From assembly GCF_000006765.1 (NCBI RefSeq), contig NC_002516.2: a stretch of DNA of 64,000 nt; one strand, written 5' to 3'. The stretch is from Pseudomonas aeruginosa PAO1. Its GTDB lineage: Bacteria > Pseudomonadota > Gammaproteobacteria > Pseudomonadales > Pseudomonadaceae. Both the position numbers and the translations under genes were made by a program. The notes under the pieces were generated by a model. It saw only the letters and a list, made by a program, of their open reading frames with translations. It had not been told where the DNA came from and searched no databases. Shown one piece after another: positions 1 through 64,000 of the stretch (position 1 is the first letter of the stretch; each line of letters begins with the position of its first letter).

Positions 1-1089
1 AATATAACTTGGGCAGAAGCCCCCTCAAGTAAATACCAGGAGTGTCTGGGTCGAATGACCTTCGAGATACCGGAGGAGATGGAGTGGGCAACTTATGATG
101 CCTCACGAGTCTGGCAGATATCCAAAGGGGGGGGGCATAACTTTACCGCCGAGGTGACCGCCGTAGGTGACAACGGCAGCTATGACTACGACAGTATGAT
201 TTTTTACGTTTCCGAAAAGGTTGATAAAAATGAATTCCATAACGCCTCAAACTACATAAAAGGAACAGCAGAAATATACCAAGACCATCTTAGAGAAAAC
301 ATAAAACTAGATAAGAAAGCAATAAGTACGCTCCAAAAAAACAAGAGCGAAGAGAAAAGTATTGAACGGATAAAAAAAGGAATCGCAGAAATGGAGGCCA
401 AGATTCCTCTCGCCAAGATCTACGAACACGATCTCGGCATCCCCGACTCCCATATCCTTGGCAGCAAGAATATCCCCTTCCATGTCCTGCTCTGGCGCAA
501 CCAGCGGGTCTATTACTTCACCTTCTCCAAGCCGACCGAGAACTCCGCCCAGCGCATCAAGGACCTAATCGCCCGTTTCCGCACCCGCGAGCTTTACGAA
601 GTGCCGAACGAACCGGGCATCTGCTTCCCCTACGGCTTTATCGCCGACGACGGCAAGACCGCCTACGAATTGAAGAACAGCCTGCGTTTCACCCGCACGC
701 CCAACGTGATCTTCAGCCTGCTCACCGCCTCGGCCAACGATCCCTGGCAGACCCGTCCCACCAGCGGCCTCTACGACAGCGACTTCCGTCCCGGCTACGA
801 CCGGCAGAAATGGAAAAAAAGCGCGCTGCTCGACAGCCTCCACATCGGCAAGCGCCTGGCCGCCTTCGAAGGCTGGCGCCTCGACCCGCGCCCCGACTCC
901 GGCGAACGGGAACGCGCCTGGTTCGGCCTGGCCCATACAGGCGGCACCCTCGATCCGCTGGTAGCGATCCAGGTGCAGACCTTCCAGAAAGGCACCGACG
1001 ACCTCACCGACTACACCCCGCCCCCCGAAGAAGTACTGCCCCGCCTGAAGGCCCTGAGCCAAAGCATCGAGCAGCGGCTGGCGCGCTGA
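1..1089 (+). CDS. tli5: T6SS phospholipase (Tle5/PldA) cognate immunity protein, Tli4-like family; probably 5'-truncated by the window
   Basis: ORF 55..1089, and the same frame is open back to base 1 (NITWAEAPSSKYQECLGR-MTFEIP). The C-x-G-R motif resembles Tli4-type immunity proteins. Position just upstream of rnfA matches PA3488. Confidence 0.7.
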   Translation, partial: NITWAEAPSSKYQECLGRMTFEIPEEMEWATYDASRVWQISKGGGHNFTAEVTAVGDNGSYDYDSMIFYVSEKVDKNEFHNASNYIKGTAEIYQDHLRENIKLDKKAISTLQKNKSEEKSIERIKKGIAEMEAKIPLAKIYEHDLGIPDSHILGSKNIPFHVLLWRNQRVYYFTFSKPTENSAQRIKDLIARFRTRELYEVPNEPGICFPYGFIADDGKTAYELKNSLRFTRTPNVIFSLLTASANDPWQTRPTSGLYDSDFRPGYDRQKWKKSALLDSLHIGKRLAAFEGWRLDPRPDSGERERAWFGLAHTGGTLDPLVAIQVQTFQKGTDDLTDYTPPPEEVLPRLKALSQSIEQRLAR

Positions 1090-1267
1090 AACCCACATCG
1101 CGGGCACTTGCACGAGCCTCCGCCATGGACCATGGGTCCTGGCGGCGCCTGCGACTGACTGGGTTGCCATGCCAAACTGCGAAGGTACGCTAGCCTTGCA
1201 GGGCAATCCCACCCGATAATAGGGGATTTTCCCCGACGACCCCGGCCCTGCAACGAATGCTTCGCGT

Positions 1268-1852
1268 ATGACTGAACTCGCCCTGATCCTGGTCAGCGCC
1301 ATCCTGGTCAACAACTTTGTCCTGGTGCAGTTCCTCGGCCTGTGCCCGTTCATGGGCGTGTCGCGGAAGATCGAGACGGCCATCGGCCTGTCCCTCGCCA
1401 CCACCTTCGTCCTGACCCTGGCGGCGATGTGCAGCCATATCCTGCAACGCTACGTGCTGCGCCCGCTGGACCTGGAGTACCTGCGCACCATCGGCTTTAT
1501 CCTGGTGATCGCGGTGGTGGTGCAGTTCACCGAGATGCTGGTGAAGAAGACCAGCCCGCTGCTGTACCGGGTGCTCGGCATCTTCCTGCCGCTGATCACC
1601 ACCAATTGCATCGTCCTCGGCGTCGCCCTGCTCAACGCCAACAAGGCTGAATACGGCTTCCTCCAGGCCACTACCCAGGGCTTCGGCGCCGGGCTGGGCT
1701 TTTCCCTGGTACTGGTGCTGTTCGCCGCCCTGCGCGAGCGCATCGCCATCGCCGACGTGCCGGCGCCGTTCCGCGGCGCGGCCATCGGCATGATCACCGC
1801 CGGCCTGATGTCGCTGGCGTTCATGGGCTTCAGCGGGTTGGTCCGGCCATGA
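1268..1852 (+). CDS. rnfA: Rnf/Rsx electron transport complex subunit A
   Basis: Hydrophobic 194 aa with [16 protein letters not shown] and LPLITTNC motifs. Confidence 0.95.
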
Positions 1853-2415
1853 ACGGCGTGTTCCTGGCGATCGGCGCGCTGCTGCCGATCTGCCTGGCCG
1901 GCGGTGCGCTGCTCGGCTATGCGGCGGTGCGCTTCCGCGTCCAGGGCGATCCGGTCGCCGAGCAGGTCAACGCCCTGTTGCCGCAGACCCAGTGCGGCCA
2001 GTGTGGCTACCCCGGCTGCAAGCCCTACGCCGAGGCGATCGCCGCCGGCGACAAGATCAACAAGTGCCCGCCGGGCGGCGAAGCGACCATCCGCGCCCTC
2101 GCCGACCTGCTCGACCTGGAGCCCGAGCCGCTCGACGCCGCCGAGGAAACCCCGCCGCGGGTAGCCTACATCCGCGAGGCCGAATGCATCGGCTGCACCA
2201 AGTGCATCCAGGCCTGCCCGGTGGACGCCATCGTCGGCGCCGCACGGTTGATGCACACGGTGATCGCCGACGAATGCACCGGTTGCGACCTGTGCCTGGA
2301 GCCCTGTCCGGTGGACTGCATCGAGATGCGCGAGATACCGGACGACGTGCGCCACTGGAAGTGGCCGCAGCCGTCGCCGCGACTGATCGCCAGCGACCGG
2401 GAGCGAGCGGCATGA
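1849..2415 (+). CDS. rnfB: Rnf/Rsx subunit B (ferredoxin-like)
   Basis: [14 protein letters not shown] motif and two CxxCxxCxxxCP 4Fe-4S motifs. Confidence 0.95.
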
Positions 2416-4736
2416 GCGCCCTGCACGCCTTCCCCGGCGGCCTCTGCCTGCCGGCCAACAAGGAGCGCTCCACCGCCCTGCCGATCCAGCAGGCGCCGCT
2501 GGCGCAGCGCTACATCGTGCCGCTCGGCCAGCACATCGGCGCGCCGGCGCGGCCTTGCGTGGAAGTCGGCCAGGCCGTACTCAAGGGCCAGACCATCGCC
2601 CTCCCGGACGGCACCGTCAGCGCCGCGCTGCATGCCCCGACCTCGGGTACCGTGGTGGCGATCGGCGCACACCCCTATCCGCATGCCTCCGGTCTTCCCG
2701 CGCCGGCCATCGTCATCGCCAGCGACGGCCTGGAGCGCTGGACCGAGCTGCATCCCTGCCCGGACTTCCGCGCCGAAAGTCCGCTGGCGTTGCTCGAACG
2801 CATCCGCGCGGCCGGCATCGGCGGTCTCGGCGGCGCCGGCTTCCCCACCGCGGCCAAGCTCGCCGCGCGCCCGGCGGAAAAGATCCATACGCTGGTGGTG
2901 AACGGCGCCGAATGCGAGCCCTACATCAGCGCCGACGACCTGCTCATGCGCGAGCGCGCCACGCAGGTGCTGGGCGGCATCGATATCCTGGTGCAGATCC
3001 TGTGCCCCGAAGAGGTGCTGGTCGGCATCGAGGACGACAAACCGGAAGCCATCGCCGCCCTCGGCGCCGCCCTCGGTGAACGGCCCTATCGCATCGTCGC
3101 CCTGCCGACCCGCTATCCCTCGGGCGGCGAGCGCCAGCTGATCCAGTTGCTCACCGGCAGGGAAGTCCCGGCGGACGGCCTGCCGGCGGACATCGGCATC
3201 CTGTGCCAGAACGTCGGCACCCTGGCCGCCGTGCACGATGCCGTCGTCCTCGGTCGGCCGCTGATCTCGCGGATCACTACCCTCGCCGGCGGCGCCCTGG
3301 AGCGGCCGATGAACGTCGAGGCGCTGATCGGTACGCCGGTACACGAGTTGCTGGCGTTCGCCGGCCTCGCCGAGGGACGCCTGGAACGCGTGCTGATGGG
3401 CGGGCCGATGATGGGCTTCGCCCTGCCCGATCTCTCGGTGCCGCTGATCAAGACCTGCAACTGCCTGCTCGCCGGCGATGCCACGGAGCTGCCGGAACCA
3501 GTGCCGGCCATGCCCTGTATCCGCTGCGGCGACTGCGCCCAGGTCTGCCCCGTCAGCCTGCTGCCACAACAACTGCATTTCTTCGCCCTGGGCGACGAGC
3601 ACGAGCAATTGCTCGCCCACAACCTGTTCGATTGCATCGAATGCGGCGCCTGCGCCTACGTCTGCCCGTCGAGCATTCCCCTGGTGCAGTACTACCGCGC
3701 GTCCAAGGCGGAGATCCGCGAGCAGCGGCAGAAGTTGCTGAAGGCCGAACAATCCCGTGAGCGTTTCGAGCAACGCCAGGCTCGCCTGCGCCGCGACGAG
3801 GAGCGCCGGGCCGCAGAACGCGCCCAACGCGCGGAGAAGGCTGCGCTGGCGCGCGCCGCCCAGGCCGAGCGCGAGGAAGCCGCCCCCGCCACGGCGGTCG
3901 ACCCGGTGCAGGCGGCGATCGAGCGGGCCAGGGCGCGCAAGCAGGCCGGTAGCGGCAGCGAACGGCTGAAACGGCTGAAGATCGAAGCGAGCATGGCGCG
4001 GGTGGCCCTGAAGAAGGCCGAGAAACAGTTGCTCAGCCACGACACCCCGGAACAGCATGGCCTGGTCGCGGAACTGCGCGCCGCCGCCGAGGCCGCCGAC
4101 AAGGCCCTGGCCGATGCCGAAGCCAGCCTGCCGCGCGACCTACCCAGCGCACCGCCTGCCGCGCTCGACGACGAAGCCGAACTGAAGAAGGCCAAGGCCC
4201 AGGCCGCCATGGCCCGCGCCCAGCTCAAGCGCTCGGAAAAGGCCTTCGGCGAAGCGCCCGGCGCCGAGCAGCGGGCGACCCTCGACGAACTGCGCGCCGA
4301 GGTCGAGCGTTGCGAAGCCACCCTGGCCCGCCTCGAGCGTCACGCGCCGAAGCCCGCGGCGCCCGGCGACGACGGCCAGGCGGCGCTGAAGCGGGCGAAG
4401 ATCGCTCTGGTCGGCAAGCGCGCGGCCTTGAAGAAGGCCGAGCAGGCCGGGGTGATGGACAGCGAGCTGGAACGCCTGCGCGGCGAGCTGCAAGCCGCCG
4501 AGCGCGACCTGCATGCCGCCGAGGACGCCTGCGGCAAGCCGGCGCCGGAGCTGGTGCGGATCGACAAGCGCCCGGTCGACCCGCGCATCCGCGAGCTGAA
4601 GACCGAGCTGGCCTACGCCCGCGCCGCCCTGAAGAAGCTCGAACGCCTGGCGAACGCCGACGCCGCCGCACTCGCCGCCGCCCGCGCGCGCCTGAGCGCC
4701 GCCGAGCGCGCCCTGACCGAACACGGCACGGAGTGA
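2412..4736 (+). CDS. rnfC: Rnf/Rsx subunit C with a long Ala-rich C-terminal repeat region (774 aa)
   Basis: ATG at 2412 overlaps the rnfB stop (ATGA). Motifs [33 protein letters not shown] and CIECGAC. Confidence 0.95.
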
Positions 4737-4738
4737 CC

Positions 4739-5773
4739 ATGGCCCTGCCCCGCCCCACCTCGCCCCACGCCCGCGGCTCCAACCGTACCCCGGCGATCAT
4801 GCGCCTGGTGCTCGGCGCCTGCGTCCCCGGCCTGCTGACGCTGACCTGGCTGTACGGCCCGGGCACCCTGCTCAACCTGGCCTGGGCCAGCCTCGTCGCG
4901 CTGGCCTGCGAAGCCGCCATGCTGGCCCTGCGCAAACGTCCGCCGGGGGTGTTCCTCAAGGACGGCAGCGCGCTGGTCACCGCCCTGTTGCTGGCCGTCG
5001 CCCTGCCGCCCTACGCCCCCTGGTGGCTGACCCTGGTGGCGACCTTCTTCGCCCTGGTATTCGGCAAGCACCTGTACGGCGGCCTCGGACAGAACCCGTT
5101 CAACCCGGCGATGCTCGGCTACGTCGTGGCGCTGGTCTCGTTTCCCCTGGAAATGACCCGCTGGCCCTCGCCGGACAGCGCCCTCGGCCTGCCCGACAGC
5201 CTCCGCGAATTCCTCGGCCTCGCTACCCGGCCGGACGCCTGGGCCCACGCCACCGCCCTCGACGTGCTGAAGACCGACCGCAGCCTGACCGTCGATGAGC
5301 TGTTCGCCGGCAACCCGGCCTTCGGCCACCTCGGTAGCGCCGGCAGCGAGTGGGTCAACCTGGCGTTCCTCCTCGGCGGCCTGTTCCTGCTCTGGCGCCG
5401 GCTGTTCACCTGGCACGCGCCGCTGGGCATGCTCGCCGGCCTGTTCGCCATGAGCCTGCTGTTCTGGAATGGTTCCGGCTCCGATTCCCATGGCTCGCCA
5501 CTGTTCCATCTGTTCAGCGGGGCGACCATGCTCGGCGCCTTCTTCATCGTCACCGACCCGGTGTCCGGCGCCACCAGCAATCGCGGGCGGCTGGTCTTCG
5601 GCCTCGGCGTCGGCGTCCTCACCTACGTCATCCGCGCCTGGGGCGGCTATCCCGATGGCGTGGCGTTCGCCGTGCTGCTGATGAACCTGGCGGCGCCGAC
5701 CATCGACTACTACACCCGGCCGCGCACCTACGGCCATCGCAAGGCCGAGCGCGGCTTCAAGGCAGGCGACTGA
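4739..5773 (+). CDS. rnfD: Rnf/Rsx subunit D
   Basis: ATG at 4739. Motifs [20 protein letters not shown] (FMN-Thr site) and FIVTDP. Confidence 0.95.
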
Positions 5774-6417
5774 TGGACGCCGCGACTCGCCGCTCGATGC
5801 TGCGCAACGCCCTCCTGCTCGGGCTCTTCGCTCTGGTCGGGGTGGGCCTGGTGGCCCTGGTGCAGCAATTCACAGAGGCGCGCATCGCCGAAGCCCAGCG
5901 CGAGGCGCGCGGCCGCGCCCTGCTGGAACTGCTGCCGCCGGGCAGCTACGACAACCATCCGCTGGACAGCCAGGTGCCAACCTTCGCGCCGAAGCTGCTC
6001 GGCCTGGATGCGCCGCGTCCGGCCTATGTCGCCCGCCTGCACGGCCAGGCCAGCGCAGTCATCCTCCAGGCCAGCGCGCCGGATGGCTACAGCGGCGCCA
6101 TCCAGCTACTGGTCGGGGTCACCGCCCAGGGCCGGCTGCTCGGCGTGCGGGTCGTCGCGCACAAGGAAACCCCCGGCCTCGGCGACCGCATCGAACTGGC
6201 CAAGAGTCCCTGGGTGCACGGTTTCGACGGCAAGAGCCTGGGCGATCCGGCGGACGCCGGCTGGGCGGTGAAGAAGGACGGCGGTACGTTCGACCAGTTC
6301 GCCGGCGCCACCGTCACCCCGCGCGCCGTGGTCCGCGCCGTGCACAAGGCGCTGCGCTACTTCGACGCCAACCGCGAACGCCTGCTCGCCCCCGAAGAGG
6401 CTGCCGGACATGAGTGA
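5773..6417 (+). CDS. rnfG: Rnf/Rsx subunit G
   Basis: TGATG overlap at 5771-5775. Motifs [14 protein letters not shown] and FAGATVT (FMN-binding). Confidence 0.95.
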
Positions 6418-7132
6418 ACAAGATTTCCGCGAGATCGCCCGCAACGGCCTGTGGCGCAACAACCCGGGCCTGGTCCAGTTGCTCGGCCTGTGCCCGCTGC
6501 TGGGCACCAGCAACTCGACGGTCAACGCCCTCGGCCTGGGCCTGGCCACCATGCTCGTGCTGGCCTGCTCCAATGCCGCGGTATCGTTGGTGCGCGGCGC
6601 GGTGAGCGAGGCGATCCGGCTACCGGCGTTCGTCATGATCATCGCCGTGCTGACCACCTGCATCGAACTGCTGATGCAGGCCTGGACCTACGAGCTGTAC
6701 CAGGTCCTCGGCATCTTCATCCCGCTGATCACCACCAACTGCGTGATCCTCGGTCGCGCCGAGGCCTTCGCGGCGAAGAACGGCGTGCTGCGCGCCAGCT
6801 TCGACGGACTGCTGATGGGCCTCGGCTTCGCCCTGGTCCTGCTGGTCCTCGGCGGCCTGCGCGAGCTGCTCGGCCAGGGTACCCTGCTGGCCGACATGCA
6901 CTTGCTGTTCGGCCCGGCGGCGGCGGACTGGAAGATCCAGCCGTTCCCGCAGTACCAGGGCTTCCTGCTGGCGATCCTGCCGCCGGGCGCGTTCATCATG
7001 CTCGGCCTGCTGATCGCCCTGAAGAACCGTATCGATGAAAGCCTGGCGGAACGCGCCAAGGTGCAGGCGGGCGACGTACCCGCCACCCAGCGCCAGCGCC
7101 AGCGCGTCCGCGTCACCGGAGTGATTGAATGA
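6410..7132 (+). CDS. rnfE: Rnf/Rsx subunit E
   Basis: Motifs [22 protein letters not shown] and ILPPGAF. Confidence 0.95.
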
Positions 7133-7767
7133 ATGCCGCCAAGCGCGCGGAGATCTTCCGCCGACTGCACGAAGACAACCCCGAGCCAAGGACCGAACTG
7201 GCCTACACCACCCCCTTCGAACTGCTCATCGCGGTGATCCTCTCCGCCCAGGCCACCGACGTCGGGGTGAACAAGGCTACCGCCCGCCTCTATCCGGTGG
7301 CCAACACCCCCGAGGCGATCCACGCCCTCGGCGTCGAGGGGCTGTCGGAGTACATCAAGACCATCGGCCTCTACAACAGCAAGGCGAAGAACGTCATCGA
7401 AACCTGCCGCATCCTCATCGAAAAGCACGGCGGCCAGGTCCCCGACAACCGCGAGGACCTCGAAGCCCTGCCCGGGGTTGGCCGCAAGACCGCCAACGTG
7501 GTGCTCAACACCGCCTTCCGGCAACTGGCCATGGCGGTGGACACGCATATCTTCCGCGTCGCCAACCGCACCGGCATAGCACCGGGAAAGAACGTTCTGG
7601 AAGTGGAGAAGAAACTGCTGAAGTTCGTGCCGCGCGAGTACCTGCTCGATGCCCACCACTGGCTGATCCTGCATGGCCGCTACGTCTGCAAGGCGCGCAA
7701 GCCGCAATGCGGAAGCTGCCGGATCGAGGACCTGTGCGAATACAAGCACAAGACTTCAGACGATTGA
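7129..7767 (+). CDS. nth: Endonuclease III
   Basis: HhH motif [16 protein letters not shown], and C-terminal [11 protein letters not shown]...C Fe-S cluster motif. Confidence 0.97.
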
Positions 7768-7875
7768 TCAACTATTCGAAATCCTATCTTTACGATTGAA
7801 AAAATCTTTTTTACCAGCCACGGCTTTGTCGCTATAAGGTGCGCCATTACCACCCCATAAGTTGGAGTGAATGTC

Positions 7876-8055
7876 ATGGCAAAAGCCAAAGAAGAACTCG
7901 AGATCGACGACGAAGCCGGCGTTGAAGAGGATGACGGCGAGGAAACCAGCGTCGAGGTGGCCAAGACCAACCTGACCAAGCGTCGCATCATCGACAACCT
8001 GCTGGAAGAACGCCGCCTGCAGCGCCAGTTGTCGGACTACGACTTCGACCTGTGA
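7876..8055 (+). CDS. Small acidic conserved protein (PA3496 family), 59 aa
   Basis: GGAG SD at 7864-7867 with ATG at 7876. Typical P. aeruginosa codon usage, followed by a terminator. Confidence 0.8.
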   Translation: MAKAKEELEIDDEAGVEEDDGEETSVEVAKTNLTKRRIIDNLLEERRLQRQLSDYDFDL

Positions 8056-8078
8056 GCAGCGCCGTCCACACCGCAAGC

Positions 8079-8110
8079 AAGCCCCGCAATTGGCGGGGCT
8101 TCGTTTTTTC
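8079..8110 (+). terminator. Intrinsic terminator
   Basis: AAGCCCCGC-aattg-GCGGGGCTT followed by cgTTTTTT. Confidence 0.85.
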
Positions 8111-8116
8111 CGCCGT

Positions 8117-9337
8117 TCAGAAGTAGTAGCCGATGTTCAGGTTGGTGCGGAATATCCACTCGTTGCTGCGCGACGAACTGGTGCTGCTGAAGCCCGTGCC
8201 GCTCTCGGCACCGCCGTAGGGATTGGCGTTGCGTCCCCAGGTGAAGTCCAGCCAGCCCATGATCGGCAAGGCGAAGAACTGCACCCCTGCGGTATACATC
8301 TGCGAGTCGTCCCAGCCGGCCTTGTCCTTGAACATGCGGCTGTAGTCGTTGTAGAAGCGCAGCTTCTTCAGCATGCCCAGGTTCGGCGTCGGCACGTCGT
8401 AGGCGACGTTGAAGGACGCCACCGAGGCCCTGGCGGCCATCAGGTAGGCCGGGGTCAGGCCGTTGGTACCCATGAGTACCACGTCGTCGCTGACGCCCGC
8501 CGGGTTCTTCGGATCGAAAGCGTAGCGAATGGCTTCGCCGCTGAACGTCCAGTTGCCGGCGTTGAGCACGCCATGCAACCCCGCCGCCCAGTAGCGGCCA
8601 TCGTCCCTGGTGGTCGCGTTGTACAGGCGCGAGGCCGCCAGCGACGCGCCCAACTCGCTTTTCCAGCCATCTCCGGCGAGATTACGGGCGACCCGCAGGT
8701 TGAGCTGGTCACGTTTCTCGTTGTCCTGCCGCGAATGAATCGCCGCGACCGCGTTGTCGTCCAGGTCGGCATAACGGCCGACTTCCGGCGAATAGCGCAC
8801 ACCGCCCGGCAGCATCCGTGGGAAATAGCCGGCCTGGACATGCCAGTCGGCGTCCTTGTAGACGTACTTGGCGCCGCTGCCGGCGCTGACCCCGTAGCCC
8901 AGGAAGAACGGGATGTGGTAGCTCCAGCCGAACTGCGGATAGGGCTCCAGGCCGAACGGCTTGAACGGCGCGCCCAATTGCAGGCTGGATAGGTCGCTGA
9001 AGCGATAGCCGACGAAGCCGCGGTCGATGGCCCGCTTGCCGTCGTCCTGGAACCAGTAGCCGAGGTCGGAAAAGAAGTCCTCGTGGGTTGCCTGGATATC
9101 CAGGCGGAAGGTATCGAACAGCAGGCGGCCATTGTTTTCCGTGCTCTTCCAGTGTTCGTCGCGGTAGTTCACCCGCAGCGCGCCGCCGATATCCAGGCTG
9201 CTGCGCCCGTCGTCGCTGCGCAGGCCGACATGCGGGAAAGGCTTGCCGGTCTTCGACGCCTCGGACGGCGGCGAAGCGGCCAGGGCCGAAAGACTGGAAA
9301 GAAGAAGTACGGGGAACAGCGGATGGGTTTTCATCAT
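8117..9337 (-). CDS. Putative outer-membrane beta-barrel channel (porin)
   Basis: Signal peptide (LFPVLLLSSLSALA-AS), amphipathic beta-strands and C-terminal beta-signal NLNIGYYF. Confidence 0.75.
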   Translation of the reverse strand: MMKTHPLFPVLLLSSLSALAASPPSEASKTGKPFPHVGLRSDDGRSSLDIGGALRVNYRDEHWKSTENNGRLLFDTFRLDIQATHEDFFSDLGYWFQDDGKRAIDRGFVGYRFSDLSSLQLGAPFKPFGLEPYPQFGWSYHIPFFLGYGVSAGSGAKYVYKDADWHVQAGYFPRMLPGGVRYSPEVGRYADLDDNAVAAIHSRQDNEKRDQLNLRVARNLAGDGWKSELGASLAASRLYNATTRDDGRYWAAGLHGVLNAGNWTFSGEAIRYAFDPKNPAGVSDDVVLMGTNGLTPAYLMAARASVASFNVAYDVPTPNLGMLKKLRFYNDYSRMFKDKAGWDDSQMYTAGVQFFALPIMGWLDFTWGRNANPYGGAESGTGFSSTSSSRSNEWIFRTNLNIGYYF

Positions 9338-9532
9338 GACCTCGTCTGCGAGTGCGCCAGGGCAGCGTTTTTTCGAGCAAGCCGAACCCCTTCGGCGAAC
9401 TTCGCCGACAGCGCGGGTGGCCTTGGATAGTTGGTTTCCGGTTGCTCTTGTTTTTTATTTTTCCCGGCCGGCGGAACGGCCTCGGTTGTGTTATCGCTCC
9501 GCACTTCGTTTCATATGCGGCACAACGTTTCG

Positions 9533-9548
9533 AGCATTAACCATGCCA
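9533..9548 (-). promoter_or_regulatory. Putative sigma54 promoter for the porin gene
   Basis: Minus strand reads TGGCATGGTTAATGCT, with GG and GC at the invariant -24/-12 spacing. Confidence 0.6.
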
Positions 9549-9750
9549 GTGCAAGAACAATCCACTAAAACAAAAAAATCCTTTAAATACAGTTGTTTAT
9601 ATATTAAACACGCAACTTCTTTTCACCCTCGAAACAGGCTCTTGGCAAGGTAACGAAAACGCCCGAAGCGGGTGCGTAGAAAGATCACGGTGACACTTTT
9701 CGTCCCCCCCGGAACGCTATTCCAGCCTTGGCCGGGCTCGATCCCCAGGC

Positions 9751-9778
9751 AAAAAAAACCGGCGTTACAAACGCCGGT
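9751..9778 (-). terminator. Intrinsic terminator ending the 17-gene catabolic operon
   Basis: ACCGGCGTT-3 nt loop-AACGCCGGT with an 8-nt U tract on the minus strand. Confidence 0.85.
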
Positions 9779-9806
9779 CCAAAGGCAATGCGGGAATAAC
9801 CGGGGA

Positions 9807-10763
9807 TCAGAGGTCGAGCACCAGGCGCGATCCCTTGCAGCCGGACACGCAGACCATCATGGTCTGGTTGGCGATCTTTTCCGCCTTGGTCAGGACGCCG
9901 TCGCGATGCTCCGGCTCGCCTTCCAGCACACGGGTCTCGCAGGAACCGCAAACGCCCTCGCGGCAACTGCAATCGACCGCCACGCCAGCTTCCAGCAGGG
10001 CGTCGAGCAACGACTTGCCGCTCGGCACCTCGATGCTCGTGCCGCTGCGCGCCAGGCGCACTTCGTAGCTGCCCTGGGGCGCCGCCGGGGCCTGGGGCGC
10101 GGCGGCGAAGCGCTCGATGTGCACATGCGGATGGCCGAGGCGTTCGCAGTGCGTCTCGAAGGCATCGATCATCGGGGTCGGCCCGCAACAGTAGAAATGC
10201 GCGGTGGACGCCCGTGCGCCAAGGAAGGCGCCGAGATCCATGGGGCCGCCCTTCTCGTCATCGAAATGCAGCTGGATAGCGGCATCGCTGGCGGCCAGTT
10301 CTTCGACGAAGGCGGCTTCCTGGCGCGAGCGCGCGCAGTAGAGCAGTTCCACCGAACGTCCCAGCGCACGCAGGCGGTTGAACATGCAGTAGATCGGCGT
10401 CACGCCGATGCCACCGGCCACCAGTACGCTGTGCGCAGCGTTTTCCTCCAGCGGGAACAGGTTGCGCGGCCGGGATATCTGCAATTGCATGCCGACCCGC
10501 AGGCTATCGTGGACGAACGCGGAGCCGCCGCGGCTGCCGCGATCACGCAGGATGCCGAGCACATAGCGGCCGCAGTCCTCCGGCGAGTTGAGCAGCGAGT
10601 AGCTGCGCACCAGGCCGTTGGGCAGGTGCAGGTCGATATGCGCGCCAGCGCTGAATGGCGGAAAGACCTGGTCGCCCTGCGGGCGCAGTTCGACGCCGAG
10701 GATACCCTGCGCCTCGAAGCGCAGGGTATGGACGAAGGCCGCCAGTCTGTTGTCGTGAGTCAT
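9807..10763 (-). CDS. PDR/VanB-family oxygenase reductase (FMN, NAD(P)H, 2Fe-2S)
   Basis: Motifs RSYSL, GGIGVTP, YCCGPTPM and C-terminal CSCREGVCGSC...C. Confidence 0.92.
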   Translation of the reverse strand: MTHDNRLAAFVHTLRFEAQGILGVELRPQGDQVFPPFSAGAHIDLHLPNGLVRSYSLLNSPEDCGRYVLGILRDRGSRGGSAFVHDSLRVGMQLQISRPRNLFPLEENAAHSVLVAGGIGVTPIYCMFNRLRALGRSVELLYCARSRQEAAFVEELAASDAAIQLHFDDEKGGPMDLGAFLGARASTAHFYCCGPTPMIDAFETHCERLGHPHVHIERFAAAPQAPAAPQGSYEVRLARSGTSIEVPSGKSLLDALLEAGVAVDCSCREGVCGSCETRVLEGEPEHRDGVLTKAEKIANQTMMVCVSGCKGSRLVLDL

Positions 10764-10777
10764 CTTCTACCTCGCTT

Positions 10778-11212
10778 TCAGGCTTCGTCGCAGTTCGCCA
10801 GGTCGATATCGAGGCGCGCCCAGGCGTCGATCTCCACCAGCAGTTCGGGAAACACCAGGCCGCTCACTTCGACCAGGGTGGAGGCGGGAAAAGTGCCCTG
10901 GCCGGCGAAGAACTCCTGCCGCGCGCGCCCAATAGCGTCCTTGTCGGCGATGCGGGTGACGTAGACGTTGAGCTTGTAGAGGTTGCCGACATGGCCTCCC
11001 GCCGCCTCCAGCAGCGCCTTCACCTTGCCCAGCACCACCAGGGCCTGGGCATGGGCGTCGAGCGCGGCGCCGCGCTCGGCGGCCTGGCGGGTGGCCGGGT
11101 GCGCGGTCATGCCGGACATCACCAGCTCCTCTCCCACCAGCAGGGCATTGGACCAGCTTGCATCCGGCAGGTCGGGTAGCGCCGCGGCGCGGATCCGGCG
11201 CACCGCGGTCAC
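10778..11212 (-). CDS. RidA/YjgF family protein
   Basis: GTG start overlaps the Rieske gene stop. Motifs KLNVYVT, PASTLVEVSGL and LVEIDA. Confidence 0.88.
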   Translation of the reverse strand: MTAVRRIRAAALPDLPDASWSNALLVGEELVMSGMTAHPATRQAAERGAALDAHAQALVVLGKVKALLEAAGGHVGNLYKLNVYVTRIADKDAIGRARQEFFAGQGTFPASTLVEVSGLVFPELLVEIDAWARLDIDLANCDEA

Positions 11213-12228
11213 AGTTGCCGGGCCTCGATCAGTTCCAGCTGGGCCTTGGCCAGGTTCTTCAGGTGCCGCCGCAGGCGCACCAGGCCGAGGTCGTGCTGGT
11301 AGAGGTTCTCCCGCTGGTTGGCGTCCGGCTCCATGAATTCGAGCATTTCCCGGTCCTGCTCCAGCACCGCCCAGTGACGCGCCTCCAGGCGGTTCCTGTA
11401 GAGGAAGCGCCAGGTGTCACGCTGCCAGCCGGTGAGCGGCCGGCAACGCCAGTGGAACACCGCGCAGAGGTCGCGGGCGATCGGCGTGTAGCTGCCGACG
11501 ATATGGAAGTTGCCACCCGGGCCGCCGGTCTTCGGATAGGGAATCTCCAGGCGCATCCAGTGCATCCCGGTGTCGGCCCATTCGGTCCAGTCGAAGTTGA
11601 CCCCGCGCTGGCCGTCCTTCTCGAAGATGAAACCGGTGTCGGTGTCGCGGGTGACGAAGCGTGCCTGGCTTTCGCCCTCGGACATGGAGTGCGACTGCTT
11701 GTGCAGGTAGGTGCCGTGCATGGGGTCCATGACGTTGTCCAGCACGTAGCGGTAGTCGCCGCGCCACTCGGTATAGCAGAGGAAGTGGGAAAACTCGGGG
11801 TCGGTCAGTTGCTCGGGCAGCACCAGCGGCGGGGCTTCCTCGACATTGCCCGCCGAGTTGTACAGCCACACGGCGCCGGCCGCCTCGGTGATGTGGAAGA
11901 AGCGCGTGGCCTGGCTGCCTTCCAGCTTGCAGCCGGGGCTGCCGGGCACGCGGGCGGTAACGCCGTCGCAGCGCACTTCCACGCCGTGGTAGGGGCATTG
12001 CAGGCGGTCGCCCAGGTTCACCCCGCGCGACAGCGGCGCGCCACGGTGCGGGCAATGGTCTTCGAGGGCATGCAGGGTGCCGTCGGTATCGCGCCAGACG
12101 GCCAGCTTGTAGCCCAGGCGGCGCAGGGACACCGGCTTGTCCTCGATGAAGCCCACCGGGCAGATCGGGTACCAGAGGTTCTTCAGGCCGTTGGCGAGAA
12201 GCTGTTCAACAGGGTCCACGGTGCTCAT
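11209..12228 (-). CDS. Rieske non-heme iron oxygenase alpha subunit (VanA-like; no beta subunit)
   Basis: Rieske motif CPHRG...CPYHG, mononuclear Fe motif NVMDPMHGTYLH, and distal EQD. Confidence 0.93.
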   Translation of the reverse strand: MSTVDPVEQLLANGLKNLWYPICPVGFIEDKPVSLRRLGYKLAVWRDTDGTLHALEDHCPHRGAPLSRGVNLGDRLQCPYHGVEVRCDGVTARVPGSPGCKLEGSQATRFFHITEAAGAVWLYNSAGNVEEAPPLVLPEQLTDPEFSHFLCYTEWRGDYRYVLDNVMDPMHGTYLHKQSHSMSEGESQARFVTRDTDTGFIFEKDGQRGVNFDWTEWADTGMHWMRLEIPYPKTGGPGGNFHIVGSYTPIARDLCAVFHWRCRPLTGWQRDTWRFLYRNRLEARHWAVLEQDREMLEFMEPDANQRENLYQHDLGLVRLRRHLKNLAKAQLELIEARQL

Positions 12229-12250
12229 AGCGGTTTCCTCTCGGGGGAAT

Positions 12251-12469
12251 TCACGCGCCCAGGCGGGCCATCAGGGTCTTGTAGGCTTCCTCGGTCCAGG
12301 GACCGCCGCCCGGGCAGGTCGGGCCAGCCTGGTTGAGGTAGCCGAGCAGCCCCGGCAGGTCGTGCAGGCCGGCGGCGTAGGCGCGCTCGATGGAATCGCC
12401 GAGCAGGTCTTCGAAGGCGTTCGGCTCGCGGGTACGGGCCTGATGGGGTTCGAGGTAACGGTCTTGCAT
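12251..12469 (-). CDS. Small conserved protein (72 aa), recombinase-like HTH fold
   Basis: ATG lies 2 nt after the upstream stop and codon usage is operon-like. The fold assignment is from recall. Confidence 0.7.
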   Translation of the reverse strand: MQDRYLEPHQARTREPNAFEDLLGDSIERAYAAGLHDLPGLLGYLNQAGPTCPGGGPWTEEAYKTLMARLGA

Positions 12470-12470
12470 G

Positions 12471-12788
12471 TCATTGGCCTCCAGTGCGGACCCGTTCGCG
12501 GATGGTTTCGCGAACCGGGACGAAGTCGTAGGTCGGGTAGCATTCGGTGCGGAACACGCCCCAGGCGGAGCGCTCCAGTTCGACGTTGACGCGTGGCAGC
12601 AGGGCCGGCGGCAGGCGCAGGGTGACGATCTGGCCGAGGCCCATGGCGACGGTCCAGGAAACGATCTCCACGCCCTCTCCCGGAAAGCGCTCCCACCAGT
12701 CCATGGCCTTCATGCGGGCCTGGATCTCGTCGAGATTCTTCGACTGGTCGTGCCGGAGCAGCACGGTCAGCAACAAGGTGTCGCTCAT
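12471..12788 (-). CDS. Small conserved hypothetical protein (105 aa)
   Basis: GAG SD precedes ATG 12788 (MSDTLLLTVLLRHDQSK). Tight operon spacing on both sides. Confidence 0.75.
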   Translation of the reverse strand: MSDTLLLTVLLRHDQSKNLDEIQARMKAMDWWERFPGEGVEIVSWTVAMGLGQIVTLRLPPALLPRVNVELERSAWGVFRTECYPTYDFVPVRETIRERVRTGGQ

Positions 12789-12795
12789 GCTCGTC

Positions 12796-13760
12796 TCAAC
12801 TCCTGGGTTTGTCGGTGAGGAACCGGCCCTGCGGTGCCTCGACGCTTTTCTGTCGCCGGGTATTGCCGTCCAGGCCACCGGCGATGGCCCATTCGGCGAA
12901 CACCGTAGGGCCAGGTTCGAACTCGCGGGCCTGCCACTCGCCGGTCAGTTGGTCCTCGTCGGCGTAGTACTCGACGAGGGCGCCGGCGGGGTTCCGGAAG
13001 TACCAGAAGTACGCCGAGGACACCGGATGCCGACCCGGGCCGATCTCGGTATCCCAGCCGCAGCGGGCGATGTGCATGCCGCCGCCGAACACCTCATGGA
13101 TATCGCGCACGGTGAACGCCACGTGGTTCAGGCCGGCGCGCGGTTGCGGCAGTTGCAGCATGAACAGGTCGTGGTGGCCGCCCTCCTCCGCGCAACGCAG
13201 GAAGGCGCCGCGATTCGGATAGCGATCGGAGCAGACGAAGCCGAAGCGCTCGCGGTAGAAGCGTTCGCAGGCGTTGACGTCCTTGACGAAGAACACCACG
13301 TGGCCGACTTCGACGGGCTGCGCACGCTCGTAGATGGGGCTGGCCTGGTTGATCCGGCCCTTGAACTGCCAGGTGTTGGACTGGCCGCAGGCCACCTGGA
13401 TGTCGCGTTTACGGGTGACTTGCAGGCGCACGGCCAGACCGTTCGGGTCGGTGCAGCCGATACGGCCCTCGCCCTCGATGAAGCCGGGATCATTGGCGAT
13501 GCGCTCGGGTACCGCTTGAGGTCCGCCTCGCTCTCCACACCCCAGACCACTTCACGCAGGGTCGAGCCTTCCTCGATGGCCGGCGGCAGGCCCGGCTTGT
13601 CCCGCGCCGCGACTATCACGCGGCAGCCGTTGAGGCTTTCGAAGACCACCTGGTCCTCGCTCGCCTCGACCTGCGCCAGGCCCCAGTCGGCGAAGAAACG
13701 CGCGCTGGTGGCCAGGTCTTCCACGCCGTAGGTGATTTCGTCGATTCCCGATACGCTCAT
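12796..13760 (-). pseudogene. Two-domain VOC (type I extradiol) ring-cleavage dioxygenase with a -1 frameshift at 13508/13509
   Basis: The N-half ORF (13128..13760) and C-half ORF (12796..13431) are in different frames. Restoring one base gives ...DLKRY-A-ERIANDPGFIEGEGRIGCTDPNGLAVRLQV..., 321 aa. The C-domain has VGH, LNH and GRHPVSSAYFWYFRNPAGALVEY. Confidence 0.85.
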
Positions 13761-13773
13761 CGCGTCTTCCTCA

Positions 13774-15258
13774 TCAGTGGCTGCCGGCCCAGGCCAGCGG
13801 CTGTTCGTTCAGGCCCCAGTAGAGGCTCTTCTGCTCCATGTACTGGAGTATCCCCAGGCGGCCCTTTTCGCGGCCCAGACCGCTGTCGCGCCAGCCGCCG
13901 AAGGGGGTGGAGATGGAGAACTGCTTGTAGGTGTTGATCCACACGGTGCCGGCCTGCACGGCGCGGCCGAGCCGCCAGGCGCGCTGGAAGTCGCGAGTCC
14001 AGATGCCGGCGGCCAGCGCGTAGCAGCTGTCGTTGGCCTCCTCGATCAGGGCCTCTTCGCTGGCGAAAGGCATGGCCACCAGCACCGGGCCGAAGACCTC
14101 TTCCCGGCACAGGCGGGCGCCATTGGTGAGCCCCTCGATAATGGTCGGGGTGTAGAAGTAGCCACGATCGAAGGCTCCGCCATGGGGACGTAAGCCCCCC
14201 GTGCGCAGGCGACCGCCCTCGGCCACGCCCATCTCGACATAGCGCTCCACCGACTCGCGGTGCCGCGCACTGATCAGCGGGCCCATCTGGGTGCGCTCGT
14301 CGGCCGGGTCGCCGACGCGCAGGGCCGCGGCGCCGGTGGCCAGGCGCTCCATGAATTCGTCGTAGCGCTCGCTGGCGACGAACAACCGCGAGCCGGCAAT
14401 GCAGGATTCGCCGCTGGAGCTGAAGATGCCATAGAGCACGCCGGCCACCGCGTGGTCGAGATCGGCGTCGGCCAGCACCATGGTCGGCGACTTGCCGCCC
14501 AGTTCCAGGGACACCGGCATCATCTTGTCGGCGGCGATGCGCGCGATGTGCTTGCCGGTGCGGGTGCCGCCGGTGAAGGACACGCGCCTGGCCAGGGGGT
14601 GGCGGGTCAGGGCATCGCCGATCAGCGCGCCCTTGCCCGGCAGCACGCTGACCAGCCCGCGCGGCAGGCCGGCCTCATCGCAGATGCGCGCCAGCGCCAG
14701 GGCTGCCAGCGGGGTGATCTCGGCCGGCTTGACCACCACCGCGTTGCCGGCGGCCAGGGCCGGGGCGAGCTTCTGCGCCTCGGAGGCGATGGGCGAGTTC
14801 CACGGGGTGATGGCAACCACCACGCCCATGGGCTCGTACACGCTCATGCTGACGAAGTCGCCGCGCGACGGCGTGATGCTTTCCTCCAGAGTCTCGCAGG
14901 CGGCGGCGAAGAACTGGAAGGTGGCGGCGGCGCTGGCCACCAGGTTGCGGGTTTCCCTGATCGGCTTGCCGTTGTCCAGGCGCTGCAACTGCGCCAGTTC
15001 TTCGCTACGCTCGCGGATCAGCGCGGCGATACGATAAAGCACGGTGGCCCGCTCATGAGGCTTGCGCTGGGCCCAGCCGCTCTCACGGAAGGCGCGGTGG
15101 GCGCCGGCCATGGCCTCCTCCACGTCCTCCAGGCTGGCCGCATGCAGGCGGGCGACGGCCTCGCCGGTGGCCGGATAGAGGCTTTCGTAGAGGTCGCCGC
15201 CGCCCGCTCGCCACTCGCCGGCGATGCAGATGGGTTGGATCGGGTTCAGGTCAATCAC
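13774..15258 (-). CDS. NAD(P)-dependent aldehyde dehydrogenase
   Basis: Probable GTG start at 15258. Motifs ITPWNSP, FTGG, LELGGKS, GESCIAG (catalytic Cys) and EEVFGP. Confidence 0.93.
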   Translation of the reverse strand: MIDLNPIQPICIAGEWRAGGGDLYESLYPATGEAVARLHAASLEDVEEAMAGAHRAFRESGWAQRKPHERATVLYRIAALIRERSEELAQLQRLDNGKPIRETRNLVASAAATFQFFAAACETLEESITPSRGDFVSMSVYEPMGVVVAITPWNSPIASEAQKLAPALAAGNAVVVKPAEITPLAALALARICDEAGLPRGLVSVLPGKGALIGDALTRHPLARRVSFTGGTRTGKHIARIAADKMMPVSLELGGKSPTMVLADADLDHAVAGVLYGIFSSSGESCIAGSRLFVASERYDEFMERLATGAAALRVGDPADERTQMGPLISARHRESVERYVEMGVAEGGRLRTGGLRPHGGAFDRGYFYTPTIIEGLTNGARLCREEVFGPVLVAMPFASEEALIEEANDSCYALAAGIWTRDFQRAWRLGRAVQAGTVWINTYKQFSISTPFGGWRDSGLGREKGRLGILQYMEQKSLYWGLNEQPLAWAGSH

Positions 15259-15269
15259 GGTAGTCGTCC

Positions 15270-16073
15270 CTAGATCGAAATCGCGTGGGCGTGGTTGCCC
15301 AACGCTCGGACCACGCTGTACACGGTCAGCGCCGATGTCTTCGGGTTGGCCGCCAGCGGTTTGCCGCGCAAGGTCAGTTCGAAGCCGCCGAAGGCGCCGC
15401 TGGCTTCCACCTGGTGCACGTTCTCGCAGCTTTCGGGGTCGGCGATCAGGCGCACCTGGGTGCGGTCCAGGCCGAGGCCGGCGAGCGACAGGGTGGCGGC
15501 GACATTGGCGTTCTTCGGATAGAGCCGCGCCGCCTCGCGGGCGCTGCCGTCGAAGATCACCCGCGCCTTCTCCAGGCGCTGCAGGTCGCAGACCGTCTCG
15601 CCTGGCGTGCCCAGCCAGGCGCTCGCCGGCTTGCGCCCGGTGTAGCGCACCGATTCGAGGCCACCGACCCTGGCCGCCGACAGCGCATCGATGGCGCCGA
15701 TGGCGCCGGGCAGCAGCTCGATGCGGCTGCCTCCGGCCTGCGCCGCGGCTTCCAGGCGCTCCACCAGGCCCGGCTCGGACAGCGCGCCCACCGAGACCAC
15801 CAGGCAGGGAATGCCTTGGGCCAGCGCCGGCAGCACGTGCTGCTCGATGGCGCGGTGCCCGGCGCACTCCACCAGAAGATCGGGGCGCTCTCCGGCCGGC
15901 AGCGCGCTGAGTACCCGCGGCGGCCGGCGCAGGCTGGCCAGGCGATGGCGGACCTGGGTCTCGGAGTCGCGAGGAACGATCACCGCATCGACCCTCAGTT
16001 GCGGATCGTTCTCCAACAGTTCCAGGACGCCGGCGCCGATGGCGCCGCAGCCGATCATGACGATATTCAGCAT
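15270..16073 (-). CDS. nadX: L-aspartate dehydrogenase homologue
   Basis: ATG 16073 gives 267 aa. Motifs IGCGAIG, LVECAG, SVGAL, YPKNANVAA and NPKTSAL. Confidence 0.9.
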   Translation of the reverse strand: MLNIVMIGCGAIGAGVLELLENDPQLRVDAVIVPRDSETQVRHRLASLRRPPRVLSALPAGERPDLLVECAGHRAIEQHVLPALAQGIPCLVVSVGALSEPGLVERLEAAAQAGGSRIELLPGAIGAIDALSAARVGGLESVRYTGRKPASAWLGTPGETVCDLQRLEKARVIFDGSAREAARLYPKNANVAATLSLAGLGLDRTQVRLIADPESCENVHQVEASGAFGGFELTLRGKPLAANPKTSALTVYSVVRALGNHAHAISI

Positions 16074-16083
16074 GGCGAGAGCC

Positions 16084-17766
16084 TCAAGCGGTGGCCTTGT
16101 CGGTCTTGGCATCGTTGGTCGGCGGGCCGGCGAAAATGCTCTTGAAGCTGCCCACCGCGAGCATGTCCACCTCCAGCAGGAAGGGACCTGGCTCGGCCAG
16201 GGCGCCATCGAGCACGGCGCTGAAATCCTTCAGATCGCTGACCTTGGCATGACGCAGGCCGAGGGAAGCCGACAGTTGGGCATAGTCCGGGGTGTGCAGG
16301 TCGACGTAGCAGCGGCGGCCACCGTAGGCGGCGTCCTGGATGTTCTTGATCACCCCGTAGCCCTGGTCGTTCATCAGCACGATGAGCATGTCGGCCCGCT
16401 CCTGCACGGCGGTGGCCAGTTCGCCCAGGTTGAGGATGAAGCCGCCGTCGCCGGCGAGCACGAAGGTCTTGCGCCCAGGCGCGGTTTCCGCCGCGCCGAC
16501 CGCCGCGCCGATGCCCATGGCCAGGCCCTGGCCGATGCCACCGCCGAGGGCGTGGACGCCGGCGCGGGGGCTGAAGATATTCAGGTGGCGGTTGCCCCAG
16601 GTGCTGTTGGAGACGGTGACGTCGCGCACCCAGTTGAAATTGCGGCCGGCCAGCGCCTGCAGTTGCTCCACCAGCGAAGCGTAGGGGCCAAGGCCGTCCA
16701 CCAACTGGGCGCGGGCCTGGTTGCGCGCGGCGGCGAGATCCGCGGCGAAGGCCGGGTCCACCGACAGGCGCCCTTCCAGGCGGTCGGCGAGCCCCTTGAG
16801 GACCCGTTCGGAATCGCCGCAGACGAAGAAATCGCTGGGGTAGCAGCGGCCCTCCGCCGTGGCATCGGCGTCTGCCCGGTAAAGCGGACGCGGGAGCTTG
16901 AGTTCGTACTTGAGGGTTTCGTTGCCGCGCAGGCGCGAGCCCACCACGAGCATGGCGTCGCAGCTCTGGTAGAACCGCTCCACCGGTTTATTCAGGTTGA
17001 AGGCGCCGAGGGAACGCGCGTCGTCTTCCGGGACGATGCCACGCCCCTGGGTGCTGGTGACCACGCCCACGCCCATGGCCAGCAGGCGTTGTACCTGCGG
17101 GCCGGCATGCCGGGCACCGCCCCCCAGCCAGAGCATCGGTCGCCGCGCCTGGGCGAAACGCTCGGCTAGGTCGTCCAAGGCTTGCTCGGAGGGCCTGGCC
17201 ACCGGCACCGGCAGCGGCGACAGGTCGGCCGGCAGGTTGATCAGCGCCGACTGGATATCGATCGGGATTTCCACGCTCACCGGGCCGGCGGGCGCGGTCA
17301 GGGCGGTTTGCACGGCCAGCTTGAGGGTGCTGATGGCGGTGTCGACGCTGCGCACGCGGAAGGCCGCCTTGGAGATGGCCTTGAGCATGCTCAACTGGTC
17401 CGGCGCCTCGTGGATGTAGGCGAGGCTCCGATCCAGGTAGGGGGTTTCGATCTGCCCGGTCAGGTGCAGCAGCGGGGTGCCGGCAGTGAGCGCCTCGACC
17501 AGCGCCCCGGCAGCGTTGCCGGCGGCGGTTCCGGTGCTGGTCAGGCACACGCCCAGGCCACCGCTGGTGCGGGCGTAGGCATCGGCCATGTTGGCCGCCC
17601 CGGCCTCGCCGCGGGCCATCACGAAACGGATGTTGCCGCGGCTGGCGAAGGCATCGAGGATCGGCATGTTGTGGATCGAGATCACCCCGAAGGCGGCCTT
17701 CACCTCGCACTGTTCGAGGAAGGCGGCGATGGCGGCGCCGACGGTGACTTGGCTTGCGTTACGCAT
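16084..17766 (-). CDS. Thiamine-diphosphate-dependent enzyme (decarboxylase or acetolactate-synthase-like)
   Basis: ARGEAGAANMADAYAR (catalytic Glu) and ThDP motif GDGG...NDQGYG. Confidence 0.9.
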   Translation of the reverse strand: MRNASQVTVGAAIAAFLEQCEVKAAFGVISIHNMPILDAFASRGNIRFVMARGEAGAANMADAYARTSGGLGVCLTSTGTAAGNAAGALVEALTAGTPLLHLTGQIETPYLDRSLAYIHEAPDQLSMLKAISKAAFRVRSVDTAISTLKLAVQTALTAPAGPVSVEIPIDIQSALINLPADLSPLPVPVARPSEQALDDLAERFAQARRPMLWLGGGARHAGPQVQRLLAMGVGVVTSTQGRGIVPEDDARSLGAFNLNKPVERFYQSCDAMLVVGSRLRGNETLKYELKLPRPLYRADADATAEGRCYPSDFFVCGDSERVLKGLADRLEGRLSVDPAFAADLAAARNQARAQLVDGLGPYASLVEQLQALAGRNFNWVRDVTVSNSTWGNRHLNIFSPRAGVHALGGGIGQGLAMGIGAAVGAAETAPGRKTFVLAGDGGFILNLGELATAVQERADMLIVLMNDQGYGVIKNIQDAAYGGRRCYVDLHTPDYAQLSASLGLRHAKVSDLKDFSAVLDGALAEPGPFLLEVDMLAVGSFKSIFAGPPTNDAKTDKATA

Positions 17767-18556
17767 GACGGGACAACCCTCCGGAAACGTCGATATGACT
17801 GCCCGTCGTATAGGCAGACAGGGGAGATGCGAGGAACAGGATGGCGCGGGCCGCCTCGATCGGCTTGCCCAGGCGTCCCAGGGGAATCTGCTTGTTCCGC
17901 GCCAGCTGCGCGGTCCATTGCGCCCAGTCCAGCTCGCGCTCTTCGCGGGCTTCGAAACGGCGCCGCCACTGGCCGGACTCGACCAGGCCGATGAGGATGC
18001 CGTTGACCCGTACGCCCTTAGGCGCGAACTCGAAGGCCATGGAGCGCACCAGGTTCTTCACCCCGGCGCGGGCCGCGCTGGTAGCCACCATGTGCGGCTC
18101 CGGCTGGCTGGCCAGCAGCGAGTTGACGCAGACGATGGCCGCGTCGGCGCGGCTTTCCAGTTGCGGCAGGAAAGCGCGTACCGGGTGGATGACGGAAAAG
18201 AACTTCAGTTGCAGTTCCTCGCTCCAGGCCTCGTCCGTGGTCTCGGCGAAGGTCGAGACGCGGCCCTGGCCGGCGTTGTTCACCAGGATGCTGGCGCACC
18301 CCAGCGTTCTCTCGCAGGCTTCGGCGAAGGCGCGCACCTGCAACGCATCCAGCACGTCGCAGACACTGGCGAACAGGCGCGCCCCGGGGAAGCGCTGGCG
18401 TAGCGCGGACTCGGCGGCACGCAGGCGCTCGCCGTCGCGAGCGCAGAAAGCCACGGCGGCGCCTGCCTCCAGCAGCAGTTCCACCGTGGCCAGGCCGATC
18501 CCGGAGGAACCGCCGGTGACCACCGCCACCGCCTCGGACAGGTCATACGGTTTCAT
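17759..18556 (-). CDS. SDR oxidoreductase with an atypical active site
   Basis: TGGSSGIG and NNAG are present. The usual YxxxK position reads HMVATSAAR. Confidence 0.88.
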   Translation of the reverse strand: MKPYDLSEAVAVVTGGSSGIGLATVELLLEAGAAVAFCARDGERLRAAESALRQRFPGARLFASVCDVLDALQVRAFAEACERTLGCASILVNNAGQGRVSTFAETTDEAWSEELQLKFFSVIHPVRAFLPQLESRADAAIVCVNSLLASQPEPHMVATSAARAGVKNLVRSMAFEFAPKGVRVNGILIGLVESGQWRRRFEAREERELDWAQWTAQLARNKQIPLGRLGKPIEAARAILFLASPLSAYTTGSHIDVSGGLSRHA

Positions 18557-19376
18557 GCGGGCGACTCCGGAAGATCGGGGTGACGTTGTCCTGGCCGTCG
18601 GCGCGGTAGTCGAGCAGGTACGACAGCTCGTCGGCGCTGCTGCGCACCCGGCTGACCAGTCCCTCGATGCGTTCCGGGTCGATATGCCCGGCGGCGATGG
18701 TCGCCCCCATCGCCGCGATGACGCGACCGCTGTGATCACGTACCGGCGCCGCGACGGTGGAGATGCTCGCCTCGAAGAACCCCTCGCCCTGGACGAAGCC
18801 ACGCTGGCGGTCGCCCTGGACCATGTCGAAGAGTTCCAGCACGCTGCGCGGGGTGTTCGGCGAGAACTGCTCCAGCTGCTCCTCCGGGTACAGCTCGCGC
18901 AGCTCGCCCAGGCTCAGGTCCTGCAGCAGGATGCGGCCGAGCACCGTGGCGTGGGCCGGCAACCGGGTCCCGACGTTCACCGAGCTGCTCAGCGGGGTGG
19001 ACGGCGAAACCTTGGCCACGTAGACGATCGAACGGCCGTCGCGCACCACCAGGTTGCAGGGGTAGCGGATCTCGTCGCACAGGCGGTTCAGCAGCGGCTG
19101 GCCGAGTTCGGTCAGCTCCAGCGAGGCCAGGTACTCGAAGCCCAGGCGCAACACCGCCATGCCCAGGCGGTACTCGTTGCCGTTGCGGGTGACGAAGCCC
19201 ATGGCCTCCAGGGTGGTCAGCAGGCGGAAGATGGTCGAGCGCGGCAGCTTCAGGCGCCGCGCCAACTCCGGCGCCGTCAGGGTACGGTCCTTCCGGCTGA
19301 ACTCGCAGAGCAGCAGCAGGCCGCGTTCGAGGCCAGGCACGATGTACTTGTCTTGCGAATCGTCTGACTTATCCAT
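18543..19376 (-). CDS. IclR-family transcriptional regulator
   Basis: HTH segment GLERG...ELARRLKLPRSTIFRLLTTL, plus PAHATVLGRILL and VAAPV. Confidence 0.93.
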   Translation of the reverse strand: MDKSDDSQDKYIVPGLERGLLLLCEFSRKDRTLTAPELARRLKLPRSTIFRLLTTLEAMGFVTRNGNEYRLGMAVLRLGFEYLASLELTELGQPLLNRLCDEIRYPCNLVVRDGRSIVYVAKVSPSTPLSSSVNVGTRLPAHATVLGRILLQDLSLGELRELYPEEQLEQFSPNTPRSVLELFDMVQGDRQRGFVQGEGFFEASISTVAAPVRDHSGRVIAAMGATIAAGHIDPERIEGLVSRVRSSADELSYLLDYRADGQDNVTPIFRSRPHETV

Positions 19377-20238
19377 TGGCGGTTCCTTCAAGAGAGAGGC
19401 GTTGCGCGTGGCCGATGCGTCCTGCGACCACTTCGGGTTGTTCGATCGGGCTGGCGTGGCCGGCCCCGGGAATCGACGAGAACGACGCGCCGAGCTGGCG
19501 GGCGATGGCGCCGCAACTCTCGGGCGTGGTGATGCCGTCGTCCTCGCCGCAATGCACCTCGCAAGGAGCGGCAGGCTGCCCGTTGCCCAGCAGGTCGTCG
19601 CCGCAGAGCAGCTCGACGGCCTGGCGGTAGCCCTCGGGGTTGAGCCGCGCCATGTTCCAGCGCACCCAGGCCAGGGCCTCCTCGCTGGGGTTGCGGCCGA
19701 GCAGGCGCGCGGTGCGCTCGCTGGCCATGCCGTCGATACCGAAGCGCTCCAGGTTCTCCAGGCGCTGGCGGCGCACCTGGGCGCCGCTGTCGCGCAGCTC
19801 GGCGGCGCCGTAGCCGCGCGCCGGGCTGAGCAGCACCAGGCGGCGCACCCGCGCCGCGCCGATGCCGGCGGCGTAGGCCGTGGCCATCAGCGCGCCGAGG
19901 GAGTGGCCCACCAGCAGGCAGCTCTCCACGCCCAGCGCATCCAGCAGCAGCTCCAGGCACGCGGCGTAGTCGCAGGCCTTGGGCCGGGCCGGCGGCAGCG
20001 GCGTGGACAGGCCGTAACCCGGCGCGTCCCAGGCGATCACCCGATTGCCGGCGGCCAGGCGCTGGGCGCAATGCAGCCAGGACGCCGAGCCCGAACCGAT
20101 GCCGTGCAACAGCACCACCACCGGGCCCTGGCCGCATTCGCGGATGGCCAGCTGGGCGCCGTCGGCCAGTTGCACCAGCCGCTCGGGAAAGCGCTGTTGC
20201 AGGTTCGGGACGGGGGTGTGGGTCTGCGCCATGTTCAT
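19369..20238 (-). CDS. Alpha/beta hydrolase
   Basis: Motifs LHGIG, WDAPGYG, nucleophile GHSLG and GAGH. Confidence 0.9.
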   Translation of the reverse strand: MNMAQTHTPVPNLQQRFPERLVQLADGAQLAIRECGQGPVVVLLHGIGSGSASWLHCAQRLAAGNRVIAWDAPGYGLSTPLPPARPKACDYAACLELLLDALGVESCLLVGHSLGALMATAYAAGIGAARVRRLVLLSPARGYGAAELRDSGAQVRRQRLENLERFGIDGMASERTARLLGRNPSEEALAWVRWNMARLNPEGYRQAVELLCGDDLLGNGQPAAPCEVHCGEDDGITTPESCGAIARQLGASFSSIPGAGHASPIEQPEVVAGRIGHAQRLSLEGTANG

Positions 20239-20246
20239 CGGCGGCC

Positions 20247-20777
20247 TCAGCGCTTGATGCTCGCCAGAGGGTGCTCCGGCGGGTAGGTCGGGGTGATCGG
20301 CTTCTTCGCACCGAGCATCACGCACATCAGCGCATCCTCGTCGCCGATGTTGATCTCCTCGCGGTACACGCCCGGCGGCACGGAAATCACGTCGCGGTCG
20401 GTGAGGATGGTCTCGAAGCGCTCGCCGTCCTTCTCCAGCACCACCTTGAGCTTGCCTCGCAGGACGAAGAACACTTCCTCGACGTCGATGTGCAGGTGCG
20501 GCGGGCCTTCGTGACCCGCCGGGATGACCATGGTGGAAAAGGTGAAGTGCTCGGACGGAATGGTGTTCATGTCACTGGCCACACCGGTGCCGCCGGTGCC
20601 GATGTAGCGCATCTGCGCGCGGCGGAACCTGGGGTCGTAGTCGGCCTGGAACTTCAGCGCGTTCCAGTCGTACTTGCGGGTGGAGTAACGGGCGATGCGG
20701 GTGTTGCACCACTCCTCGAAGCTGGCGCCTTCGGGGCGGTCCCAGGATTTCGGGGCGTTCTGGTTCAGATCGGTCAT
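20247..20777 (-). CDS. Cupin-domain protein
   Basis: GGAGG SD before ATG 20777. Metal motif PPHLH..VEEVFFVLRG and ISVPPGVYR. Confidence 0.88.
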   Translation of the reverse strand: MTDLNQNAPKSWDRPEGASFEEWCNTRIARYSTRKYDWNALKFQADYDPRFRRAQMRYIGTGGTGVASDMNTIPSEHFTFSTMVIPAGHEGPPHLHIDVEEVFFVLRGKLKVVLEKDGERFETILTDRDVISVPPGVYREEINIGDEDALMCVMLGAKKPITPTYPPEHPLASIKR

Positions 20778-20790
20778 GGAGTCCTCCGGA

Positions 20791-21552
20791 TCAGGGCATG
20801 ACGAACCCGCCGTTGACCGGCAAGGTTTGTCCAGTGATGAAGCGGGAAAGGTCGGAAAGGGCGAACAGCACCGCGCCGCAGACATCCGCCGGCTGTTGGC
20901 CGCGCTGGAGCGCGCGCTGCTCGCGGTAGAGCCGGTGGCGGGCGGCCGGCACGTACTCGGTGGCCTCGACCTCCACCAGTCCGGGAGCGATGGCGTTGAC
21001 GGTGATGCCGTCGCCGCCCAGCTCGCGGGCCAGGCTGCGGGTCATGGCGATCAGCGCGCCCTTGCTGGCGCTGTAGGCGAGCAGGTTGGGCGCGCCCCAC
21101 AGCGGGGTGTCGGAGGCCAGGTTGACCACCGCGCCACGTCCGGACTCGCGCAGCGCCGGCAGGCAGGCACGGGTCATCAGCCAGGTGCCGCGCACGTTGA
21201 CCTGGAGCACCCGGTCGAACACCTCGATCTCCAGTTCTTCGCAGCTCTTGCCGCCGGAGTTGGTGATGGAGGCGTTGTTCACCAGGCCGTCGAGACCGCC
21301 CAGGCGCTCGACCGCCGCGGCCACGCAGCGCTCGATCGAAACCGGGTCGGCCAGGTCCAGTGGCAGGCCGCTGATATCCAGGCCCTGCTCGGCGAGTTCA
21401 CGGGCGGAGCGCTGCACGCGTTCCTCCAGGATGTCGGCGATCACCACCCGGGCGCCGGCGCGTGCCGCCGCTTCGGCGAAGGCGTAGCCGAGGCCGCGGG
21501 CGCCGCCGGTGAGGAGCACGCGGCGACCGTCGAGAAGAGAGTTCTGGCTCAT
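20791..21552 (-). CDS. Classical SDR oxidoreductase
   Basis: Motifs TGGARGLG, NNAS, YSASK and NAIAPG. Confidence 0.9.
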   Translation of the reverse strand: MSQNSLLDGRRVLLTGGARGLGYAFAEAAARAGARVVIADILEERVQRSARELAEQGLDISGLPLDLADPVSIERCVAAAVERLGGLDGLVNNASITNSGGKSCEELEIEVFDRVLQVNVRGTWLMTRACLPALRESGRGAVVNLASDTPLWGAPNLLAYSASKGALIAMTRSLARELGGDGITVNAIAPGLVEVEATEYVPAARHRLYREQRALQRGQQPADVCGAVLFALSDLSRFITGQTLPVNGGFVMP

Positions 21553-21557
21553 GGCGT

Positions 21558-22334
21558 TCACACCGTGCCCAGGTTGGCTTTCGGCAGGTAATGCAGGACG
21601 CGCTTCTCGGCCCAGACCACCGCGCCATAGGCGAGCACGCCGATCAGGGTGAGCATGACGATGGCGACGAACACCCCGGCGGTGTTGCCCTGCCCTTCGG
21701 CATCCACCAGCAGGAAGCCGAGGCCCTTGTTGCCGCCCACCAGCTCGCCGACGGTGACGCCGATCACCGCCAGGGTGGAGGCGATGCGCAGGCCGGAGAA
21801 CAGCGCGGCCATCGCCGAGGGGAACTCCACCAGGCGGAAGATCTGCCAACGGCTGGCGCTCATCGCGCGCACCAGGTTGATCATGTCCGGGTCGACGGTG
21901 CGGATGGCCGAGAGCACGTTGATCATCACCGGGAAGAACACGATCAGCACGGCGATGAGGATCTTCGGGTACACCGTATAGCCCAGCCACATCACGAACA
22001 GCGGGGCGAAGGCCACCTTCGGCGCGATCTGCAGCGCCAGGATGTAGGGCGAGAGCATGGCCTCGGTGGTCGGCGACAGGCCGAGGGCAACGCCGATGCT
22101 CACGCCAAGCAGCGCGCCCAGGGCGAAACCGACGACGATCTCCAGGCTGGTGATCGCCGTGTGCTCCAGCAGTCCGGCGCCGTGCCACATGGCCACGCCC
22201 TCCGCCGCCACCCGGCTCAGCCCCGGCAGGACGAACTCGGGCATGCCGAGCAGGCCGGGCCCCCACTGCCAGGCAGCGAGGAACAGGAACAACAGCGCGA
22301 GACTGCCGAGCAAGGGTCTGGTGGAGAGGTTCAT
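21558..22334 (-). CDS. ABC transporter permease (NitT/TauT type)
   Basis: Hydrophobic, with APKVAFAPLFVMWLG and an EAA-like loop. Confidence 0.92.
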   Translation of the reverse strand: MNLSTRPLLGSLALLFLFLAAWQWGPGLLGMPEFVLPGLSRVAAEGVAMWHGAGLLEHTAITSLEIVVGFALGALLGVSIGVALGLSPTTEAMLSPYILALQIAPKVAFAPLFVMWLGYTVYPKILIAVLIVFFPVMINVLSAIRTVDPDMINLVRAMSASRWQIFRLVEFPSAMAALFSGLRIASTLAVIGVTVGELVGGNKGLGFLLVDAEGQGNTAGVFVAIVMLTLIGVLAYGAVVWAEKRVLHYLPKANLGTV

Positions 22335-23338
22335 GGGCGGGCTCCGTGCTGCGCGGTCAGGTCGGCGGACTCGACGAAACGGTTGGTGTAAAGCTCGTCC
22401 AGCGGCGTCTCGCGGCCGACGATGCCTTCGCTGACGTAGAACCTGCGAACCTTGTCCAGGCGCTGCGGATCGATGTGCCCGAGCGGCTGCTGGTTGGCGT
22501 AGACGTGCTCGACATAGAGCCGCAGGACCCGTTCCAGGCTGGCCTCGCGGCCCTTGTAGGCGGGCACCGCGGCAGCGAAGGTGGCGGCGGCCTGCCTTGG
22601 GTCGGCGATGATGTCGCGCATGCCCATGAGGGTCGCCCTGACCACCCCGCCGACCACCTCAGGCTGCTTCTCGATGGCCTCGTCCGAGGCGAGGATCGCC
22701 TGGGCCATGCTCTCGAACACCTCGCTGCCCGGCAGCAACTTCACCTGCCGGCCGGCATCCTCGGCACTCACCACCCAGTCCGGCACGCCGGCCATGGCCT
22801 GCGAGCGGCCGGCGGAGAACAGTTGCCAGACGCCGGATGGGCCGGCCGCCTGGATGTCCACGTCGGACTTGCCCAGGCCAGCCTTGCGCATCGACGCCAG
22901 CAGGGCGTAGTAGGTGGTGTCGGAGTAGGACATCACGGTCAGGGTCTTGCCCTTGAGGTCCTTGACGCTGTCGATACCGGCCGTGCCATCGGTGGCGATC
23001 ATGGTCACCCCGCCGGCACCGAGCACCGCCACGGCTTTCACCGGGATGCCGTTGGCGCGCACCACGATCGGCGTATCGCCGATGGCGCCGCCGACCGGTG
23101 CGTTGCCGGCGCCGATCTGCTTGGCCACGTCGACCCCGCCCTTGCCGGCGACGAAGGTCACCTTCAGGCCCAGGTCGGCGTAGTAGCCCTTCTCCCGGGC
23201 GATCACCCAGGGTGCGAAGGCCGGCGAGTTCGGCGGTGCCGGCAGCAGGTAGGTGACTTCCCGCGGGGCGGCCTGGACGGTCAGGCCGGCGGCGAACAAC
23301 GCGCCGCACAATGCGGCGTTGAGCAATGACTTGGACAT
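22331..23338 (-). CDS. ABC substrate-binding protein (NMT1/THI5-like)
   Basis: Signal peptide (…LTVQA-AP). Motifs EKGYYADLG and DLKGKT. Confidence 0.88.
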   Translation of the reverse strand: MSKSLLNAALCGALFAAGLTVQAAPREVTYLLPAPPNSPAFAPWVIAREKGYYADLGLKVTFVAGKGGVDVAKQIGAGNAPVGGAIGDTPIVVRANGIPVKAVAVLGAGGVTMIATDGTAGIDSVKDLKGKTLTVMSYSDTTYYALLASMRKAGLGKSDVDIQAAGPSGVWQLFSAGRSQAMAGVPDWVVSAEDAGRQVKLLPGSEVFESMAQAILASDEAIEKQPEVVGGVVRATLMGMRDIIADPRQAAATFAAAVPAYKGREASLERVLRLYVEHVYANQQPLGHIDPQRLDKVRRFYVSEGIVGRETPLDELYTNRFVESADLTAQHGARP

Positions 23339-23378
23339 CAGCGGCTCCTGTAACGGAATTCGGATCGGCAGGCGGCGA

Positions 23379-24230
23379 TCAGTGCAGCTCGGCGCTCTCG
23401 CCCACTTTCAGCAGGGTCATCAGGCGCCCGACCAGCGGCCCGATCTCCGGCAGCTTGCGGCGCTCCAGCGGGTTGTCGCGCAGCGGCAGGCCGACCTCGA
23501 TCTCCTCGACGATGGTGCCCGGCCGCGCGCTCATCACCAGGATGCGATCGGACATGGCGATCGCCTCGACCAGGTCGTGGGTAATGAACAGCGCGGTCTT
23601 GCGTTGCTCGCAGAGCATCCGCGCCAGGTCCTGCTGGAGGATCATCTTGGTCTGCGCGTCGAGGGCCGAGAACGGCTCGTCGAGGAACAGCACCTGCGGG
23701 TCGGTGGCCAGGGTTCGGGCCAGGGCGGCGCGTTGGCGCATGCCGCCGGAAAGCTGGAACGGATAGTGCTCGGCGAAACCGGCGAGGTGACACTTCTCCA
23801 GCATTTCCTCGGCGATGGCGCGCCGTTCGCCGGCCGCGCGACCGTCGATCTCCAGGCCCAGCTCGATGTTGCGGCGAATGCTGCGCCAGGGCATCAGCAG
23901 GTCCTTCTGCAACATGAAGGAGACCTTGCGTACCGGACCGCTGACCCGCTCGCCGCCGACCCGCACCTCGCCTTCGCTGGGTGCGTAGAGACCCGCCCCC
24001 ATGTTCAGCAGGGTGCTCTTGCCGCAACCGGACGGCCCGATGATGGACACCACCTCGCCGCGGCGGATGGCCAGGTCGAGCCCCTGCACCGCGAGGGTCG
24101 CCGCGCTTTTGCCGCGGCCCGGAAAATGCTTGGCGACGCCGCGGAATTCGATTTCGAGACGGCTATCCGCAGGAGCGGCTACAGGTAGCGAATGCTCGGA
24201 AGTGAGGATGCTCAACGACGTCGCTCTCAT
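23379..24230 (-). CDS. ABC ATP-binding protein (NitT/TauT type)
   Basis: Walker A GPSGCGKS, LSGGM, and DEPFSALD. Confidence 0.95.
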   Translation of the reverse strand: MRATSLSILTSEHSLPVAAPADSRLEIEFRGVAKHFPGRGKSAATLAVQGLDLAIRRGEVVSIIGPSGCGKSTLLNMGAGLYAPSEGEVRVGGERVSGPVRKVSFMLQKDLLMPWRSIRRNIELGLEIDGRAAGERRAIAEEMLEKCHLAGFAEHYPFQLSGGMRQRAALARTLATDPQVLFLDEPFSALDAQTKMILQQDLARMLCEQRKTALFITHDLVEAIAMSDRILVMSARPGTIVEEIEVGLPLRDNPLERRKLPEIGPLVGRLMTLLKVGESAELH

Positions 24231-24251
24231 CTGGACTAAGCCTCTTGTCTT

Positions 24252-24286
24252 GTTTTATATATGAAACATCGTTTTAAATATAAAAC
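24252..24286. promoter_or_regulatory. Tandem AT-rich palindromes; candidate IclR operator
   Basis: GTTTTATATATGAAAC (24252-24267) and GTTTTAAATATAAAAC (24271-24286) lie over the predicted transcription start. Confidence 0.5.
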
Positions 24287-24287
24287 T

Positions 24288-24303
24288 TGCAGAAGCCATG
24301 CCA
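24288..24303 (-). promoter_or_regulatory. Putative sigma54 promoter of the 17-gene operon
   Basis: Minus strand reads TGGCATGGCTTCTGCA, matching TGGCAC-N5-TTGCW with exact GG/GC spacing. Confidence 0.7.
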
Positions 24304-24353
24304 GATGAAAGTTCACCGGCGAAACAGCCTTGTTCCGAGTATTAAACTTTTAA

Positions 24354-24366
24354 AATCAGAGAGTTG
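24354..24366. promoter_or_regulatory. IHF site
   Basis: AATCAGAGAGTTG matches WATCAR-N4-TTR and lies about 50 bp upstream of the -24 element. Confidence 0.55.
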
Positions 24367-24742
24367 AATTAAAGCGCGGAGAATTACCGAGGAATCCTGC
24401 GACGAAAGGCGCTCCGAGCGGTTTTCACGCGGTTCGCCAGGCTTCCGGGAAGTGGGGCGTTGTTGCACACACAAGGAGCAACATTGCTCCATTCGGTAAC
24501 AGGGGAAGGTTTCCTGACAGCCACATCGCTCGCTTGAACGAGTGCCGCAGGCTCTCGACCTCTGCTCGCAGCAACTCCCCTGCTTATATAAGGACGAGGG
24601 TCTTCGCAGCGAAGACTTCAGGCCGAGGCAGACAGGGACGAAACGACTGCGGCGGTCCCGGACACACCGGGCTGCGGGTGGCGTCCGCCGCGGACGCCAC
24701 CCTCGCCCCGGAGCCGCGCCAGGCGACTCCGGGCGTGCAACC

Positions 24743-25816
24743 TCAGGGTCGCAGTTCGAACAGCGCCGGCAGCGGCGGCCACTCCGAAGGCACCTTGCGG
24801 AAGCGACTGAAGCCGGCGGCCTCGGCCATCTGCCGCGCGCGGTCCTCGCCCATGAAGGCGCCGAGGCCCTCGCCGCCGTGGGACAGCGAACAGGTCATGC
24901 AATACAGCGTGCTCTGCGGGTACATCACGCGACCGAACAGGTTCATGTTCTCGTGCAGTTCCTGCGACAGGTTGAGTTCCACCATCAGGTAGGTCCCATC
25001 GTCGGCGGTCGACTCGCGCAGGTCCTTCATCATCTGCTGCGGGTCGGTCGCGTCGTGGATGACCACGAAGGTCGTGACGAAGTCGAACTTCTTGCCCGCC
25101 AGCGCATCGGAATCGCTGACCTCGAAGCGCACCCGGTCGCCGACCCCCGCGGCCTCGGCGTTCGCCCGCGCGCGTTCGATGGACGGCGCGTGGAAGTCAC
25201 AGCCATAGACCTGGGCTTCGGGGAACGCCTTGGCCATCATGATCGCGGCCAGCCCGCTGCCGCAGCCGAAATCGAGCACGCTGCCACCCGCCTGGAGCTT
25301 TTCCTTGACGCCATCCAGCGAAGGAATCCAGTGCTGCACGAGGAAGTGCTTGTACCAGGGCATGGTCATGCGCTCCATGCCTTCCCAGGTTTCCAGCGGG
25401 AAGGATTCCTCGGGGCAACCGCCGCCGCAGCGGAAGGCCTCGATGATCTTCGGCGCCATGCTCACGAAGGGCACGCTCAACTGGATGATCCCGCCGGCGA
25501 AATAAGGCGAGTCCTCGTCGGCGAGCACCGGGACGAACTCGGCCGGCAACCGATAGCTCCTGCTCTGCGGATCGTAGGCCAGGTAGTTGCCGGTGACCAT
25601 GCTGCCCAGCCATTCGCGCAGGTAGCGGGTGGTGTAGCCGGTCTGCTGCGCCAGCTCTTCCAGGGTCACCCATTGGCCATGGGCGAGCGCCTTGAACAGC
25701 CCCAGGCGGTCGCCGATGTAGAGCATCGCGCCGCGCAGGGTATTGCCGTAGTCCTCCATGATCCGTGCTGAAAACTGCTTGACCTTCGCGGTTTCGATCT
25801 CGTTAGCCTTTGTCAT
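24743..25816 (-). CDS. flcA: SAM-dependent methyltransferase of fluopsin C biosynthesis
   Basis: GGAG SD, ATG 25816. N-terminal dimerisation wHTH and LDFGCGSG motif. Last gene of the CueR-controlled five-gene operon. Confidence 0.85.
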   Translation of the reverse strand: MTKANEIETAKVKQFSARIMEDYGNTLRGAMLYIGDRLGLFKALAHGQWVTLEELAQQTGYTTRYLREWLGSMVTGNYLAYDPQSRSYRLPAEFVPVLADEDSPYFAGGIIQLSVPFVSMAPKIIEAFRCGGGCPEESFPLETWEGMERMTMPWYKHFLVQHWIPSLDGVKEKLQAGGSVLDFGCGSGLAAIMMAKAFPEAQVYGCDFHAPSIERARANAEAAGVGDRVRFEVSDSDALAGKKFDFVTTFVVIHDATDPQQMMKDLRESTADDGTYLMVELNLSQELHENMNLFGRVMYPQSTLYCMTCSLSHGGEGLGAFMGEDRARQMAEAAGFSRFRKVPSEWPPLPALFELRP

Positions 25817-25865
25817 TCTTGTTCTCCGTTGATGTGCAGTACCGCCGCCTCTGGCGGCGGGTGAT

Positions 25866-27317
25866 TCAGTGGTGGCTGGCGACCTTGTCCAGCACCTTGT
25901 CGACGATGGTCCCGGCCATGCCGAGATGGGTCCGCGGCTCGAACAGCCTGGCCAGGGTTTCCTTCGGCATGACGGCGCCCACCCGCGGATCCGACTCGAG
26001 CGCCTGGCGCATCGGAATCCGCTTGCGCTGGCAGGCCTGGGTGATCTCGAAGATGATTTCGTAAGCGCTGCTCTTGCCCAGTTGCTTGGCCATCTCGAAG
26101 ACGAACGCCTCGGTACAGATCGCATCGCTGTATGCATTCGCCGTCCGCGCCATGGTCTCGTCGTGGACCGTGAGCCCGTCGATGGTGTCGGTCAGCAGCG
26201 ACAGCGCCATCAGCGCATAGTGGGAAACGTCCGCCACCGCACACCATTCCAGGCGCGTGCCGCGGTAGTCCCGCTCGTGCTCGAGGATCATGGCGTCCAA
26301 CGCGAGCAGGACCTGGGCCTTGGCCAGCCGGGCCAGCACCACGACCTGCTCGCAGCCTTCCGGATTGCGCTTGTGGGGCATGGTGCTGCTACCGATCTGC
26401 TGCTGCGTCCAGCCCACCTCCAGCTCGCCGATCTCCCAGCGGTTCAGGGTGCGGATCTCGTCGGCGATCCGCGCCAGGGACGCGGTGACCATGGCCAGGG
26501 TGCTGACGAACTCGGTAACCCGGTCGCGGGACACGTGCCAACCCGCCAGCGGCACGTCCAGCGACAGCCGCCGCGCGAAGCTTTCGAGCAGGAGCATGGC
26601 CTCGTCGCCGAAGGCGGCCATCGTGCCCACGCCGCCGAACAGTTGCACCACCAGGATCCGCTTGCGCGCCTCGCCCAGGCGTTCGCGGTGACGCAGCAAC
26701 TCGTCGATCCAGCCGGCCACCTTCAGCCCGAAGGTGGTCGGCAACGCCGGGATCGAGTGGGTCCTGGCGACCATCAGCGCATTGCGGGTCCCGCTCGCCA
26801 GCACCGAGAGCCGGTCCAGGAGGATGTCCAGCGCCCGCTCCGTTTCATCCAGCACATCGCGCATTTCCAGGGACTGCGCGGTGTCCTGGATATCCTGCGT
26901 GGTCGCGCCGAAATGCACGTACTCGCGCGCGCTGGGGCTGCAGTTCCGTTGCAGCGCACCCAGCAGGGGCATCAGCGAGTGCCCGGTGCTGGCCACGCCG
27001 TCGGCGATCTGCTGCAGGTCAACGGCCGAAAGCCTGGCGGCCTTCGCGATCTCCAGCGCGGCCTCGGGCGGAATGACGCCGACATCGGCCTGCGCCAGCG
27101 CCAGCGCCGCCTCCACGTCGAGCCAGCGTTGCAGGCGGCAGTGGCTACAGAAGATCCGTCGGCTCACCGGACCGGCGTAGCCGCCGCCATGGGTTTTAGA
27201 GTCAACGATGTGACTGTGTTCGTGCTTGCAGGACGACTCGGCCGGTGCGCCGCCGAAGCTCTGCGGATGCGCGGTGCACGAGGAACGGGCAAGCATTTCC
27301 AGCGATTCAGCATCCAT
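25866..27317 (-). CDS. flcB: Adenylosuccinate-lyase-family enzyme (Cys-fumarate adduct formation in fluopsin C pathway)
   Basis: ATG overlaps the flcC stop (TGATG). Motifs GATTQD, RTH and GSSTMPHKRNP. Confidence 0.85.
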   Translation of the reverse strand: MDAESLEMLARSSCTAHPQSFGGAPAESSCKHEHSHIVDSKTHGGGYAGPVSRRIFCSHCRLQRWLDVEAALALAQADVGVIPPEAALEIAKAARLSAVDLQQIADGVASTGHSLMPLLGALQRNCSPSAREYVHFGATTQDIQDTAQSLEMRDVLDETERALDILLDRLSVLASGTRNALMVARTHSIPALPTTFGLKVAGWIDELLRHRERLGEARKRILVVQLFGGVGTMAAFGDEAMLLLESFARRLSLDVPLAGWHVSRDRVTEFVSTLAMVTASLARIADEIRTLNRWEIGELEVGWTQQQIGSSTMPHKRNPEGCEQVVVLARLAKAQVLLALDAMILEHERDYRGTRLEWCAVADVSHYALMALSLLTDTIDGLTVHDETMARTANAYSDAICTEAFVFEMAKQLGKSSAYEIIFEITQACQRKRIPMRQALESDPRVGAVMPKETLARLFEPRTHLGMAGTIVDKVLDKVASHH

Positions 27318-28750
27318 CACCTATCCTCCATCACGTACTGGGACTGACCGGGATTTCCTTGGGAAGAGGCGGCGCCTTCGGGCCTGTCGCCCGACGCGCC
27401 GGTTCGTGGTTTGTCGGCGACCAGGTCGACCATCTCCGCGGCGAGGCCGACGTAGCCGACGGGGTCGAGCAGTTCTTCGAGCGCCTCGGCGCTGAAACAG
27501 CCGCGCAACCTTGGCTGCCCGAGCAGCGCCTCGCGGAACGGAACGCCCTGCCGCTGGGAGGCCTGGGTTATCTCATGGAGCAGTTCGTGGGCGGTCTGCT
27601 TGCCGAACTGCCCCGCCAGCGCGAGCATGACCCGCTCCGACAGGATCAGCCCACCCAGCAGGTCGAGGTTGGCGCGCATGCGTTCCTCGCGCACCTCGAG
27701 CCCCTCGGCCAGCACCGCCTCCATGCGGGTCAGCAAGGCGCCGGCGTAGACGAACAGCTCCGGCAACGCCGCCCACTCGATGCGCCAGGCGGTGCCGTCG
27801 CGCTCGTGCAACTGGAACGCGGCATCGGTGAGCGCCACCATCTGTGCCCGCACCAGCCGCGACAGCGCGCTGACCAGGTCGACCGACGACGGGTTCCGCT
27901 TGTGCGGCATGGTGCTGCTGCCCACCTGTCCCGGCCGGCTGCCCTCGCGTACCTCGTCGATTTCGCTGCGCTGCAGGTGGTAGATCTCGTTCGCCACCCG
28001 GCCCAGCGTCACCGACACCTGGACCAGCAACCCGGCAACCTCCAGCACCCGGTCCCGGGCGCTGTGCCAACTGGTCGACGGCGCGCCGAGGCCAAGCCTG
28101 GCCAGGGTTCGCCGCTGTAGCTCGAAGCCCTGGGCGCCGAACGACGCCAGGGTTCCCACGGCACCGGTCAGGTTGCCGACCAGGACGCGTTCGCGCGCTT
28201 CGTCGAAGCGCGCCAGGTGACGGTCGATTTCATCCACCCAGACGGCGACCTTGTAGCCGAAGGTCGTGGGCAGCGCCTGCTGCCCGTGGGTGCGTGCAAC
28301 CATCGGCGTGTGCTGGTGGCGCAGGGCAAGCGCCAGCAGATGGCCACGGATCGAGTGCAGGAGCCCGAGCGCATGGCCCCAGGCTTCCTTGACCTGCAGC
28401 ATCAGCCCGGTGTCGAGGATGTCCTGGGTGGTCACGCCATAGTGCACGTACTCCCCCCAGCTACCCTCGCACGACCTCGCCAGGGCGCGGATGGTAGGCA
28501 CCAGCAGGTGCCCTGTCTCCAGGCTTTCGCGGCCCAGTTGGGTGAGGTCGAAGCGCTCCACCTGGGCGGCGCGGTCGATCTCCCGCGCCGCCTCGTGGGG
28601 GATGATGCCCATCTCGGCCTGGGTCGCCGCCAAGGCTCGCTCGACATCCAGCCACCTCCGCACCTGGTTGGTATCGGAAAAGATCGCGGCGAATGCCGGG
28701 GACGAGTAGGCGCCCCCGTGTATACGGGATTCCGTAATGTGACTTGGCAT
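27317..28750 (-). CDS. flcC: Adenylosuccinate-lyase-family enzyme (fumarate-releasing lyase in fluopsin C pathway)
   Basis: Motifs GVTTQD, RTHGQQA and GSSTMPHKRNP. Paralogue of flcB. Confidence 0.85.
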   Translation of the reverse strand: MPSHITESRIHGGAYSSPAFAAIFSDTNQVRRWLDVERALAATQAEMGIIPHEAAREIDRAAQVERFDLTQLGRESLETGHLLVPTIRALARSCEGSWGEYVHYGVTTQDILDTGLMLQVKEAWGHALGLLHSIRGHLLALALRHQHTPMVARTHGQQALPTTFGYKVAVWVDEIDRHLARFDEARERVLVGNLTGAVGTLASFGAQGFELQRRTLARLGLGAPSTSWHSARDRVLEVAGLLVQVSVTLGRVANEIYHLQRSEIDEVREGSRPGQVGSSTMPHKRNPSSVDLVSALSRLVRAQMVALTDAAFQLHERDGTAWRIEWAALPELFVYAGALLTRMEAVLAEGLEVREERMRANLDLLGGLILSERVMLALAGQFGKQTAHELLHEITQASQRQGVPFREALLGQPRLRGCFSAEALEELLDPVGYVGLAAEMVDLVADKPRTGASGDRPEGAASSQGNPGQSQYVMEDR

Positions 28751-28780
28751 TTTCGAGTGCTCGCTTTGTCCCGGTGGAAG

Positions 28781-29767
28781 TCACTTGACGCTCTGCATCT
28801 CTTCCCAGATCGCGTCGTAATAGGCCCTTTCCACACGGAAGTGCTGCGATAGCGAGGTCAGGAACGCATTCTGGAACTGCACGTCCGGAATCCGCCGCGC
28901 GATGAGTTGCCATTCGCGCTTGGCCCGCGGCGGTACGAGGCTGATGTGGACCTTGTAGTACTCCGCCTGGTCCTCGCTCAGGCCGGCCTGGAGCAGGGCC
29001 CGATAGAGCTTTTCGTGGTTCCCCGGCACGACCAGTTCGGTGATGTAGAACACCGCCAGCCCCCAACCGACCTCGGCATGCCGGAAGGCACGGGCACGAT
29101 TGTTCAGGTAGGCGATTTCCTCGGGCATCGTCGACACGGCCTGGAAGTCCGCCTCCAGGCCGATGGCCTCGAGCAGCTTGGCCAGCAGGCGCGGATGCGA
29201 ACCCTTTTCGTCTTCCTCGCCCAACTCGCCATAGAGGTAACGCGCGAGCGCCGCGGCCTCGTCCACATCGGTCAGGTTGACCAACAGGTCGGCCGCATCG
29301 CGGTACAGGCGGAAGGTGCGGAACCACTGGTGACGGAGGAACACCTGGAGCTGCGCGCGGGAGGCCGAGCCGGAGAACACGTACTGCGACATCGGGTGCC
29401 GCTCGCGGGACTGCGCGGCGATTTCCTGTTCGAGACGCTTCTGGAAATCCTCCTCGGACAGCGCCCTGGAAAGATCGGCGGCGGGCATGAAACGCTCTTC
29501 GACGCGATAGATCGCCCGGGCCAGCCAGCGCCGGGTCTGGGCGGTCGCCACGTCGTCGCTCAACGAAAGGACGTAGAGCAACTGCTGGTACGCGGCATAG
29601 GCCTGGCGGTCGCCCTTGAGCCCTGCCTCGGCCAGCGCGGCCAGCTTGCTCGCGGCGCTATCGATCTGGCGGGAAGTAGCGTGGACGGCCAGCGCATCGG
29701 CAACGATGCGTGCTTCTTCGATGGGCAGGTTCTGCAACTGCGGCAGGGAAAAATTGCGGGTATTCAT
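28781..29767 (-). CDS. flcD: Heme-oxygenase-like diiron oxidase (HDO)
   Basis: GGAG SD, ATG 29767. HDO-type ligand spacing: RERHP, GEE...GSH, E....NH, KVH. Confidence 0.85.
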   Translation of the reverse strand: MNTRNFSLPQLQNLPIEEARIVADALAVHATSRQIDSAASKLAALAEAGLKGDRQAYAAYQQLLYVLSLSDDVATAQTRRWLARAIYRVEERFMPAADLSRALSEEDFQKRLEQEIAAQSRERHPMSQYVFSGSASRAQLQVFLRHQWFRTFRLYRDAADLLVNLTDVDEAAALARYLYGELGEEDEKGSHPRLLAKLLEAIGLEADFQAVSTMPEEIAYLNNRARAFRHAEVGWGLAVFYITELVVPGNHEKLYRALLQAGLSEDQAEYYKVHISLVPPRAKREWQLIARRIPDVQFQNAFLTSLSQHFRVERAYYDAIWEEMQSVK

Positions 29768-29799
29768 CCTGTACTCCTTGTTCTTGTTCTGGATAGGCA

Positions 29800-30837
29800 T
29801 CAGGCCATGGCCAGGGAATTCGCCTGCATCTGCTCCCAGAGCAGGTCGAAGTAGGCCCGGTTGATTTCGAAGTGGCGCGCCAGCGACTGCATGAACTTGC
29901 GCTGGAAGTCTTCGCTCGGCGCGAACTTGGCGATCAGCGCCCACATCTCCTCGGTATCGATCTCGTCCTGGGTGCCGTGCAGGCGATGGAACTCGCTGGG
30001 TTGCTCGGGCACGCCCAGGCGCTGCAGGAGTTCGTAGATGCGCCGGTGGTTGACGCAGCTCACCGACTCGACCGCGTACAGGAGCGCAAGGCCCCAGGCG
30101 ACATCGGTGTGCCGCACGCAACGGATACGGTTGTTGAGGTAGGCCTTCTCCAGCGGATGCAGCGCCGGGAAATCGATGCGCAGCGGTATGTCGAAGTAGG
30201 TCATCAGGTGGGACAGCAACGCGGGGTGCGAGCGCTCCGGCGTCTCCGCCCCGGCCTCGCCGTAGAGGTTGCGGTAGAACACCGAGGCGTCCTCGATGTT
30301 TTCGAAGCGGAAGGCCAGCTCCGCCAGGAGGCTGTAGAAGTTGTAGGAACGGACCCAATGGTGTTCCAGGAAGAAGCGCACGTCCTCGACCGGCGGCGTG
30401 CCCTGGAACAGGTGGACCGACATGGGATGGCGCACCCGGCTGCGCGCCTCGATCTCGGCGTCGACCTTCTTGCGGAACTCCTCCACCGGGACGGCGCTGA
30501 AACCGGCCGGCTCGGGAGCGAAACGATCCTCGACCAGGTAGACCTGGCTCGCCATCCAGCGGCGGGTCGGCTCCGTATGCGGATCGCTGCCTACGTGCAG
30601 TTCCAGGAGCAACGCCTGGTACTGCGCGTAAGCCGAAGCATCGCCGCCCAGGCCTTTGGCCGTGACCGCGAGAATCGCCTCGAGCGCGAGCGTGATCTGG
30701 TCCAGGGAGGCACCGGGTTTCAAGGCTTCAGCCAGGAGAGCCGATGCATTTCGGGCAGGTTCCGACATTGTCCGCTGGGAACGGATATTCATATCGGAGG
30801 AAGAACTGCAGCATTGCTGTAACGGATTTGAAGTCAT
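29800..30837 (-). CDS. flcE: Heme-oxygenase-like diiron oxidase (HDO)
   Basis: ATG 30837. Motifs RVRHP, GEAG...RSH, ESV..VNH, LHG...E. Paralogue of flcD. Confidence 0.85.
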   Translation of the reverse strand: MTSNPLQQCCSSSSDMNIRSQRTMSEPARNASALLAEALKPGASLDQITLALEAILAVTAKGLGGDASAYAQYQALLLELHVGSDPHTEPTRRWMASQVYLVEDRFAPEPAGFSAVPVEEFRKKVDAEIEARSRVRHPMSVHLFQGTPPVEDVRFFLEHHWVRSYNFYSLLAELAFRFENIEDASVFYRNLYGEAGAETPERSHPALLSHLMTYFDIPLRIDFPALHPLEKAYLNNRIRCVRHTDVAWGLALLYAVESVSCVNHRRIYELLQRLGVPEQPSEFHRLHGTQDEIDTEEMWALIAKFAPSEDFQRKFMQSLARHFEINRAYFDLLWEQMQANSLAMA

Positions 30838-30872
30838 TTGGATCACCCTTGTTTTTGTTGTTGTGCGGGGCG

Positions 30873-30903
30873 ACCGTAAAGCTTGCCACGGTGGCAAGGT
30901 CAA
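30873..30903 (-). promoter_or_regulatory. CueR (MerR-type) promoter of the flc operon
   Basis: TTGACC-19 bp-TACGGT, with dyad CTTGCCAC-C-GTGGCAAG in the spacer. Confidence 0.9.
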
Positions 30904-31237
30904 GCAATGCAGCGGCCTTCTCGGCGGACAACGGAGTTCGCCGAAAGGTGCTCTTCGATAACACTGGATGCGCTGCGAAAAACCCCGAGCTAAAGGCCTG
31001 CGAATCCATCGGAGAATAACTTTTAGGGTTTCCTGTCAGCGCCTCTTTCCGTTCACATAACTGTCACCTCGCGGCCGACTGAAATATTGATTTACAAATT
31101 CCAAAGCGTTCTTTCCACAATAGCCAAGCGCCATTGATGGCATATGGCGCGCAGACTTCAATGAAAATCATTTTCCTATTGCCGGCACTGGGCGAAACGC
31201 TACTATCCGACCCTACGCCTGCGTCATGCCCATGCAC

Positions 31238-31432
31238 TCAACGGCCCTCCGGATAACCGGCCTCGCTCAACGCCTCGAGGAATGCGTGCTTGTCCAGAGT
31301 GCTCTCGACCCTGGCCTCGCGCCGAGGGGGATCGGTCTCTACGCGCGCCTGGGGATCGACGCCGTGCAGGATACGGGTGACAGTCTTGGCACAACCGCCG
31401 CAGGTCATGTTCGGAATATGGAAAGAAAACAT
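31238..31432 (-). CDS. copZ1: CopZ-type copper chaperone (HMA domain)
   Basis: 64 aa with an MTCGGC metal-binding motif, preceded by a CueR promoter. Confidence 0.9.
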   Translation of the reverse strand: MFSFHIPNMTCGGCAKTVTRILHGVDPQARVETDPPRREARVESTLDKHAFLEALSEAGYPEGR

Positions 31433-31462
31433 CGCAACCTCCTGGTTTGTTGACTCCTGCGA

Positions 31463-31493
31463 ACCATGAGTCCTGCCATCGTGACAAGGTCAA
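31463..31493 (-). promoter_or_regulatory. CueR promoter of copZ1
   Basis: TTGACC-TTGTCACGATGGCAGGACT (19 bp)-CATGGT. Confidence 0.88.
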
Positions 31494-32019
31494 CTCATAA
31501 ATCTCTCAGGTAAACCAAACTTTCAAAAATTCATATGAATAGTTCCAGAGGTTATTCCGCAAACTTAAAACAACGAGCAAAGCCAAGTTCGAACATATAG
31601 AACAACTCCGCCCGACAACCGAGATACCGCGTCAGCCAGCTCCACTCACTATTGAGGAACCTCTCGACGATATTCTCCGTGCGGCGCGAGCGCAGAGGCA
31701 CAGGAGTGACTTCATCCAATAAGAAACGGCGGGCAGCCGGAACGTACCTGAAGAACAGTGAGAAAGTAATACTTCTCCACTCTTCTGAACATTGAATTCC
31801 CGAGCAGATACTTTCCATCTGCCCTCTTCACTCATCCATCTGAATGAACTACCGAAAAAGAGTTCGGAACCGACTTATCGATAAGGCGGACAGGGACGAG
31901 TGATCCGCGCCAGGCAATCCGTACTCCCGGGGTTCGCCAAATAACCGGAGGACGCGCCGCACGGCCCTCGACCCAGGCAGTCGAGCGAAGGCCGGCGGCC
32001 GGAAGCCGCCGGCGGCTGA

Positions 32020-33495
32020 TCAGGAGCGACTGTCGCGCTGCCGTGCCACGCCTGGAGAGGTATCGTCGGTAGCCACGCCACAGCGCCGCGCCCCCGCGCA
32101 GGCCTCCCAGCCACCCCCCAGCGCCTTGTAGATACCCACGACGGCAAGGCGCTGCTCGGTGCGCGCGATGCTCAATGCGCGCCGGCTGAGGTAGTCCGAG
32201 CGTTCCGCCTCGAGCACGTCCAGGTACTCGCCGTCCCCCTGGACGAAGCGCTCCCGGGCCAGGCGCGCCGCCTCGCGATTGGCCGTCGCCTCGAGCAGGC
32301 GCAGGCGGAGCCTGTCAGCGGCAGCGCCATAGCCGTTGAAGGCATCATCGGTCTCCTGCAGGGCGCGCAGTACCGTCCGGTCGTAGAGGATCAATGCCTC
32401 CTGCGCACGGGCTTCGCTGGCGGCGATCCGCGCCCACACGCGACCGCGGTCGAGTAACGCCCAGCGAATCACCGGGTTCAGGACGTTGAAGGACGTACCA
32501 CTCTCGTCCAAAGCATCGAGATTGCCGGCGACCAGGCCGATCGAGCCGCGTACCTCGACCTGCGGATACAGCCCCGCGGTCTCGACGCCGATACGTGCGG
32601 TCGCGGCCGCCAGGTTGCGTTCGGCCGCGGCGATGTCAGCGCGACGCGCCAGCAGTCCCGCCGGGTCGCCGACCCCGAGGGTGCGGAGCGTCAGCCTTTC
32701 CCCGGAGGCACGGGCGACCGGCGGGCTGAAGGCCTGCGGGGCTTCCGCGAGGAGAACGGCCAGCGCATTGCGGGTGGCGGCGCGGCGCCGTTCGAGGTCG
32801 GGCACGGCCGCCTCGACGTTGTGCAATAACGCTTCGGCGCGCAACCGGTCGAACTCGTGGGCGGAGCCGGCGCTGACCAGGCGTTCGACCATCTCCAGGC
32901 TGTCGCGCTGGTTGCCGGCGATGTCATGGACCACCGCAAGTTCGGCCTCGATGCCCTGTAGCTGGAACCAGGACATGGCAACCGTAGCCGCGACGCTCGC
33001 CTGCACGTTGCGCAGCAGGGCCTCGCGCGAGCCCGCCTGCGCCTCGGCGGCCTCCACCGAGCGCCGCACCCGGCCGAACAGGTCGATTTCCCAGGAAGCA
33101 TCCAGCGCGCCGCGATAGGTCTCGATGTCGCGCTGCTGGCCGGCCGGTGTTTCCACCTCGCCGCGCCGCCGGGCCTGGTAATCGAACGCCGGGCCGCCGC
33201 GCGGCAGGAACTCTTCGCGGTTCTCGCGCAGCAGCGCCTTCGCTTCGTCCAGGCGCGCGCCGGCAAGGGCGATGTCGAGGTTCGCCGCGAGCGCCCGCTG
33301 GATCAGAGACTCCAGGGCTGGCTCGTCGAACCCGCGCCACCACTCGATCTCCACGCCACTGCCATCGATACCCGCCGGCATCGCGCCGAAGCTGGCCGGT
33401 GCGGACGCGCTCGGCGGCGCATAGTCGGGCCCCACCGCGGCACAGCCGCCCAGCAGGATCAGCGCGCTCAACGAAGACCGCAGGTATGGCTTCAT
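32020..33495 (-). CDS. opmE: RND outer-membrane factor lipoprotein
   Basis: ATG 33495. Lipobox LLGGC and OMF motif SWEIDLFGR. Confidence 0.93.
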   Translation of the reverse strand: MKPYLRSSLSALILLGGCAAVGPDYAPPSASAPASFGAMPAGIDGSGVEIEWWRGFDEPALESLIQRALAANLDIALAGARLDEAKALLRENREEFLPRGGPAFDYQARRRGEVETPAGQQRDIETYRGALDASWEIDLFGRVRRSVEAAEAQAGSREALLRNVQASVAATVAMSWFQLQGIEAELAVVHDIAGNQRDSLEMVERLVSAGSAHEFDRLRAEALLHNVEAAVPDLERRRAATRNALAVLLAEAPQAFSPPVARASGERLTLRTLGVGDPAGLLARRADIAAAERNLAAATARIGVETAGLYPQVEVRGSIGLVAGNLDALDESGTSFNVLNPVIRWALLDRGRVWARIAASEARAQEALILYDRTVLRALQETDDAFNGYGAAADRLRLRLLEATANREAARLARERFVQGDGEYLDVLEAERSDYLSRRALSIARTEQRLAVVGIYKALGGGWEACAGARRCGVATDDTSPGVARQRDSRS

Positions 33496-36400
33496 GGACG
33501 GCCTCCCTCCAGATGCGCCAGGCTGCCGCCGGCGCGTCGCTCCAGGCGCGCCGCCAGTGCCCGTACCAGTACGTAGAACACCGGCGTGAGGAACAGGCCG
33601 AACAGCGTCACCCCGAGCATCCCGGCGAATACCGCGACGCCCATCGCCTGGCGCATTTCCGCTCCGGCGCCGCTGGCCATGACCAACGGCACCACGCCGG
33701 CGATGAACGCCAGCGAGGTCATCAGGATCGGCCGCAGGCGCAGGCGGCAAGCCTCGACCACCGCCTCCAGCGCACGGGCGCCCTCGGCCTCCAGCGTGCG
33801 GGCGAACTCGACGATCAGGATCGCGTTCTTCGCCGCCAGGCCTACCAGCACCACCAGCCCGATCTGGACGAACACGTTGTTGTCGCCGCCCACCAGCCAC
33901 ACCCCGGCGATCGCGCTGAGCAGGCACATCGGCACGATCAGCAGGACCGCCAGCGGCAACAGCCAGCTGTTGTACTGCGCGGCGAGGATCAGGTAGGCCA
34001 GCAGCACGCACAGCGGGAAGATGAACAGCGCGCTGTTGCCGGCCAGCTTCTGCTGGTAGGTCAGGTCGGTCCATTCGAAGGTCATGCCCTCGGGCAGCAC
34101 TTCGCCGGCCAGGCGCTCCATCAACGCCACCGCCTGTCCCGAACTGACGCCGGGAAGCGCGCCGCCGCTGATATCCGCCGACGGATAGCCGTTGTAGTGG
34201 ATCACCCGGTCGGGACCGGAGCTGGGCGTCACGGTGACGAACGAGGACAGCGGCAACATCGCCCCGGCGGCATTGCGTACCTGCAGGCGCCCGATGGCTT
34301 CGGCCTGCATGCGGTGCGGCGCATCGGCCTGGGCAGTGACCTTGTAGGTGCGACCGAAGCGGTTGAAGTCGTTGATGTACAGCGAGCCGAGGTAGACCTG
34401 CAATGCCTCGAACACATCGGCCAGGCGAACGCCCTGGCTCTTCACCTTGGTGCGGTCGACCACCACCTCGAGCTGCGGGGCATTGATATCGAAGCTGGTC
34501 ATCAAGCCCCCGAGCTGGCCGGACTCAGTGGCCTTCATCATCAGCACCTGGGTCTGCCTGGCCAGGGCTTCCAGCCCGGCGCCGCCGCGATCCTCGACCT
34601 GCATCTTGAAGCCGCCGATGGTTCCCAGCCCCGGTACCGGCGGCGGCGGGAAGACCCCGAGGAAGCCGTCGGGAATGCTGGCGAACCTGGCTTGCAGGCG
34701 CCCGGCGATGGCCAGCGCGCCGAGATCGGCGGAGGTGCGCGATTCGAACGGATCGAGCATGAAGAACATGACCGCGGCGTTCGGCACGTTGACGAAACCG
34801 TTCACCGACAGGCCCGGGAAGGCCACGACGCTCTCCACCCCCGGCTCGTCGAGGCCGATCCGGGACATCTGCCTGACCACCGCATCGGTACGCTCCAGCG
34901 ACGCTCCGTTCGGCAACTGGGCGATGCCGACCAGATAGTACTTGTCCTGCATCGGCACGAAGCCCGGCGGCACCGCCTGGAAACCGACCCAGGTCAGGCC
35001 AAGCAGGCCCCCATACACCACCAGGGCCAGGCCGCTCACCCGCACCACCTTGCGCACCGCGTTGCCGTAGGCCTCGGGGGCATTTCGCAACGGTCGGCCG
35101 AGGACCTGGAGCAGTCGCTGGAAGCGCCCCGCCACCGCACCTCCGGCCGGCCGCGGACGCAACAGCAGGCCCGCCAGGGCCGGGCTGAGGGTCAGCGAGT
35201 TGAGCGCCGACAGGATGGTGGAGATGGCGATGGTCAGGGCGAACTGACGATAGAACTCGCCCTGCAGGCCACTGAGAAAGGCCGTGGGGATGAACACCGC
35301 CGCCAGCACCGAGGTGATCGCCATGATCGGCCCGGTGACCTCGTCCATCGCACGCCGCGCGGCCTGGAGCGGCGGCTCGCCGTTCTCGATGTGGCGCTCG
35401 ACGTTTTCCACCACCACGATGGCGTCATCGACGACGATGCCGATCGACAACACCAGGCCGAACAACGACAGGGTATTCAGCGAGAAACCCATCAGGTGCA
35501 TGACGGCGAAGGTGCCGACCAGCGAGACCGGCACGGCCATCAGCGGAATCAGCGAAGCACGCCAGCTACGCAGGAACAGCACCACCACCACCACGACCAG
35601 CAGGATCGCCTCCAGCAGGGTGGTGGCCACGGTCTGCAACGAAGCGCGGACGAACACCGTCGGGTCGTAGGCGATGCGCGCGCTCAGGCCGGCCGGGAAG
35701 TTGCCTTCGAGCCTCGCCACGGTGGCACGCACCGCTTCGGCGGTATCCAGCGCGTTGGCTCCGGGGCTCTGGATGATCTGCAAGGCCACCGCCGGCTCGC
35801 CGTCCAGCAGGCTGCGCAGCGCATAGGCATCGCCGCCCATCTCGATCCGCGCGACGTCGCGCAGGCGCGTCACCTGGCCGTCGGCGCCGGTGCGGACGAT
35901 GATGTCGCCGAACTGCTCTTCGTCGCTCAGCCGCCCGAGGGTATTCACCGTGACCTGGAAGGCCGCGGTGGAGTCCGGCGCCTGGCCGACGGCGCCGGCC
36001 GCCACCTGGACGTTCTGTTCGCGTACCGCGGCGATCACTTCGCCCGCCGTCAGCCCGCGCGCGGCGATCAGGTCGGGGTCGAGCCACAGGCGCATGCTGT
36101 ACTCGCCGGCGCCCCACACCACCACATCGCTGATCCCCGGCAGGCGCAGCAGTTCGTCGCGCACCTGGAGGTAGGCGTAGTTCGAGATGTACAGCGGGTC
36201 GTAGCGTTGCTCCGGCGACAGCAGGTGCACCACCATGAGGATGTCCGGCGAGGTCTTCTGGGTGACCACGCCCTGCCGCTGCACCTCGTCGGGCAGGCGC
36301 GAGAGCACCCGCGAGACCCGGTTCTGCACCTGGATCTGGGCCATGTCGGGATCGATGTGCTGGTCGAAGGTGATGGTCAGGATCATTCGCCCGTCGGTGG

Positions 36401-36653
36401 CCGACTGCGAGGACATGTACAGCATCCCCTCGACCCCGGTGATCGCCTGCTCCAGCGGTGTCGCCACCGTCTGCGCGATCACGTCGGGGTTGGCGCCGGG
36501 ATAGGCGGTAGTCACCTGCACGGTCGGCGGCGTCACCGCCGGGTATTCGCTCAGCGGCAACTGGAAGAACGAAACGATGCCTCCGATCATCATCAGCACC
36601 GAAAGAACGATGGCGAAGATCGGCCTATCGATGAAGAAGCGTGGGAATGTCAT
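33492..36653 (-). CDS. mexQ: RND efflux transporter (HAE1)
   Basis: 1053 aa starting FFIDRPIFA. Motifs GIVVDDAIVVVENVER, KNAILIVEF and RLRPILMTS. Confidence 0.95.
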   Translation of the reverse strand: MTFPRFFIDRPIFAIVLSVLMMIGGIVSFFQLPLSEYPAVTPPTVQVTTAYPGANPDVIAQTVATPLEQAITGVEGMLYMSSQSATDGRMILTITFDQHIDPDMAQIQVQNRVSRVLSRLPDEVQRQGVVTQKTSPDILMVVHLLSPEQRYDPLYISNYAYLQVRDELLRLPGISDVVVWGAGEYSMRLWLDPDLIAARGLTAGEVIAAVREQNVQVAAGAVGQAPDSTAAFQVTVNTLGRLSDEEQFGDIIVRTGADGQVTRLRDVARIEMGGDAYALRSLLDGEPAVALQIIQSPGANALDTAEAVRATVARLEGNFPAGLSARIAYDPTVFVRASLQTVATTLLEAILLVVVVVVLFLRSWRASLIPLMAVPVSLVGTFAVMHLMGFSLNTLSLFGLVLSIGIVVDDAIVVVENVERHIENGEPPLQAARRAMDEVTGPIMAITSVLAAVFIPTAFLSGLQGEFYRQFALTIAISTILSALNSLTLSPALAGLLLRPRPAGGAVAGRFQRLLQVLGRPLRNAPEAYGNAVRKVVRVSGLALVVYGGLLGLTWVGFQAVPPGFVPMQDKYYLVGIAQLPNGASLERTDAVVRQMSRIGLDEPGVESVVAFPGLSVNGFVNVPNAAVMFFMLDPFESRTSADLGALAIAGRLQARFASIPDGFLGVFPPPPVPGLGTIGGFKMQVEDRGGAGLEALARQTQVLMMKATESGQLGGLMTSFDINAPQLEVVVDRTKVKSQGVRLADVFEALQVYLGSLYINDFNRFGRTYKVTAQADAPHRMQAEAIGRLQVRNAAGAMLPLSSFVTVTPSSGPDRVIHYNGYPSADISGGALPGVSSGQAVALMERLAGEVLPEGMTFEWTDLTYQQKLAGNSALFIFPLCVLLAYLILAAQYNSWLLPLAVLLIVPMCLLSAIAGVWLVGGDNNVFVQIGLVVLVGLAAKNAILIVEFARTLEAEGARALEAVVEACRLRLRPILMTSLAFIAGVVPLVMASGAGAEMRQAMGVAVFAGMLGVTLFGLFLTPVFYVLVRALAARLERRAGGSLAHLEGGRP

Positions 36654-37807
36654 TGTGCGGCCCCCACGGTCTTCGACAGGTCGACGGGCGTGCCATCGAT
36701 TTCCGCAAGGCGCGGTGTGATCTGCATGTCCGGCCGGACCAGGCCCTTGACGACGATGCGCTCGCCCGGCTGCAGGCCCTGGCGGACGACCCGCAGGCCG
36801 TCGACCATCGGGCCGAGTTCCACCGGCCGGTACTGGGTCTTGTTGCCTTCGTCGACGACCAGCACATAGCGCCTGCCCTGGTCGGTGCCGATGGAATGGT
36901 CGGCGACCAGCACCTGCGCGCGAGGCTTGCCGGTCTCCAGCCTGACCTTGGCGAACAGCCCCGGCGTCAGTTGCCCGTCCGGGTTGTCCACCACCGCCCG
37001 AACCCGGACCGTGCCGGTCCCGCGGTCGGCGGCGTTGGCGAGGAAATCGAGGCGACTGCTTCGTCCATAGGACTCGTCGGTGAGCAGCGCCACCTTGACC
37101 CTGGGGGCCTGCTCGCCTTCCCTGCCGCGGGTCGGCGCCAGGGCCTGCAGGTAGGTGCGCTCGTCGACATCGAAGTACACGTACAGCGGATCGACCGAAA
37201 CGATGCTGGTCAGCGCGGTGACGCCATTGGTGACGTAGTTGCCCTCGGTGACCTGGATATGCCCGACACGCCCGCCGATCGGTGCCGTCACCCGCGTGAA
37301 GCCGAGATCCAGTTGCGCCGCGTCGAGGGCGGCCCTGGCCGCATCGACCTGGGCCTTGCTGGCATTGCGCGAGGCGATGGCGCTGTCGAGCCGCTCCCGG
37401 GCGACGACCTTCCGCGCATACAGCAGCTCGGCTCGCTCGTGTTCGGTGCGCGCCAGCAACGCCGCGGCCTCGGCCTCGCGCAGGCGTGCCCTGGCGGCAT
37501 CCTGCGCCGCCTTGAACACGCGCGGGTCGATGAGGAACAGTTGCTGGCCCTTCTCTACCAGGCGGCCTTCCGGCACCGTAACGTCCTGGATGTAGCCGGC
37601 GACGCGCGGCCGCAGTTCTACCTGCTCGACAGCGGTCAGCGAGCCGGTGAACTCGGCGTAGGGTGTCACCGGGCGAACCACCACCTCGGCGACGGGAACG
37701 CTTGGCGGGGCGCTCGCCGCCCCCGGCGGCGCCGATTCCCCGCAGCCAGCGATAAGGGCCGCGACACCTAGCGTCGCGGTGATGCGGATGAAGTGTCTGA
37801 GATTCAT
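36650..37807 (-). CDS. mexP: RND membrane fusion protein
   Basis: ATG 37807. Lipobox LIAGC and MFP motifs RPRVAG and TRVTAPIGG. Confidence 0.93.
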   Translation of the reverse strand: MNLRHFIRITATLGVAALIAGCGESAPPGAASAPPSVPVAEVVVRPVTPYAEFTGSLTAVEQVELRPRVAGYIQDVTVPEGRLVEKGQQLFLIDPRVFKAAQDAARARLREAEAAALLARTEHERAELLYARKVVARERLDSAIASRNASKAQVDAARAALDAAQLDLGFTRVTAPIGGRVGHIQVTEGNYVTNGVTALTSIVSVDPLYVYFDVDERTYLQALAPTRGREGEQAPRVKVALLTDESYGRSSRLDFLANAADRGTGTVRVRAVVDNPDGQLTPGLFAKVRLETGKPRAQVLVADHSIGTDQGRRYVLVVDEGNKTQYRPVELGPMVDGLRVVRQGLQPGERIVVKGLVRPDMQITPRLAEIDGTPVDLSKTVGAAQ

Positions 37808-37868
37808 TGTTGTGCCTTCCTGGTCTGAGCCTGCGTGGCCTGGCTGGACGAAACCGCTTCCGTGGCCG

Positions 37869-37899
37869 GTTATCGACCTTGACACCTTGGCAAGGTCAA
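37869..37899 (-). promoter_or_regulatory. CueR promoter of mexPQ-opmE
   Basis: TTGACC-TTGCCAAGGTGTCAAGGTC (19 bp)-GATAAC, with dyad GACCTTG-N7-CAAGGTC. Confidence 0.9.
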
Positions 37900-38183
37900 C
37901 CCCCCTTTTTTCCGACCTCATGGCGAAGGCGCAGCGAGCTTTCGGCCGGTCACCGGGGGCGGGACGCCTGGCACGCTCGGAGACGCAGCGGGCAGCTCGG
38001 GAGGGTGGCGGAGGCAGGCCGACCGGCTATCGACGGCCGGCCCAGGGAAGAGGCGAAACGCCCCGTAGGAAGGGAAGTCCGGCAAAGGGCCGGTCGCCGG
38101 GACGGGGACGATCCCGATCTCGCAGCCGGTTGCCGGCCACATGGTAAAATCCGCCTTTGACCGTGAAGCTCGAGGCAATGAAA

Positions 38184-38570
38184 ATGCGCATTCTCCATAC
38201 CATGATCCGGGTCGGAAACATCGATCGCTCGATCGATTTCTATACCCGGGTGCTAGGCATGACCCTGCTCAGGAAGAACGACTATCCCGACGGCCAGTTC
38301 ACCCTCGCCTTCGTCGGCTATGGCAACGAAGCGGATTCCGCGGTGATCGAGCTTACCCACAACTGGGGCGTGGATGCCTACGAGATCGGCACCGGCTACG
38401 GCCATATCGCCATCGAGGTCGACGACGCCTACCAGGCCTGCGACGACATCCGCTACAACGGCGGCCAGGTCACCCGCGAAGCCGGGCCGATGAAGCACGG
38501 TACCACCGTGATCGCCTTCGTGACCGACCCGGACGGCTACAAGATCGAACTGATCCAGAAGTCTTCCTGA
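38184..38570 (+). CDS. gloA1: Lactoylglutathione lyase (glyoxalase I)
   Basis: GAGG SD fits ATG 38184 (128 aa). Motifs [21 protein letters not shown] and DPDGYKIE. Confidence 0.95.
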
Positions 38571-38599
38571 ACGGCCCCGGCTATCGCTTTCAGCAATCA

Positions 38600-38640
38600 G
38601 GAACGAAGAACCCCGGCTCATGGCCGGGGTTCTTCGTTCC
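38600..38640. terminator. Hairpin between convergent gloA1 and argG
   Basis: Perfect 18-bp stem GGAACGAAGAACCCCGGC with a 5-nt loop. Confidence 0.8.
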
Positions 38641-38661
38641 ATCGCAGGCAGCGCGCGTCGG

Positions 38662-39879
<1,218 letters not shown>

Positions 39880-39909
39880 GCCATCACTCCACGGGGGTCG
39901 TCACGAAAA

Positions 39910-39976
39910 GCGACAATTCTACGCAGGGCATTCGGGAAATTACAGAGGGGCGACAGCTTTAGACGCAAAAGCGACA
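39910..39976 (-). promoter_or_regulatory. argG promoter with ArgR-type TGTCGC half-sites
   Basis: TGTCGC at 39976-71, 39955-50 (21-bp spacing; the second reads TGTCGC-N6-GTAA) and 39915-10, the last abutting the -10 TAGAAT (39921-16). Confidence 0.6.
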
Positions 39977-39996
39977 GATTCTATCGTTTGCGCGAC

Positions 39997-40962
39997 TCAA
40001 ACCGTGGGTTTTCCCTGAAGCGAGGCGGCCGGAGGCTTCGGTGCGGCAGGTTCTGCCGCGGGCGGCGCCGGCTTGTCCTCGGCCTTCGGCGCTTCCGTCG
40101 CCGGCTCGACCACCGCCTCGCGCGACAGGTGCACGGTGACCCGGCGGTTGCGCGCACGGTTGGCGGCGCTGTTGTTGGCCACCAGCGGGTAGCGCTCGCC
40201 GTAGAAGCGCACGTTGATCTGGCTTTCCGGCACCCCGTTGCTCTTCAGGTACTCCTGCACCGCCAGCGCGCGGCGGCGCGACAGGTCGCGGTTGGTCAGG
40301 CGGTTGCCGCTGTTGTCGGAGTGCCCGTCGAGTTCGATCCGGTTGATGCTCGGATCGGCCTTGAGCAGTTGCAGGATGATGTCCAGCTTGGCTCGCGCCA
40401 CGTCGTTCAGCGCCGTGCCGCCGTCGGGGAAGCCGACCTGGGCCAGCTTGACCTGGTCGAAGTTCACCGGCAGCAGCTTGGCGATGCAGGCCTGGTACTG
40501 GCTGTAGACGCTGGCGAAGCGCGCCGGCAGCAGGCGCACCTCCAGGCGATCGCCCTGCCAGGTGCGATGGCGGACCAGCGGGCTGCGCCCCTCGAGCAGG
40601 CCGGTGAGCAACCGACCGGCCTGTTGCTGGCTGCTGTTGAACGGCACCTCGCCGCTACCGATGCTGACCTGGCCAAGGTTGATGTCGCCCTGCCCCGGTC
40701 GCCAGGGCGGCGCGGCAGCCAGCAGGGTCGCCGACCCGCGCCCCAGCCACTGGGCCTCGGGCTTCAGGCGGAAGGTCGCCTGCTCGCCGGCACGCCGGAC
40801 GAACTCGCCGACTCCGAAATTCGCCACCGGCTGCGACAGGCGGCATTCGAACTGGTCGCCTTCGACCTTCCACTCGACGCTCTCCAGCCGCGTCTGGAAG
40901 GTCACCGCCAGCGCCGGCAGGCTGCTGAGCAGGAAAGGCAATAGAAGAAGGCGCGGCTGCAC
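39997..40962 (-). CDS. motY: Flagellar stator-associated protein with OmpA-like domain
   Basis: GTG 40962 gives 321 aa. Signal peptide, FECRLSQ, and OmpA motifs GHSD, LSRRRA and NRRV. Confidence 0.9.
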
Positions 40963-41000
40963 GACGGCGGGCTCCGGGAAAGCGTCCAAATACGAAGGAT

Positions 41001-41027
41001 GTATCGGACGGCCCGGACAAAACTTGA
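41001..41027 (-). promoter_or_regulatory. Putative sigma28 (FliA) promoter of motY
   Basis: TCAAG-N14-TCCGATAC on the minus strand. Confidence 0.65.
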
Positions 41028-41094
41028 TAGCGAGTGCCCCGCCCCCCCTTTTCCGGTAGCATTTCCCCCCACGAAATCCCGTCCTGGAAGCCCC

Positions 41095-42141
41095 ATGTCC
41101 GACCGTCTCACCCTCCTGCGCCCCGACGACTGGCACATTCACCTGCGTGACGGTGCCGCGCTGGCCAATACCGTCGGCGACGCCGCCCGCACCTTCGGCC
41201 GCGCCATCGTCATGCCGAACCTGGTGCCGCCGGTGCGCAACGCCGCCGAAGCCGACGCCTACCGGCAGCGCATCCTCGCCGCCCGTCCCGCCGCCAGCCG
41301 CTTCGAGCCGCTGATGGTGCTGTACCTCACCGACCGCACCAGCACCGAGGAAATCCGTACCGCCAAGGCCAGCGGCTTCGTGCATGCCGCCAAGCTCTAT
41401 CCGGCAGGCGCCACCACCAACTCGGACTCTGGCGTGACCCGCATCGACAATATCTTCGAAGCGCTCGAGGCGATGGCCGAGGTCGGCATGCCGCTGCTGG
41501 TGCATGGCGAGGTGACCCGCGCCGAGGTCGACGTATTCGATCGCGAGAAGCAGTTCATCGACGAGCACCTGCGCCGGGTGGTCGAGCGCTTCCCGACCCT
41601 GAAAGTGGTCTTCGAGCACATCACCACCGGCGACGCCGCCCAGTTCGTCCGGGAAGCCCCGGCCAACGTCGGCGCGACCATTACCGCCCATCACCTGCTG
41701 TACAACCGCAACCACATGCTGGTCGGCGGTATCCGTCCGCACTTCTATTGCCTGCCGATCCTCAAGCGCAACACCCACCAGGAAGCCCTGCTGGACGCCG
41801 CGGTGAGCGGCAATCCGAAATTCTTCCTCGGCACCGACTCGGCGCCGCACGCCCGCCACGCCAAGGAAGCCGCCTGCGGTTGCGCCGGCTGCTACAGCGC
41901 CTACGCCGCCATCGAGCTGTATGCCGAGGCCTTCGAACAGCGCAATGCGCTGGACAAGCTGGAAGGCTTCGCCAGCCTGCACGGCCCGGACTTCTATGGC
42001 CTGCCGCGCAACACCGACCGGATCACCCTGGTCCGCGAGGAATGGCAGGCGCCCGCCAGCCTCCCCTTCGGCGACTTCGACGTGGTGCCGCTGCGCGCCG
42101 GAGAGACACTCCGCTGGAAACTGCTGGAGGCCGGGGCATGA
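41095..42141 (+). CDS. pyrC: Dihydroorotase
   Basis: Motifs [28 protein letters not shown] and GTDSAPH. Confidence 0.97.
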
Positions 42142-42812
42142 GCGAAGACAACTTCGACGACGAATTCGACGGCAGCCTCCCCAGCGGCCCGCGCCATCCG
42201 ATGGCGCGCCGCTTCCGCGGCTACCTGCCGGTAGTGGTGGACGTCGAGACCGGCGGCTTCAACTCGGCCACCGACGCGCTGCTGGAAATCGCCGCGACCA
42301 CCGTCGGCATGGACGAGAAAGGCTTCCTGTTCCCGGAACACACCTACTTCTTCCGCATCGAGCCCTTCGAAGGCGCCAACATCGAGCCGGCCGCGTTGGA
42401 ATTCACCGGCATCAAGCTCGACCACCCGCTACGCATGGCGGTGCAGGAGGAAGCGGCACTCACCGAGATCTTCCGCGGCATCCGCAAGGCGCTGAAGGCC
42501 AATGGCTGCAAGCGGGCGATCCTGGTCGGCCACAACAGCAGCTTCGACCTCGGTTTCCTCAATGCCGCCGTGGCGCGTACCGGGATCAAGCGCAATCCGT
42601 TCCATCCCTTCTCCAGCTTCGACACCGCCACCCTGGCTGGCCTCGCCTACGGCCAGACGGTCCTGGCCAAGGCCTGCCAGGCCGCCGGCATGGAGTTCGA
42701 CAACCGCGAGGCGCACTCGGCACGCTACGACACCGAGAAGACCGCCGAGCTGTTCTGCGGCATCGTCAACCGCTGGAAGGAAATGGGCGGCTGGATGGAT
42801 GACGACGACTGA
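42138..42812 (+). CDS. rnt: Ribonuclease T
   Basis: DEDD exonuclease motifs [15 protein letters not shown] and AHSARYD. Confidence 0.96.
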
Positions 42813-42827
42813 GCCTCGGCCCACTTA

Positions 42828-42859
42828 GGCGGATAACGCCAGGACGTTATCCGTCCTAC
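42828..42859 (-). repeat. GTAG-family REP element
   Basis: Minus strand reads GTAG-GACGGATAACG-TCCTGG-CGTTATCCGCC. Confidence 0.7.
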
Positions 42860-42939
42860 GCGACCGGTCAGGCAATCTCCCCCTCTTCGGAGCGAGGCGC
42901 GTGACCTGGGATGGGGCTGCCGGCCCTCGCGAGCCCATG

Positions 42940-42967
42940 AAAAAGCCCCGCCGAAGCGGGGCTTTTT
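42940..42967. terminator. Bidirectional intrinsic terminator
   Basis: AAAAAGCCCCGC-cgaa-GCGGGGCTTTTT. Confidence 0.9.
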
Positions 42968-42990
42968 CCAACGCGCGAAGCACGCTCTTC

Positions 42991-43593
<603 letters not shown>

Positions 43594-43788
43594 TCCATGT
43601 CTCCTTTAAGCGGAAGGTTGAAGGACGGCACCGCAGCCTGCCGGCTCCTCGTGAAGCCTCGATGGCAGGGGCGCCGTTCCCCGGGAAACAACCATCATAC
43701 ACCCCGCCCCAGCCGGCGCTAAGTCTTTGTCCGACAAAGCCATTTGTCGGGGGGCGAAAAAAACCCGACTAAAACGCTCCAGGGAACT

Positions 43789-43817
43789 TTGACAATCATT
43801 CTCATTATTATTAGTAT
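43789..43817 (+). promoter_or_regulatory. sigma70 promoter of bfd overlapped by a Fur box
   Basis: TTGACA-17 bp-TAGTAT. GACAATCATTCTCATTATT (43791-43809) matches the Fur consensus at 14/19. Confidence 0.85.
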
Positions 43818-43852
43818 CTTTTCCAACTCAACTTCCCAGTAGCCAGATCGCC

Positions 43853-44074
43853 ATGTACGTCTGCCTCTGCCAAGGTGTTACCGACAACCAGATCCGCGAT
43901 GCCATCTACGAAGGCTGCTGCAGCTATCGTGAGGTTCGCGAAGCCACCGGCGTCGGTACCCAGTGCGGCAAGTGCGCATGCCTGGCCAAGCAGGTGGTAC
44001 GCGAAACCCTCAACGACCTGCAGAGTGCCCAGCCGGTACCGGCGTTCGGGACTACGGCGTTCGTCGCTGCCTGA
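43853..44074 (+). CDS. bfd: Bacterioferritin-associated ferredoxin
   Basis: Motifs MYVCLC and CGKC. Confidence 0.96.
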   Translation: MYVCLCQGVTDNQIRDAIYEGCCSYREVREATGVGTQCGKCACLAKQVVRETLNDLQSAQPVPAFGTTAFVAA

Positions 44075-44102
44075 AAAATATTTTTTATCCCTCTTTCAGA
44101 AG

Positions 44103-44128
44103 AACCGGGCCTGGCGCCCGGTTTTTTT
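44103..44128 (+). terminator. Terminator after bfd
   Basis: AACCGGGC-5 nt loop-GCCCGGTT followed by a T tract. Confidence 0.8.
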
Positions 44129-44283
44129 ATGCCTTCAATTCAATGACTTAGCGGCAGAACGCGGAAAGAAAACATTCGTATTCATATTCTTTTTCCCTTA
44201 TATTTCAATAACTTAGGTTTGACACCCTGCTTCGTCGCGGCCAAACTTGGCGAATCACACCCACTACGACGGCAGGATTCGGC

Positions 44284-44760
44284 ATGAAAGGCGACAAGAA
44301 AGTCATCCAGCACCTCAACAAGATCCTCGGCAACGAGCTGATCGCGATCAACCAGTACTTCCTCCACTCGCGCATGTGGAACGACTGGGGCCTGAAGCGC
44401 CTCGGCGCCCACGAGTACCACGAGTCGATCGACGAGATGAAGCATGCCGACAAGCTCATCGAGCGCATCCTCTTCCTCGAAGGCCTGCCCAACCTGCAGG
44501 ACCTCGGCAAGCTGCTGATCGGCGAGAACACCCAGGAAATGCTGCAGTGCGACCTGAACCTGGAGCTGAAGGCGACCAAGGACCTGCGCGAAGCCATCGT
44601 GCATTGCGAGCAGGTGCACGACTACGTCAGCCGCGACCTGCTGAAGGACATCCTGGAGTCGGAAGAAGAGCACATCGACTACTTGGAAACCCAGCTGGGC
44701 CTGATCCAGAAAGTCGGCCTGGAGAACTACCTGCAGTCGCACATGCACGAAGACGACTGA
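44284..44760 (+). CDS. bfrB: Bacterioferritin B
   Basis: Motifs [18 protein letters not shown] (heme Met) and EEEHID. Confidence 0.97.
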
Positions 44761-44775
44761 TCGGGAACCACGACG

Positions 44776-44809
44776 AAGCGCCGGCGGCCTGCCCCGCCGG
44801 CGCTTTTTT
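44776..44809 (+). terminator. Terminator after bfrB
   Basis: 12-bp stem AAGCGCCGGCGG followed by T6. Confidence 0.85.
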
Positions 44810-44826
44810 CTTGCCGCCAGAAAGCC

Positions 44827-45978
44827 TCAGGCGCTGCGCGGCCTGCGCCGGACCAGATCGGCGCGCAGGGCCAGCAACAGGCAAAGACCGACCAGTACCA
44901 GCAATGCCCAGCGCAGGCCGATCTCGTGGGCCAGCAGGCCGATCAGCGGCGGTCCCATCAGCAGTCCGCCATACCCCACGGTAGAGACGGCGGCGACCCC
45001 GATCACCGGATCGATGCCCGGCTGGTTGCCAGCAGCGCTGATCACGATCGGCACCATCACCGACAGTCCCAGGCCAACCACCCCGAAACCGGCGATGCTC
45101 AGCGCCGGCCAGGGGCTGAACAGCGCCACCAGCATGCCCAGCGTGGCCAGCGAACCCAGGCCGCGCAGCAACGGCGCATCGTCGATGCGTCCGCGCAGGC
45201 GGTCGCCGAACAGCCGCCCCACCACCATCGCCGCGGAAAACGCCGCGAAGCCCAGCGCCGCCACCCGCTCGGAAGCATCCAGAACGCTGTGCAGGAACAG
45301 CGCGCTCCAGTCAGCCACGCCGCCCTCGGAAACGAACGCGCAGAGAATCAGCAGGCCCAGGCCGAGCAAGGCCCGCGGCGGCAAGGTGAAGCCGCCGCCC
45401 TTGCGCGCGCCCGCCTTGCTCGGGTCCGGCGGAAGCAACGCGCGTACGAAGAATGGCAGGCTCAGCAGGCCGAGTGCGGTGAGAATGAGGAAGTGCCAGA
45501 ACGGCGTCAGTCCGGCCAGGGCCGCGGCGCTCAACGCACCGACCAGGCAACCGAGGCTGTACATGCCATGCAGCATGGACATGCAGGGCTTGCCGAGCAG
45601 GCGCTCGACATCCACCGCCTGGATGTTCATCGCCACGTCCATCCCGGCGAAGCTCACGCCCAGCACGTAGAAGGCCAACGCCAGTTGCCACCAGCCCTGG
45701 CTCAGGCCGAGCAGCGGAAACACCAGCAGCATGATCAGGCAACCGCCGATCACTACGCTGCGGCTGCCGATGCGCTGGACCAGGAAACCGCTCAACGGGA
45801 ACGCCGTGAGCGCGCCGACCCCGACGCCGAGCAGGGCCTGGCCGAGCGCGCGCTCGTCCAGCTGGGTCTGCTCCTTGAGCGCCGGGATGCGTCCCATCAG
45901 GTTGCCGATGACCAGCCCGGCCATGGCGAAGAAATAGATGCAAGCCAGGCGACCCTGGCGAGGATTGACTTCCGACAT
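44827..45978 (-). CDS. MFS transporter
   Basis: GGAG SD, ATG 45978. About 12 hydrophobic segments and MFS loop GRLFGDRLRGR. Confidence 0.88.
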   Translation of the reverse strand: MSEVNPRQGRLACIYFFAMAGLVIGNLMGRIPALKEQTQLDERALGQALLGVGVGALTAFPLSGFLVQRIGSRSVVIGGCLIMLLVFPLLGLSQGWWQLALAFYVLGVSFAGMDVAMNIQAVDVERLLGKPCMSMLHGMYSLGCLVGALSAAALAGLTPFWHFLILTALGLLSLPFFVRALLPPDPSKAGARKGGGFTLPPRALLGLGLLILCAFVSEGGVADWSALFLHSVLDASERVAALGFAAFSAAMVVGRLFGDRLRGRIDDAPLLRGLGSLATLGMLVALFSPWPALSIAGFGVVGLGLSVMVPIVISAAGNQPGIDPVIGVAAVSTVGYGGLLMGPPLIGLLAHEIGLRWALLVLVGLCLLLALRADLVRRRPRSA

Positions 45979-46013
45979 GGAGGCTCCCGGTTTCCTTGCT
46001 GGTTTCTCCGGAC

Positions 46014-46040
46014 AAAAAAGAAACCCCGCACAAGGCGGGG
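46014..46040 (-). terminator. Terminator after grxD
   Basis: CCCCGC/GCGGGG stem with a U-rich tract on the minus strand. Confidence 0.7.
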
Positions 46041-46060
46041 CTCTTCGTCGGATGCGCGGA

Positions 46061-46387
46061 TCAGGCGTTGGCTTTGGCCGCCGCGTCCTTGACCAGGGTC
46101 TGCAGTTCGCCCTTCTCGAACATCTCGGCGAGGATGTCGCTGCCGCCGACCAGTTCGCCATTGACCCACAGCTGCGGGAAGGTCGGCCAGTTCGCGTACT
46201 TCGGCAGGTTGGCGCGGATTTCCGGGTTCTGCAGGATGTCGACGTAGGCGAACTTCTCGCCACAGGCCATCAGCACCTGGGCCGCGCGCGAGGAGAAACC
46301 GCACTGCGGGGCGTTCGGCGAACCCTTCATGTACAGCAGGATGGGGTTGTTGGCGATCTGCTCTTTAATGGTTTCGATGATGTCCAT
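46061..46387 (-). CDS. grxD: Monothiol glutaredoxin
   Basis: Motifs PQCGFS and WPTFPQL. Confidence 0.96.
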   Translation of the reverse strand: MDIIETIKEQIANNPILLYMKGSPNAPQCGFSSRAAQVLMACGEKFAYVDILQNPEIRANLPKYANWPTFPQLWVNGELVGGSDILAEMFEKGELQTLVKDAAAKANA

Positions 46388-46499
46388 GGCTTACCTCAAC
46401 AGGAACGTTTCGACACGGTAACTCGGCAAATAATGACCGGTATTGTATCGGAAAGCCTAGCGCGACGCTCGGCTTTACTCTCGCGTTCCGTCGACCCGC

Positions 46500-48608
46500 T
46501 CAGGCCGCTTCCACCTCCACCGGCAGGCCGTTGAGCGCGGCGTTACCCGACAGCAGGTCGAGATGACGCTCGTCGGTCAGGTCGTTGGCGCTGACGCCGG
46601 CCTGGGCGCGGGCGATCGCCAGTTGCACGCCGGGCCGCGCGTGGCCCCAGCCGTGCGGCAGGCTGACCACCCCGGGCATCATCTCGCTGCTCGCCGCCAC
46701 CTCCACCTCCACGCTGCCGACCCGCGAGCGCACCCGCACCCGTTGCCCGTCGACCAGGCCGCGACCCTCCAGGTCCCGCGGGTGCATCAGCAACTGATGA
46801 CGCGGCTTGCCCTTCACCAGGCGATGGTAGTTGTGCATCCAGGAATTGTTGCTGCGCACGTGGCGTCGTCCGATCAGCAGCAACTGGTCGGACGCAGGCA
46901 GCGGCTGTGCGGCGAAGCGTTGCAGGTCGTCGACGAACAGCGGCGGCGCGGCCTGGATGCGCTGGTCGGCGGTCTTCAGGCGCGGCGCCAGGTTCGGCCG
47001 CAGCGGCCCGAGGTCGATGCCGTGGGGATGTTCGCGCAGAGTGGCCAGGCTCAGCCTGTGCTCGGAACGGTCGCCGTAGGCACCAGCGCGCAGGCCCAGG
47101 TCGATCATCTGCTGCGGCTCCAGGGTCGGTTTCAGCTCCAGGCCGTTGCGCGCGGCGAAGGCCCGCGCCAGGCCGACGAAGATCTCCCAGTCGTGCAGCG
47201 CACCCTCGGGACGCGGCAGCACGGCCTCGTTGAAACGGGTCACGTTACGCACGGCGAAGACGTTGAAGGTGGTGTCGTAGTGATCGTGCTCCAGCGGCGC
47301 GGTGGGCGGCAGGATGAGATCGGCGTAGCGGGTCGTCTCGTTGATGTAGAGGTCGATGCTGAGCATGAACTCCAGGCCGTCCAGGGCCTGTTCGAGCCGC
47401 CTCCCGTTGGGCGTGGACAGCACCGGGTTGCCGGCTACCGTGACCAGCGCGCGCACCTGCCCCTCGCCTTCACCGAGGATTTCTTCCGCCAATGCCGCCA
47501 CCGGCAGTTCGCCGCCATATTCCGGCAGCCCCGAGACGCGGCTGCGCCAACGGCCGAAGTGGCCACCCGAGGTACTCGCCACCAGGTCCAGGGCCGGCGA
47601 GGTGCACAGCGCGCCACCGACCCGGTCGAGGTTGCCGGTGACCAGGTTGATCAGTTGCACCAGCCACTGGCAGAGCGTGCCGAAGGCCTGGGTGGAAACG
47701 CCCATCCGGCCATAGCAGACCGCCCGTTCGGCGGCGGCGAAATCCCGCGCCAGTTGGCGAATGCTTTCGGCCGGCACGCCACAGCGCGCGCTCATGGACT
47801 CGGCGTCGAAGACCGCGACCGCCTCGCGCACCCGCTCCAGCCCGTCGACCGGCAGCGGCGTGGGGCGACCGAGGTTCTCCTCGAACAGGGTGTTGAGTAT
47901 CCCGAGCAACAGCGCCGCATCCTGGCCGGGACGAATGAACAGGTGCCGGTCGGCGATAGCCGCGGTCTCGCTGCGCCGGGGATCGACCACCACCAACCGG
48001 CCGCCGCGGGCCTTCAGCGCCTTCAGGCGCTTCTCCACGTCCGGCACGGTCATGATGCTGCCGTTGGACGCCAGCGGGTTGCCGCCGAGCACCAGCATGA
48101 AGTCGGTGTGGTCGATGTCGGGGATCGGGATCAACAAACCATGGCCGTACATCTGCTGGCTGACCAGGTGATGCGGCAACTGGTCGACGGAAGTCGCGGA
48201 GAAGCGGTTGCGCGTTTTCAGCAGGCCGAGGAAGTAGTTGCTATGGGTCATCAGGCCGTAGTTGTGCACGCTCGGATTGCCCTGGTAGACCGCCACCGCA
48301 TCGTTGCCATGGCGCTCGCGGATCTCGCCGAGGCGGCTGGCCACCAGCGCGAAGGCCTCGTCCCAGCCGATCGGCTGCCACTCGCTGCCGACCCGGCGCA
48401 ACGGCTGGCGCAGGCGGTCGGGGTCGTCCTGGATGTCCTGCAGGGCCACCGCCTTGGGACAGACATGGCCGCGGCTGAAGCTGTCCTGCGGGTCGCCCTT
48501 GATCGAGCGGATCCGCGGCACGCCGCCCTCGTCGCTCTCGGTCTCGATGGCGAGCCCGCAGATGGCCTCGCAGAGATGGCACGCACGGTAGTGGAGGGTC
48601 TTGCTCAT
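46500..48608 (-). CDS. Molybdopterin-dinucleotide oxidoreductase, large subunit
   Basis: ATG 48608. N-terminal CHLCEAIC...CPK Fe-S motif, GGNPLASNG, and C-terminal MGD-binding domain. Confidence 0.88.
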   Translation of the reverse strand: MSKTLHYRACHLCEAICGLAIETESDEGGVPRIRSIKGDPQDSFSRGHVCPKAVALQDIQDDPDRLRQPLRRVGSEWQPIGWDEAFALVASRLGEIRERHGNDAVAVYQGNPSVHNYGLMTHSNYFLGLLKTRNRFSATSVDQLPHHLVSQQMYGHGLLIPIPDIDHTDFMLVLGGNPLASNGSIMTVPDVEKRLKALKARGGRLVVVDPRRSETAAIADRHLFIRPGQDAALLLGILNTLFEENLGRPTPLPVDGLERVREAVAVFDAESMSARCGVPAESIRQLARDFAAAERAVCYGRMGVSTQAFGTLCQWLVQLINLVTGNLDRVGGALCTSPALDLVASTSGGHFGRWRSRVSGLPEYGGELPVAALAEEILGEGEGQVRALVTVAGNPVLSTPNGRRLEQALDGLEFMLSIDLYINETTRYADLILPPTAPLEHDHYDTTFNVFAVRNVTRFNEAVLPRPEGALHDWEIFVGLARAFAARNGLELKPTLEPQQMIDLGLRAGAYGDRSEHRLSLATLREHPHGIDLGPLRPNLAPRLKTADQRIQAAPPLFVDDLQRFAAQPLPASDQLLLIGRRHVRSNNSWMHNYHRLVKGKPRHQLLMHPRDLEGRGLVDGQRVRVRSRVGSVEVEVAASSEMMPGVVSLPHGWGHARPGVQLAIARAQAGVSANDLTDERHLDLLSGNAALNGLPVEVEAA

Positions 48609-48906
48609 GGCTCGCCTCTTCATTGTCGTCGCCGGCCGTCGCGGCCCGGCGCGTACGCGAGGACCAGACGACCGGTCTAGTCGTCGAATCGGCACTATGC
48701 GGCGCCTTCCGCCGCCGCGCCAGCAGCGTCAGTCGGCTGAATCGCCAGGCATCAGGCTGGCCGATGGGCGCGGTAGAGGGGAGGCGTGCCGTTTGTCCGG
48801 CTGTCAACTATCCACCTGGGAATTCCGGCGCGGCGAAAGCCGGTGCTAAACCTTGTCTCTTCGAGTCCACCCCTGTCCGACAAGACCAATAAAGCGTGGA
48901 GACCGC

Positions 48907-51894
48907 ATGACCGACGACCACTCCTTCCGCCCTCGCCCCACCTCGTTGTCAGCCGCCCTGCTGCTGGGCGCCTGGATCGCACAGCCGGCCACGGCCGCCT
49001 ATGTCGAAGCCGGTCGGCCCGGCGATCCGGCCAGTTGGCGCTCCGCCGAATACCAGCAGGACTGGGGCCTGGAACGGATGCGGGCCGACCAGGCCTATGC
49101 CGCCGGCATCGACGGCCAGGGCGTGAAGATCGGCGAGATGGACTCCGGTTTCGACCCGAGCCATCCGGATACTCCCGCCTCGCGCTACCAGCCGGTGACG
49201 GCCAGCGGCACCTATGTCGACGGCACGCCGTTCAGCGTCAGCGGCGCGATGAACGGCAACAACGACTCCCACGGTACCCACGTCGGCGGCACCCTCGGCG
49301 CCTCGCGCGACGGCGTCGGCATGCACGGGGTGGCCTACGCGGCACAGGTGTATGTCGCCAACACCAACCAGAACGACAGCTTCCTGTTCGGCCCGACGCC
49401 CGACCCGAACTATTTCAAGGCCGCCTACCAGGCGCTGGCCGACGCCGGGGTGCGGGCGATCAACAACAGTTGGGGCAGCCAGCCCAAGGACGTCAGCTAC
49501 GAGACCCTCGACGGCCTGCACGCCGCCTATGCCCAGCACTACGGGCGCTCCACCTGGCTGGACGCCGCCGCCGGCGTCTCCCGCCAGGGCGTGATCAACG
49601 TCTTCAGCGCCGGCAACAGCGGCTACGCCAACGCCAGCGTGCGCTCCGCCCTGCCCTACTTCCAGCCGGACCTGGAAGGCCACTGGCTGGCCGTGTCCGG
49701 CCTCGACCAGCAGAACGGCCAGCGCTACAACCGCTGCGGCATCGCCAAGTACTGGTGCATCACCACGCCCGGCCGCCTGATCAACAGCACCATGCCCGGC
49801 GGCGGCTACGCCAACAAGTCCGGTACCTCGATGGCCGCGCCCCACGCCACCGGCGCGCTGGCCCTGGTCATGCAGCGCTATCCGTACCTGAACAACGAGC
49901 AGGCGCTGCAGGTTCTGCTGACCACCGCCACCCAGCTCGACGGCACGCCGACCGGCGCCCCCACCGACACCGTCGGCTGGGGCGTGCCGGATCTCGGTCG
50001 GGCGATGCATGGGCCTGGACAATTGCTCGGCCGCTTCGAGGCCAACCTCCCGGCCGGCCTGCGCGACGAATGGAGCAACCCGATTTCCGATAGCGCCCTG
50101 CTCCAGCGCCAGGCCGAGGACGCCGCCGAGCACGCGGCCTGGCAGCGGACGCTGAAGGACAAGGGCTGGGAAAACGGCTTGCCGGCCGGTGCCAGCCAGC
50201 AGGAACGCACCGACTATGCCATCGGCATGGCCCGCGACCAGGCCGCCGCCCAGCGCCAGTACCAGGGCAGCCTGGTCAAGGCCGGTGCCGGCAGCCTGGT
50301 CCTGAGCGGCGACAGCACCTATCGCGGGCCGACCCTGGTCGATGGCGGGCTGCTCAGCGTCGACGGTTCGCTGCTGTCCGCCGTCGAAGTCAATGCCGGC
50401 GGCACCCTCGGCGGCAGCGGCAGGATCGGCGGCCTGCTGGCGCGCTCCGGCGGCACGGTGGCCGCGGGCAACTCCATCGGCACCCTGGAGGTCGCCGGGG
50501 ACCTGCGCTTCGAATCCGGCTCGACCTACGCGGTGGAGCTTTCGGAAAGCGCCAGCGACCGGATCGTCGCCAGCGGCAAGGCGAGCATCGCGGGCGGCAA
50601 CGTCACCCTGGCCATGGAAAACAGCCCCGACCTGCTCAGCCAGTCCCAGGTCGAGAGCCTGGTCGGCCGCCGCTACGACATCCTCGACGCCGCCGGCGGC
50701 ATCGACGGGCGCTTCGACGCGGTATTGCCGAACTACCTGTTCCTCGGCGGCACCCTGGACTACGCGGCCAACGCCATCCGCCTGGATATCGGACGCAACG
50801 GCACGACCCTCGCCAGCGTCGCGCAGACGCCCAACCAGGCGGCGGTCGCTGGGGCCGTGGAAACGCTCGGCGCCGGCAACCCGGTCTACGAAAGCCTGCT
50901 CCTGTCGGAAAACGCCGCAACCGCCCAACGGGCCTTCCAGCAATTGTCCGGGGAAATCTACCCGGCGCTCGCCGGCCTGTTGCTCAACGACAGCCGCTAT
51001 CTGCGCGACAGCGTCGGCGAACGCCTGCGCCAGACCAGCGACGGCGAGGCCGGCGGGGAGGCTCCCGAAGGCTGGTTCAAGGCGCTCGGCTCCTGGGGCA
51101 AGAGCGCCGATGGCAGCCACGGTAGCGAAGGCTACCGGCATTCGGTCGGCGGCTTCCTGCTCGGCGTCGACAGCCAGGTCGCCAGCGACACGCGCCTCGG
51201 CCTGGTGGCCGGCTACAGCAACAGCTCGCTGAACATGGACAGCAGCCTGCAATCCTCCGCCAGCATCGACAGCTACCACCTCGGCGCCTACCTCGGCCGG
51301 CAATTGCAGCAATGGCGCCTGAGCCTCGGCGCAGCGCACGCCTGGCACCGCGCCGAGGTCAAGCGCGACCTGCAATACGGCGCCGTGGCCGGCAAGCAGA
51401 AGGCCAAGCTCGACGCACAGAGCAGCCAGTTGTTCGCCGAGGCCGCCTACGCGCTGGGTTGGCGCAGCCTGGAGCTGGAACCCTTCGCCGGGCTGGCCTA
51501 CGTGCACGTCGCCAGCGATGACTTCCGCGAACGCGGTAGCGCCGCGGCCCTGGAGGGTGGCGACGACAACCTGGACGCCGCCTTCACCACCCTGGGCCTG
51601 CGCGCGAAACGGCATTTCGAGCTGGATGCCGGACGCCGCCTGGCGCTCTCCGGCACCCTCGGCTGGCGCCACAACCTGAGCGACACCACCCCGCAACGCC
51701 ACCTGGCGTTCGCCAGCGGCAGCCAGCCATTCAGCGTGGAAAGCGTGGCCCTGTCCCGCGACGCCGCGCTGCTCGGCGTCGACGCCAGCCTCGCGGTGAA
51801 TCGCGAAGTGAGCGTGCGGCTGGGCTACAACGGCCTGCTGGGCAGCCGCGAGAAGGACCATGGCGTCGGACTGGCCGTCGACTGGCGTTTCTGA
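48907..51894 (+). CDS. eprS: Subtilisin-like serine protease autotransporter
   Basis: Triad motifs EMDSG, DSHGTHVGG and GTSMAAPH, plus a C-terminal autotransporter barrel ending DWRF (995 aa). Confidence 0.92.
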   Translation: MTDDHSFRPRPTSLSAALLLGAWIAQPATAAYVEAGRPGDPASWRSAEYQQDWGLERMRADQAYAAGIDGQGVKIGEMDSGFDPSHPDTPASRYQPVTASGTYVDGTPFSVSGAMNGNNDSHGTHVGGTLGASRDGVGMHGVAYAAQVYVANTNQNDSFLFGPTPDPNYFKAAYQALADAGVRAINNSWGSQPKDVSYETLDGLHAAYAQHYGRSTWLDAAAGVSRQGVINVFSAGNSGYANASVRSALPYFQPDLEGHWLAVSGLDQQNGQRYNRCGIAKYWCITTPGRLINSTMPGGGYANKSGTSMAAPHATGALALVMQRYPYLNNEQALQVLLTTATQLDGTPTGAPTDTVGWGVPDLGRAMHGPGQLLGRFEANLPAGLRDEWSNPISDSALLQRQAEDAAEHAAWQRTLKDKGWENGLPAGASQQERTDYAIGMARDQAAAQRQYQGSLVKAGAGSLVLSGDSTYRGPTLVDGGLLSVDGSLLSAVEVNAGGTLGGSGRIGGLLARSGGTVAAGNSIGTLEVAGDLRFESGSTYAVELSESASDRIVASGKASIAGGNVTLAMENSPDLLSQSQVESLVGRRYDILDAAGGIDGRFDAVLPNYLFLGGTLDYAANAIRLDIGRNGTTLASVAQTPNQAAVAGAVETLGAGNPVYESLLLSENAATAQRAFQQLSGEIYPALAGLLLNDSRYLRDSVGERLRQTSDGEAGGEAPEGWFKALGSWGKSADGSHGSEGYRHSVGGFLLGVDSQVASDTRLGLVAGYSNSSLNMDSSLQSSASIDSYHLGAYLGRQLQQWRLSLGAAHAWHRAEVKRDLQYGAVAGKQKAKLDAQSSQLFAEAAYALGWRSLELEPFAGLAYVHVASDDFRERGSAAALEGGDDNLDAAFTTLGLRAKRHFELDAGRRLALSGTLGWRHNLSDTTPQRHLAFASGSQPFSVESVALSRDAALLGVDASLAVNREVSVRLGYNGLLGSREKDHGVGLAVDWRF

Positions 51895-52037
51895 CTTCGG
51901 TTACGAGGGCATGCCAGCCGTTGGATGGGTTCCGGCGGGCGGCAAGGGGAAAAAGCCACTTCATTGCCCTCGGTCACGAAACCGCTGCAAATATGAGAAA
52001 AAGACCTAACTAAAGGATTCATGCGAAATGCATAGCG

Positions 52038-52044
52038 CTATACT
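52038..52044 (+). promoter_or_regulatory. sigmaS-type -10 element
   Basis: CTATACT lies about 100 nt upstream of an orphan terminator. Confidence 0.6.
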
Positions 52045-52050
52045 GTCCAT

Positions 52051-52150
52051 CCAGCGCTGTACTATCCCTTCCAGCGCTGATCGCGACCCGGTGCCCGCAC
52101 CACCGTGCCGCACGAGCCCCGGAGATCCGCACCTCCGGGGCTCACCTTTT
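52051..52150 (+). ncRNA. reaL: Small regulatory RNA, probably ReaL
   Basis: Promoter-to-terminator unit of about 100 nt with no ORF. Terminator GAGCCCCGGAG-8 nt loop-CTCCGGGGCTC-acctttt. The name comes from recalled synteny and the ends are approximate. Confidence 0.65.
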
Positions 52151-52287
52151 GCTCCTCTCGCACCCTCCTTCCCCGGCTGAGCCCCTCCCCCTGCAAATCC
52201 GCGACGAATGGCTGCAATCCGGCAATCCGATGAACGAGCGGCCGAACCGCGGGCGCCCAGGCTGCCTGCGCACAGTCGCTGAACGGG

Positions 52288-52719
52288 TCAGGCCTGGCGG
52301 AAGAAGATCATGCCGAACAGCACCGCCAGGGCGCTGAGGAACGACAACCCGGTTTGCCCCAGGACCATCAGGATCGCGGCCGCCGCCGTGCTCAGCGCAT
52401 GCCAGCCCCAGAGCAGGCACGACAGGTTGAGGACGATGCCGGCCAGGGCCAGGTGACGCTTGCGGCTGCGCCTGAGCAGGCCGGCCAGGCCCAGCACCAG
52501 GCCGCAGGTCGATACCGCGAAGACCGCCAGCAAGGCGGCGAACAGGCCGAGCAGATGGTTCTCGTCGCTGAGGTCGATCCGCTCGCCGAGCGCCAGCGCC
52601 ATCACCGCCAGCGCGATGGCGACCCCGGCCAGGGCGAGGAACAGCGACAGGCCGCCCAGCCGCGATTGGCGCAATGGCCGTGCCGGCGGCGCGGCGGCGA
52701 GTGTTTCTCCCGTGTGCAT
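52288..52719 (-). CDS. Small four-TM membrane protein
   Basis: GGAGG SD before ATG 52719 (143 aa). Four hydrophobic segments. Confidence 0.75.
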   Translation of the reverse strand: MHTGETLAAAPPARPLRQSRLGGLSLFLALAGVAIALAVMALALGERIDLSDENHLLGLFAALLAVFAVSTCGLVLGLAGLLRRSRKRHLALAGIVLNLSCLLWGWHALSTAAAAILMVLGQTGLSFLSALAVLFGMIFFRQA

Positions 52720-53032
52720 GTTCGACCTCCCTGGTCCGAAACCCGCCTCCTCCATGAAGGTATTCGGGCGCGCACAGCATAAAGCGTCGCCCCGCCCAAC
52801 CGATAGATCGACGAGGCGGGACTTTGGCGGCGGGACAACGGCGAAGACCCGGGAAAAACCCCGTAACCCGCGCCTTCCAAGCCCTCCTTGTGTTTCCGCG
52901 ACATTTCCTTATAAGATCGCGCCTTCCCCTATTTTCCCGCACGTTGCGGTCCCGCCGCAGGTCCAGTCCCGTTTTCTCTCGCGAAAGCCGGCCAGTGCCT
53001 CGGCCAGCAGTAAAAATAAAAGGTAGTCAGCG

Positions 53033-53950
53033 ATGAGCGTACGGCACTTTCTCTCGTTTATGGATTACAGCCCCGAAGAGCTGATCGGTCTGATCCGCCG
53101 CGGCAGCGAGCTGAAGGACCTGCGCAACCGAGGCGTGCTCTACGAGCCGCTGAAGAGCCGGGTCCTGGGCATGGTCTTCGAGAAGGCTTCGACCCGTACC
53201 CGCCTGTCCTTCGAAGCCGGGATGATCCAGCTCGGCGGCCAGGCGATCTTCCTCTCCCCGCGCGACACCCAGCTCGGCCGCGGCGAGCCGATCGGCGACA
53301 GCGCCCGGGTCATGTCGCGGATGCTCGACGGCGTGATGATCCGCACCTTCGCCCACGCCACCCTGACGGAATTCGCCGCGCACTCGAAGGTGCCGGTGAT
53401 CAACGGCCTGTCCGACGACCTGCACCCCTGCCAGTTGCTCGCCGACATGCAGACCTTCCACGAGCACCGCGGCAGCATCCAGGGCAAGACCGTGGCCTGG
53501 ATCGGCGACGGCAACAACATGTGCAACAGCTATATAGAAGCGGCGCTGAAGTTCGACTTCCAGCTGCGCGTGGCCTGCCCCGAGGGCTACGAGCCGAAGG
53601 CCGAGTTCGTCGCCCTTGCCGGCGACCGCCTGCGCGTCGTCCGCGACCCGCGCGAGGCGGTGGCCGGCGCGCACCTGGTGAGCACCGACGTGTGGGCCTC
53701 GATGGGCCAGGAAGACGAAGCCGCCGCGCGCATCGCCCTGTTCCGTCCCTACCAGGTGAACGCCGCGTTGCTCGATGGGGCCGCCGACGATGTACTATTC
53801 ATGCACTGCCTGCCGGCCCACCGCGGCGAGGAAATCAGCGAAGAGTTGCTGGACGACCCGCGCTCGGTAGCCTGGGACCAGGCAGAGAACCGTCTGCACG
53901 CGCAGAAGGCCCTCCTCGAATTGCTGATCGAACACGCCCATTACGCCTGA
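53033..53950 (+). CDS. argF: Anabolic ornithine carbamoyltransferase
   Basis: Motifs [12 protein letters not shown] and MHCLP. A TGTCGC ArgR-type half-site lies upstream (52898-52903, minus strand). Confidence 0.97.
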
Positions 53951-53954
53951 GCCC

Positions 53955-55037
53955 ATGAGCCACGACCTGCTGCTGAACCTGAAAGATCTCGCCTGCGGCT
54001 ACGCCTCGCAGAAAGTGGTGCAGGACCTCGACCTGCACCTCAATGCCGGAGACATCGGCTGCCTGCTGGGTCCTTCGGGATGCGGCAAGACCACCACCCT
54101 GCGCGCCATCGCCGGCTTCGAACCGGTGCTGGCCGGGCAGATCGAGCTGGGCGGCGAAGTCATCTCGCGTCCCGGCTTCACCCTGGCGCCGGAGAAACGC
54201 CGGATCGGCATGGTGTTCCAGGACTACGCGCTGTTCCCCCATCTCAGCGTGGCCGACAATGTCGGCTTCGGCATCCGCAAGCATCCACAACGCGAGCGCC
54301 TGGTGCGCGAGCTTCTGGAGCTGGTCAAGCTCGACCACCTCGCCGCGCGCCACCCCCACGAACTCTCCGGCGGCCAGCAACAACGGGTGGCCCTGGCCCG
54401 CGCGCTGGCGCCCGAACCGCTGTTGCTGCTGCTCGACGAACCCTTCTCCAACCTCGACGTGGAACTGCGCCGCAGCCTCAGCCAGGAGGTTCGCGAGATC
54501 CTCAAGGCACGCGGCACCAGCGCGATCCTGGTGACCCACGACCAGGAAGAAGCCTTCGCCGTCTGCGACCACATCGGCGTGTTCAAGGAAGGTCACCTGG
54601 AACAGTGGGACACTCCCTACAACCTCTACCACGAGCCGCTGACGCCCTTCGTCGCCAGCTTCGTCGGCCAGGGCTACTTCATTCGCGGCCAGTTGCTCAG
54701 CCCCGATACGGTGCAGACCGAACTCGGCGTGATCCGCGGCAATCGCGCCTACAGCCTGCCTTCCGGCAGCGCGGTAGACGTCCTGCTGCGCCCGGACGAC
54801 CTGGTGCACGCGCCGCAGGGCGAGCTGAAGGCGCGGATCGTCGGCAAGACCTTCCTCGGCGCCGCCACCCTGTACCGCCTGCAATTGCCCACCGGTACCC
54901 AGCTGGAATCGATCTTCCCCAGCCATGCCGACCACCAGCCGGGCGATGACGTCGGTATCCGCGTCGCCGCCGACCACCTGGTGGTGTTCGCCGCCCGGGG
55001 CAGCGTCGCCGCGCACCTCGCTCCCGTCCAGGCCTGA
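53955..55037 (+). CDS. ABC ATP-binding protein, FbpC/PotA-like with TOBE domain
   Basis: Motifs GPSGCGKT, VFQDYALFPH, LSGGQ and DEPFSNLD. Confidence 0.92.
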   Translation: MSHDLLLNLKDLACGYASQKVVQDLDLHLNAGDIGCLLGPSGCGKTTTLRAIAGFEPVLAGQIELGGEVISRPGFTLAPEKRRIGMVFQDYALFPHLSVADNVGFGIRKHPQRERLVRELLELVKLDHLAARHPHELSGGQQQRVALARALAPEPLLLLLDEPFSNLDVELRRSLSQEVREILKARGTSAILVTHDQEEAFAVCDHIGVFKEGHLEQWDTPYNLYHEPLTPFVASFVGQGYFIRGQLLSPDTVQTELGVIRGNRAYSLPSGSAVDVLLRPDDLVHAPQGELKARIVGKTFLGAATLYRLQLPTGTQLESIFPSHADHQPGDDVGIRVAADHLVVFAARGSVAAHLAPVQA

Positions 55038-55143
55038 TACCTCGGCGCCGTTCGGTCGGCGGCGCCTTTCCCTATCGACCGCATAGGTGGAGCCGGACGT
55101 CTCCAGCCCCTACAATCGCCCGACGATTCGAGGAGCCTGAACG

Positions 55144-55923
55144 ATGCTGATGGTGATTTCCCCCGCCAAGACCCTGGACTACGAGACCCCGCCGGTCACC
55201 CACCGCTTCACCCAGCCGCAATACCTGGACCACGCCCAGGAACTGATCCAGCAACTGCGCCAGCTCACGCCACTGCAGATCAGCGAACTGATGAAGCTTT
55301 CCGACAAGCTCGCCGGCCTGAATGCCGCTCGCTACGCCAGCTGGCATCCGGAGTTCACCCCGGAGAACGCCAAGCAGGCGTTGCTCGCCTTCAAGGGCGA
55401 TGTCTACACCGGCCTCAACGCGGAAGACTTCGGCGAGGACGATTTCGCCTTCGCCCAGGATCACCTGCGCATGCTCTCCGGTCTCTACGGCGTGCTGCGC
55501 CCGCTCGACCTCATGCAGCCCTATCGACTGGAAATGGGCACCCGCCTGGCCAACGCCCGTGGCAAGGATCTCTACGCCTTCTGGGGCGAGCGTATCAGCC
55601 AGTGGCTGAACGAAGCGCTGGCCGCCCAGGGCGACGACGTGCTGCTCAACCTGGCCTCCAACGAGTACTTCGGCGCGGTGAAGCGCAAGGCGCTGCAAGC
55701 GCGGGTCATCGACACCGAGTTCAAGGACCTGAAGAACGGCCAGTACAAGATCATCAGCTTCTACGCCAAGAAGGCTCGCGGCATGATGGCTCGCTACGTG
55801 ATCCGCGAGCGCCTGCGCGACCCGGCCGGGCTGAAGGACTTCAATGCCCACGGCTATTACTTCAGCGCCGAGCAATCCGGCCCGGATCAGCTGGTATTCC
55901 TCAGGGACGCCCCGCAAGACTGA
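55144..55923 (+). CDS. yaaA: Peroxide-stress protein YaaA (UPF0246)
   Basis: Motifs [25 protein letters not shown] and AKKARG. Confidence 0.93.
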
Positions 55924-55986
55924 TCTCCCCGGCCCGCCGTCCTGGCGGGCCGCTCCTCTTTCGGCACGCCGACGCCTCCTGGCGCT

Positions 55987-55996
55987 ACCGTTCGTC
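55987..55996 (+). promoter_or_regulatory. AlgR site RB1
   Basis: Exact ACCGTTCGTC far upstream of algD. Confidence 0.9.
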
Positions 55997-56062
55997 CCTC
56001 CGACACCCCTGCTGCGTCGCCTTTCTCCCCGGAAAAGCCCTTGTGGCGAATAGGCCTACTCA

Positions 56063-56072
56063 ACCGTTCGTC
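56063..56072 (+). promoter_or_regulatory. AlgR site RB2
   Basis: Exact ACCGTTCGTC. Confidence 0.9.
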
Positions 56073-56168
56073 TGCAAGTCATGCGGAACTGCATCACATT
56101 TTTTCACGCCCAGCCCACAGACTTTTCCCCAATTCAAGGCGGAAATGCCATCTCCGGCGTAATCCATT

Positions 56169-56182
56169 GGCCATTACCAGCC
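56169..56182 (+). promoter_or_regulatory. AmrZ binding site
   Basis: GGCCATTACCAGCC, the recalled algD AmrZ site. Confidence 0.75.
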
Positions 56183-56412
56183 TCCCGCCATTACATGCAA
56201 ATTACGATTGCAAAGTGCATGGGTCGAAGATTAAGGAATCCTTAAGGTTTGCTTAAGGCGGTAAAAGCGGCTTCTGTTTCATTCCGGTGACGCGGAACTT
56301 TCAGCCGCCATGCATTCTGCAACTAGTGGCCATTGGCAGGCATTTAACGGAAAGGCCATCAAGTTGGTATCAAGTGATATCAAACGGATATTTCCAAATA
56401 TTTCGCGAGCGG

Positions 56413-56422
56413 GACAAACGGC
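56413..56422 (-). promoter_or_regulatory. AlgR site RB3
   Basis: GCCGTTTGTC on the minus strand, adjacent to the -35. Confidence 0.8.
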
Positions 56423-56424
56423 CG

Positions 56425-56452
56425 GAACTTCCCTCGCAGAGAAAACATCCTA
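56425..56452 (+). promoter_or_regulatory. AlgU (sigma22) promoter of algD
   Basis: GAACTT-17 bp-TCCTA. The implied start near 56458 gives the known 367-nt leader. Confidence 0.9.
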
Positions 56453-56824
56453 TCACCGCGATGCCTATCGATAGTTATGGGCAGAGCAACTTGAAACCGT
56501 CTCGAATAATCGGACTCCGCTCCGAGGGACAAACTCAACCTGTTGAAATTAAAGGCCTTTAGAAACTTGAATTCTATGGACCGAACTAAAACGAAGCATC
56601 CAAGGTCGGGTTATGCACCGTTATTGAAACCCACCTGAAACATTAAAGGGCATGAACTTATAACTTGCCCTATTAGAGTGCCGAACAACTAAGCACTCTA
56701 TTCGAAACTGCCTGAAGGCGGATCAAGGGCTCTGGATCGGGGCTCGTAGTAACGGCTCGCCAGATAGGGAAGTGGCCATACGGCCACCTCATTAACGGCG
56801 CGACAAACAATCGAGGTGAATGCG

Positions 56825-58135
56825 ATGCGAATCAGCATCTTTGGTTTGGGCTATGTCGGTGCAGTATGTGCTGGCTGCCTGTCGGCACGCGGTCATGAAG
56901 TCATTGGTGTGGATGTCTCCAGCACCAAGATCGACCTGATCAACCAGGGCAAGTCGCCCATCGTCGAACCGGGCCTGGAAGCGTTGTTGCAGCAAGGCCG
57001 GCAGACCGGACGGCTGTCGGGCACCACCGACTTCAAGAAGGCCGTGCTGGACTCCGACGTATCGTTCATCTGCGTCGGCACGCCGAGCAAGAAGAACGGC
57101 GACCTGGACCTGGGCTACATCGAGACCGTCTGCCGCGAGATCGGCTTCGCCATCCGCGAGAAGTCCGAACGCCACACCGTGGTGGTGCGCAGCACCGTAC
57201 TGCCGGGCACCGTCAACAACGTGGTGATCCCGCTGATCGAGGACTGCTCGGGCAAGAAGGCCGGGGTCGACTTCGGCGTCGGCACCAACCCCGAATTCCT
57301 CCGCGAGAGCACCGCGATCAAGGACTACGACTTCCCGCCGATGACCGTGATCGGCGAACTGGACAAGCAGACCGGCGACCTTCTCGAGGAAATCTACCGC
57401 GAGCTGGACGCGCCGATCATCCGCAAGACCGTCGAGGTCGCCGAGATGATCAAGTACACCTGCAACGTCTGGCACGCCGCCAAGGTCACCTTCGCCAACG
57501 AGATCGGCAACATCGCCAAGGCGGTCGGCGTCGACGGCCGCGAGGTGATGGACGTGATCTGCCAGGACCACAAGCTCAACCTGTCGCGCTACTACATGCG
57601 TCCCGGCTTCGCCTTCGGCGGCTCCTGCCTGCCCAAGGATGTACGCGCCCTCACCTATCGCGCCAGCCAGCTGGACGTCGAGCACCCGATGCTCGGTTCG
57701 TTGATGCGCAGCAACTCCAACCAGGTGCAGAAGGCCTTCGATCTCATCACCAGCCACGACACCCGCAAGGTCGGCCTGCTCGGCCTGTCGTTCAAGGCCG
57801 GCACCGACGATTTGCGCGAAAGCCCGCTGGTGGAGCTGGCCGAGATGCTCATCGGCAAGGGCTACGAGTTGCGCATCTTCGACCGCAACGTCGAATACGC
57901 GCGTGTCCACGGGGCCAACAAGGAATACATCGAGTCGAAGATCCCGCACGTCTCCTCACTGCTGGTCTCCGACCTCGACGAAGTGGTGGCGAGTTCCGAT
58001 GTGCTGGTGCTGGGCAATGGCGACGAGCTGTTCGTCGACCTGGTGAACAAGACCCCGAGCGGCAAGAAGCTGGTCGACCTGGTGGGCTTCATGCCGCACA
58101 CCACCACTGCCCAGGCCGAGGGCATCTGCTGGTAG
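56825..58135 (+). CDS. algD: GDP-mannose 6-dehydrogenase
   Basis: GAGG SD, ATG 56825 gives 436 aa. Motifs GLGYVG, FICVGTP, NPEFLRE and GGSCLPKD. Confidence 0.98.
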   Translation: MRISIFGLGYVGAVCAGCLSARGHEVIGVDVSSTKIDLINQGKSPIVEPGLEALLQQGRQTGRLSGTTDFKKAVLDSDVSFICVGTPSKKNGDLDLGYIETVCREIGFAIREKSERHTVVVRSTVLPGTVNNVVIPLIEDCSGKKAGVDFGVGTNPEFLRESTAIKDYDFPPMTVIGELDKQTGDLLEEIYRELDAPIIRKTVEVAEMIKYTCNVWHAAKVTFANEIGNIAKAVGVDGREVMDVICQDHKLNLSRYYMRPGFAFGGSCLPKDVRALTYRASQLDVEHPMLGSLMRSNSNQVQKAFDLITSHDTRKVGLLGLSFKAGTDDLRESPLVELAEMLIGKGYELRIFDRNVEYARVHGANKEYIESKIPHVSSLLVSDLDEVVASSDVLVLGNGDELFVDLVNKTPSGKKLVDLVGFMPHTTTAQAEGICW

Positions 58136-58265
58136 CGGGCCGCCCCCTGGCCCCGTGAGCCGGTAAAGAACCTCTTTATCGCCCTCGGACCGAAGGCCGT
58201 CTCCGCGGCGTGCGCCATAACAACAACAAGCGCACGCCGGCGTCGAGGCCAAGGTCCCCAGCCCG

Positions 58266-59759
58266 ATGGAACTGATGATGGAAACTTACAAACGTGGCCT
58301 CGCCGAAGCCACCGGCTGGCTGGTGTTCCTCAGCCTGCTGATGGTGCTCGCGCTGGCAGTGCCGAAGACCGTGTTCGACGCCGACTCCAAGGATTTCATC
58401 CTGCTTATCGGCGCCGTCGGCATCTGGCGCTACTCCATGGGCGGCGTGCACTTCCTGCGCGGCATGCTGTTCCTCCACGTGGTCTACCCGTACTACCGCC
58501 GGCGCGTGCGCCAGTTGGGCAGCGCGGCCGACCCGTCGCACGTGTTCCTGATGGTCACCAGTTTCCGCATCGACGCCCTGACCACTGCCATGGTCTATCG
58601 CTCGGTGATCCGCGAAGCCATCGACAGCGGCTACCCGACCACCGTGGTCTGCTCCATCGTCGAGATGTCCGACGAGGTCCTGGTCCGTTCTCTGTGGGAG
58701 AAGATGAACCCGCCGGACCGGGTCAGCCTCGACTTCGTGCGGATTCCCGGCACCGGCAAGCGCGACGGCCTGGCCTATGGCTTCCGCGCGATTTCCCGGC
58801 ACCTGCCGGACGACGACGCGGTGGTCGCGGTGATCGACGGCGACACCGTGCTCGACCACGGCGTGGTGAAGAAGACCGTGCCCTGGTTCAAGCTCTTCCC
58901 CAACGTCGGCGGCCTCACCACCAATGAATTCTGCGAAGTGCAGGGCGGCTACGTGATGAGCGAGTGGCACAAGCTGCGCTTCGCCCAGCGCCACATCAAC
59001 ATGTGCTCGATGGCCCTGTCCAAGCGCGTACTGACCATGACCGGACGGATGTCGGTGTTCCGCGCCCGGGTGGTGACCAACCCCGAGTTCATCACCGACG
59101 TCGAGAACGACCACCTGGAGCACTGGCGCCTGGGTCGCTTCAAGTTCCTCACCGGCGACGACAAGTCCAGCTGGTTCAGCCTGATGCGCCTGGGCTACGA
59201 CACCTTCTACGTGCCCGACGCGGCGATCAACACGGTCGAGCACCCGCCGGAGAAGAGCTTCATCAAGGCCAGTCGCAAGCTGATGTACCGCTGGTACGGC
59301 AACAACCTGCGGCAGAACTCGCGCGCGCTCAAGCTCGGCGCGCGGCGCCTGGGCTGGTTCACCATGCTGGTGCTGTTCGACCAGCGCGTCTCGATGTGGA
59401 CCAGCCTGCTCGGCCTGGTGGTGGCGATCCTCGCCAGCCTCAAGTACAGCATCGCCTTCCTGCTGGTGTACCTGCTCTGGATCGGCCTCACCCGCCTGGT
59501 GCTGACCCTGCTCCTCTCGCTCTCCGGGCACCGCATCGGCCCGGCCTATCCGCTGATCCTCTATTACAACCAGATCGTCGGCGCGCTGGTGAAGATCTAC
59601 GTGTTCTTCCGCCTCGACCGGCAGTCCTGGACCCGCCAGCCGACCAAGCTGGAGCGCGGCCTGGCCAGCTTCCAGCGCTGGTTCAACGCCTGGTCGTCGC
59701 GGGCCATGACCTTCTCTGCCGCCAGCATCTTCGTCGCCGTGCTGCTGACCATCGTATGA
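58266..59759 (+). CDS. alg8: Alginate polymerase (GT2)
   Basis: Motifs VIDGD, TGDDKS and LMYRW, with TM segments. Alternative start at 58275. Confidence 0.96.
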
Positions 59760-59841
59760 CCACCGAATCGACTACGGACAACGCCAGGGCCGCGGCCCGC
59801 GCGCAAATCGACCCAGATTGGACCGAACAGGACCCGACACC

Positions 59842-61011
59842 ATGAATACAGCCGTCAACGTCAACGTCGTGCACGAATCCGAAGCCCAGCGCCAGTTCGC
59901 CCGGGTCAAGCTGCCGGCGCGCATCCGCTACATCGGCGCCAACCGCGAAGGCGTCGACGCACGCCTGCTGGATCTCTCCGCCGGCGGCTTCGCCTTCACC
60001 GCGAGCGGCGCGCCGATCCAGCCCGGCGACCTGTACAAGGGCAAGCTGCTGTTCCAGGTCGACAGCATCAGCTTTTCCCTCGAAGTGGAGTTCCAGGTGC
60101 GCTCGGTGGACCCCGCCAGCCGCCGCGTCGGCTGCGAGTTCCAGAACCTCAAGCCGCGCGAGGTGGCGGCCCTGCGCTACCTGATCACCTCCTACCTGGC
60201 CGGCGAGGTGATCGGCGTCGGCGACATGCTCAATACCCTCCAGCGCGAGAACTTCACCAAGGCCCGCAAGCAGGGCGGCGGCAACGGCGGGATGGGCTTC
60301 TTCGGCCGGGTCCGGGCGGTGACCCTGAGCACCGCGATCTTCGTCGTCGGGGTCGGCGCCTTCGCCTTCATCCTCAACCAGATGTACAACCTGTACTTCG
60401 TCACCCATGCCGATTCCGGCGTGGTCAGCGTCCCCAACCAGCAGATCACCATGCCCCGCGAGGGCACCGTGCAGAGCCTTCTCGGGCCCAACGCGGAAGT
60501 CGCCAAAGGCGCGCCGATCGCTACCTTCTCGGCCAACCTGCTGGACATGCTCAAGGGCAACCTGACCGAGGAGCAGCTCAACCCGGGCAACATCGAGAAG
60601 CTCTTCGGCCACCAGATGAAAGGGACCCTGACCAGCCCCTGCGACTGCCGCGTGGTCCAGCAACTGGTAGCCGACGGGCAATACGCCAACAAGGGCCAGG
60701 TGATCTTCACCCTCGCGCCGCGCGACAGCGTGGCCAGCATCGAGGCGCGCTTCCCCTACCGCAACGCCGCCGAGCTGGCGCCGGGCACCCGGGTGAACTT
60801 CCAGGTCGCCGGCGACGGCGTCAACCGCAGCGGCCGCATCGTCAACACCGCGCCGGTGGACGGCGACCTGTCCTCGGAAATCCGCGTGCAGATCCAGCCC
60901 GACCAGCCGCTCGACGCCCAGTACGCCGGCCGCCCGGCCGAGGTCAGCATCGGCGGCCTGCCCGGCCGCACCCTGCTGAACAAGGCCGTGACCCTGGCCA
61001 CCGCTCGCTGA
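59842..61011 (+). CDS. alg44: c-di-GMP-binding alginate co-polymerase
   Basis: PilZ motifs RQFAR and DLSAGG, followed by an MFP-like domain (389 aa). Confidence 0.96.
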   Translation: MNTAVNVNVVHESEAQRQFARVKLPARIRYIGANREGVDARLLDLSAGGFAFTASGAPIQPGDLYKGKLLFQVDSISFSLEVEFQVRSVDPASRRVGCEFQNLKPREVAALRYLITSYLAGEVIGVGDMLNTLQRENFTKARKQGGGNGGMGFFGRVRAVTLSTAIFVVGVGAFAFILNQMYNLYFVTHADSGVVSVPNQQITMPREGTVQSLLGPNAEVAKGAPIATFSANLLDMLKGNLTEEQLNPGNIEKLFGHQMKGTLTSPCDCRVVQQLVADGQYANKGQVIFTLAPRDSVASIEARFPYRNAAELAPGTRVNFQVAGDGVNRSGRIVNTAPVDGDLSSEIRVQIQPDQPLDAQYAGRPAEVSIGGLPGRTLLNKAVTLATAR

Positions 61012-61024
61012 CCGGTACCCGACC

Positions 61025-62452
61025 ATGAAGATGCCCATCCTCCCTCCCCTGCCCCTGGCGTCCCGGCACCTGCTGCTGGCCTCGGCCATCGCCCTGGCCG
61101 CCGGCTGCGCCGGACTGCCCGACCAGCGCCTGGCCCAGGAGGCCCTGGAGCGCGGCGACCTCGCCACCGCCCAGAGCAACTACCAGGCCCTGGCCGCGAT
61201 GGGTTACGCCGACGCCCAGGTCGGCCTCGCCGACATGCAGGTCGCCAGCGGCGACAGCGCCCAGCAGGCCAAGGCCGAAAAGCTCTACCGCGAGGCCGCG
61301 CAGACCTCGCCGCGGGCCCGCGCGCGCCTTGGCAAGTGGCTGGCGGCCAAGCCCGGCGCCAGCGACGCCGAGCACCGCGAGGCCGAGCGCCTGCTCAGCC
61401 AGGCCTTCGAACAGGGCGAGGACAGTGCCCTGGTGCCGCTCATCGTGCTCTACCTGCAATACCCGCAGTCCTGGCCGGAAATCGACCCGCAGCAGCGCAT
61501 CGACCAGTGGCGCGCGCGCGGACTGCCGCAGGCCGACCTGGCGCAGATCATCCTCTACCGCACCCAGGGCACCTACGCCCAGCACCTGGGCGAGATCGAG
61601 CAGGTCTGCCAGCGCTGGCTGCGGCGCATGGACGTGTGCTGGTACGAACTGGCCACGGTCTACCAGATGCAGGGCAACGCGGAAAAGCAGAAGGTCCTGC
61701 TCGAACAGCTGCGCGCCGCCTACAAGGCCGGCCGGGTGCCCGGCGAGCGGGTCGACTCGGTGGCCGGGGTGCTCGCCGACGGCGAACTCGGCCAGCCCGA
61801 CCCGCAGACCGCCCAGGCGCTGCTGGAAGAGATCGCGCCGAGCTACCCCGCGGCCTGGGTCAGCCTGGCCAAGCTGCTCTACGACTATCCCGACCAGGGC
61901 GACCTGGAAAAGATGCTCGGCTACCTGAAGAACGCCCAGGACGCCGCCCAGCCACGCGCCGAACTGCTCCTCGGGCGCCTCTACTACGACGGCAAGTGGG
62001 CGCCGCAGGACCCGCGCAAGGCCGAGCGGCACCTGCTCAAGGCCGCCGCCAGCGAACCCCAGGCCAACTACTACCTGGGGCAGATCTACCGCCGCGGCTT
62101 CCTCGGCAAGGTCTATCCGCAGAAGGCCGTCGACCACCTGATCCTCGCCGCCCGCGCCGGCCAGGCCAGCGCCGACATGGCCCTGGCCCAGCTCTGGTCG
62201 CAGGGCCGCGGCATCCAGCCGAACCGGGTCAACGCCTACGTCTTCGGCCAGCTCGCCGTGCAGCAGCAGGTACCGCAGGCCAGCGACCTGCTCGGGCAGA
62301 TCGAAGCGCAACTGCCGCCGGCCGAACGCAGCCAGGCGCAGCAATTGCTCAAGCGCGAACAACAGAGCCGCGGCAACAACTGGCAGGCCACCGTCAGCCT
62401 GCTGCAGAGCCAGGACTCGCCGATCAACGAAGAAGAGCCAGAAAGCCTATGA
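61025..62452 (+). CDS. algK: Alginate secretion lipoprotein with Sel1/TPR repeats
   Basis: Lipobox LAAGC and helical repeats. Confidence 0.96.
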
Positions 62453-63921
62453 ACAGCTCCCGTTCCGTCAACCCGCGGCCGTCCTTCGCGCCGCGCGCCC
62501 TGTCCCTGGCCATCGCCCTGCTGCTCGGCGCGCCGGCGTTCGCCGCCAACAGCGGCGAGGCGCCGAAGAACTTCGGCCTGGACGTGAAGATCACCGGCGA
62601 ATCGGAAAACGATCGCGACCTCGGCACCGCTCCCGGCGGCACCCTCAACGACATCGGTATCGACCTGCGGCCCTGGGCCTTCGGCCAGTGGGGCGACTGG
62701 AGCGCCTACTTCATGGGCCAGGCGGTGGCCGCCACCGACACCATCGAGACCGACACCCTGCAATCGGACACCGACGACGGCAACAACAGCCGCAACGACG
62801 GTCGCGAGCCGGACAAGAGCTACCTCGCCGCACGCGAATTCTGGGTCGACTACGCCGGCCTCACCGCCTACCCCGGCGAGCACCTGCGCTTCGGCCGCCA
62901 GCGCCTGCGGGAAGACAGCGGCCAGTGGCAGGACACCAACATCGAGGCGCTGAACTGGAGCTTCGAGACCACCCTGCTCAACGCCCACGCCGGGGTCGCC
63001 CAGCGTTTCAGCGAATACCGCACCGACCTCGACGAACTGGCTCCGGAGGACAAGGACCGCACCCATGTGTTCGGCGACATTTCCACCCAGTGGGCGCCGC
63101 ACCACCGCATAGGCGTGCGCATCCACCACGCCGACGACAGCGGCCACCTGCGCCGCCCCGGCGAGGAAGTCGACAACCTCGACAAGACCTATACCGGCCA
63201 GCTCACCTGGCTCGGCATCGAGGCTACCGGCGATGCCTACAACTATCGTTCGAGCATGCCGCTGAACTACTGGGCCAGCGCCACCTGGCTGACCGGCGAC
63301 CGCGACAACCTGACCACCACCACGGTCGACGACCGGCGCATCGCCACCGGCAAGCAGAGCGGCGACGTCAATGCCTTCGGCGTCGACCTCGGCCTGCGCT
63401 GGAACATCGACGAGCAATGGAAGGCCGGCGTCGGCTACGCCCGCGGCAGCGGCGGTGGCAAGGACGGCGAGGAGCAGTTCCAGCAGACCGGGCTGGAGAG
63501 CAATCGCTCCAACTTCACCGGCACCCGCTCGCGCGTGCACCGCTTCGGCGAAGCCTTCCGCGGCGAACTGAGCAACCTCCAGGCAGCCACCCTGTTCGGC
63601 TCCTGGCAACTGCGCGAGGACTACGACGCGAGCCTGGTCTACCACAAGTTCTGGCGCGTCGACGACGACTCCGACATCGGTACCAGCGGCATCAACGCCG
63701 CCCTGCAACCGGGCGAGAAGGACATCGGCCAGGAACTCGACCTGGTGGTGACCAAGTACTTCAAGCAAGGCCTGCTGCCGGCCTCGATGAGCCAGTACGT
63801 CGACGAGCCCTCGGCGCTGATCCGCTTCCGCGGCGGCCTGTTCAAGCCGGGCGACGCCTACGGGCCGGGCACCGACTCGACCATGCACCGCGCCTTCGTC
63901 GACTTCATCTGGCGCTTCTGA
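62449..63921 (+). CDS. algE: Alginate export porin
   Basis: ATG 62449 gives 490 aa. Signal peptide and C-terminal FIWRF. Confidence 0.96.
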
Positions 63922-63941
63922 GCCCCGCGAGGAAACCGGAC

Positions 63942-64000
63942 ATGCCCGACATTTCCCTTTCGATCCCCCGCCGCCGGCTCCCGCGCCTGCGCCCGCTGGC
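63942..64000 (+). CDS. algG: Start of mannuronan C5-epimerase (truncated by the window)
   Basis: GAGG SD then ATG (MPDISLSIPRRRLPRL) directly after algE. Confidence 0.8.
   Translation, partial: MPDISLSIPRRRLPRLRPL

Follow-up and report, generated by a model that had tools for sequence, protein, structure and literature searches.

PA3497-PA3514 of Pseudomonas aeruginosa PAO1: a conserved catabolic gene cluster with kynurenate as a tentative candidate substrate

What might the long run of catabolic genes PA3497-PA3514 of Pseudomonas aeruginosa PAO1 degrade, and do these genes serve a single pathway? The original prediction, made on a 64-kb window (the whole stretch of DNA analysed), described a complete, uncharacterised 18-gene system, possibly acting on an N-containing aromatic compound or heterocycle. 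Using Pfam and NCBIfam profiles to assign gene content, we found all 18 genes on the minus strand, at the coordinates listed below. Seventeen run from 24230 to 9807 with intergenic gaps of -14 to +40 nt and five overlapping pairs (the permease and binding-protein genes, for one, have 4 nt in common), as tightly coupled as had been claimed, and they end at the one hairpin with a T-run (9780-9756) called as their terminator. The 18th, for an outer-membrane channel, lies 469 nt past this operon. The evidence on gene content, operon structure, conservation, common promoter and operator motifs, and a frameshift is solid. The features are as follows.

24289-24304, minus strand: sigma54-type -24/-12 element of the 17-gene operon, TGGCAT-N5-CTGCA
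24252-24286, no strand assigned: candidate IclR operator, two tandem palindromes GTTTCATATATAAAAC, just 3' of the -12 element
23379-24230, minus strand: ABC transporter ATPase, PA3514, first operon gene (PF00005)
22331-23338, minus strand: NMT1/SsuA-family periplasmic binding protein, PA3513 (PF09084, 5e-30)
21558-22334, minus strand: ABC permease, PA3512 (PF00528)
20791-21552, minus strand: SDR1, PA3511, proposed cis-dihydrodiol dehydrogenase (adh_short_C2, 1e-60)
20247-20777, minus strand: monocupin, PA3510, proposed pyridone ring-opening dioxygenase (Cupin_2)
19369-20238, minus strand: alpha/beta hydrolase, PA3509, proposed to split an amide or C-C bond (Abhydrolase_6/1)
18543-19376, minus strand: IclR-family regulator, PA3508, inside the operon (HTH_IclR and IclR_C)
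17759-18556, minus strand: SDR2, PA3507, proposed reductase of an unsaturated 2-oxo-acid side chain (NF005468, 458 bits)
16084-17766, minus strand: ThDP-dependent enzyme, PA3506, proposed 2-oxo-acid decarboxylase (three TPP domains; NF005470, 928 bits)
15270-16073, minus strand: L-aspartate dehydrogenase, PA3505 (NF009827 equivalog, 481 bits, cut-off 226)
13774-15258, minus strand: aldehyde dehydrogenase, PA3504, GTG start (PF00171, 4e-167)
12796-13760, minus strand: two-domain VOC extradiol dioxygenase, broken by a frameshift (two ORFs in different frames)
12471-12788, minus strand: 105-aa protein, PA3502, ferredoxin-like fold (AF2 model)
12251-12469, minus strand: 72-aa HTH_62 protein, PA3501, possible oxygenase accessory subunit (PF20552, 2e-31)
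11209-12228, minus strand: alpha-only Rieske non-haem iron oxygenase, PA3500, proposed ring 7,8-dioxygenase (Rieske and VanA_C)
10778-11212, minus strand: Rid-family protein, PA3499 (100% identity to PDB 2IG8)
9807-10763, minus strand: PDR/VanB-type reductase, PA3498, supplying the Rieske oxygenase with electrons (Fer2, NAD_binding_1, DmmA-like_N)
9756-9780, minus strand: intrinsic terminator at the end of the 17-gene operon (11-bp stem, six G-C pairs, T-run)
9534-9609, minus strand: channel-gene control region, palindrome 9594-9609 and sigma54 -24/-12 element 9534-9548
8117-9337, minus strand: 406-aa outer-membrane beta-barrel channel, PA3497 (signal peptide, C-terminal ...GYYF)

We propose, tentatively, that PA3497-PA3514 is one sigma54- and IclR-controlled catabolic regulon whose most likely substrate is kynurenate, a bicyclic N-heteroaromatic carboxylate arrived at by matching enzyme classes to its classical quinoline pathway. 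An N-containing aromatic compound or heterocycle is still the most economical reading of the locus. Twelve functions (HTH_62 protein, Rieske oxygenase, electron-transfer partner, two SDRs, VOC dioxygenase, cupin, hydrolase, ThDP enzyme, aspartate dehydrogenase, aldehyde dehydrogenase and IclR regulator) recur together in loci of Pseudomonas, Variovorax, Herbaspirillum, Pigmentiphaga, Caballeronia and Cupriavidus, and also in Acinetobacter baumannii and Klebsiella pneumoniae records; a relative of the Rieske protein is encoded in at least 588 GTDB species (Pseudomonas and Burkholderiales). Because the same enzyme set recurs across genera although gene order and transporters vary, we regard it as one pathway, in agreement with the single system first envisaged. 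The ABC ATPase gene also comes first in the operon in three other species, where its upstream neighbours are unrelated.

The sigma54 promoters claimed earlier are present, with -24/-12 elements at 24304-24289 and 9548-9534 that are kept across species: the operon element, TGGCAT-N5-(C/A)TGCA, shows no variation among four Pseudomonas-lineage species whose flanking sequence diverges, and the channel-gene element is kept in 39 of 43 Pseudomonas-lineage loci. The palindrome has three distinct match positions in 64 kb against 0.03 expected, and occurs in the three other species of the operon-promoter alignment as well. Operon and channel gene have a conserved sigma54 element and a palindromic operator motif in common, and on these motifs the channel gene appears to be co-regulated with the operon, beside which it is also co-conserved. 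The palindromes are a candidate operator for the IclR protein, which would probably act as a repressor where they overlap the sigma54 promoter. This regulator is nearest to the PcaR/PcaU/PobR subfamily (175 bits, under the cut-off). That group senses aromatic acids, and we counted the nearness for the kynurenate reading.

The NMT1-type binding protein had been taken to indicate a pyrimidine-like ligand, but it is not diagnostic: MFS or TctC transporters take the place of the ABC importer in other lineages. The protein scores under the cut-off of TIGR01728, and its homologues (n = 120) carry generic names only. The "porin" is porin-like at the level of fold, in a low-confidence multi-strand model (pLDDT 58) whose best matches are the OprO, OmpT and OmpF porins at TM 0.4-0.5, but the protein has no Pfam or NCBIfam match. 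A 46% identical orthologue closes the A. baumannii cluster.

Two words of the original prediction need revision. The system is not complete in PAO1, because its dioxygenase gene is split by a frameshift: its two ORFs, 13760-13128 and 13431-12796, are out of frame with each other, and alignment with five relatives leaves a single gap, a one-base deletion near 13509. The gene is a pseudogene in the PAO1 lineage, where the pathway would stop at the extradiol cleavage step. An intact 321-aa dioxygenase is found on at least 1000 contigs and the truncated ORF on 37; the frameshift is confined to a minority lineage, most strains carrying the intact gene. Metapseudomonas resinovorans and P. chlororaphis are examples of species with an unbroken cluster. 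"Uncharacterised" holds for the pathway substrate, since a full-text literature search gave none (nor any paper naming genes for kynurenate catabolism), but not for every member. Crystal structures exist for PA3499 and PA3507 (SDR2 matches PDB 3LF1/3LF2, "Q9HYA2", over its full length with E = 2e-171), and these two matches, identical or nearly so, place the window in PAO1. The characterised L-aspartate dehydrogenase of PAO1 is presumably PA3505, the gene first described as encoding a homologue, whose product matches the aspartate dehydrogenase equivalog model. For that characterisation PMC5554190 cites Li et al. 2011.

The quinoline-pathway intermediates of kynurenic acid are reportedly those of KEGG map00380 and of the 1961-63 papers of the Hayaishi group, and the enzyme inventory could be matched to these intermediates one for one. 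We infer the substrate and each step in this manner, save the reported aspartate dehydrogenase activity. Once it has entered by way of the outer-membrane channel and then the ABC importer, kynurenate (4-hydroxyquinoline-2-carboxylate) would be converted to its 7,8-cis-dihydrodiol by the Rieske oxygenase and PDR reductase, perhaps with the HTH_62 protein, and SDR1 would re-aromatise this to 7,8-dihydroxykynurenate. The VOC dioxygenase would cut the 8,8a bond to give 5-(3-carboxy-3-oxopropenyl)-4,6-dihydroxypicolinate. A reductase, a ThDP decarboxylase and an aldehyde dehydrogenase would be needed here because the 2-oxo-acid side chain is reduced and then oxidatively decarboxylated: SDR2 would reduce the double bond, the ThDP enzyme decarboxylate the 2-oxo acid, and the aldehyde dehydrogenase oxidise the aldehyde to 5-(2-carboxyethyl)-4,6-dihydroxypicolinate. 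Oxygenolytic cleavage of the pyridone beta-dicarbonyl by the cupin, with the alpha/beta hydrolase then splitting the amide, would yield 2-oxoglutarate and aminofumarate/iminoaspartate, and aspartate dehydrogenase would take iminoaspartate to L-aspartate, or to an equilibrium with oxaloacetate and ammonia. By carbon bookkeeping, N1-C2(COOH)-C3-C4 corresponds to the aspartate skeleton and the remainder to that of 2-oxoglutarate; an (imino)aspartate end product would explain why a bona fide aspartate dehydrogenase sits in an aromatic operon.

From Pseudomonas to Acinetobacter that dehydrogenase is conserved along with the cluster (40-88% identity), and one is annotated in the Klebsiella cluster too. 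The cupin (67% identical in A. baumannii) has a His-His-Glu metal motif as read from its sequence, and its best PDB match, a weak one, is the quercetinase QueD. The nearest named subfamily of the ThDP enzyme is 5-guanidino-2-oxopentanoate decarboxylase (250 bits), and the hydrolase is distant from PcaD and MCP hydrolases. Both SDRs resemble generic FabG-like reductases; profile and PDB comparisons gave no specific resemblance to known dihydrodiol dehydrogenases or ene-reductases. Neither kynA, kynB nor an aminotransferase gene was seen beside any annotated cluster; this and the generic character of the SDRs weigh against the scheme. Kynurenic acid supports growth of A. baumannii strains (Breisch 2022, cited in PMC10732645), and the cluster is present in that species; the match is at species level, and the kynurenate-growing strains may differ from the cluster carriers. 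The classical kynurenate degraders are Delftia and Comamonas. Pseudomonad breakdown products of kynurenate are given as glutamate, alanine and organic acids (Horibata 1961, as cited in PMC11354673). Among the end products reported are alanine and acetate but not aspartate, which counts against the scheme.

The Rieske protein is 71-94% identical across its best 120 homologues and matches the nearest solved structures (DdmC, SxtT and CarAa) at E = 1e-21 or weaker. It is of the VanA/DdmC alpha-only type, the dicamba O-demethylase DdmC being its best solved relative. The best-known enzymes of this type are monooxygenases or demethylases, and membership counts against the ring-dioxygenase role in the kynurenate scheme. 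Of the hydroxylation or dealkylation first suggested, gene neighbourhood makes a ring dioxygenase more likely than a dealkylase: in A. baumannii, Klebsiella and Cupriavidus the gene immediately after the Rieske gene encodes an SDR, and an extradiol gene follows in turn or lies near, the order being Rieske, SDR1 orthologue (58% identical) and VOC dioxygenase in A. baumannii and Rieske, SDR, IclR and VOC dioxygenase in Klebsiella. Minimal clusters of Burkholderia and Paraburkholderia contain the Rieske, Rid, reductase and dioxygenase genes; these and the Hydrogenophaga ones have neither an adjacent SDR1 nor the ThDP/aspartate dehydrogenase/aldehyde dehydrogenase block. This would suit a monooxygenase, or else redeployment of the module on a different substrate, and it counts against the kynurenate scheme.

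Of the "two small unknown proteins", the 105-aa one is indeed without a family (no match in Pfam or NCBIfam, and no specific relative on fold comparison of its beta-alpha-beta-beta-alpha-beta model, pLDDT 74), but the 72-aa one belongs to HTH_62. In all the annotated loci examined (Variovorax, Paraburkholderia, Hydrogenophaga, Pigmentiphaga, Burkholderia, Acinetobacter, Klebsiella and Cupriavidus), its gene is the one immediately upstream of the Rieske gene, and it is possibly an oxygenase accessory subunit. RidA had been read as a pointer to imine chemistry; it is weak evidence, because the protein has Gly where E. coli YjgF has Arg105, the canonical RidA arginine, and is absent, with the 105-aa protein, from the type-2 clusters (Acinetobacter, Klebsiella and Cupriavidus), which keep the rest of the pathway. 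Neither protein has a place in the kynurenate scheme.

It is possible, if doubtful, that the one pathway serves another N-containing aromatic acid (an aminobenzoate, an aminophenol-type compound or a monocyclic hydroxypyridine carboxylate), with the Rieske enzyme hydroxylating beside the N function, the VOC dioxygenase opening the ring, and Rid and aspartate dehydrogenase handling the N-bearing fragment; this is in essence the original idea. Many clusters encode an accessory flavoprotein monooxygenase whose best solved relative (E = 1e-81) is NicC, 6-hydroxynicotinate 3-monooxygenase, a pyridine-carboxylate enzyme, and which would act on hydroxypyridine or hydroxybenzoate carboxylates; the NicC relationship speaks for the kynurenate reading as well. 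A Rid-family 2-aminomuconate deaminase (6IZH) is among the distant PDB matches of Rid, aspartate dehydrogenase and sigma54 promoters would suit a substrate that serves as nitrogen source, and the minimal clusters lacking SDR1 fit direct monooxygenation. However, a monocycle has no obvious need for a VOC dioxygenase plus a metal cupin, two SDRs, and a ThDP decarboxylase plus aldehyde dehydrogenase, and both the missing arginine and the patchy distribution of Rid and the 105-aa protein tell against it.

We consider an N-free aromatic acid unlikely, such as a methoxylated phenolic from lignin or plants that a VanA-like O-demethylase would turn into a catechol for extradiol cleavage, aspartate dehydrogenase and Rid having side functions. 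The VanA_C domain, the DdmC relationship and the PcaR/PobR-like regulator suit it, a LigXa-type Rieske gene adjoins the Burkholderia and Paraburkholderia minimal clusters, and relatives of the accessory flavoprotein include decarboxylative vanillate and 4-hydroxybenzoate hydroxylases; yet it leaves unexplained the co-conserved aspartate dehydrogenase and the SDR gene directly after the Rieske gene in three genera. Most improbable are two adjacent unrelated operons, PA3498-PA3503 (oxygenase) and PA3504-PA3514 (transport, dehydrogenase, ThDP), which PMC12771364 names as contiguous and which the lone oxygenase modules of some Burkholderia, Paraburkholderia and Hydrogenophaga genomes would suit, but the aldehyde dehydrogenase-dioxygenase gap is 13 nt, a promoter and terminator motif search there was negative, the seeming break falls where the PAO1 lineage has its frameshift, and in Acinetobacter, Klebsiella, Cupriavidus and Caballeronia the genes of the two lie intermingled.

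The 18 genes PA3497 to PA3514 appear to form a single pathway, and the evidence for this from cross-genome comparison is strong: the set is kept through rearrangement, through a swap of electron-transfer partners, and through a swap of transporters. In this high-GC window, 17 minus-strand genes lie between 24230 and 9807, with intergenic gaps of -14 to +40 nt (five pairs overlap). A strong hairpin followed by a T run (9780 to 9756) lies 3′ of the last operon gene, and a gene for a 406-amino-acid (aa) channel (9337 to 8117) follows 469 nt beyond the operon. Since the gene products, the short gaps, the terminator, and the outer membrane gene were all found, the original prediction of 17 coupled minus-strand genes, one terminator, and an adjoining outer membrane gene was accurate.

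Genes of the operon, in order (24230 to 9807, minus strand; products named by Pfam and NCBIfam profile searches)
Minus strand: ABC transporter ATPase
Minus strand: NMT1/SsuA-type binding protein (PA3513)
Minus strand: ABC transporter permease
Minus strand: SDR1 (PA3511)
Minus strand: monocupin (PA3510)
Minus strand: alpha/beta hydrolase (PA3509)
Minus strand: IclR regulator (PA3508)
Minus strand: SDR2 (PA3507)
Minus strand: ThDP enzyme (PA3506)
Minus strand: aspartate dehydrogenase (AspDH; PA3505)
Minus strand: aldehyde dehydrogenase (ALDH; PA3504)
12796 to 13760, minus strand: two-domain VOC extradiol dioxygenase (PA3503 position)
Minus strand: 105-aa protein, no family (PA3502)
Minus strand: 72-aa protein, PF20552 (HTH_62; PA3501)
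Minus strand: Rieske/VanA_C oxygenase (PA3500)
Minus strand: Rid-family protein (PA3499)
10763 to 9807, minus strand: PDR/VanB reductase (PA3498)

The Rid protein is 100% identical to PDB entry 2IG8 ("hypothetical protein PA3499"), and SDR2 matches 3LF1/3LF2 ("Q9HYA2") over its full length (E = 2e-171); these matches and the neighboring open reading frames (ORFs) place the locus at PA3497 to PA3514. The flanking ORFs, which we take to be rnf, nth, the PA3516/17 lyases, mexPQ, argG, bfrB, and algD, agree with PA3490 to PA3543 of PAO1. According to a 2025 preprint, PA3504 to PA3514 form a single operon, and PA3498 to PA3503 and PA3504 to PA3514 have been described as "two contiguous uncharacterized operons" that are missing or rare in many isolates (PMC12771364). 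Yet each window protein that we tested has exact copies on at least 1000 contigs, named as Pseudomonas aeruginosa or close relatives. Presence or absence of the PA3498-PA3514 region is probably a polymorphism common in P. aeruginosa, not a rare trait of PAO1.

Homologues of the Rieske protein number more than 2000, the best 120 of which are 71 to 94% identical and belong chiefly to Pseudomonas and the Burkholderiales; a scan of one genome per species found a Rieske relative in at least 588 species. When the best 80 loci were searched by tblastn with the window proteins, the genes for the cupin, hydrolase, IclR, SDR2, ThDP enzyme, AspDH, ALDH, dioxygenase, HTH_62 protein, Rieske protein, and reductase were co-linear, at 45 to 98% identity, in nearly all. 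The gaps for the 105-aa and Rid genes in this comparison are threshold artifacts in many loci, and a GC3-based gene caller was too noisy at high-GC loci to decide the presence or absence of short genes. A second, more distant group, with Rieske proteins 50 to 54% identical to that of the window, comprises records of Acinetobacter baumannii, Klebsiella, Cupriavidus, Burkholderia, Caballeronia, Novosphingobium, and Streptomyces, and three of its loci were inspected. In A. baumannii, the order (with identities to the window proteins) is IclR, a Rieske-type ferredoxin, HTH_62, Rieske (53%), SDR1 (58%), dioxygenase (51%), an FAD reductase, an MFS transporter, cupin (67%), hydrolase (40%), SDR2 (56%), AspDH (40%), ALDH (59%), ThDP enzyme (45%), and an orthologue of the channel protein (46%). 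The same enzymes occur in further orders, with MFS or TctC transporters, in Klebsiella pneumoniae and on a Cupriavidus pauculus plasmid. That the genes belong to one co-conserved system, as the original prediction had it, is thus borne out by Pseudomonas, Burkholderiales, A. baumannii, and Klebsiella records, despite the shuffled order. The comparison also makes the channel gene part of the system and the 105-aa and Rid proteins lineage-specific additions. It further indicates that the NMT1 binding protein, earlier read as a clue to a pyrimidine-like ligand, says little about the ligand, the importer being replaced by MFS or TctC transporters in other lineages. Genes 3′ of the channel gene were rejected as members of the system, as they differ between the P. 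fluorescens and P. putida groups (alanine symporter, asparaginase, AraC, and deacetylase; EamA, Asp/Arg hydroxylase, and a PLP enzyme).

Some Burkholderia, Paraburkholderia, and Hydrogenophaga genomes carry the oxygenase/dioxygenase module alone, and these minimal clusters lack SDR1. Conversely, many Pseudomonas, Variovorax, and Herbaspirillum clusters, and not that of P. aeruginosa, include an extra FAD_binding_3 monooxygenase (8156 to 9316 in L002, 8267 to 9415 in L020, 12023 to 13165 in L086, and 11561 to 12682 in L093, these being orthologous loci in other records). The best solved relative of the L020 enzyme is NicC, a 6-hydroxynicotinate 3-monooxygenase (E = 1e-81), followed by other decarboxylative hydroxylases. 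This extra enzyme may admit a second, related substrate.

The two transcription units also appear to share their control. A -24/-12 element (TGGCAT-N5-CTGCA) lies 60 to 75 nt 5′ of the ATPase start and is unchanged in M. resinovorans, P. chlororaphis, and P. alkylphenolica, even though the intergenic DNA around it and the genes farther upstream are different; a GG-N10-GC element stands at the right spacing in all four species. Of 43 Pseudomonas-lineage loci, 39 have a similar -24/-12 element 5′ of the channel gene, so that the proposed sigma54 promoters hold up as conserved motifs. No gene for an AAA+ sigma54 activator (enhancer-binding protein) turned up in the Pfam search of the 18 genes; a regulator encoded elsewhere, perhaps a global one, could fill this role. 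The embedded IclR protein carries both domains of its family, an N-terminal PF09339 (HTH_IclR; 2e-13) and a C-terminal PF01614 effector domain (5e-32). The 64-kb window contains a 16-nt AT-rich palindrome, GTTTCATATATAAAAC, just three times (0.03 expected by chance), always at the two promoters of the system: two tandem copies just 3′ of the operon -12 element (24252 to 24286) and a third, with three mismatches, 5′ of the -24 element of the channel gene (9594 to 9609). We infer that it is a candidate operator of the IclR repressor; the two transcription units would then belong to one regulon. The candidate operator covers the start site of a sigma54 promoter, and a repressor of this kind is not usually combined with that class of promoter. 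The operon is preceded by a 513-nt spacer (24230 to 24743), which contains a terminator-like hairpin on the minus strand (24490 to 24475), which presumably terminates the codirectional upstream genes PA3515 to PA3517; two upstream ORFs, of 484 and 477 aa, are presumably the PA3516/PA3517 lyases. Between this hairpin and the sigma54 element lies a very AT-rich stretch (24260 to 24400), a possible site for an enhancer or DNA-bending protein.

The original prediction regarded the system as complete. In the window it is not: a one-base deletion spreads the extradiol dioxygenase over two overlapping frames, with no intact reading frame. Alignment with five orthologous loci places the missing base near 13509 (within 13470 to 13550) and reveals no further indel. 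The intact 321-aa dioxygenase, found on at least 1000 contigs, is the usual P. aeruginosa form, whereas the truncated C-terminal ORF of the window is found on 37 contigs, which limits the frameshift to a minority lineage, taken here to be PAO1-like; the gene is intact in most strains and in every relative examined. This lesion probably makes the standard laboratory strain a natural mutant for the PA3497-PA3514 pathway, and the frameshift probably also gave rise to the apparent operon boundary between PA3503 and PA3504. A broken copy in PAO1, the usual test strain, may explain how the operon has escaped phenotypic screens. In an intact orthologue (P0257), models TIGR02295 and TIGR03211 span both domains with scores below their cutoffs. 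Its two VOC domains and predicted C-terminal His, His, and Glu ligands are those of a type I extradiol enzyme; the candidate metal-ligand motifs, read from an alignment to 3B59, are VGHVVF, NHVAF, and LVEYY.

The Rieske protein (PF00355 and PF19112) has both its iron-sulfur motif and its mononuclear-iron His-His(-Asp) motif, and the residues C59-P-H61 ... C78-P-Y-H81 and D-N-V-M-D-P-M-H171-G-T-Y-L-H176 are unchanged in 15 orthologues. Pfam and NCBIfam found no NTF2-like beta-subunit gene among the 18 genes; the oxygenase is alpha-only and class IA-like, with a dedicated PDR-type reductase in the operon. In this respect it resembles phthalate dioxygenase, VanAB, DdmABC, and TsaMB, which likewise combine an alpha-only Rieske/VanA_C protein with a single FNR-like/[2Fe-2S] reductase. 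It differs from them in that its matches to solved members are no better than E = 1e-21, in that the clusters of other genera exchange the reductase for a Rieske-type ferredoxin and an FAD reductase, and in the 72-aa HTH_62 gene, which immediately precedes the Rieske gene in all annotated loci.

AspDH (PF03447, NAD_binding_3; PF01958, Asp_DH_C) scores 481 bits against the curated NF009827 equivalog (cutoff, 226), which places it in the L-aspartate dehydrogenase (PRK13303/NadX) family. Li et al. (2011), as cited in PMC5554190, purified and characterized an L-aspartate dehydrogenase from PAO1. The window sequence occurs exactly in P. aeruginosa. We take PA3505 to be the enzyme described. The label "RidA" did not survive for PA3499. 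The catalytic Arg105 of RidA binds the substrate carboxylate, and PA3499 has Gly at this position (E. coli numbering, 1QU9) and scores only 41 bits with TIGR00004 (cutoff, 106); on this sequence evidence it should be filed as a member of the Rid superfamily and not as RidA proper. For the 105-aa protein, structure prediction and Foldseek gave a generic ferredoxin-like fold and no informative structural relative. The channel has a signal peptide and the C-terminal aromatic residue typical of outer membrane barrels, and no Pfam or NCBIfam match. An AlphaFold (AF2) model built with 11 orthologues, of low confidence (pLDDT 58), shows a signal helix followed by some 17 long strands in antiparallel arrangement, and its best Foldseek matches are OprO, Vibrio OmpT, chitoporin, and OmpF/OmpC (TM, 0.40 to 0.52); a Porin_4 gene occupies the equivalent position in the Burkholderiales. 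At the level of fold, the earlier name "porin" may hold, and a porin-like substrate channel is a reasonable reading; neither Pfam nor NCBIfam places the protein in a known porin family.

Sequence searches of the PDB with the Rieske and binding proteins, the ThDP enzyme, the dioxygenase, the cupin, the hydrolase, and both SDRs gave matches that were distant or generic or were the uncharacterized PAO1 proteins themselves, and profile and PDB sequence comparison placed none of the catabolic enzymes near a characterized one. In the full-text literature searched (by locus tag and enzyme combination), we found no published substrate for PA3497 to PA3514, in keeping with the original prediction, and no named kynurenate catabolic genes. 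Function must therefore be deduced from the enzyme inventory. An SDR gene comes immediately after the Rieske gene in Acinetobacter, Klebsiella, and Cupriavidus, with the extradiol dioxygenase adjoining or near; this is not so in the minimal Burkholderia clusters. An order with the SDR next to the Rieske gene points to dihydroxylation of a ring, dehydrogenation of the diol, and meta-cleavage, not to demethylation, and of the two roles earlier proposed for the oxygenase, hydroxylation is thus favored and dealkylation disfavored. The set further includes a second metal-dependent ring-cleaving candidate (the cupin, its His-His-Glu motif intact), a second SDR, a ThDP enzyme of the 2-oxo-acid decarboxylase/acetolactate synthase superfamily that is always accompanied by the ALDH, and, constantly, a genuine L-aspartate dehydrogenase. 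Such an inventory would fit a bicyclic substrate whose benzene ring is opened first, whose 2-oxo-acid side chain is shortened by one carbon, and whose second, nitrogen-containing ring yields an aspartate-type fragment.

Kynurenate, degraded by the classical quinoline pathway, is the substrate that we tentatively favor, on a match of enzyme classes to the published intermediates. In pseudomonads (KEGG map00380; Hayaishi-group papers; biochemistry of 1961 to 1963), kynurenate is converted to 7,8-dihydro-7,8-dihydroxykynurenate and 7,8-dihydroxykynurenate, then to 5-(3-carboxy-3-oxopropenyl)-4,6-dihydroxypicolinate, the oxopropyl compound, 5-(2-carboxyethyl)-4,6-dihydroxypicolinate, and amino acids, the enzymes being EC 1.14.99.2, 1.3.1.18, and 1.13.11.10 up to ring cleavage. 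The cluster matches this pathway in the number and kind of enzymes (an NADH/O2 hydroxylase giving a dihydrodiol, a diol dehydrogenase, an extradiol dioxygenase, a reduction, and oxidative decarboxylation of a 2-oxo-acid); the pathway ends in amino acids, and the host range (pseudomonads, Burkholderia, and Acinetobacter) is compatible. A. baumannii has been reported to grow on kynurenic acid (Breisch 2022, as cited in PMC10732645), so that cluster and growth coincide there at the species level. The atom count also supports the fit: after cleavage of the lactam and of C4-C4a, C7-C6-C5-C4a-C8a would have the 2-oxoglutarate skeleton and N1-C2(COOH)-C3-C4 that of aspartate/iminoaspartate. A Dke1- or quercetinase-like cupin would oxygenolytically cleave a beta-dicarbonyl, the alpha/beta hydrolase would hydrolyze an amide, and AspDH would reduce or deaminate iminoaspartate; the accessory NicC-like flavoprotein might 7-hydroxylate xanthurenate (8-hydroxykynurenate) for entry into the pathway. 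It is possible, if somewhat doubtful, that this cluster supplies the genes so far missing for the kynurenate/xanthurenate quinoline pathway and includes two undescribed reactions and a new Rieske partner. These would be the oxygenolytic opening of a 4-hydroxy-2-pyridone ring by the monocupin, the capture of ring-derived iminoaspartate as the physiological task of an L-aspartate dehydrogenase, and the small HTH_62 protein as a new type of partner for a Rieske oxygenase.

Several points weigh against kynurenate. The end products reported for pseudomonads are glutamate, alanine, and organic acids (Horibata et al. 1961, as cited in PMC11354673), acetate among them, and not aspartate; the later steps (cupin, hydrolase, and AspDH) are a proposal. 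The Rieske clade appears to be known chiefly for monooxygenations, the SDRs are generic, and SDR1 is dispensed with in the minimal clusters. No kynurenine-pathway gene is linked to a cluster among those annotated, and the Rid and 105-aa proteins are unexplained by this reading, which is a further reason for caution. Another nitrogen-containing aromatic acid is a rival substrate, somewhat less probable than kynurenate. A nitrogen-free methoxylated aromatic acid, with which a monooxygenating Rieske clade would sit well, is less probable still; the gene order speaks against demethylation, and the aspartate dehydrogenase is a constant member of the set. That PA3498 to PA3503 and PA3504 to PA3514 are two unrelated operons, as the published boundary might suggest, is very improbable given their retention together across shuffled loci. 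Catabolism of a sulfonate, taurine, or cysteate, suggested by the SsuA/TauB-like transporter, was dropped, since that transporter is exchanged for MFS or TctC types and no desulfonating enzyme is present.

The kynurenate reading also places the cluster beside other pathways for nitrogenous aromatics. Like the nic and pic clusters for nicotinate and picolinate, it would act on an N-heteroaromatic carboxylate, with an alpha/beta hydrolase, a dedicated porin (here a porin-like channel), and, in many orthologous clusters, a NicC-like monooxygenase; unlike them, it lacks a molybdenum hydroxylase, a NicX-type dioxygenase, a maleamate amidase, and an isomerase and has instead the benzene-ring dioxygenase triad, the ThDP enzyme, and AspDH. 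With the amn/nba pathways for 2-aminophenol and 2-aminomuconate, it shares extradiol cleavage, an ALDH, and a Rid/YjgF-family protein in one operon. However, its dioxygenase is of VOC type I rather than AmnAB, tautomerase, hydratase, and aldolase genes of a lower pathway are absent, and its Rid protein, which does not have the canonical arginine, can be dispensed with in other lineages.

In kind, PA3497 to PA3514 are an ordinary aromatic catabolic operon assembled from familiar superfamilies; the locus was already catalogued in PAO1, with one enzyme reported as characterized and two structures solved. What is new is its recognition as one deeply conserved pathway across three bacterial orders, the shared sigma54/operator control, and a concrete proposal for the substrate, which would close a gap of 60 years. 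Kynurenate, a product of tryptophan metabolism in hosts, plants, and microbes, is abundant and has signaling roles; the enzymology of its bacterial breakdown dates from the early 1960s. If the proposal is true, several orphan EC numbers would gain genes, from a set carried by at least 588 species, three major hospital pathogens among them. The assignment would also give a cause for the "stand-alone" aspartate dehydrogenase of these bacteria, assign a function to structural-genomics entries 2IG8 and 3LF1, and account for a common polymorphism in P. aeruginosa, the presence or absence of the region. With the cluster, which P. aeruginosa, A. baumannii, and K. pneumoniae all have, these pathogens could then consume a host immunomodulatory metabolite. 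Whatever the substrate, this is among the largest conserved catabolic operons without an assigned function in a model organism.

Some individual records deserve mention. The A. baumannii (L089, CP035931.1) and K. pneumoniae (L090, NZ_CP129771.1) loci each hold the whole pathway, rearranged, with a three-component Rieske system and an MFS transporter. The best 120 homologues of the Cupriavidus Rieske protein are mostly metagenome proteins. The C. pauculus plasmid (L091, 27998 to 28972; L092, 11203 to 13810) carries a two-gene molybdopterin hydroxylase ([2Fe-2S] and MoCo subunits) that has its own IclR and TctC genes and adjoins both the cluster and an integrase. This enzyme could be an N-heterocycle hydroxylase feeding the pathway, e.g., with a quinaldate-type substrate; bordered by an integrase and found once, it was not used as pathway evidence. 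L031 (titled Gordonia sp. IEGM753) and L034 (Pantoea sp. Ap-967) have a P. putida/fluorescens-like order, Rieske proteins 77 to 78% identical to that of the window, and a Pseudomonas-type channel gene and are probably mislabeled or contaminated assemblies. Several PLSDB "plasmid" records with the cluster measure 0.7 to 5 Mb and carry the housekeeping genes speA, metK, and gshB, and therefore look like chromosomes filed as plasmids.

What the first reader, a model, noticed from the sequence alone, without database searches (positions are those of the whole stretch)
13495..13525. Single-base deletion breaks the ring-cleavage dioxygenase
Seen: the minus strand reads CTC AAG CGG TAC CCG AGC GCA (LKRYPSA), which runs into junk. 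Inserting one G after TAC (between 13509 and 13508) gives TAC GCC GAG CGC ATC GCC AAT GAT CCC (YAERIANDP) and joins the frame of 12796..13431. 965+1 bp gives 321 aa, typical of two-domain extradiol dioxygenases. All metal ligands lie after the lesion. Inference: the pathway is blocked at ring cleavage in this strain, which could explain why no phenotype has been found and could let a diol intermediate accumulate.
Basis: seen in the sequence. Interest (0 to 1): 0.75.

Follow-up and report, generated by a model that had tools for sequence, protein, structure and literature searches.

The report
Frameshifted dioxygenase gene in PAO1-type strain
A gene for a probable aromatic-ring-opening enzyme in this Pseudomonas aeruginosa laboratory-strain lineage is truly broken by the loss of one base, whereas other strains and 80 other species keep it whole; this is an ordinary pseudogene, but a practical trap for anyone studying this unexplored pathway in the reference strain.

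Summary
On the minus strand, the frame that starts at ATG 13760 matches residues 1-84 of intact 321-aa P. aeruginosa proteins (83/84). The frame one base back matches residues 86-321 (236/236). The window has one base fewer there than all 11 intact P. aeruginosa loci compared. This is the only indel in coding DNA of the roughly 10-kb cluster. It is not an assembly error: independent assemblies, including de novo read assemblies from 20 or more runs, carry the identical lesion and are 100% identical to the window over 5-6.6 kb. The intact allele is far commoner (7404 index blocks against 46), and 80 of 80 other species have one uninterrupted ORF of 319-326 aa. The intact protein is a two-domain VOC-fold, extradiol-dioxygenase-like enzyme. 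The metal triad H154/H213/E264 and H197, H245 and Y254 are invariant and all lie after the lesion. It reaches no curated subfamily cut-off, so the substrate is unknown. The annotated 211-aa ORF (PA3503 by gene order) is the C-terminal remnant, with a weak ribosome-binding site. Most likely this is a recent null allele fixed in the PAO1 lineage. Pathway block is plausible; diol accumulation is untested. Interest is low.

The parts
13766..13772 (-). Ribosome-binding site (GAGGAAG) of the native dioxygenase start
   Evidence: Duplex with the anti-Shine-Dalgarno sequence is -6.3 kcal/mol. Sequence.
13509..13760 (-). Native start (ATG 13760) and the 84 N-terminal codons still in the original frame. 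They cover the first beta-alpha-beta-beta-beta module and half of the second module of the N-terminal VOC domain.
   Evidence: 83/84 identical to residues 1-84 of intact P0121. GC3 is 0.87 in this frame. In the model the lesion lies inside helix 78-88.
13507..13509 (-). Lesion site: one base fewer than every intact allele, at the boundary 13509|13508. The two bases 13508..13507 are what is left of codon 85.
   Evidence: All 11 intact-allele P. aeruginosa loci have one more base here. L001, L003 and L004 carry the identical lesion.
13128..13508 (-). Out-of-frame read-through of the N-terminal ORF: 126 junk codons, then stop TGA at 13128..13130
   Evidence: Translation; no similarity to the intact protein; stop checked.
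12796..13506 (-). Codons 86-321 plus stop, in the frame one base back. They hold the rest of the N domain, the linker and the whole catalytic C-terminal VOC domain.
   Evidence: 236/236 identical to P0121 residues 86-321. Pfam PF00903 scores 47.4 bits against a 20.6 cut-off. GC3 is 0.87/0.84 in this frame.
12796..13431 (-). The 211-aa ORF from GTG 13431 (residue 111 onward). This is the piece gene callers annotate; it is PA3503 by gene order.
   Evidence: Listed. The exact product is in public collections (P0135) on 37 contigs and in 46 index blocks. Its ribosome-binding site is weak (-2.7 kcal/mol). Numbering is anchored by the neighbouring RidA gene, which is 100% identical to PDB 2IG8 'PA3499'.
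13300..13302 (-). His154 codon, first metal ligand (aligns with His155 of homoprotocatechuate 2,3-dioxygenase)
   Evidence: invariant in 81/81 sequences.
13171..13173 (-). His197 codon, second-sphere catalytic histidine (aligns with His200 of homoprotocatechuate 2,3-dioxygenase)
   Evidence: invariant in 81/81 sequences.
13123..13125 (-). His213 codon, second metal ligand (aligns with His214)
   Evidence: invariant in 81/81 sequences.
13000..13002 (-). Tyr254 codon (aligns with Tyr257)
   Evidence: invariant in 81/81 sequences.
12970..12972 (-). Glu264 codon, carboxylate metal ligand (aligns with Glu267)
   Evidence: invariant in 81/81 sequences.
9807..19376 (-). The surrounding conserved catabolic cluster. 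In order of transcription: IclR regulator, SDR, TPP enzyme, aspartate-dehydrogenase-family protein, aldehyde dehydrogenase, the dioxygenase, a 105-aa protein, a 72-aa HTH_62 protein, a VanA/DdmC-type Rieske oxygenase, RidA (PA3499), and a ferredoxin reductase.
   Evidence: Gene calls and Pfam families. Synteny is kept in 73-80 of 80 species for most genes. No other coding indel against intact-allele strains.

Best explanation
This is a genuine loss of one base, fixed in one clonal lineage of Pseudomonas aeruginosa. By gene numbering and sequence identity that lineage is PAO1-type. The loss turns a 321-codon gene for a two-domain, VOC-fold, extradiol-dioxygenase-like enzyme into a pseudogene. 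Shown: translation from the native start leaves the correct frame after Tyr84, in the middle of a helix of the N-terminal domain, and runs through 126 wrong codons to a stop at 13128. Shown: the whole catalytic domain (metal ligands His154, His213 and Glu264, plus His197, His245 and Tyr254) is encoded in the other frame. Shown: the lesion is reproducible in independent assemblies, the intact allele is the norm in the species and in 80 other species, and nothing else in the cluster is broken. Inferred: no active enzyme is made. The only in-frame start for the catalytic part (GTG 13431, the annotated 211-aa ORF) has a weak ribosome-binding site, lies under ribosomes reading the wrong frame, and would give a protein lacking almost the whole N domain. 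Inferred: the intact enzyme opens a catechol-type ring produced by the neighbouring VanA/DdmC-type Rieske oxygenase. That would make the pathway non-functional in this lineage. The lesion is recent: apart from it, the two pieces differ from the commonest intact allele by one amino acid.
For: Frame change and identity on both sides. GC3 frame switch. One missing base against 11 intact loci, and the only coding indel in the cluster. Identical lesion in L001 (NCBI assembly), L003 (contig seen in 20 or more read-run assemblies) and L004. L001 and L003 are 100% identical to the window over 6636 and 4977 bases. The 211-aa remnant is on 37 contigs and in 46 index blocks, seven of which hold contigs over 1 Mb. 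Intact P0121 is in 7404 blocks. Other intact alleles. 80 of 80 species have an uninterrupted 319-326-aa ORF. Catalytic residues align with homoprotocatechuate 2,3-dioxygenase and are invariant. Structure model and Foldseek hits to extradiol dioxygenases. Weak Shine-Dalgarno for GTG 13431 (-2.7 against -6.3 kcal/mol for the native start). No promoter-like site inside the gene. Locus numbering.
Against: Absence of protein or activity was not measured. One-domain extradiol dioxygenases exist in nature (my own knowledge), so a C-terminal fragment is not impossible in principle. The C domain of the model has low confidence (pLDDT 30-70). The enzymatic activity of this subfamily has never been shown, and it scores below all curated subfamily cut-offs. 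The identification with strain PAO1 rests on gene order, the 100% match to PDB 'PA3499', and a paper naming the PA3498-PA3503 operon, not on a whole-genome comparison.
Confidence: 0.85

Rival explanations
1. Sequencing or assembly error in this one record; the strain really has the intact gene.
For: Single-base indels are the commonest assembly error. One public assembly of the same region (L008) is riddled with them (32 gap openings).
Against: The identical lesion occurs in an independent NCBI assembly and in de novo read assemblies from 20 or more plus 4 runs, all otherwise 100% or 99.98% identical to the window. The 211-aa remnant is recorded on 37 contigs and in 46 index blocks.
Confidence: 0.02
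2. The C-terminal 211-aa ORF (the annotated PA3503) is translated from its own GTG start and works as a stand-alone one-domain dioxygenase, so the pathway still runs.
For: The ORF keeps every catalytic residue. Gene callers predict it. One-domain extradiol dioxygenases are known in Rhodococcus (my own knowledge).
Against: The ribosome-binding site is weak (-2.7 kcal/mol). There is no internal promoter-like site. Ribosomes reading the wrong frame cover this start. The fragment begins in the last strand of the N domain. No species among 80 has such a short form, and the N domain is conserved, with many invariant positions, which argues that it is needed.
Confidence: 0.08
3. Recoding: ribosomes or RNA polymerase slip by one base near the lesion and make some full-length enzyme.
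For: Both frames are open across a stretch of about 45 nt (13552..13505). A slip of one base back anywhere in it would give a near-native protein. A CCC run sits at the lesion.
Against: I saw no canonical slippery heptamer and no long homopolymer in the sequence. Intact alleles in the same species need no recoding, so this is not an evolved signal. Any yield would be at background error level.
Confidence: 0.03
4. The gene is naturally split in this family: two separate polypeptides.
For: None beyond the annotation of the 211-aa ORF.
Against: 80 of 80 species and all intact P. aeruginosa alleles have one ORF of 319-326 aa. The N piece has no stop of its own near the lesion.
Confidence: 0.01

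Closest known systems
Homoprotocatechuate 2,3-dioxygenase (HPCD of Brevibacterium fuscum, MndD of Arthrobacter; PDB 1Q0C, 1F1X, 1F1R)
   Same: Two VOC domains of about 320 aa. Residues 144-272 align, with His154/His213/Glu264 on the metal ligands His155/His214/Glu267 and His197, His245 and Tyr254 on His200, His248 and Tyr257. It is the best NCBIfam relative (TIGR02295) and a Foldseek hit.
   Different: Only 70.9 bits against a 321.4-bit cut-off and about 18-19% identity in structural alignments. The genomic context differs: a Rieske O-demethylase-type oxygenase, a TPP enzyme and an aspartate-dehydrogenase-family protein, not the hpa/hpc genes. The substrate is unknown.
PDB 3B59, Mn(II)-bound 'glyoxalase' of Novosphingobium aromaticivorans (structural genomics, function not assigned)
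   Same: Best sequence match (E 7.7e-21 with the profile) and best structural match (Foldseek E 4.3e-14, 294 aligned columns). It is a two-domain VOC protein of similar length.
   Different: 21% identity, and it is itself uncharacterised, so it gives no substrate.
Catechol 2,3-dioxygenases and 2,3-dihydroxybiphenyl 1,2-dioxygenases (XylE 1MPY, LapB 3HPV, BphC 1HAN/1KW3, NahC 2EI0)
   Same: Same fold and domain order (Foldseek probability 1.00, TM about 0.53-0.6) and the same 2-His-1-carboxylate motif.
   Different: Scores are far below the curated cut-offs (51.3 against 320.2 bits; 38.2 against 366.45 bits). The protein is not a member of those subfamilies.
Frameshift pseudogenes of accessory catabolic genes in laboratory reference strains
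   Same: A single-base indel, fixed in a clonal lineage, with the rest of the operon intact, and annotated as a shorter 'hypothetical protein'.
   Different: Nothing unusual, except that an unrelated strain carries a stop codon at the adjacent codon.

Membership tests
Type I (VOC-fold) extradiol ring-cleavage dioxygenases | Two tandem VOC domains, each built of paired beta-alpha-beta-beta-beta modules | tested here: met
   In the AlphaFold model of intact P0121, residues 1-120 form two such modules with pLDDT above 90. The C domain (148-267) has the same strand/helix order at lower confidence. The Foldseek top 50 hits are all two-domain extradiol dioxygenases or 3B59.
Type I (VOC-fold) extradiol ring-cleavage dioxygenases | 2-His-1-carboxylate metal site in the C-terminal domain | tested here: met
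   His154, His213 and Glu264 align with His155, His214 and Glu267 of homoprotocatechuate 2,3-dioxygenase. They are invariant in 81/81 sequences.
Type I (VOC-fold) extradiol ring-cleavage dioxygenases | Second-sphere catalytic His and Tyr (His200 and Tyr257 in HPCD numbering) | tested here: met
   His197 and Tyr254 align with them and are invariant. The roles of those residues in HPCD are from my own knowledge.
Type I (VOC-fold) extradiol ring-cleavage dioxygenases | Pfam PF00903 (Glyoxalase/bleomycin resistance/dioxygenase) above the gathering score | tested here: met
   The C piece scores 47.4 bits against a 20.6 cut-off. The 84-aa N piece alone gives no Pfam hit.
Type I (VOC-fold) extradiol ring-cleavage dioxygenases | Measured ring-cleavage activity on a catecholic substrate | not testable with these tools
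   No characterised close relative was found in PDB names, NCBIfam or the paper library.
HpaD / catechol 2,3-dioxygenase / BphC equivalog families (TIGR02295, TIGR03211, TIGR03213) | Score at or above the curated whole-protein cut-off | tested here: not met
   70.9 against 321.4 bits, 51.3 against 320.2 bits, and 38.2 against 366.45 bits for intact P0121. It is not filed under any of them.
Frameshift pseudogene | Reading frame changes relative to intact orthologues, with homology continuing in another frame | tested here: met
Frameshift pseudogene | Lesion reproducible in independent sequence data (not an artefact) | tested here: met
Frameshift pseudogene | No functional product made | not testable with these tools
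   Only indirect evidence: a weak ribosome-binding site for the internal start and loss of most of a conserved N domain.

The most novel reading that the evidence does not exclude
Loss of this dioxygenase may be recurrent in P. aeruginosa rather than a one-off accident. An unrelated strain background (42 differences in 5 kb) carries a stop codon at Tyr84, the codon directly next to the window's frame change. This could mark a local mutational hotspot. It could also mark selection against the enzyme or its ring-fission product when the cluster's substrate is absent. Alternatively, the 211-aa remnant might retain activity as a one-domain enzyme.
Probability: 0.07. Interest if true: 0.45.

Novelty: new member of a known kind. 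Interest (0 to 1): 0.25.

Why it matters
The lineage that carries the lesion is, by all signs, the reference laboratory strain of P. aeruginosa. The PA3498-PA3514 region is an uncharacterised cluster that is strongly conserved across Pseudomonas and Comamonadaceae in the 80 species examined, with relatives on Burkholderiales replicons. It holds a DdmC/VanA-type Rieske oxygenase, an extradiol-type dioxygenase, an aldehyde dehydrogenase, a TPP enzyme and an aspartate-dehydrogenase-family protein. Anyone screening this strain or its mutant libraries for the cluster's substrate is probably working with a dead pathway, and should use a strain or species with the intact gene. The annotation of the 211-aa 'hypothetical protein' should be read as the tail of a pseudogene whose first 84 codons are not called as a gene in the assemblies examined. 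Beyond that, this is a routine pseudogene.

Tried and rejected
- Pfam on the 84-aa N piece gave nothing. The N domain is recognisable only through full-length homologues and the structure model.
- NCBIfam gave no equivalog for the dioxygenase or for most neighbours, so no substrate could be named.
- Paper searches for PA3502/PA3503, for PA3498-PA3506, and for 'aspartate dehydrogenase + Rieske + extradiol' found no mention of the frameshift or of the cluster's function. The paper I remembered on PAO1 subline genomes is not held under the id I tried, and a broader search gave nothing relevant.
- The promoter and terminator scan inside the gene found no sites.
- Programmed frameshifting was considered and rejected: there is no slippery heptamer, and intact alleles exist in the same species.
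- Two metagenome contigs end exactly at codon 84. I considered a repeat or insertion breakpoint. I rejected it as the likelier reading, because the look-up was by the exact 83-aa product and so selects such contigs from thousands.
- A plasmid search found only distant (67% or less) single-ORF homologues on large replicons of Cupriavidus, Ralstonia and Burkholderia.
The pieces and naturally intact database proteins were used instead.

Full report
**1. The observation**

- On the minus strand, the ORF that starts at ATG 13760 is preceded by a good ribosome-binding site, GAGGAAG at 13772..13766. It reads MSVSG...ADLKRY for 84 codons.
- It then continues through 126 Ala/Ser/Pro/Arg-rich codons to a TGA at 13128..13130.
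- A second frame, one base back, reads ERIANDPGF... down to the TGA at 12796..12798.
- Against P0121, an intact 321-aa P. aeruginosa protein, the first frame matches residues 1-84 (83/84) and the second matches residues 86-321 (236/236). Only codon 85 is damaged.
- Third-position GC content is independent of homology and tells the same story. It is 0.87 in the ATG frame before the lesion, and 0.87 and 0.84 in the other frame after it.

**2. Is the lesion real?**

- The exact 211-aa product of the ORF 12796..13431 is in the public protein collection on 37 contigs. It is in 46 index blocks, seven of which hold contigs over 1 Mb.
- Three retrieved places carry exactly the same one-base-short sequence as the window. 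They are an NCBI assembly (L001), a contig seen in de novo read assemblies of 20 or more runs (L003), and a contig from four more runs (L004).
- L001 and L003 are 100% identical to the window over 6636 and 4977 bases. Strains with an intact gene differ by about 0.5-0.7%.
- The lesion is therefore a fixed feature of one clone and not an error of one record.
- The neighbouring RidA-family gene (10778..11212) is 100% identical to the crystallised 'hypothetical protein PA3499'.
- A paper names PA3498-PA3503 and PA3504-PA3514 as two contiguous uncharacterised PAO1 operons (PMC12771364).
- Counting genes from PA3499, the 211-aa ORF is PA3503 and the first 84 codons are not called as a gene in those assemblies. 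The assignment to the PAO1 lineage is thus well supported, but it is an inference.

**3. What is normal?**

- The intact allele P0121 is listed in 7404 index blocks, against 46 for the remnant.
- Other intact alleles (P0122, P0123, P0124 and more) add to this.
- In alignments with 11 intact-allele loci from three alleles, the window lacks one base at 13508/13509. This is the only indel inside coding DNA of the cluster from 9807 to 19376. The rest of the operon is not decayed.
- Apart from the lesion, the window's allele differs from P0121 by one amino acid (Arg83 for Leu83). Some intact alleles also have Arg83. The lesion is therefore recent.
- A scan of one genome per species returned 80 loci from Pseudomonas, Delftia, Comamonas, Variovorax, Ramlibacter and others. 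All 80 have one uninterrupted ORF of 319-326 aa. Naturally split orthologues are excluded.

**4. What the intact gene encodes**

- The C piece matches Pfam PF00903.
- Intact P0121 is most similar to two-domain VOC proteins. The closest are PDB 3B59 (an unassigned Mn-bound protein), homoprotocatechuate 2,3-dioxygenases and catechol 2,3-dioxygenases.
- In the profile alignment with homoprotocatechuate 2,3-dioxygenase, six residues line up:

| This protein | Homoprotocatechuate 2,3-dioxygenase |
|---|---|
| His154 | His155 |
| His213 | His214 |
| Glu264 | Glu267 |
| His197 | His200 |
| His245 | His248 |
| Tyr254 | Tyr257 |

- The roles of these residues in that enzyme (metal triad, acid-base histidine, substrate-binding tyrosine) are from my own knowledge. 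All six are invariant in 81 sequences that are 70-96% identical to P0121.
- An AlphaFold model has mean pLDDT 67.6. The N domain is above 90 and the C domain is weak. It shows two beta-alpha-beta-beta-beta modules in residues 1-120 and a second VOC domain from about residue 148.
- Foldseek returns only extradiol dioxygenases and 3B59.
- However, the protein scores far below every curated subfamily cut-off, and no characterised close relative was found. I therefore call it an extradiol-dioxygenase-like enzyme of unknown substrate.

**5. Context**

- The gene order is IclR regulator, SDR, TPP enzyme, aspartate-dehydrogenase-family protein, aldehyde dehydrogenase, dioxygenase, (105-aa protein), HTH_62 protein, Rieske oxygenase, (RidA), reductase. 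It is kept in 73-80 of 80 species for most genes.
- The closest solved relative of the Rieske oxygenase is the dicamba O-demethylase DdmC.
- A reasonable but untested scheme has three steps. The Rieske enzyme and its reductase demethylate or hydroxylate an aromatic acid to a catechol. The dioxygenase opens the ring. The aldehyde dehydrogenase oxidises the ring-fission semialdehyde.

**6. Consequences of the lesion**

- The frame is lost inside helix 78-88 of the second module of the N domain.
- The catalytic domain can be made only from an internal start. The first one, GTG 13431 (residue 111, the last strand of the N domain), has a weak ribosome-binding site: -2.7 kcal/mol against -6.3 for the native start and -6.9 for the next gene.
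- There is no promoter-like site inside the gene.
- No species has such a short form, and the N domain holds many invariant positions.
- I conclude that the allele is most likely null (confidence about 0.85). A functional stand-alone fragment (about 0.08) and leaky recoding (about 0.03) are the minor rivals.
- Ribosomes now stop at 13128, 340 nt before the next gene. That gene normally starts 7 nt after the dioxygenase stop codon. A polar effect on the downstream Rieske oxygenase genes is therefore possible. That idea, and 'no phenotype has been found', could not be tested.

**7. Side observation**

- One retrieved place, L002, and a sister sample, L091, come from a different strain background (42 differences in 5 kb). 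They have normal spacing but a TAG stop at Tyr84, the codon directly next to the window's lesion.
- This is an independent null allele. I cannot say whether the shared site is chance, a hotspot or selection.
- Two metagenome contigs that end inside the same codon are probably an effect of looking up the exact 83-aa product.

**8. Verdict**

- The finding is real and correctly read at the sequence level.
- It is an ordinary frameshift pseudogene in a reference laboratory lineage.
- I found no paper that mentions it.
- Its value is practical: it corrects the annotation and warns against using this lineage to study the cluster.
- I state that intact copies exist without spelling out a repair.

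Noticed in passing
L002 1013-1264 and L091 1013-1264 (Logan SRR26898292, SRR26898390); corresponds to window 13509-13511: A different P. aeruginosa strain background carries a TAG stop at Tyr84 of the same gene, the codon directly next to the window's frame change. This is an independent null allele at almost the same spot.
   Followed up: partly
L092 and L093 (ENA metagenome contigs), last bases 1740-1751: Two unrelated metagenome contigs end two bases into codon 84. This is probably an ascertainment effect of the exact 83-aa look-up rather than a true breakpoint.
   Followed up: partly
window 7100-7105: The window has six extra bases (in frame) relative to all 9 other P. aeruginosa loci whose alignment reaches this position. 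They lie near the 3' end of the Rnf-Nqr-family gene 6410..7132 (+), which is 240 aa here and 238 aa elsewhere.
   Followed up: no
window 8117-9337 (-): A 406-aa protein with a signal-peptide-like N terminus and no Pfam hit sits next to the cluster in 43 of 80 species. It may be an uptake or outer-membrane component for the unknown substrate.
   Followed up: no
window 12251-12788 (-): Two small conserved genes lie between the dioxygenase and the Rieske oxygenase. One is a 72-aa HTH_62 ('recombinase-like helix-turn-helix') protein, present in 78 of 80 species. The other is a 105-aa protein with no family hit, present in 30 of 80. Their role in a catabolic operon is unexplained.
   Followed up: no
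L032 (Gordonia sp. IEGM753 contig, 9001-9963): An actinobacterial assembly carries a copy 79% identical to the Pseudomonas protein, on a contig of 60% GC. This could be contamination or horizontal transfer.
   Followed up: no
L008 (CP083355.1) and L004 (Logan SRR16936271): L008 shows 32 gap openings and many split genes across 12.8 kb, so it is a noisy assembly. L004 has one extra single-base gap that splits the aldehyde dehydrogenase. Both show what assembly artefacts look like, in contrast to the reproducible lesion.
   Followed up: partly
window 15270-16073 (-): The aspartate-dehydrogenase-family gene (PA3505 by gene order) is embedded in this aromatic-type catabolic cluster in 76 of 80 species. 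This suggests a pathway role other than NAD biosynthesis.
   Followed up: no
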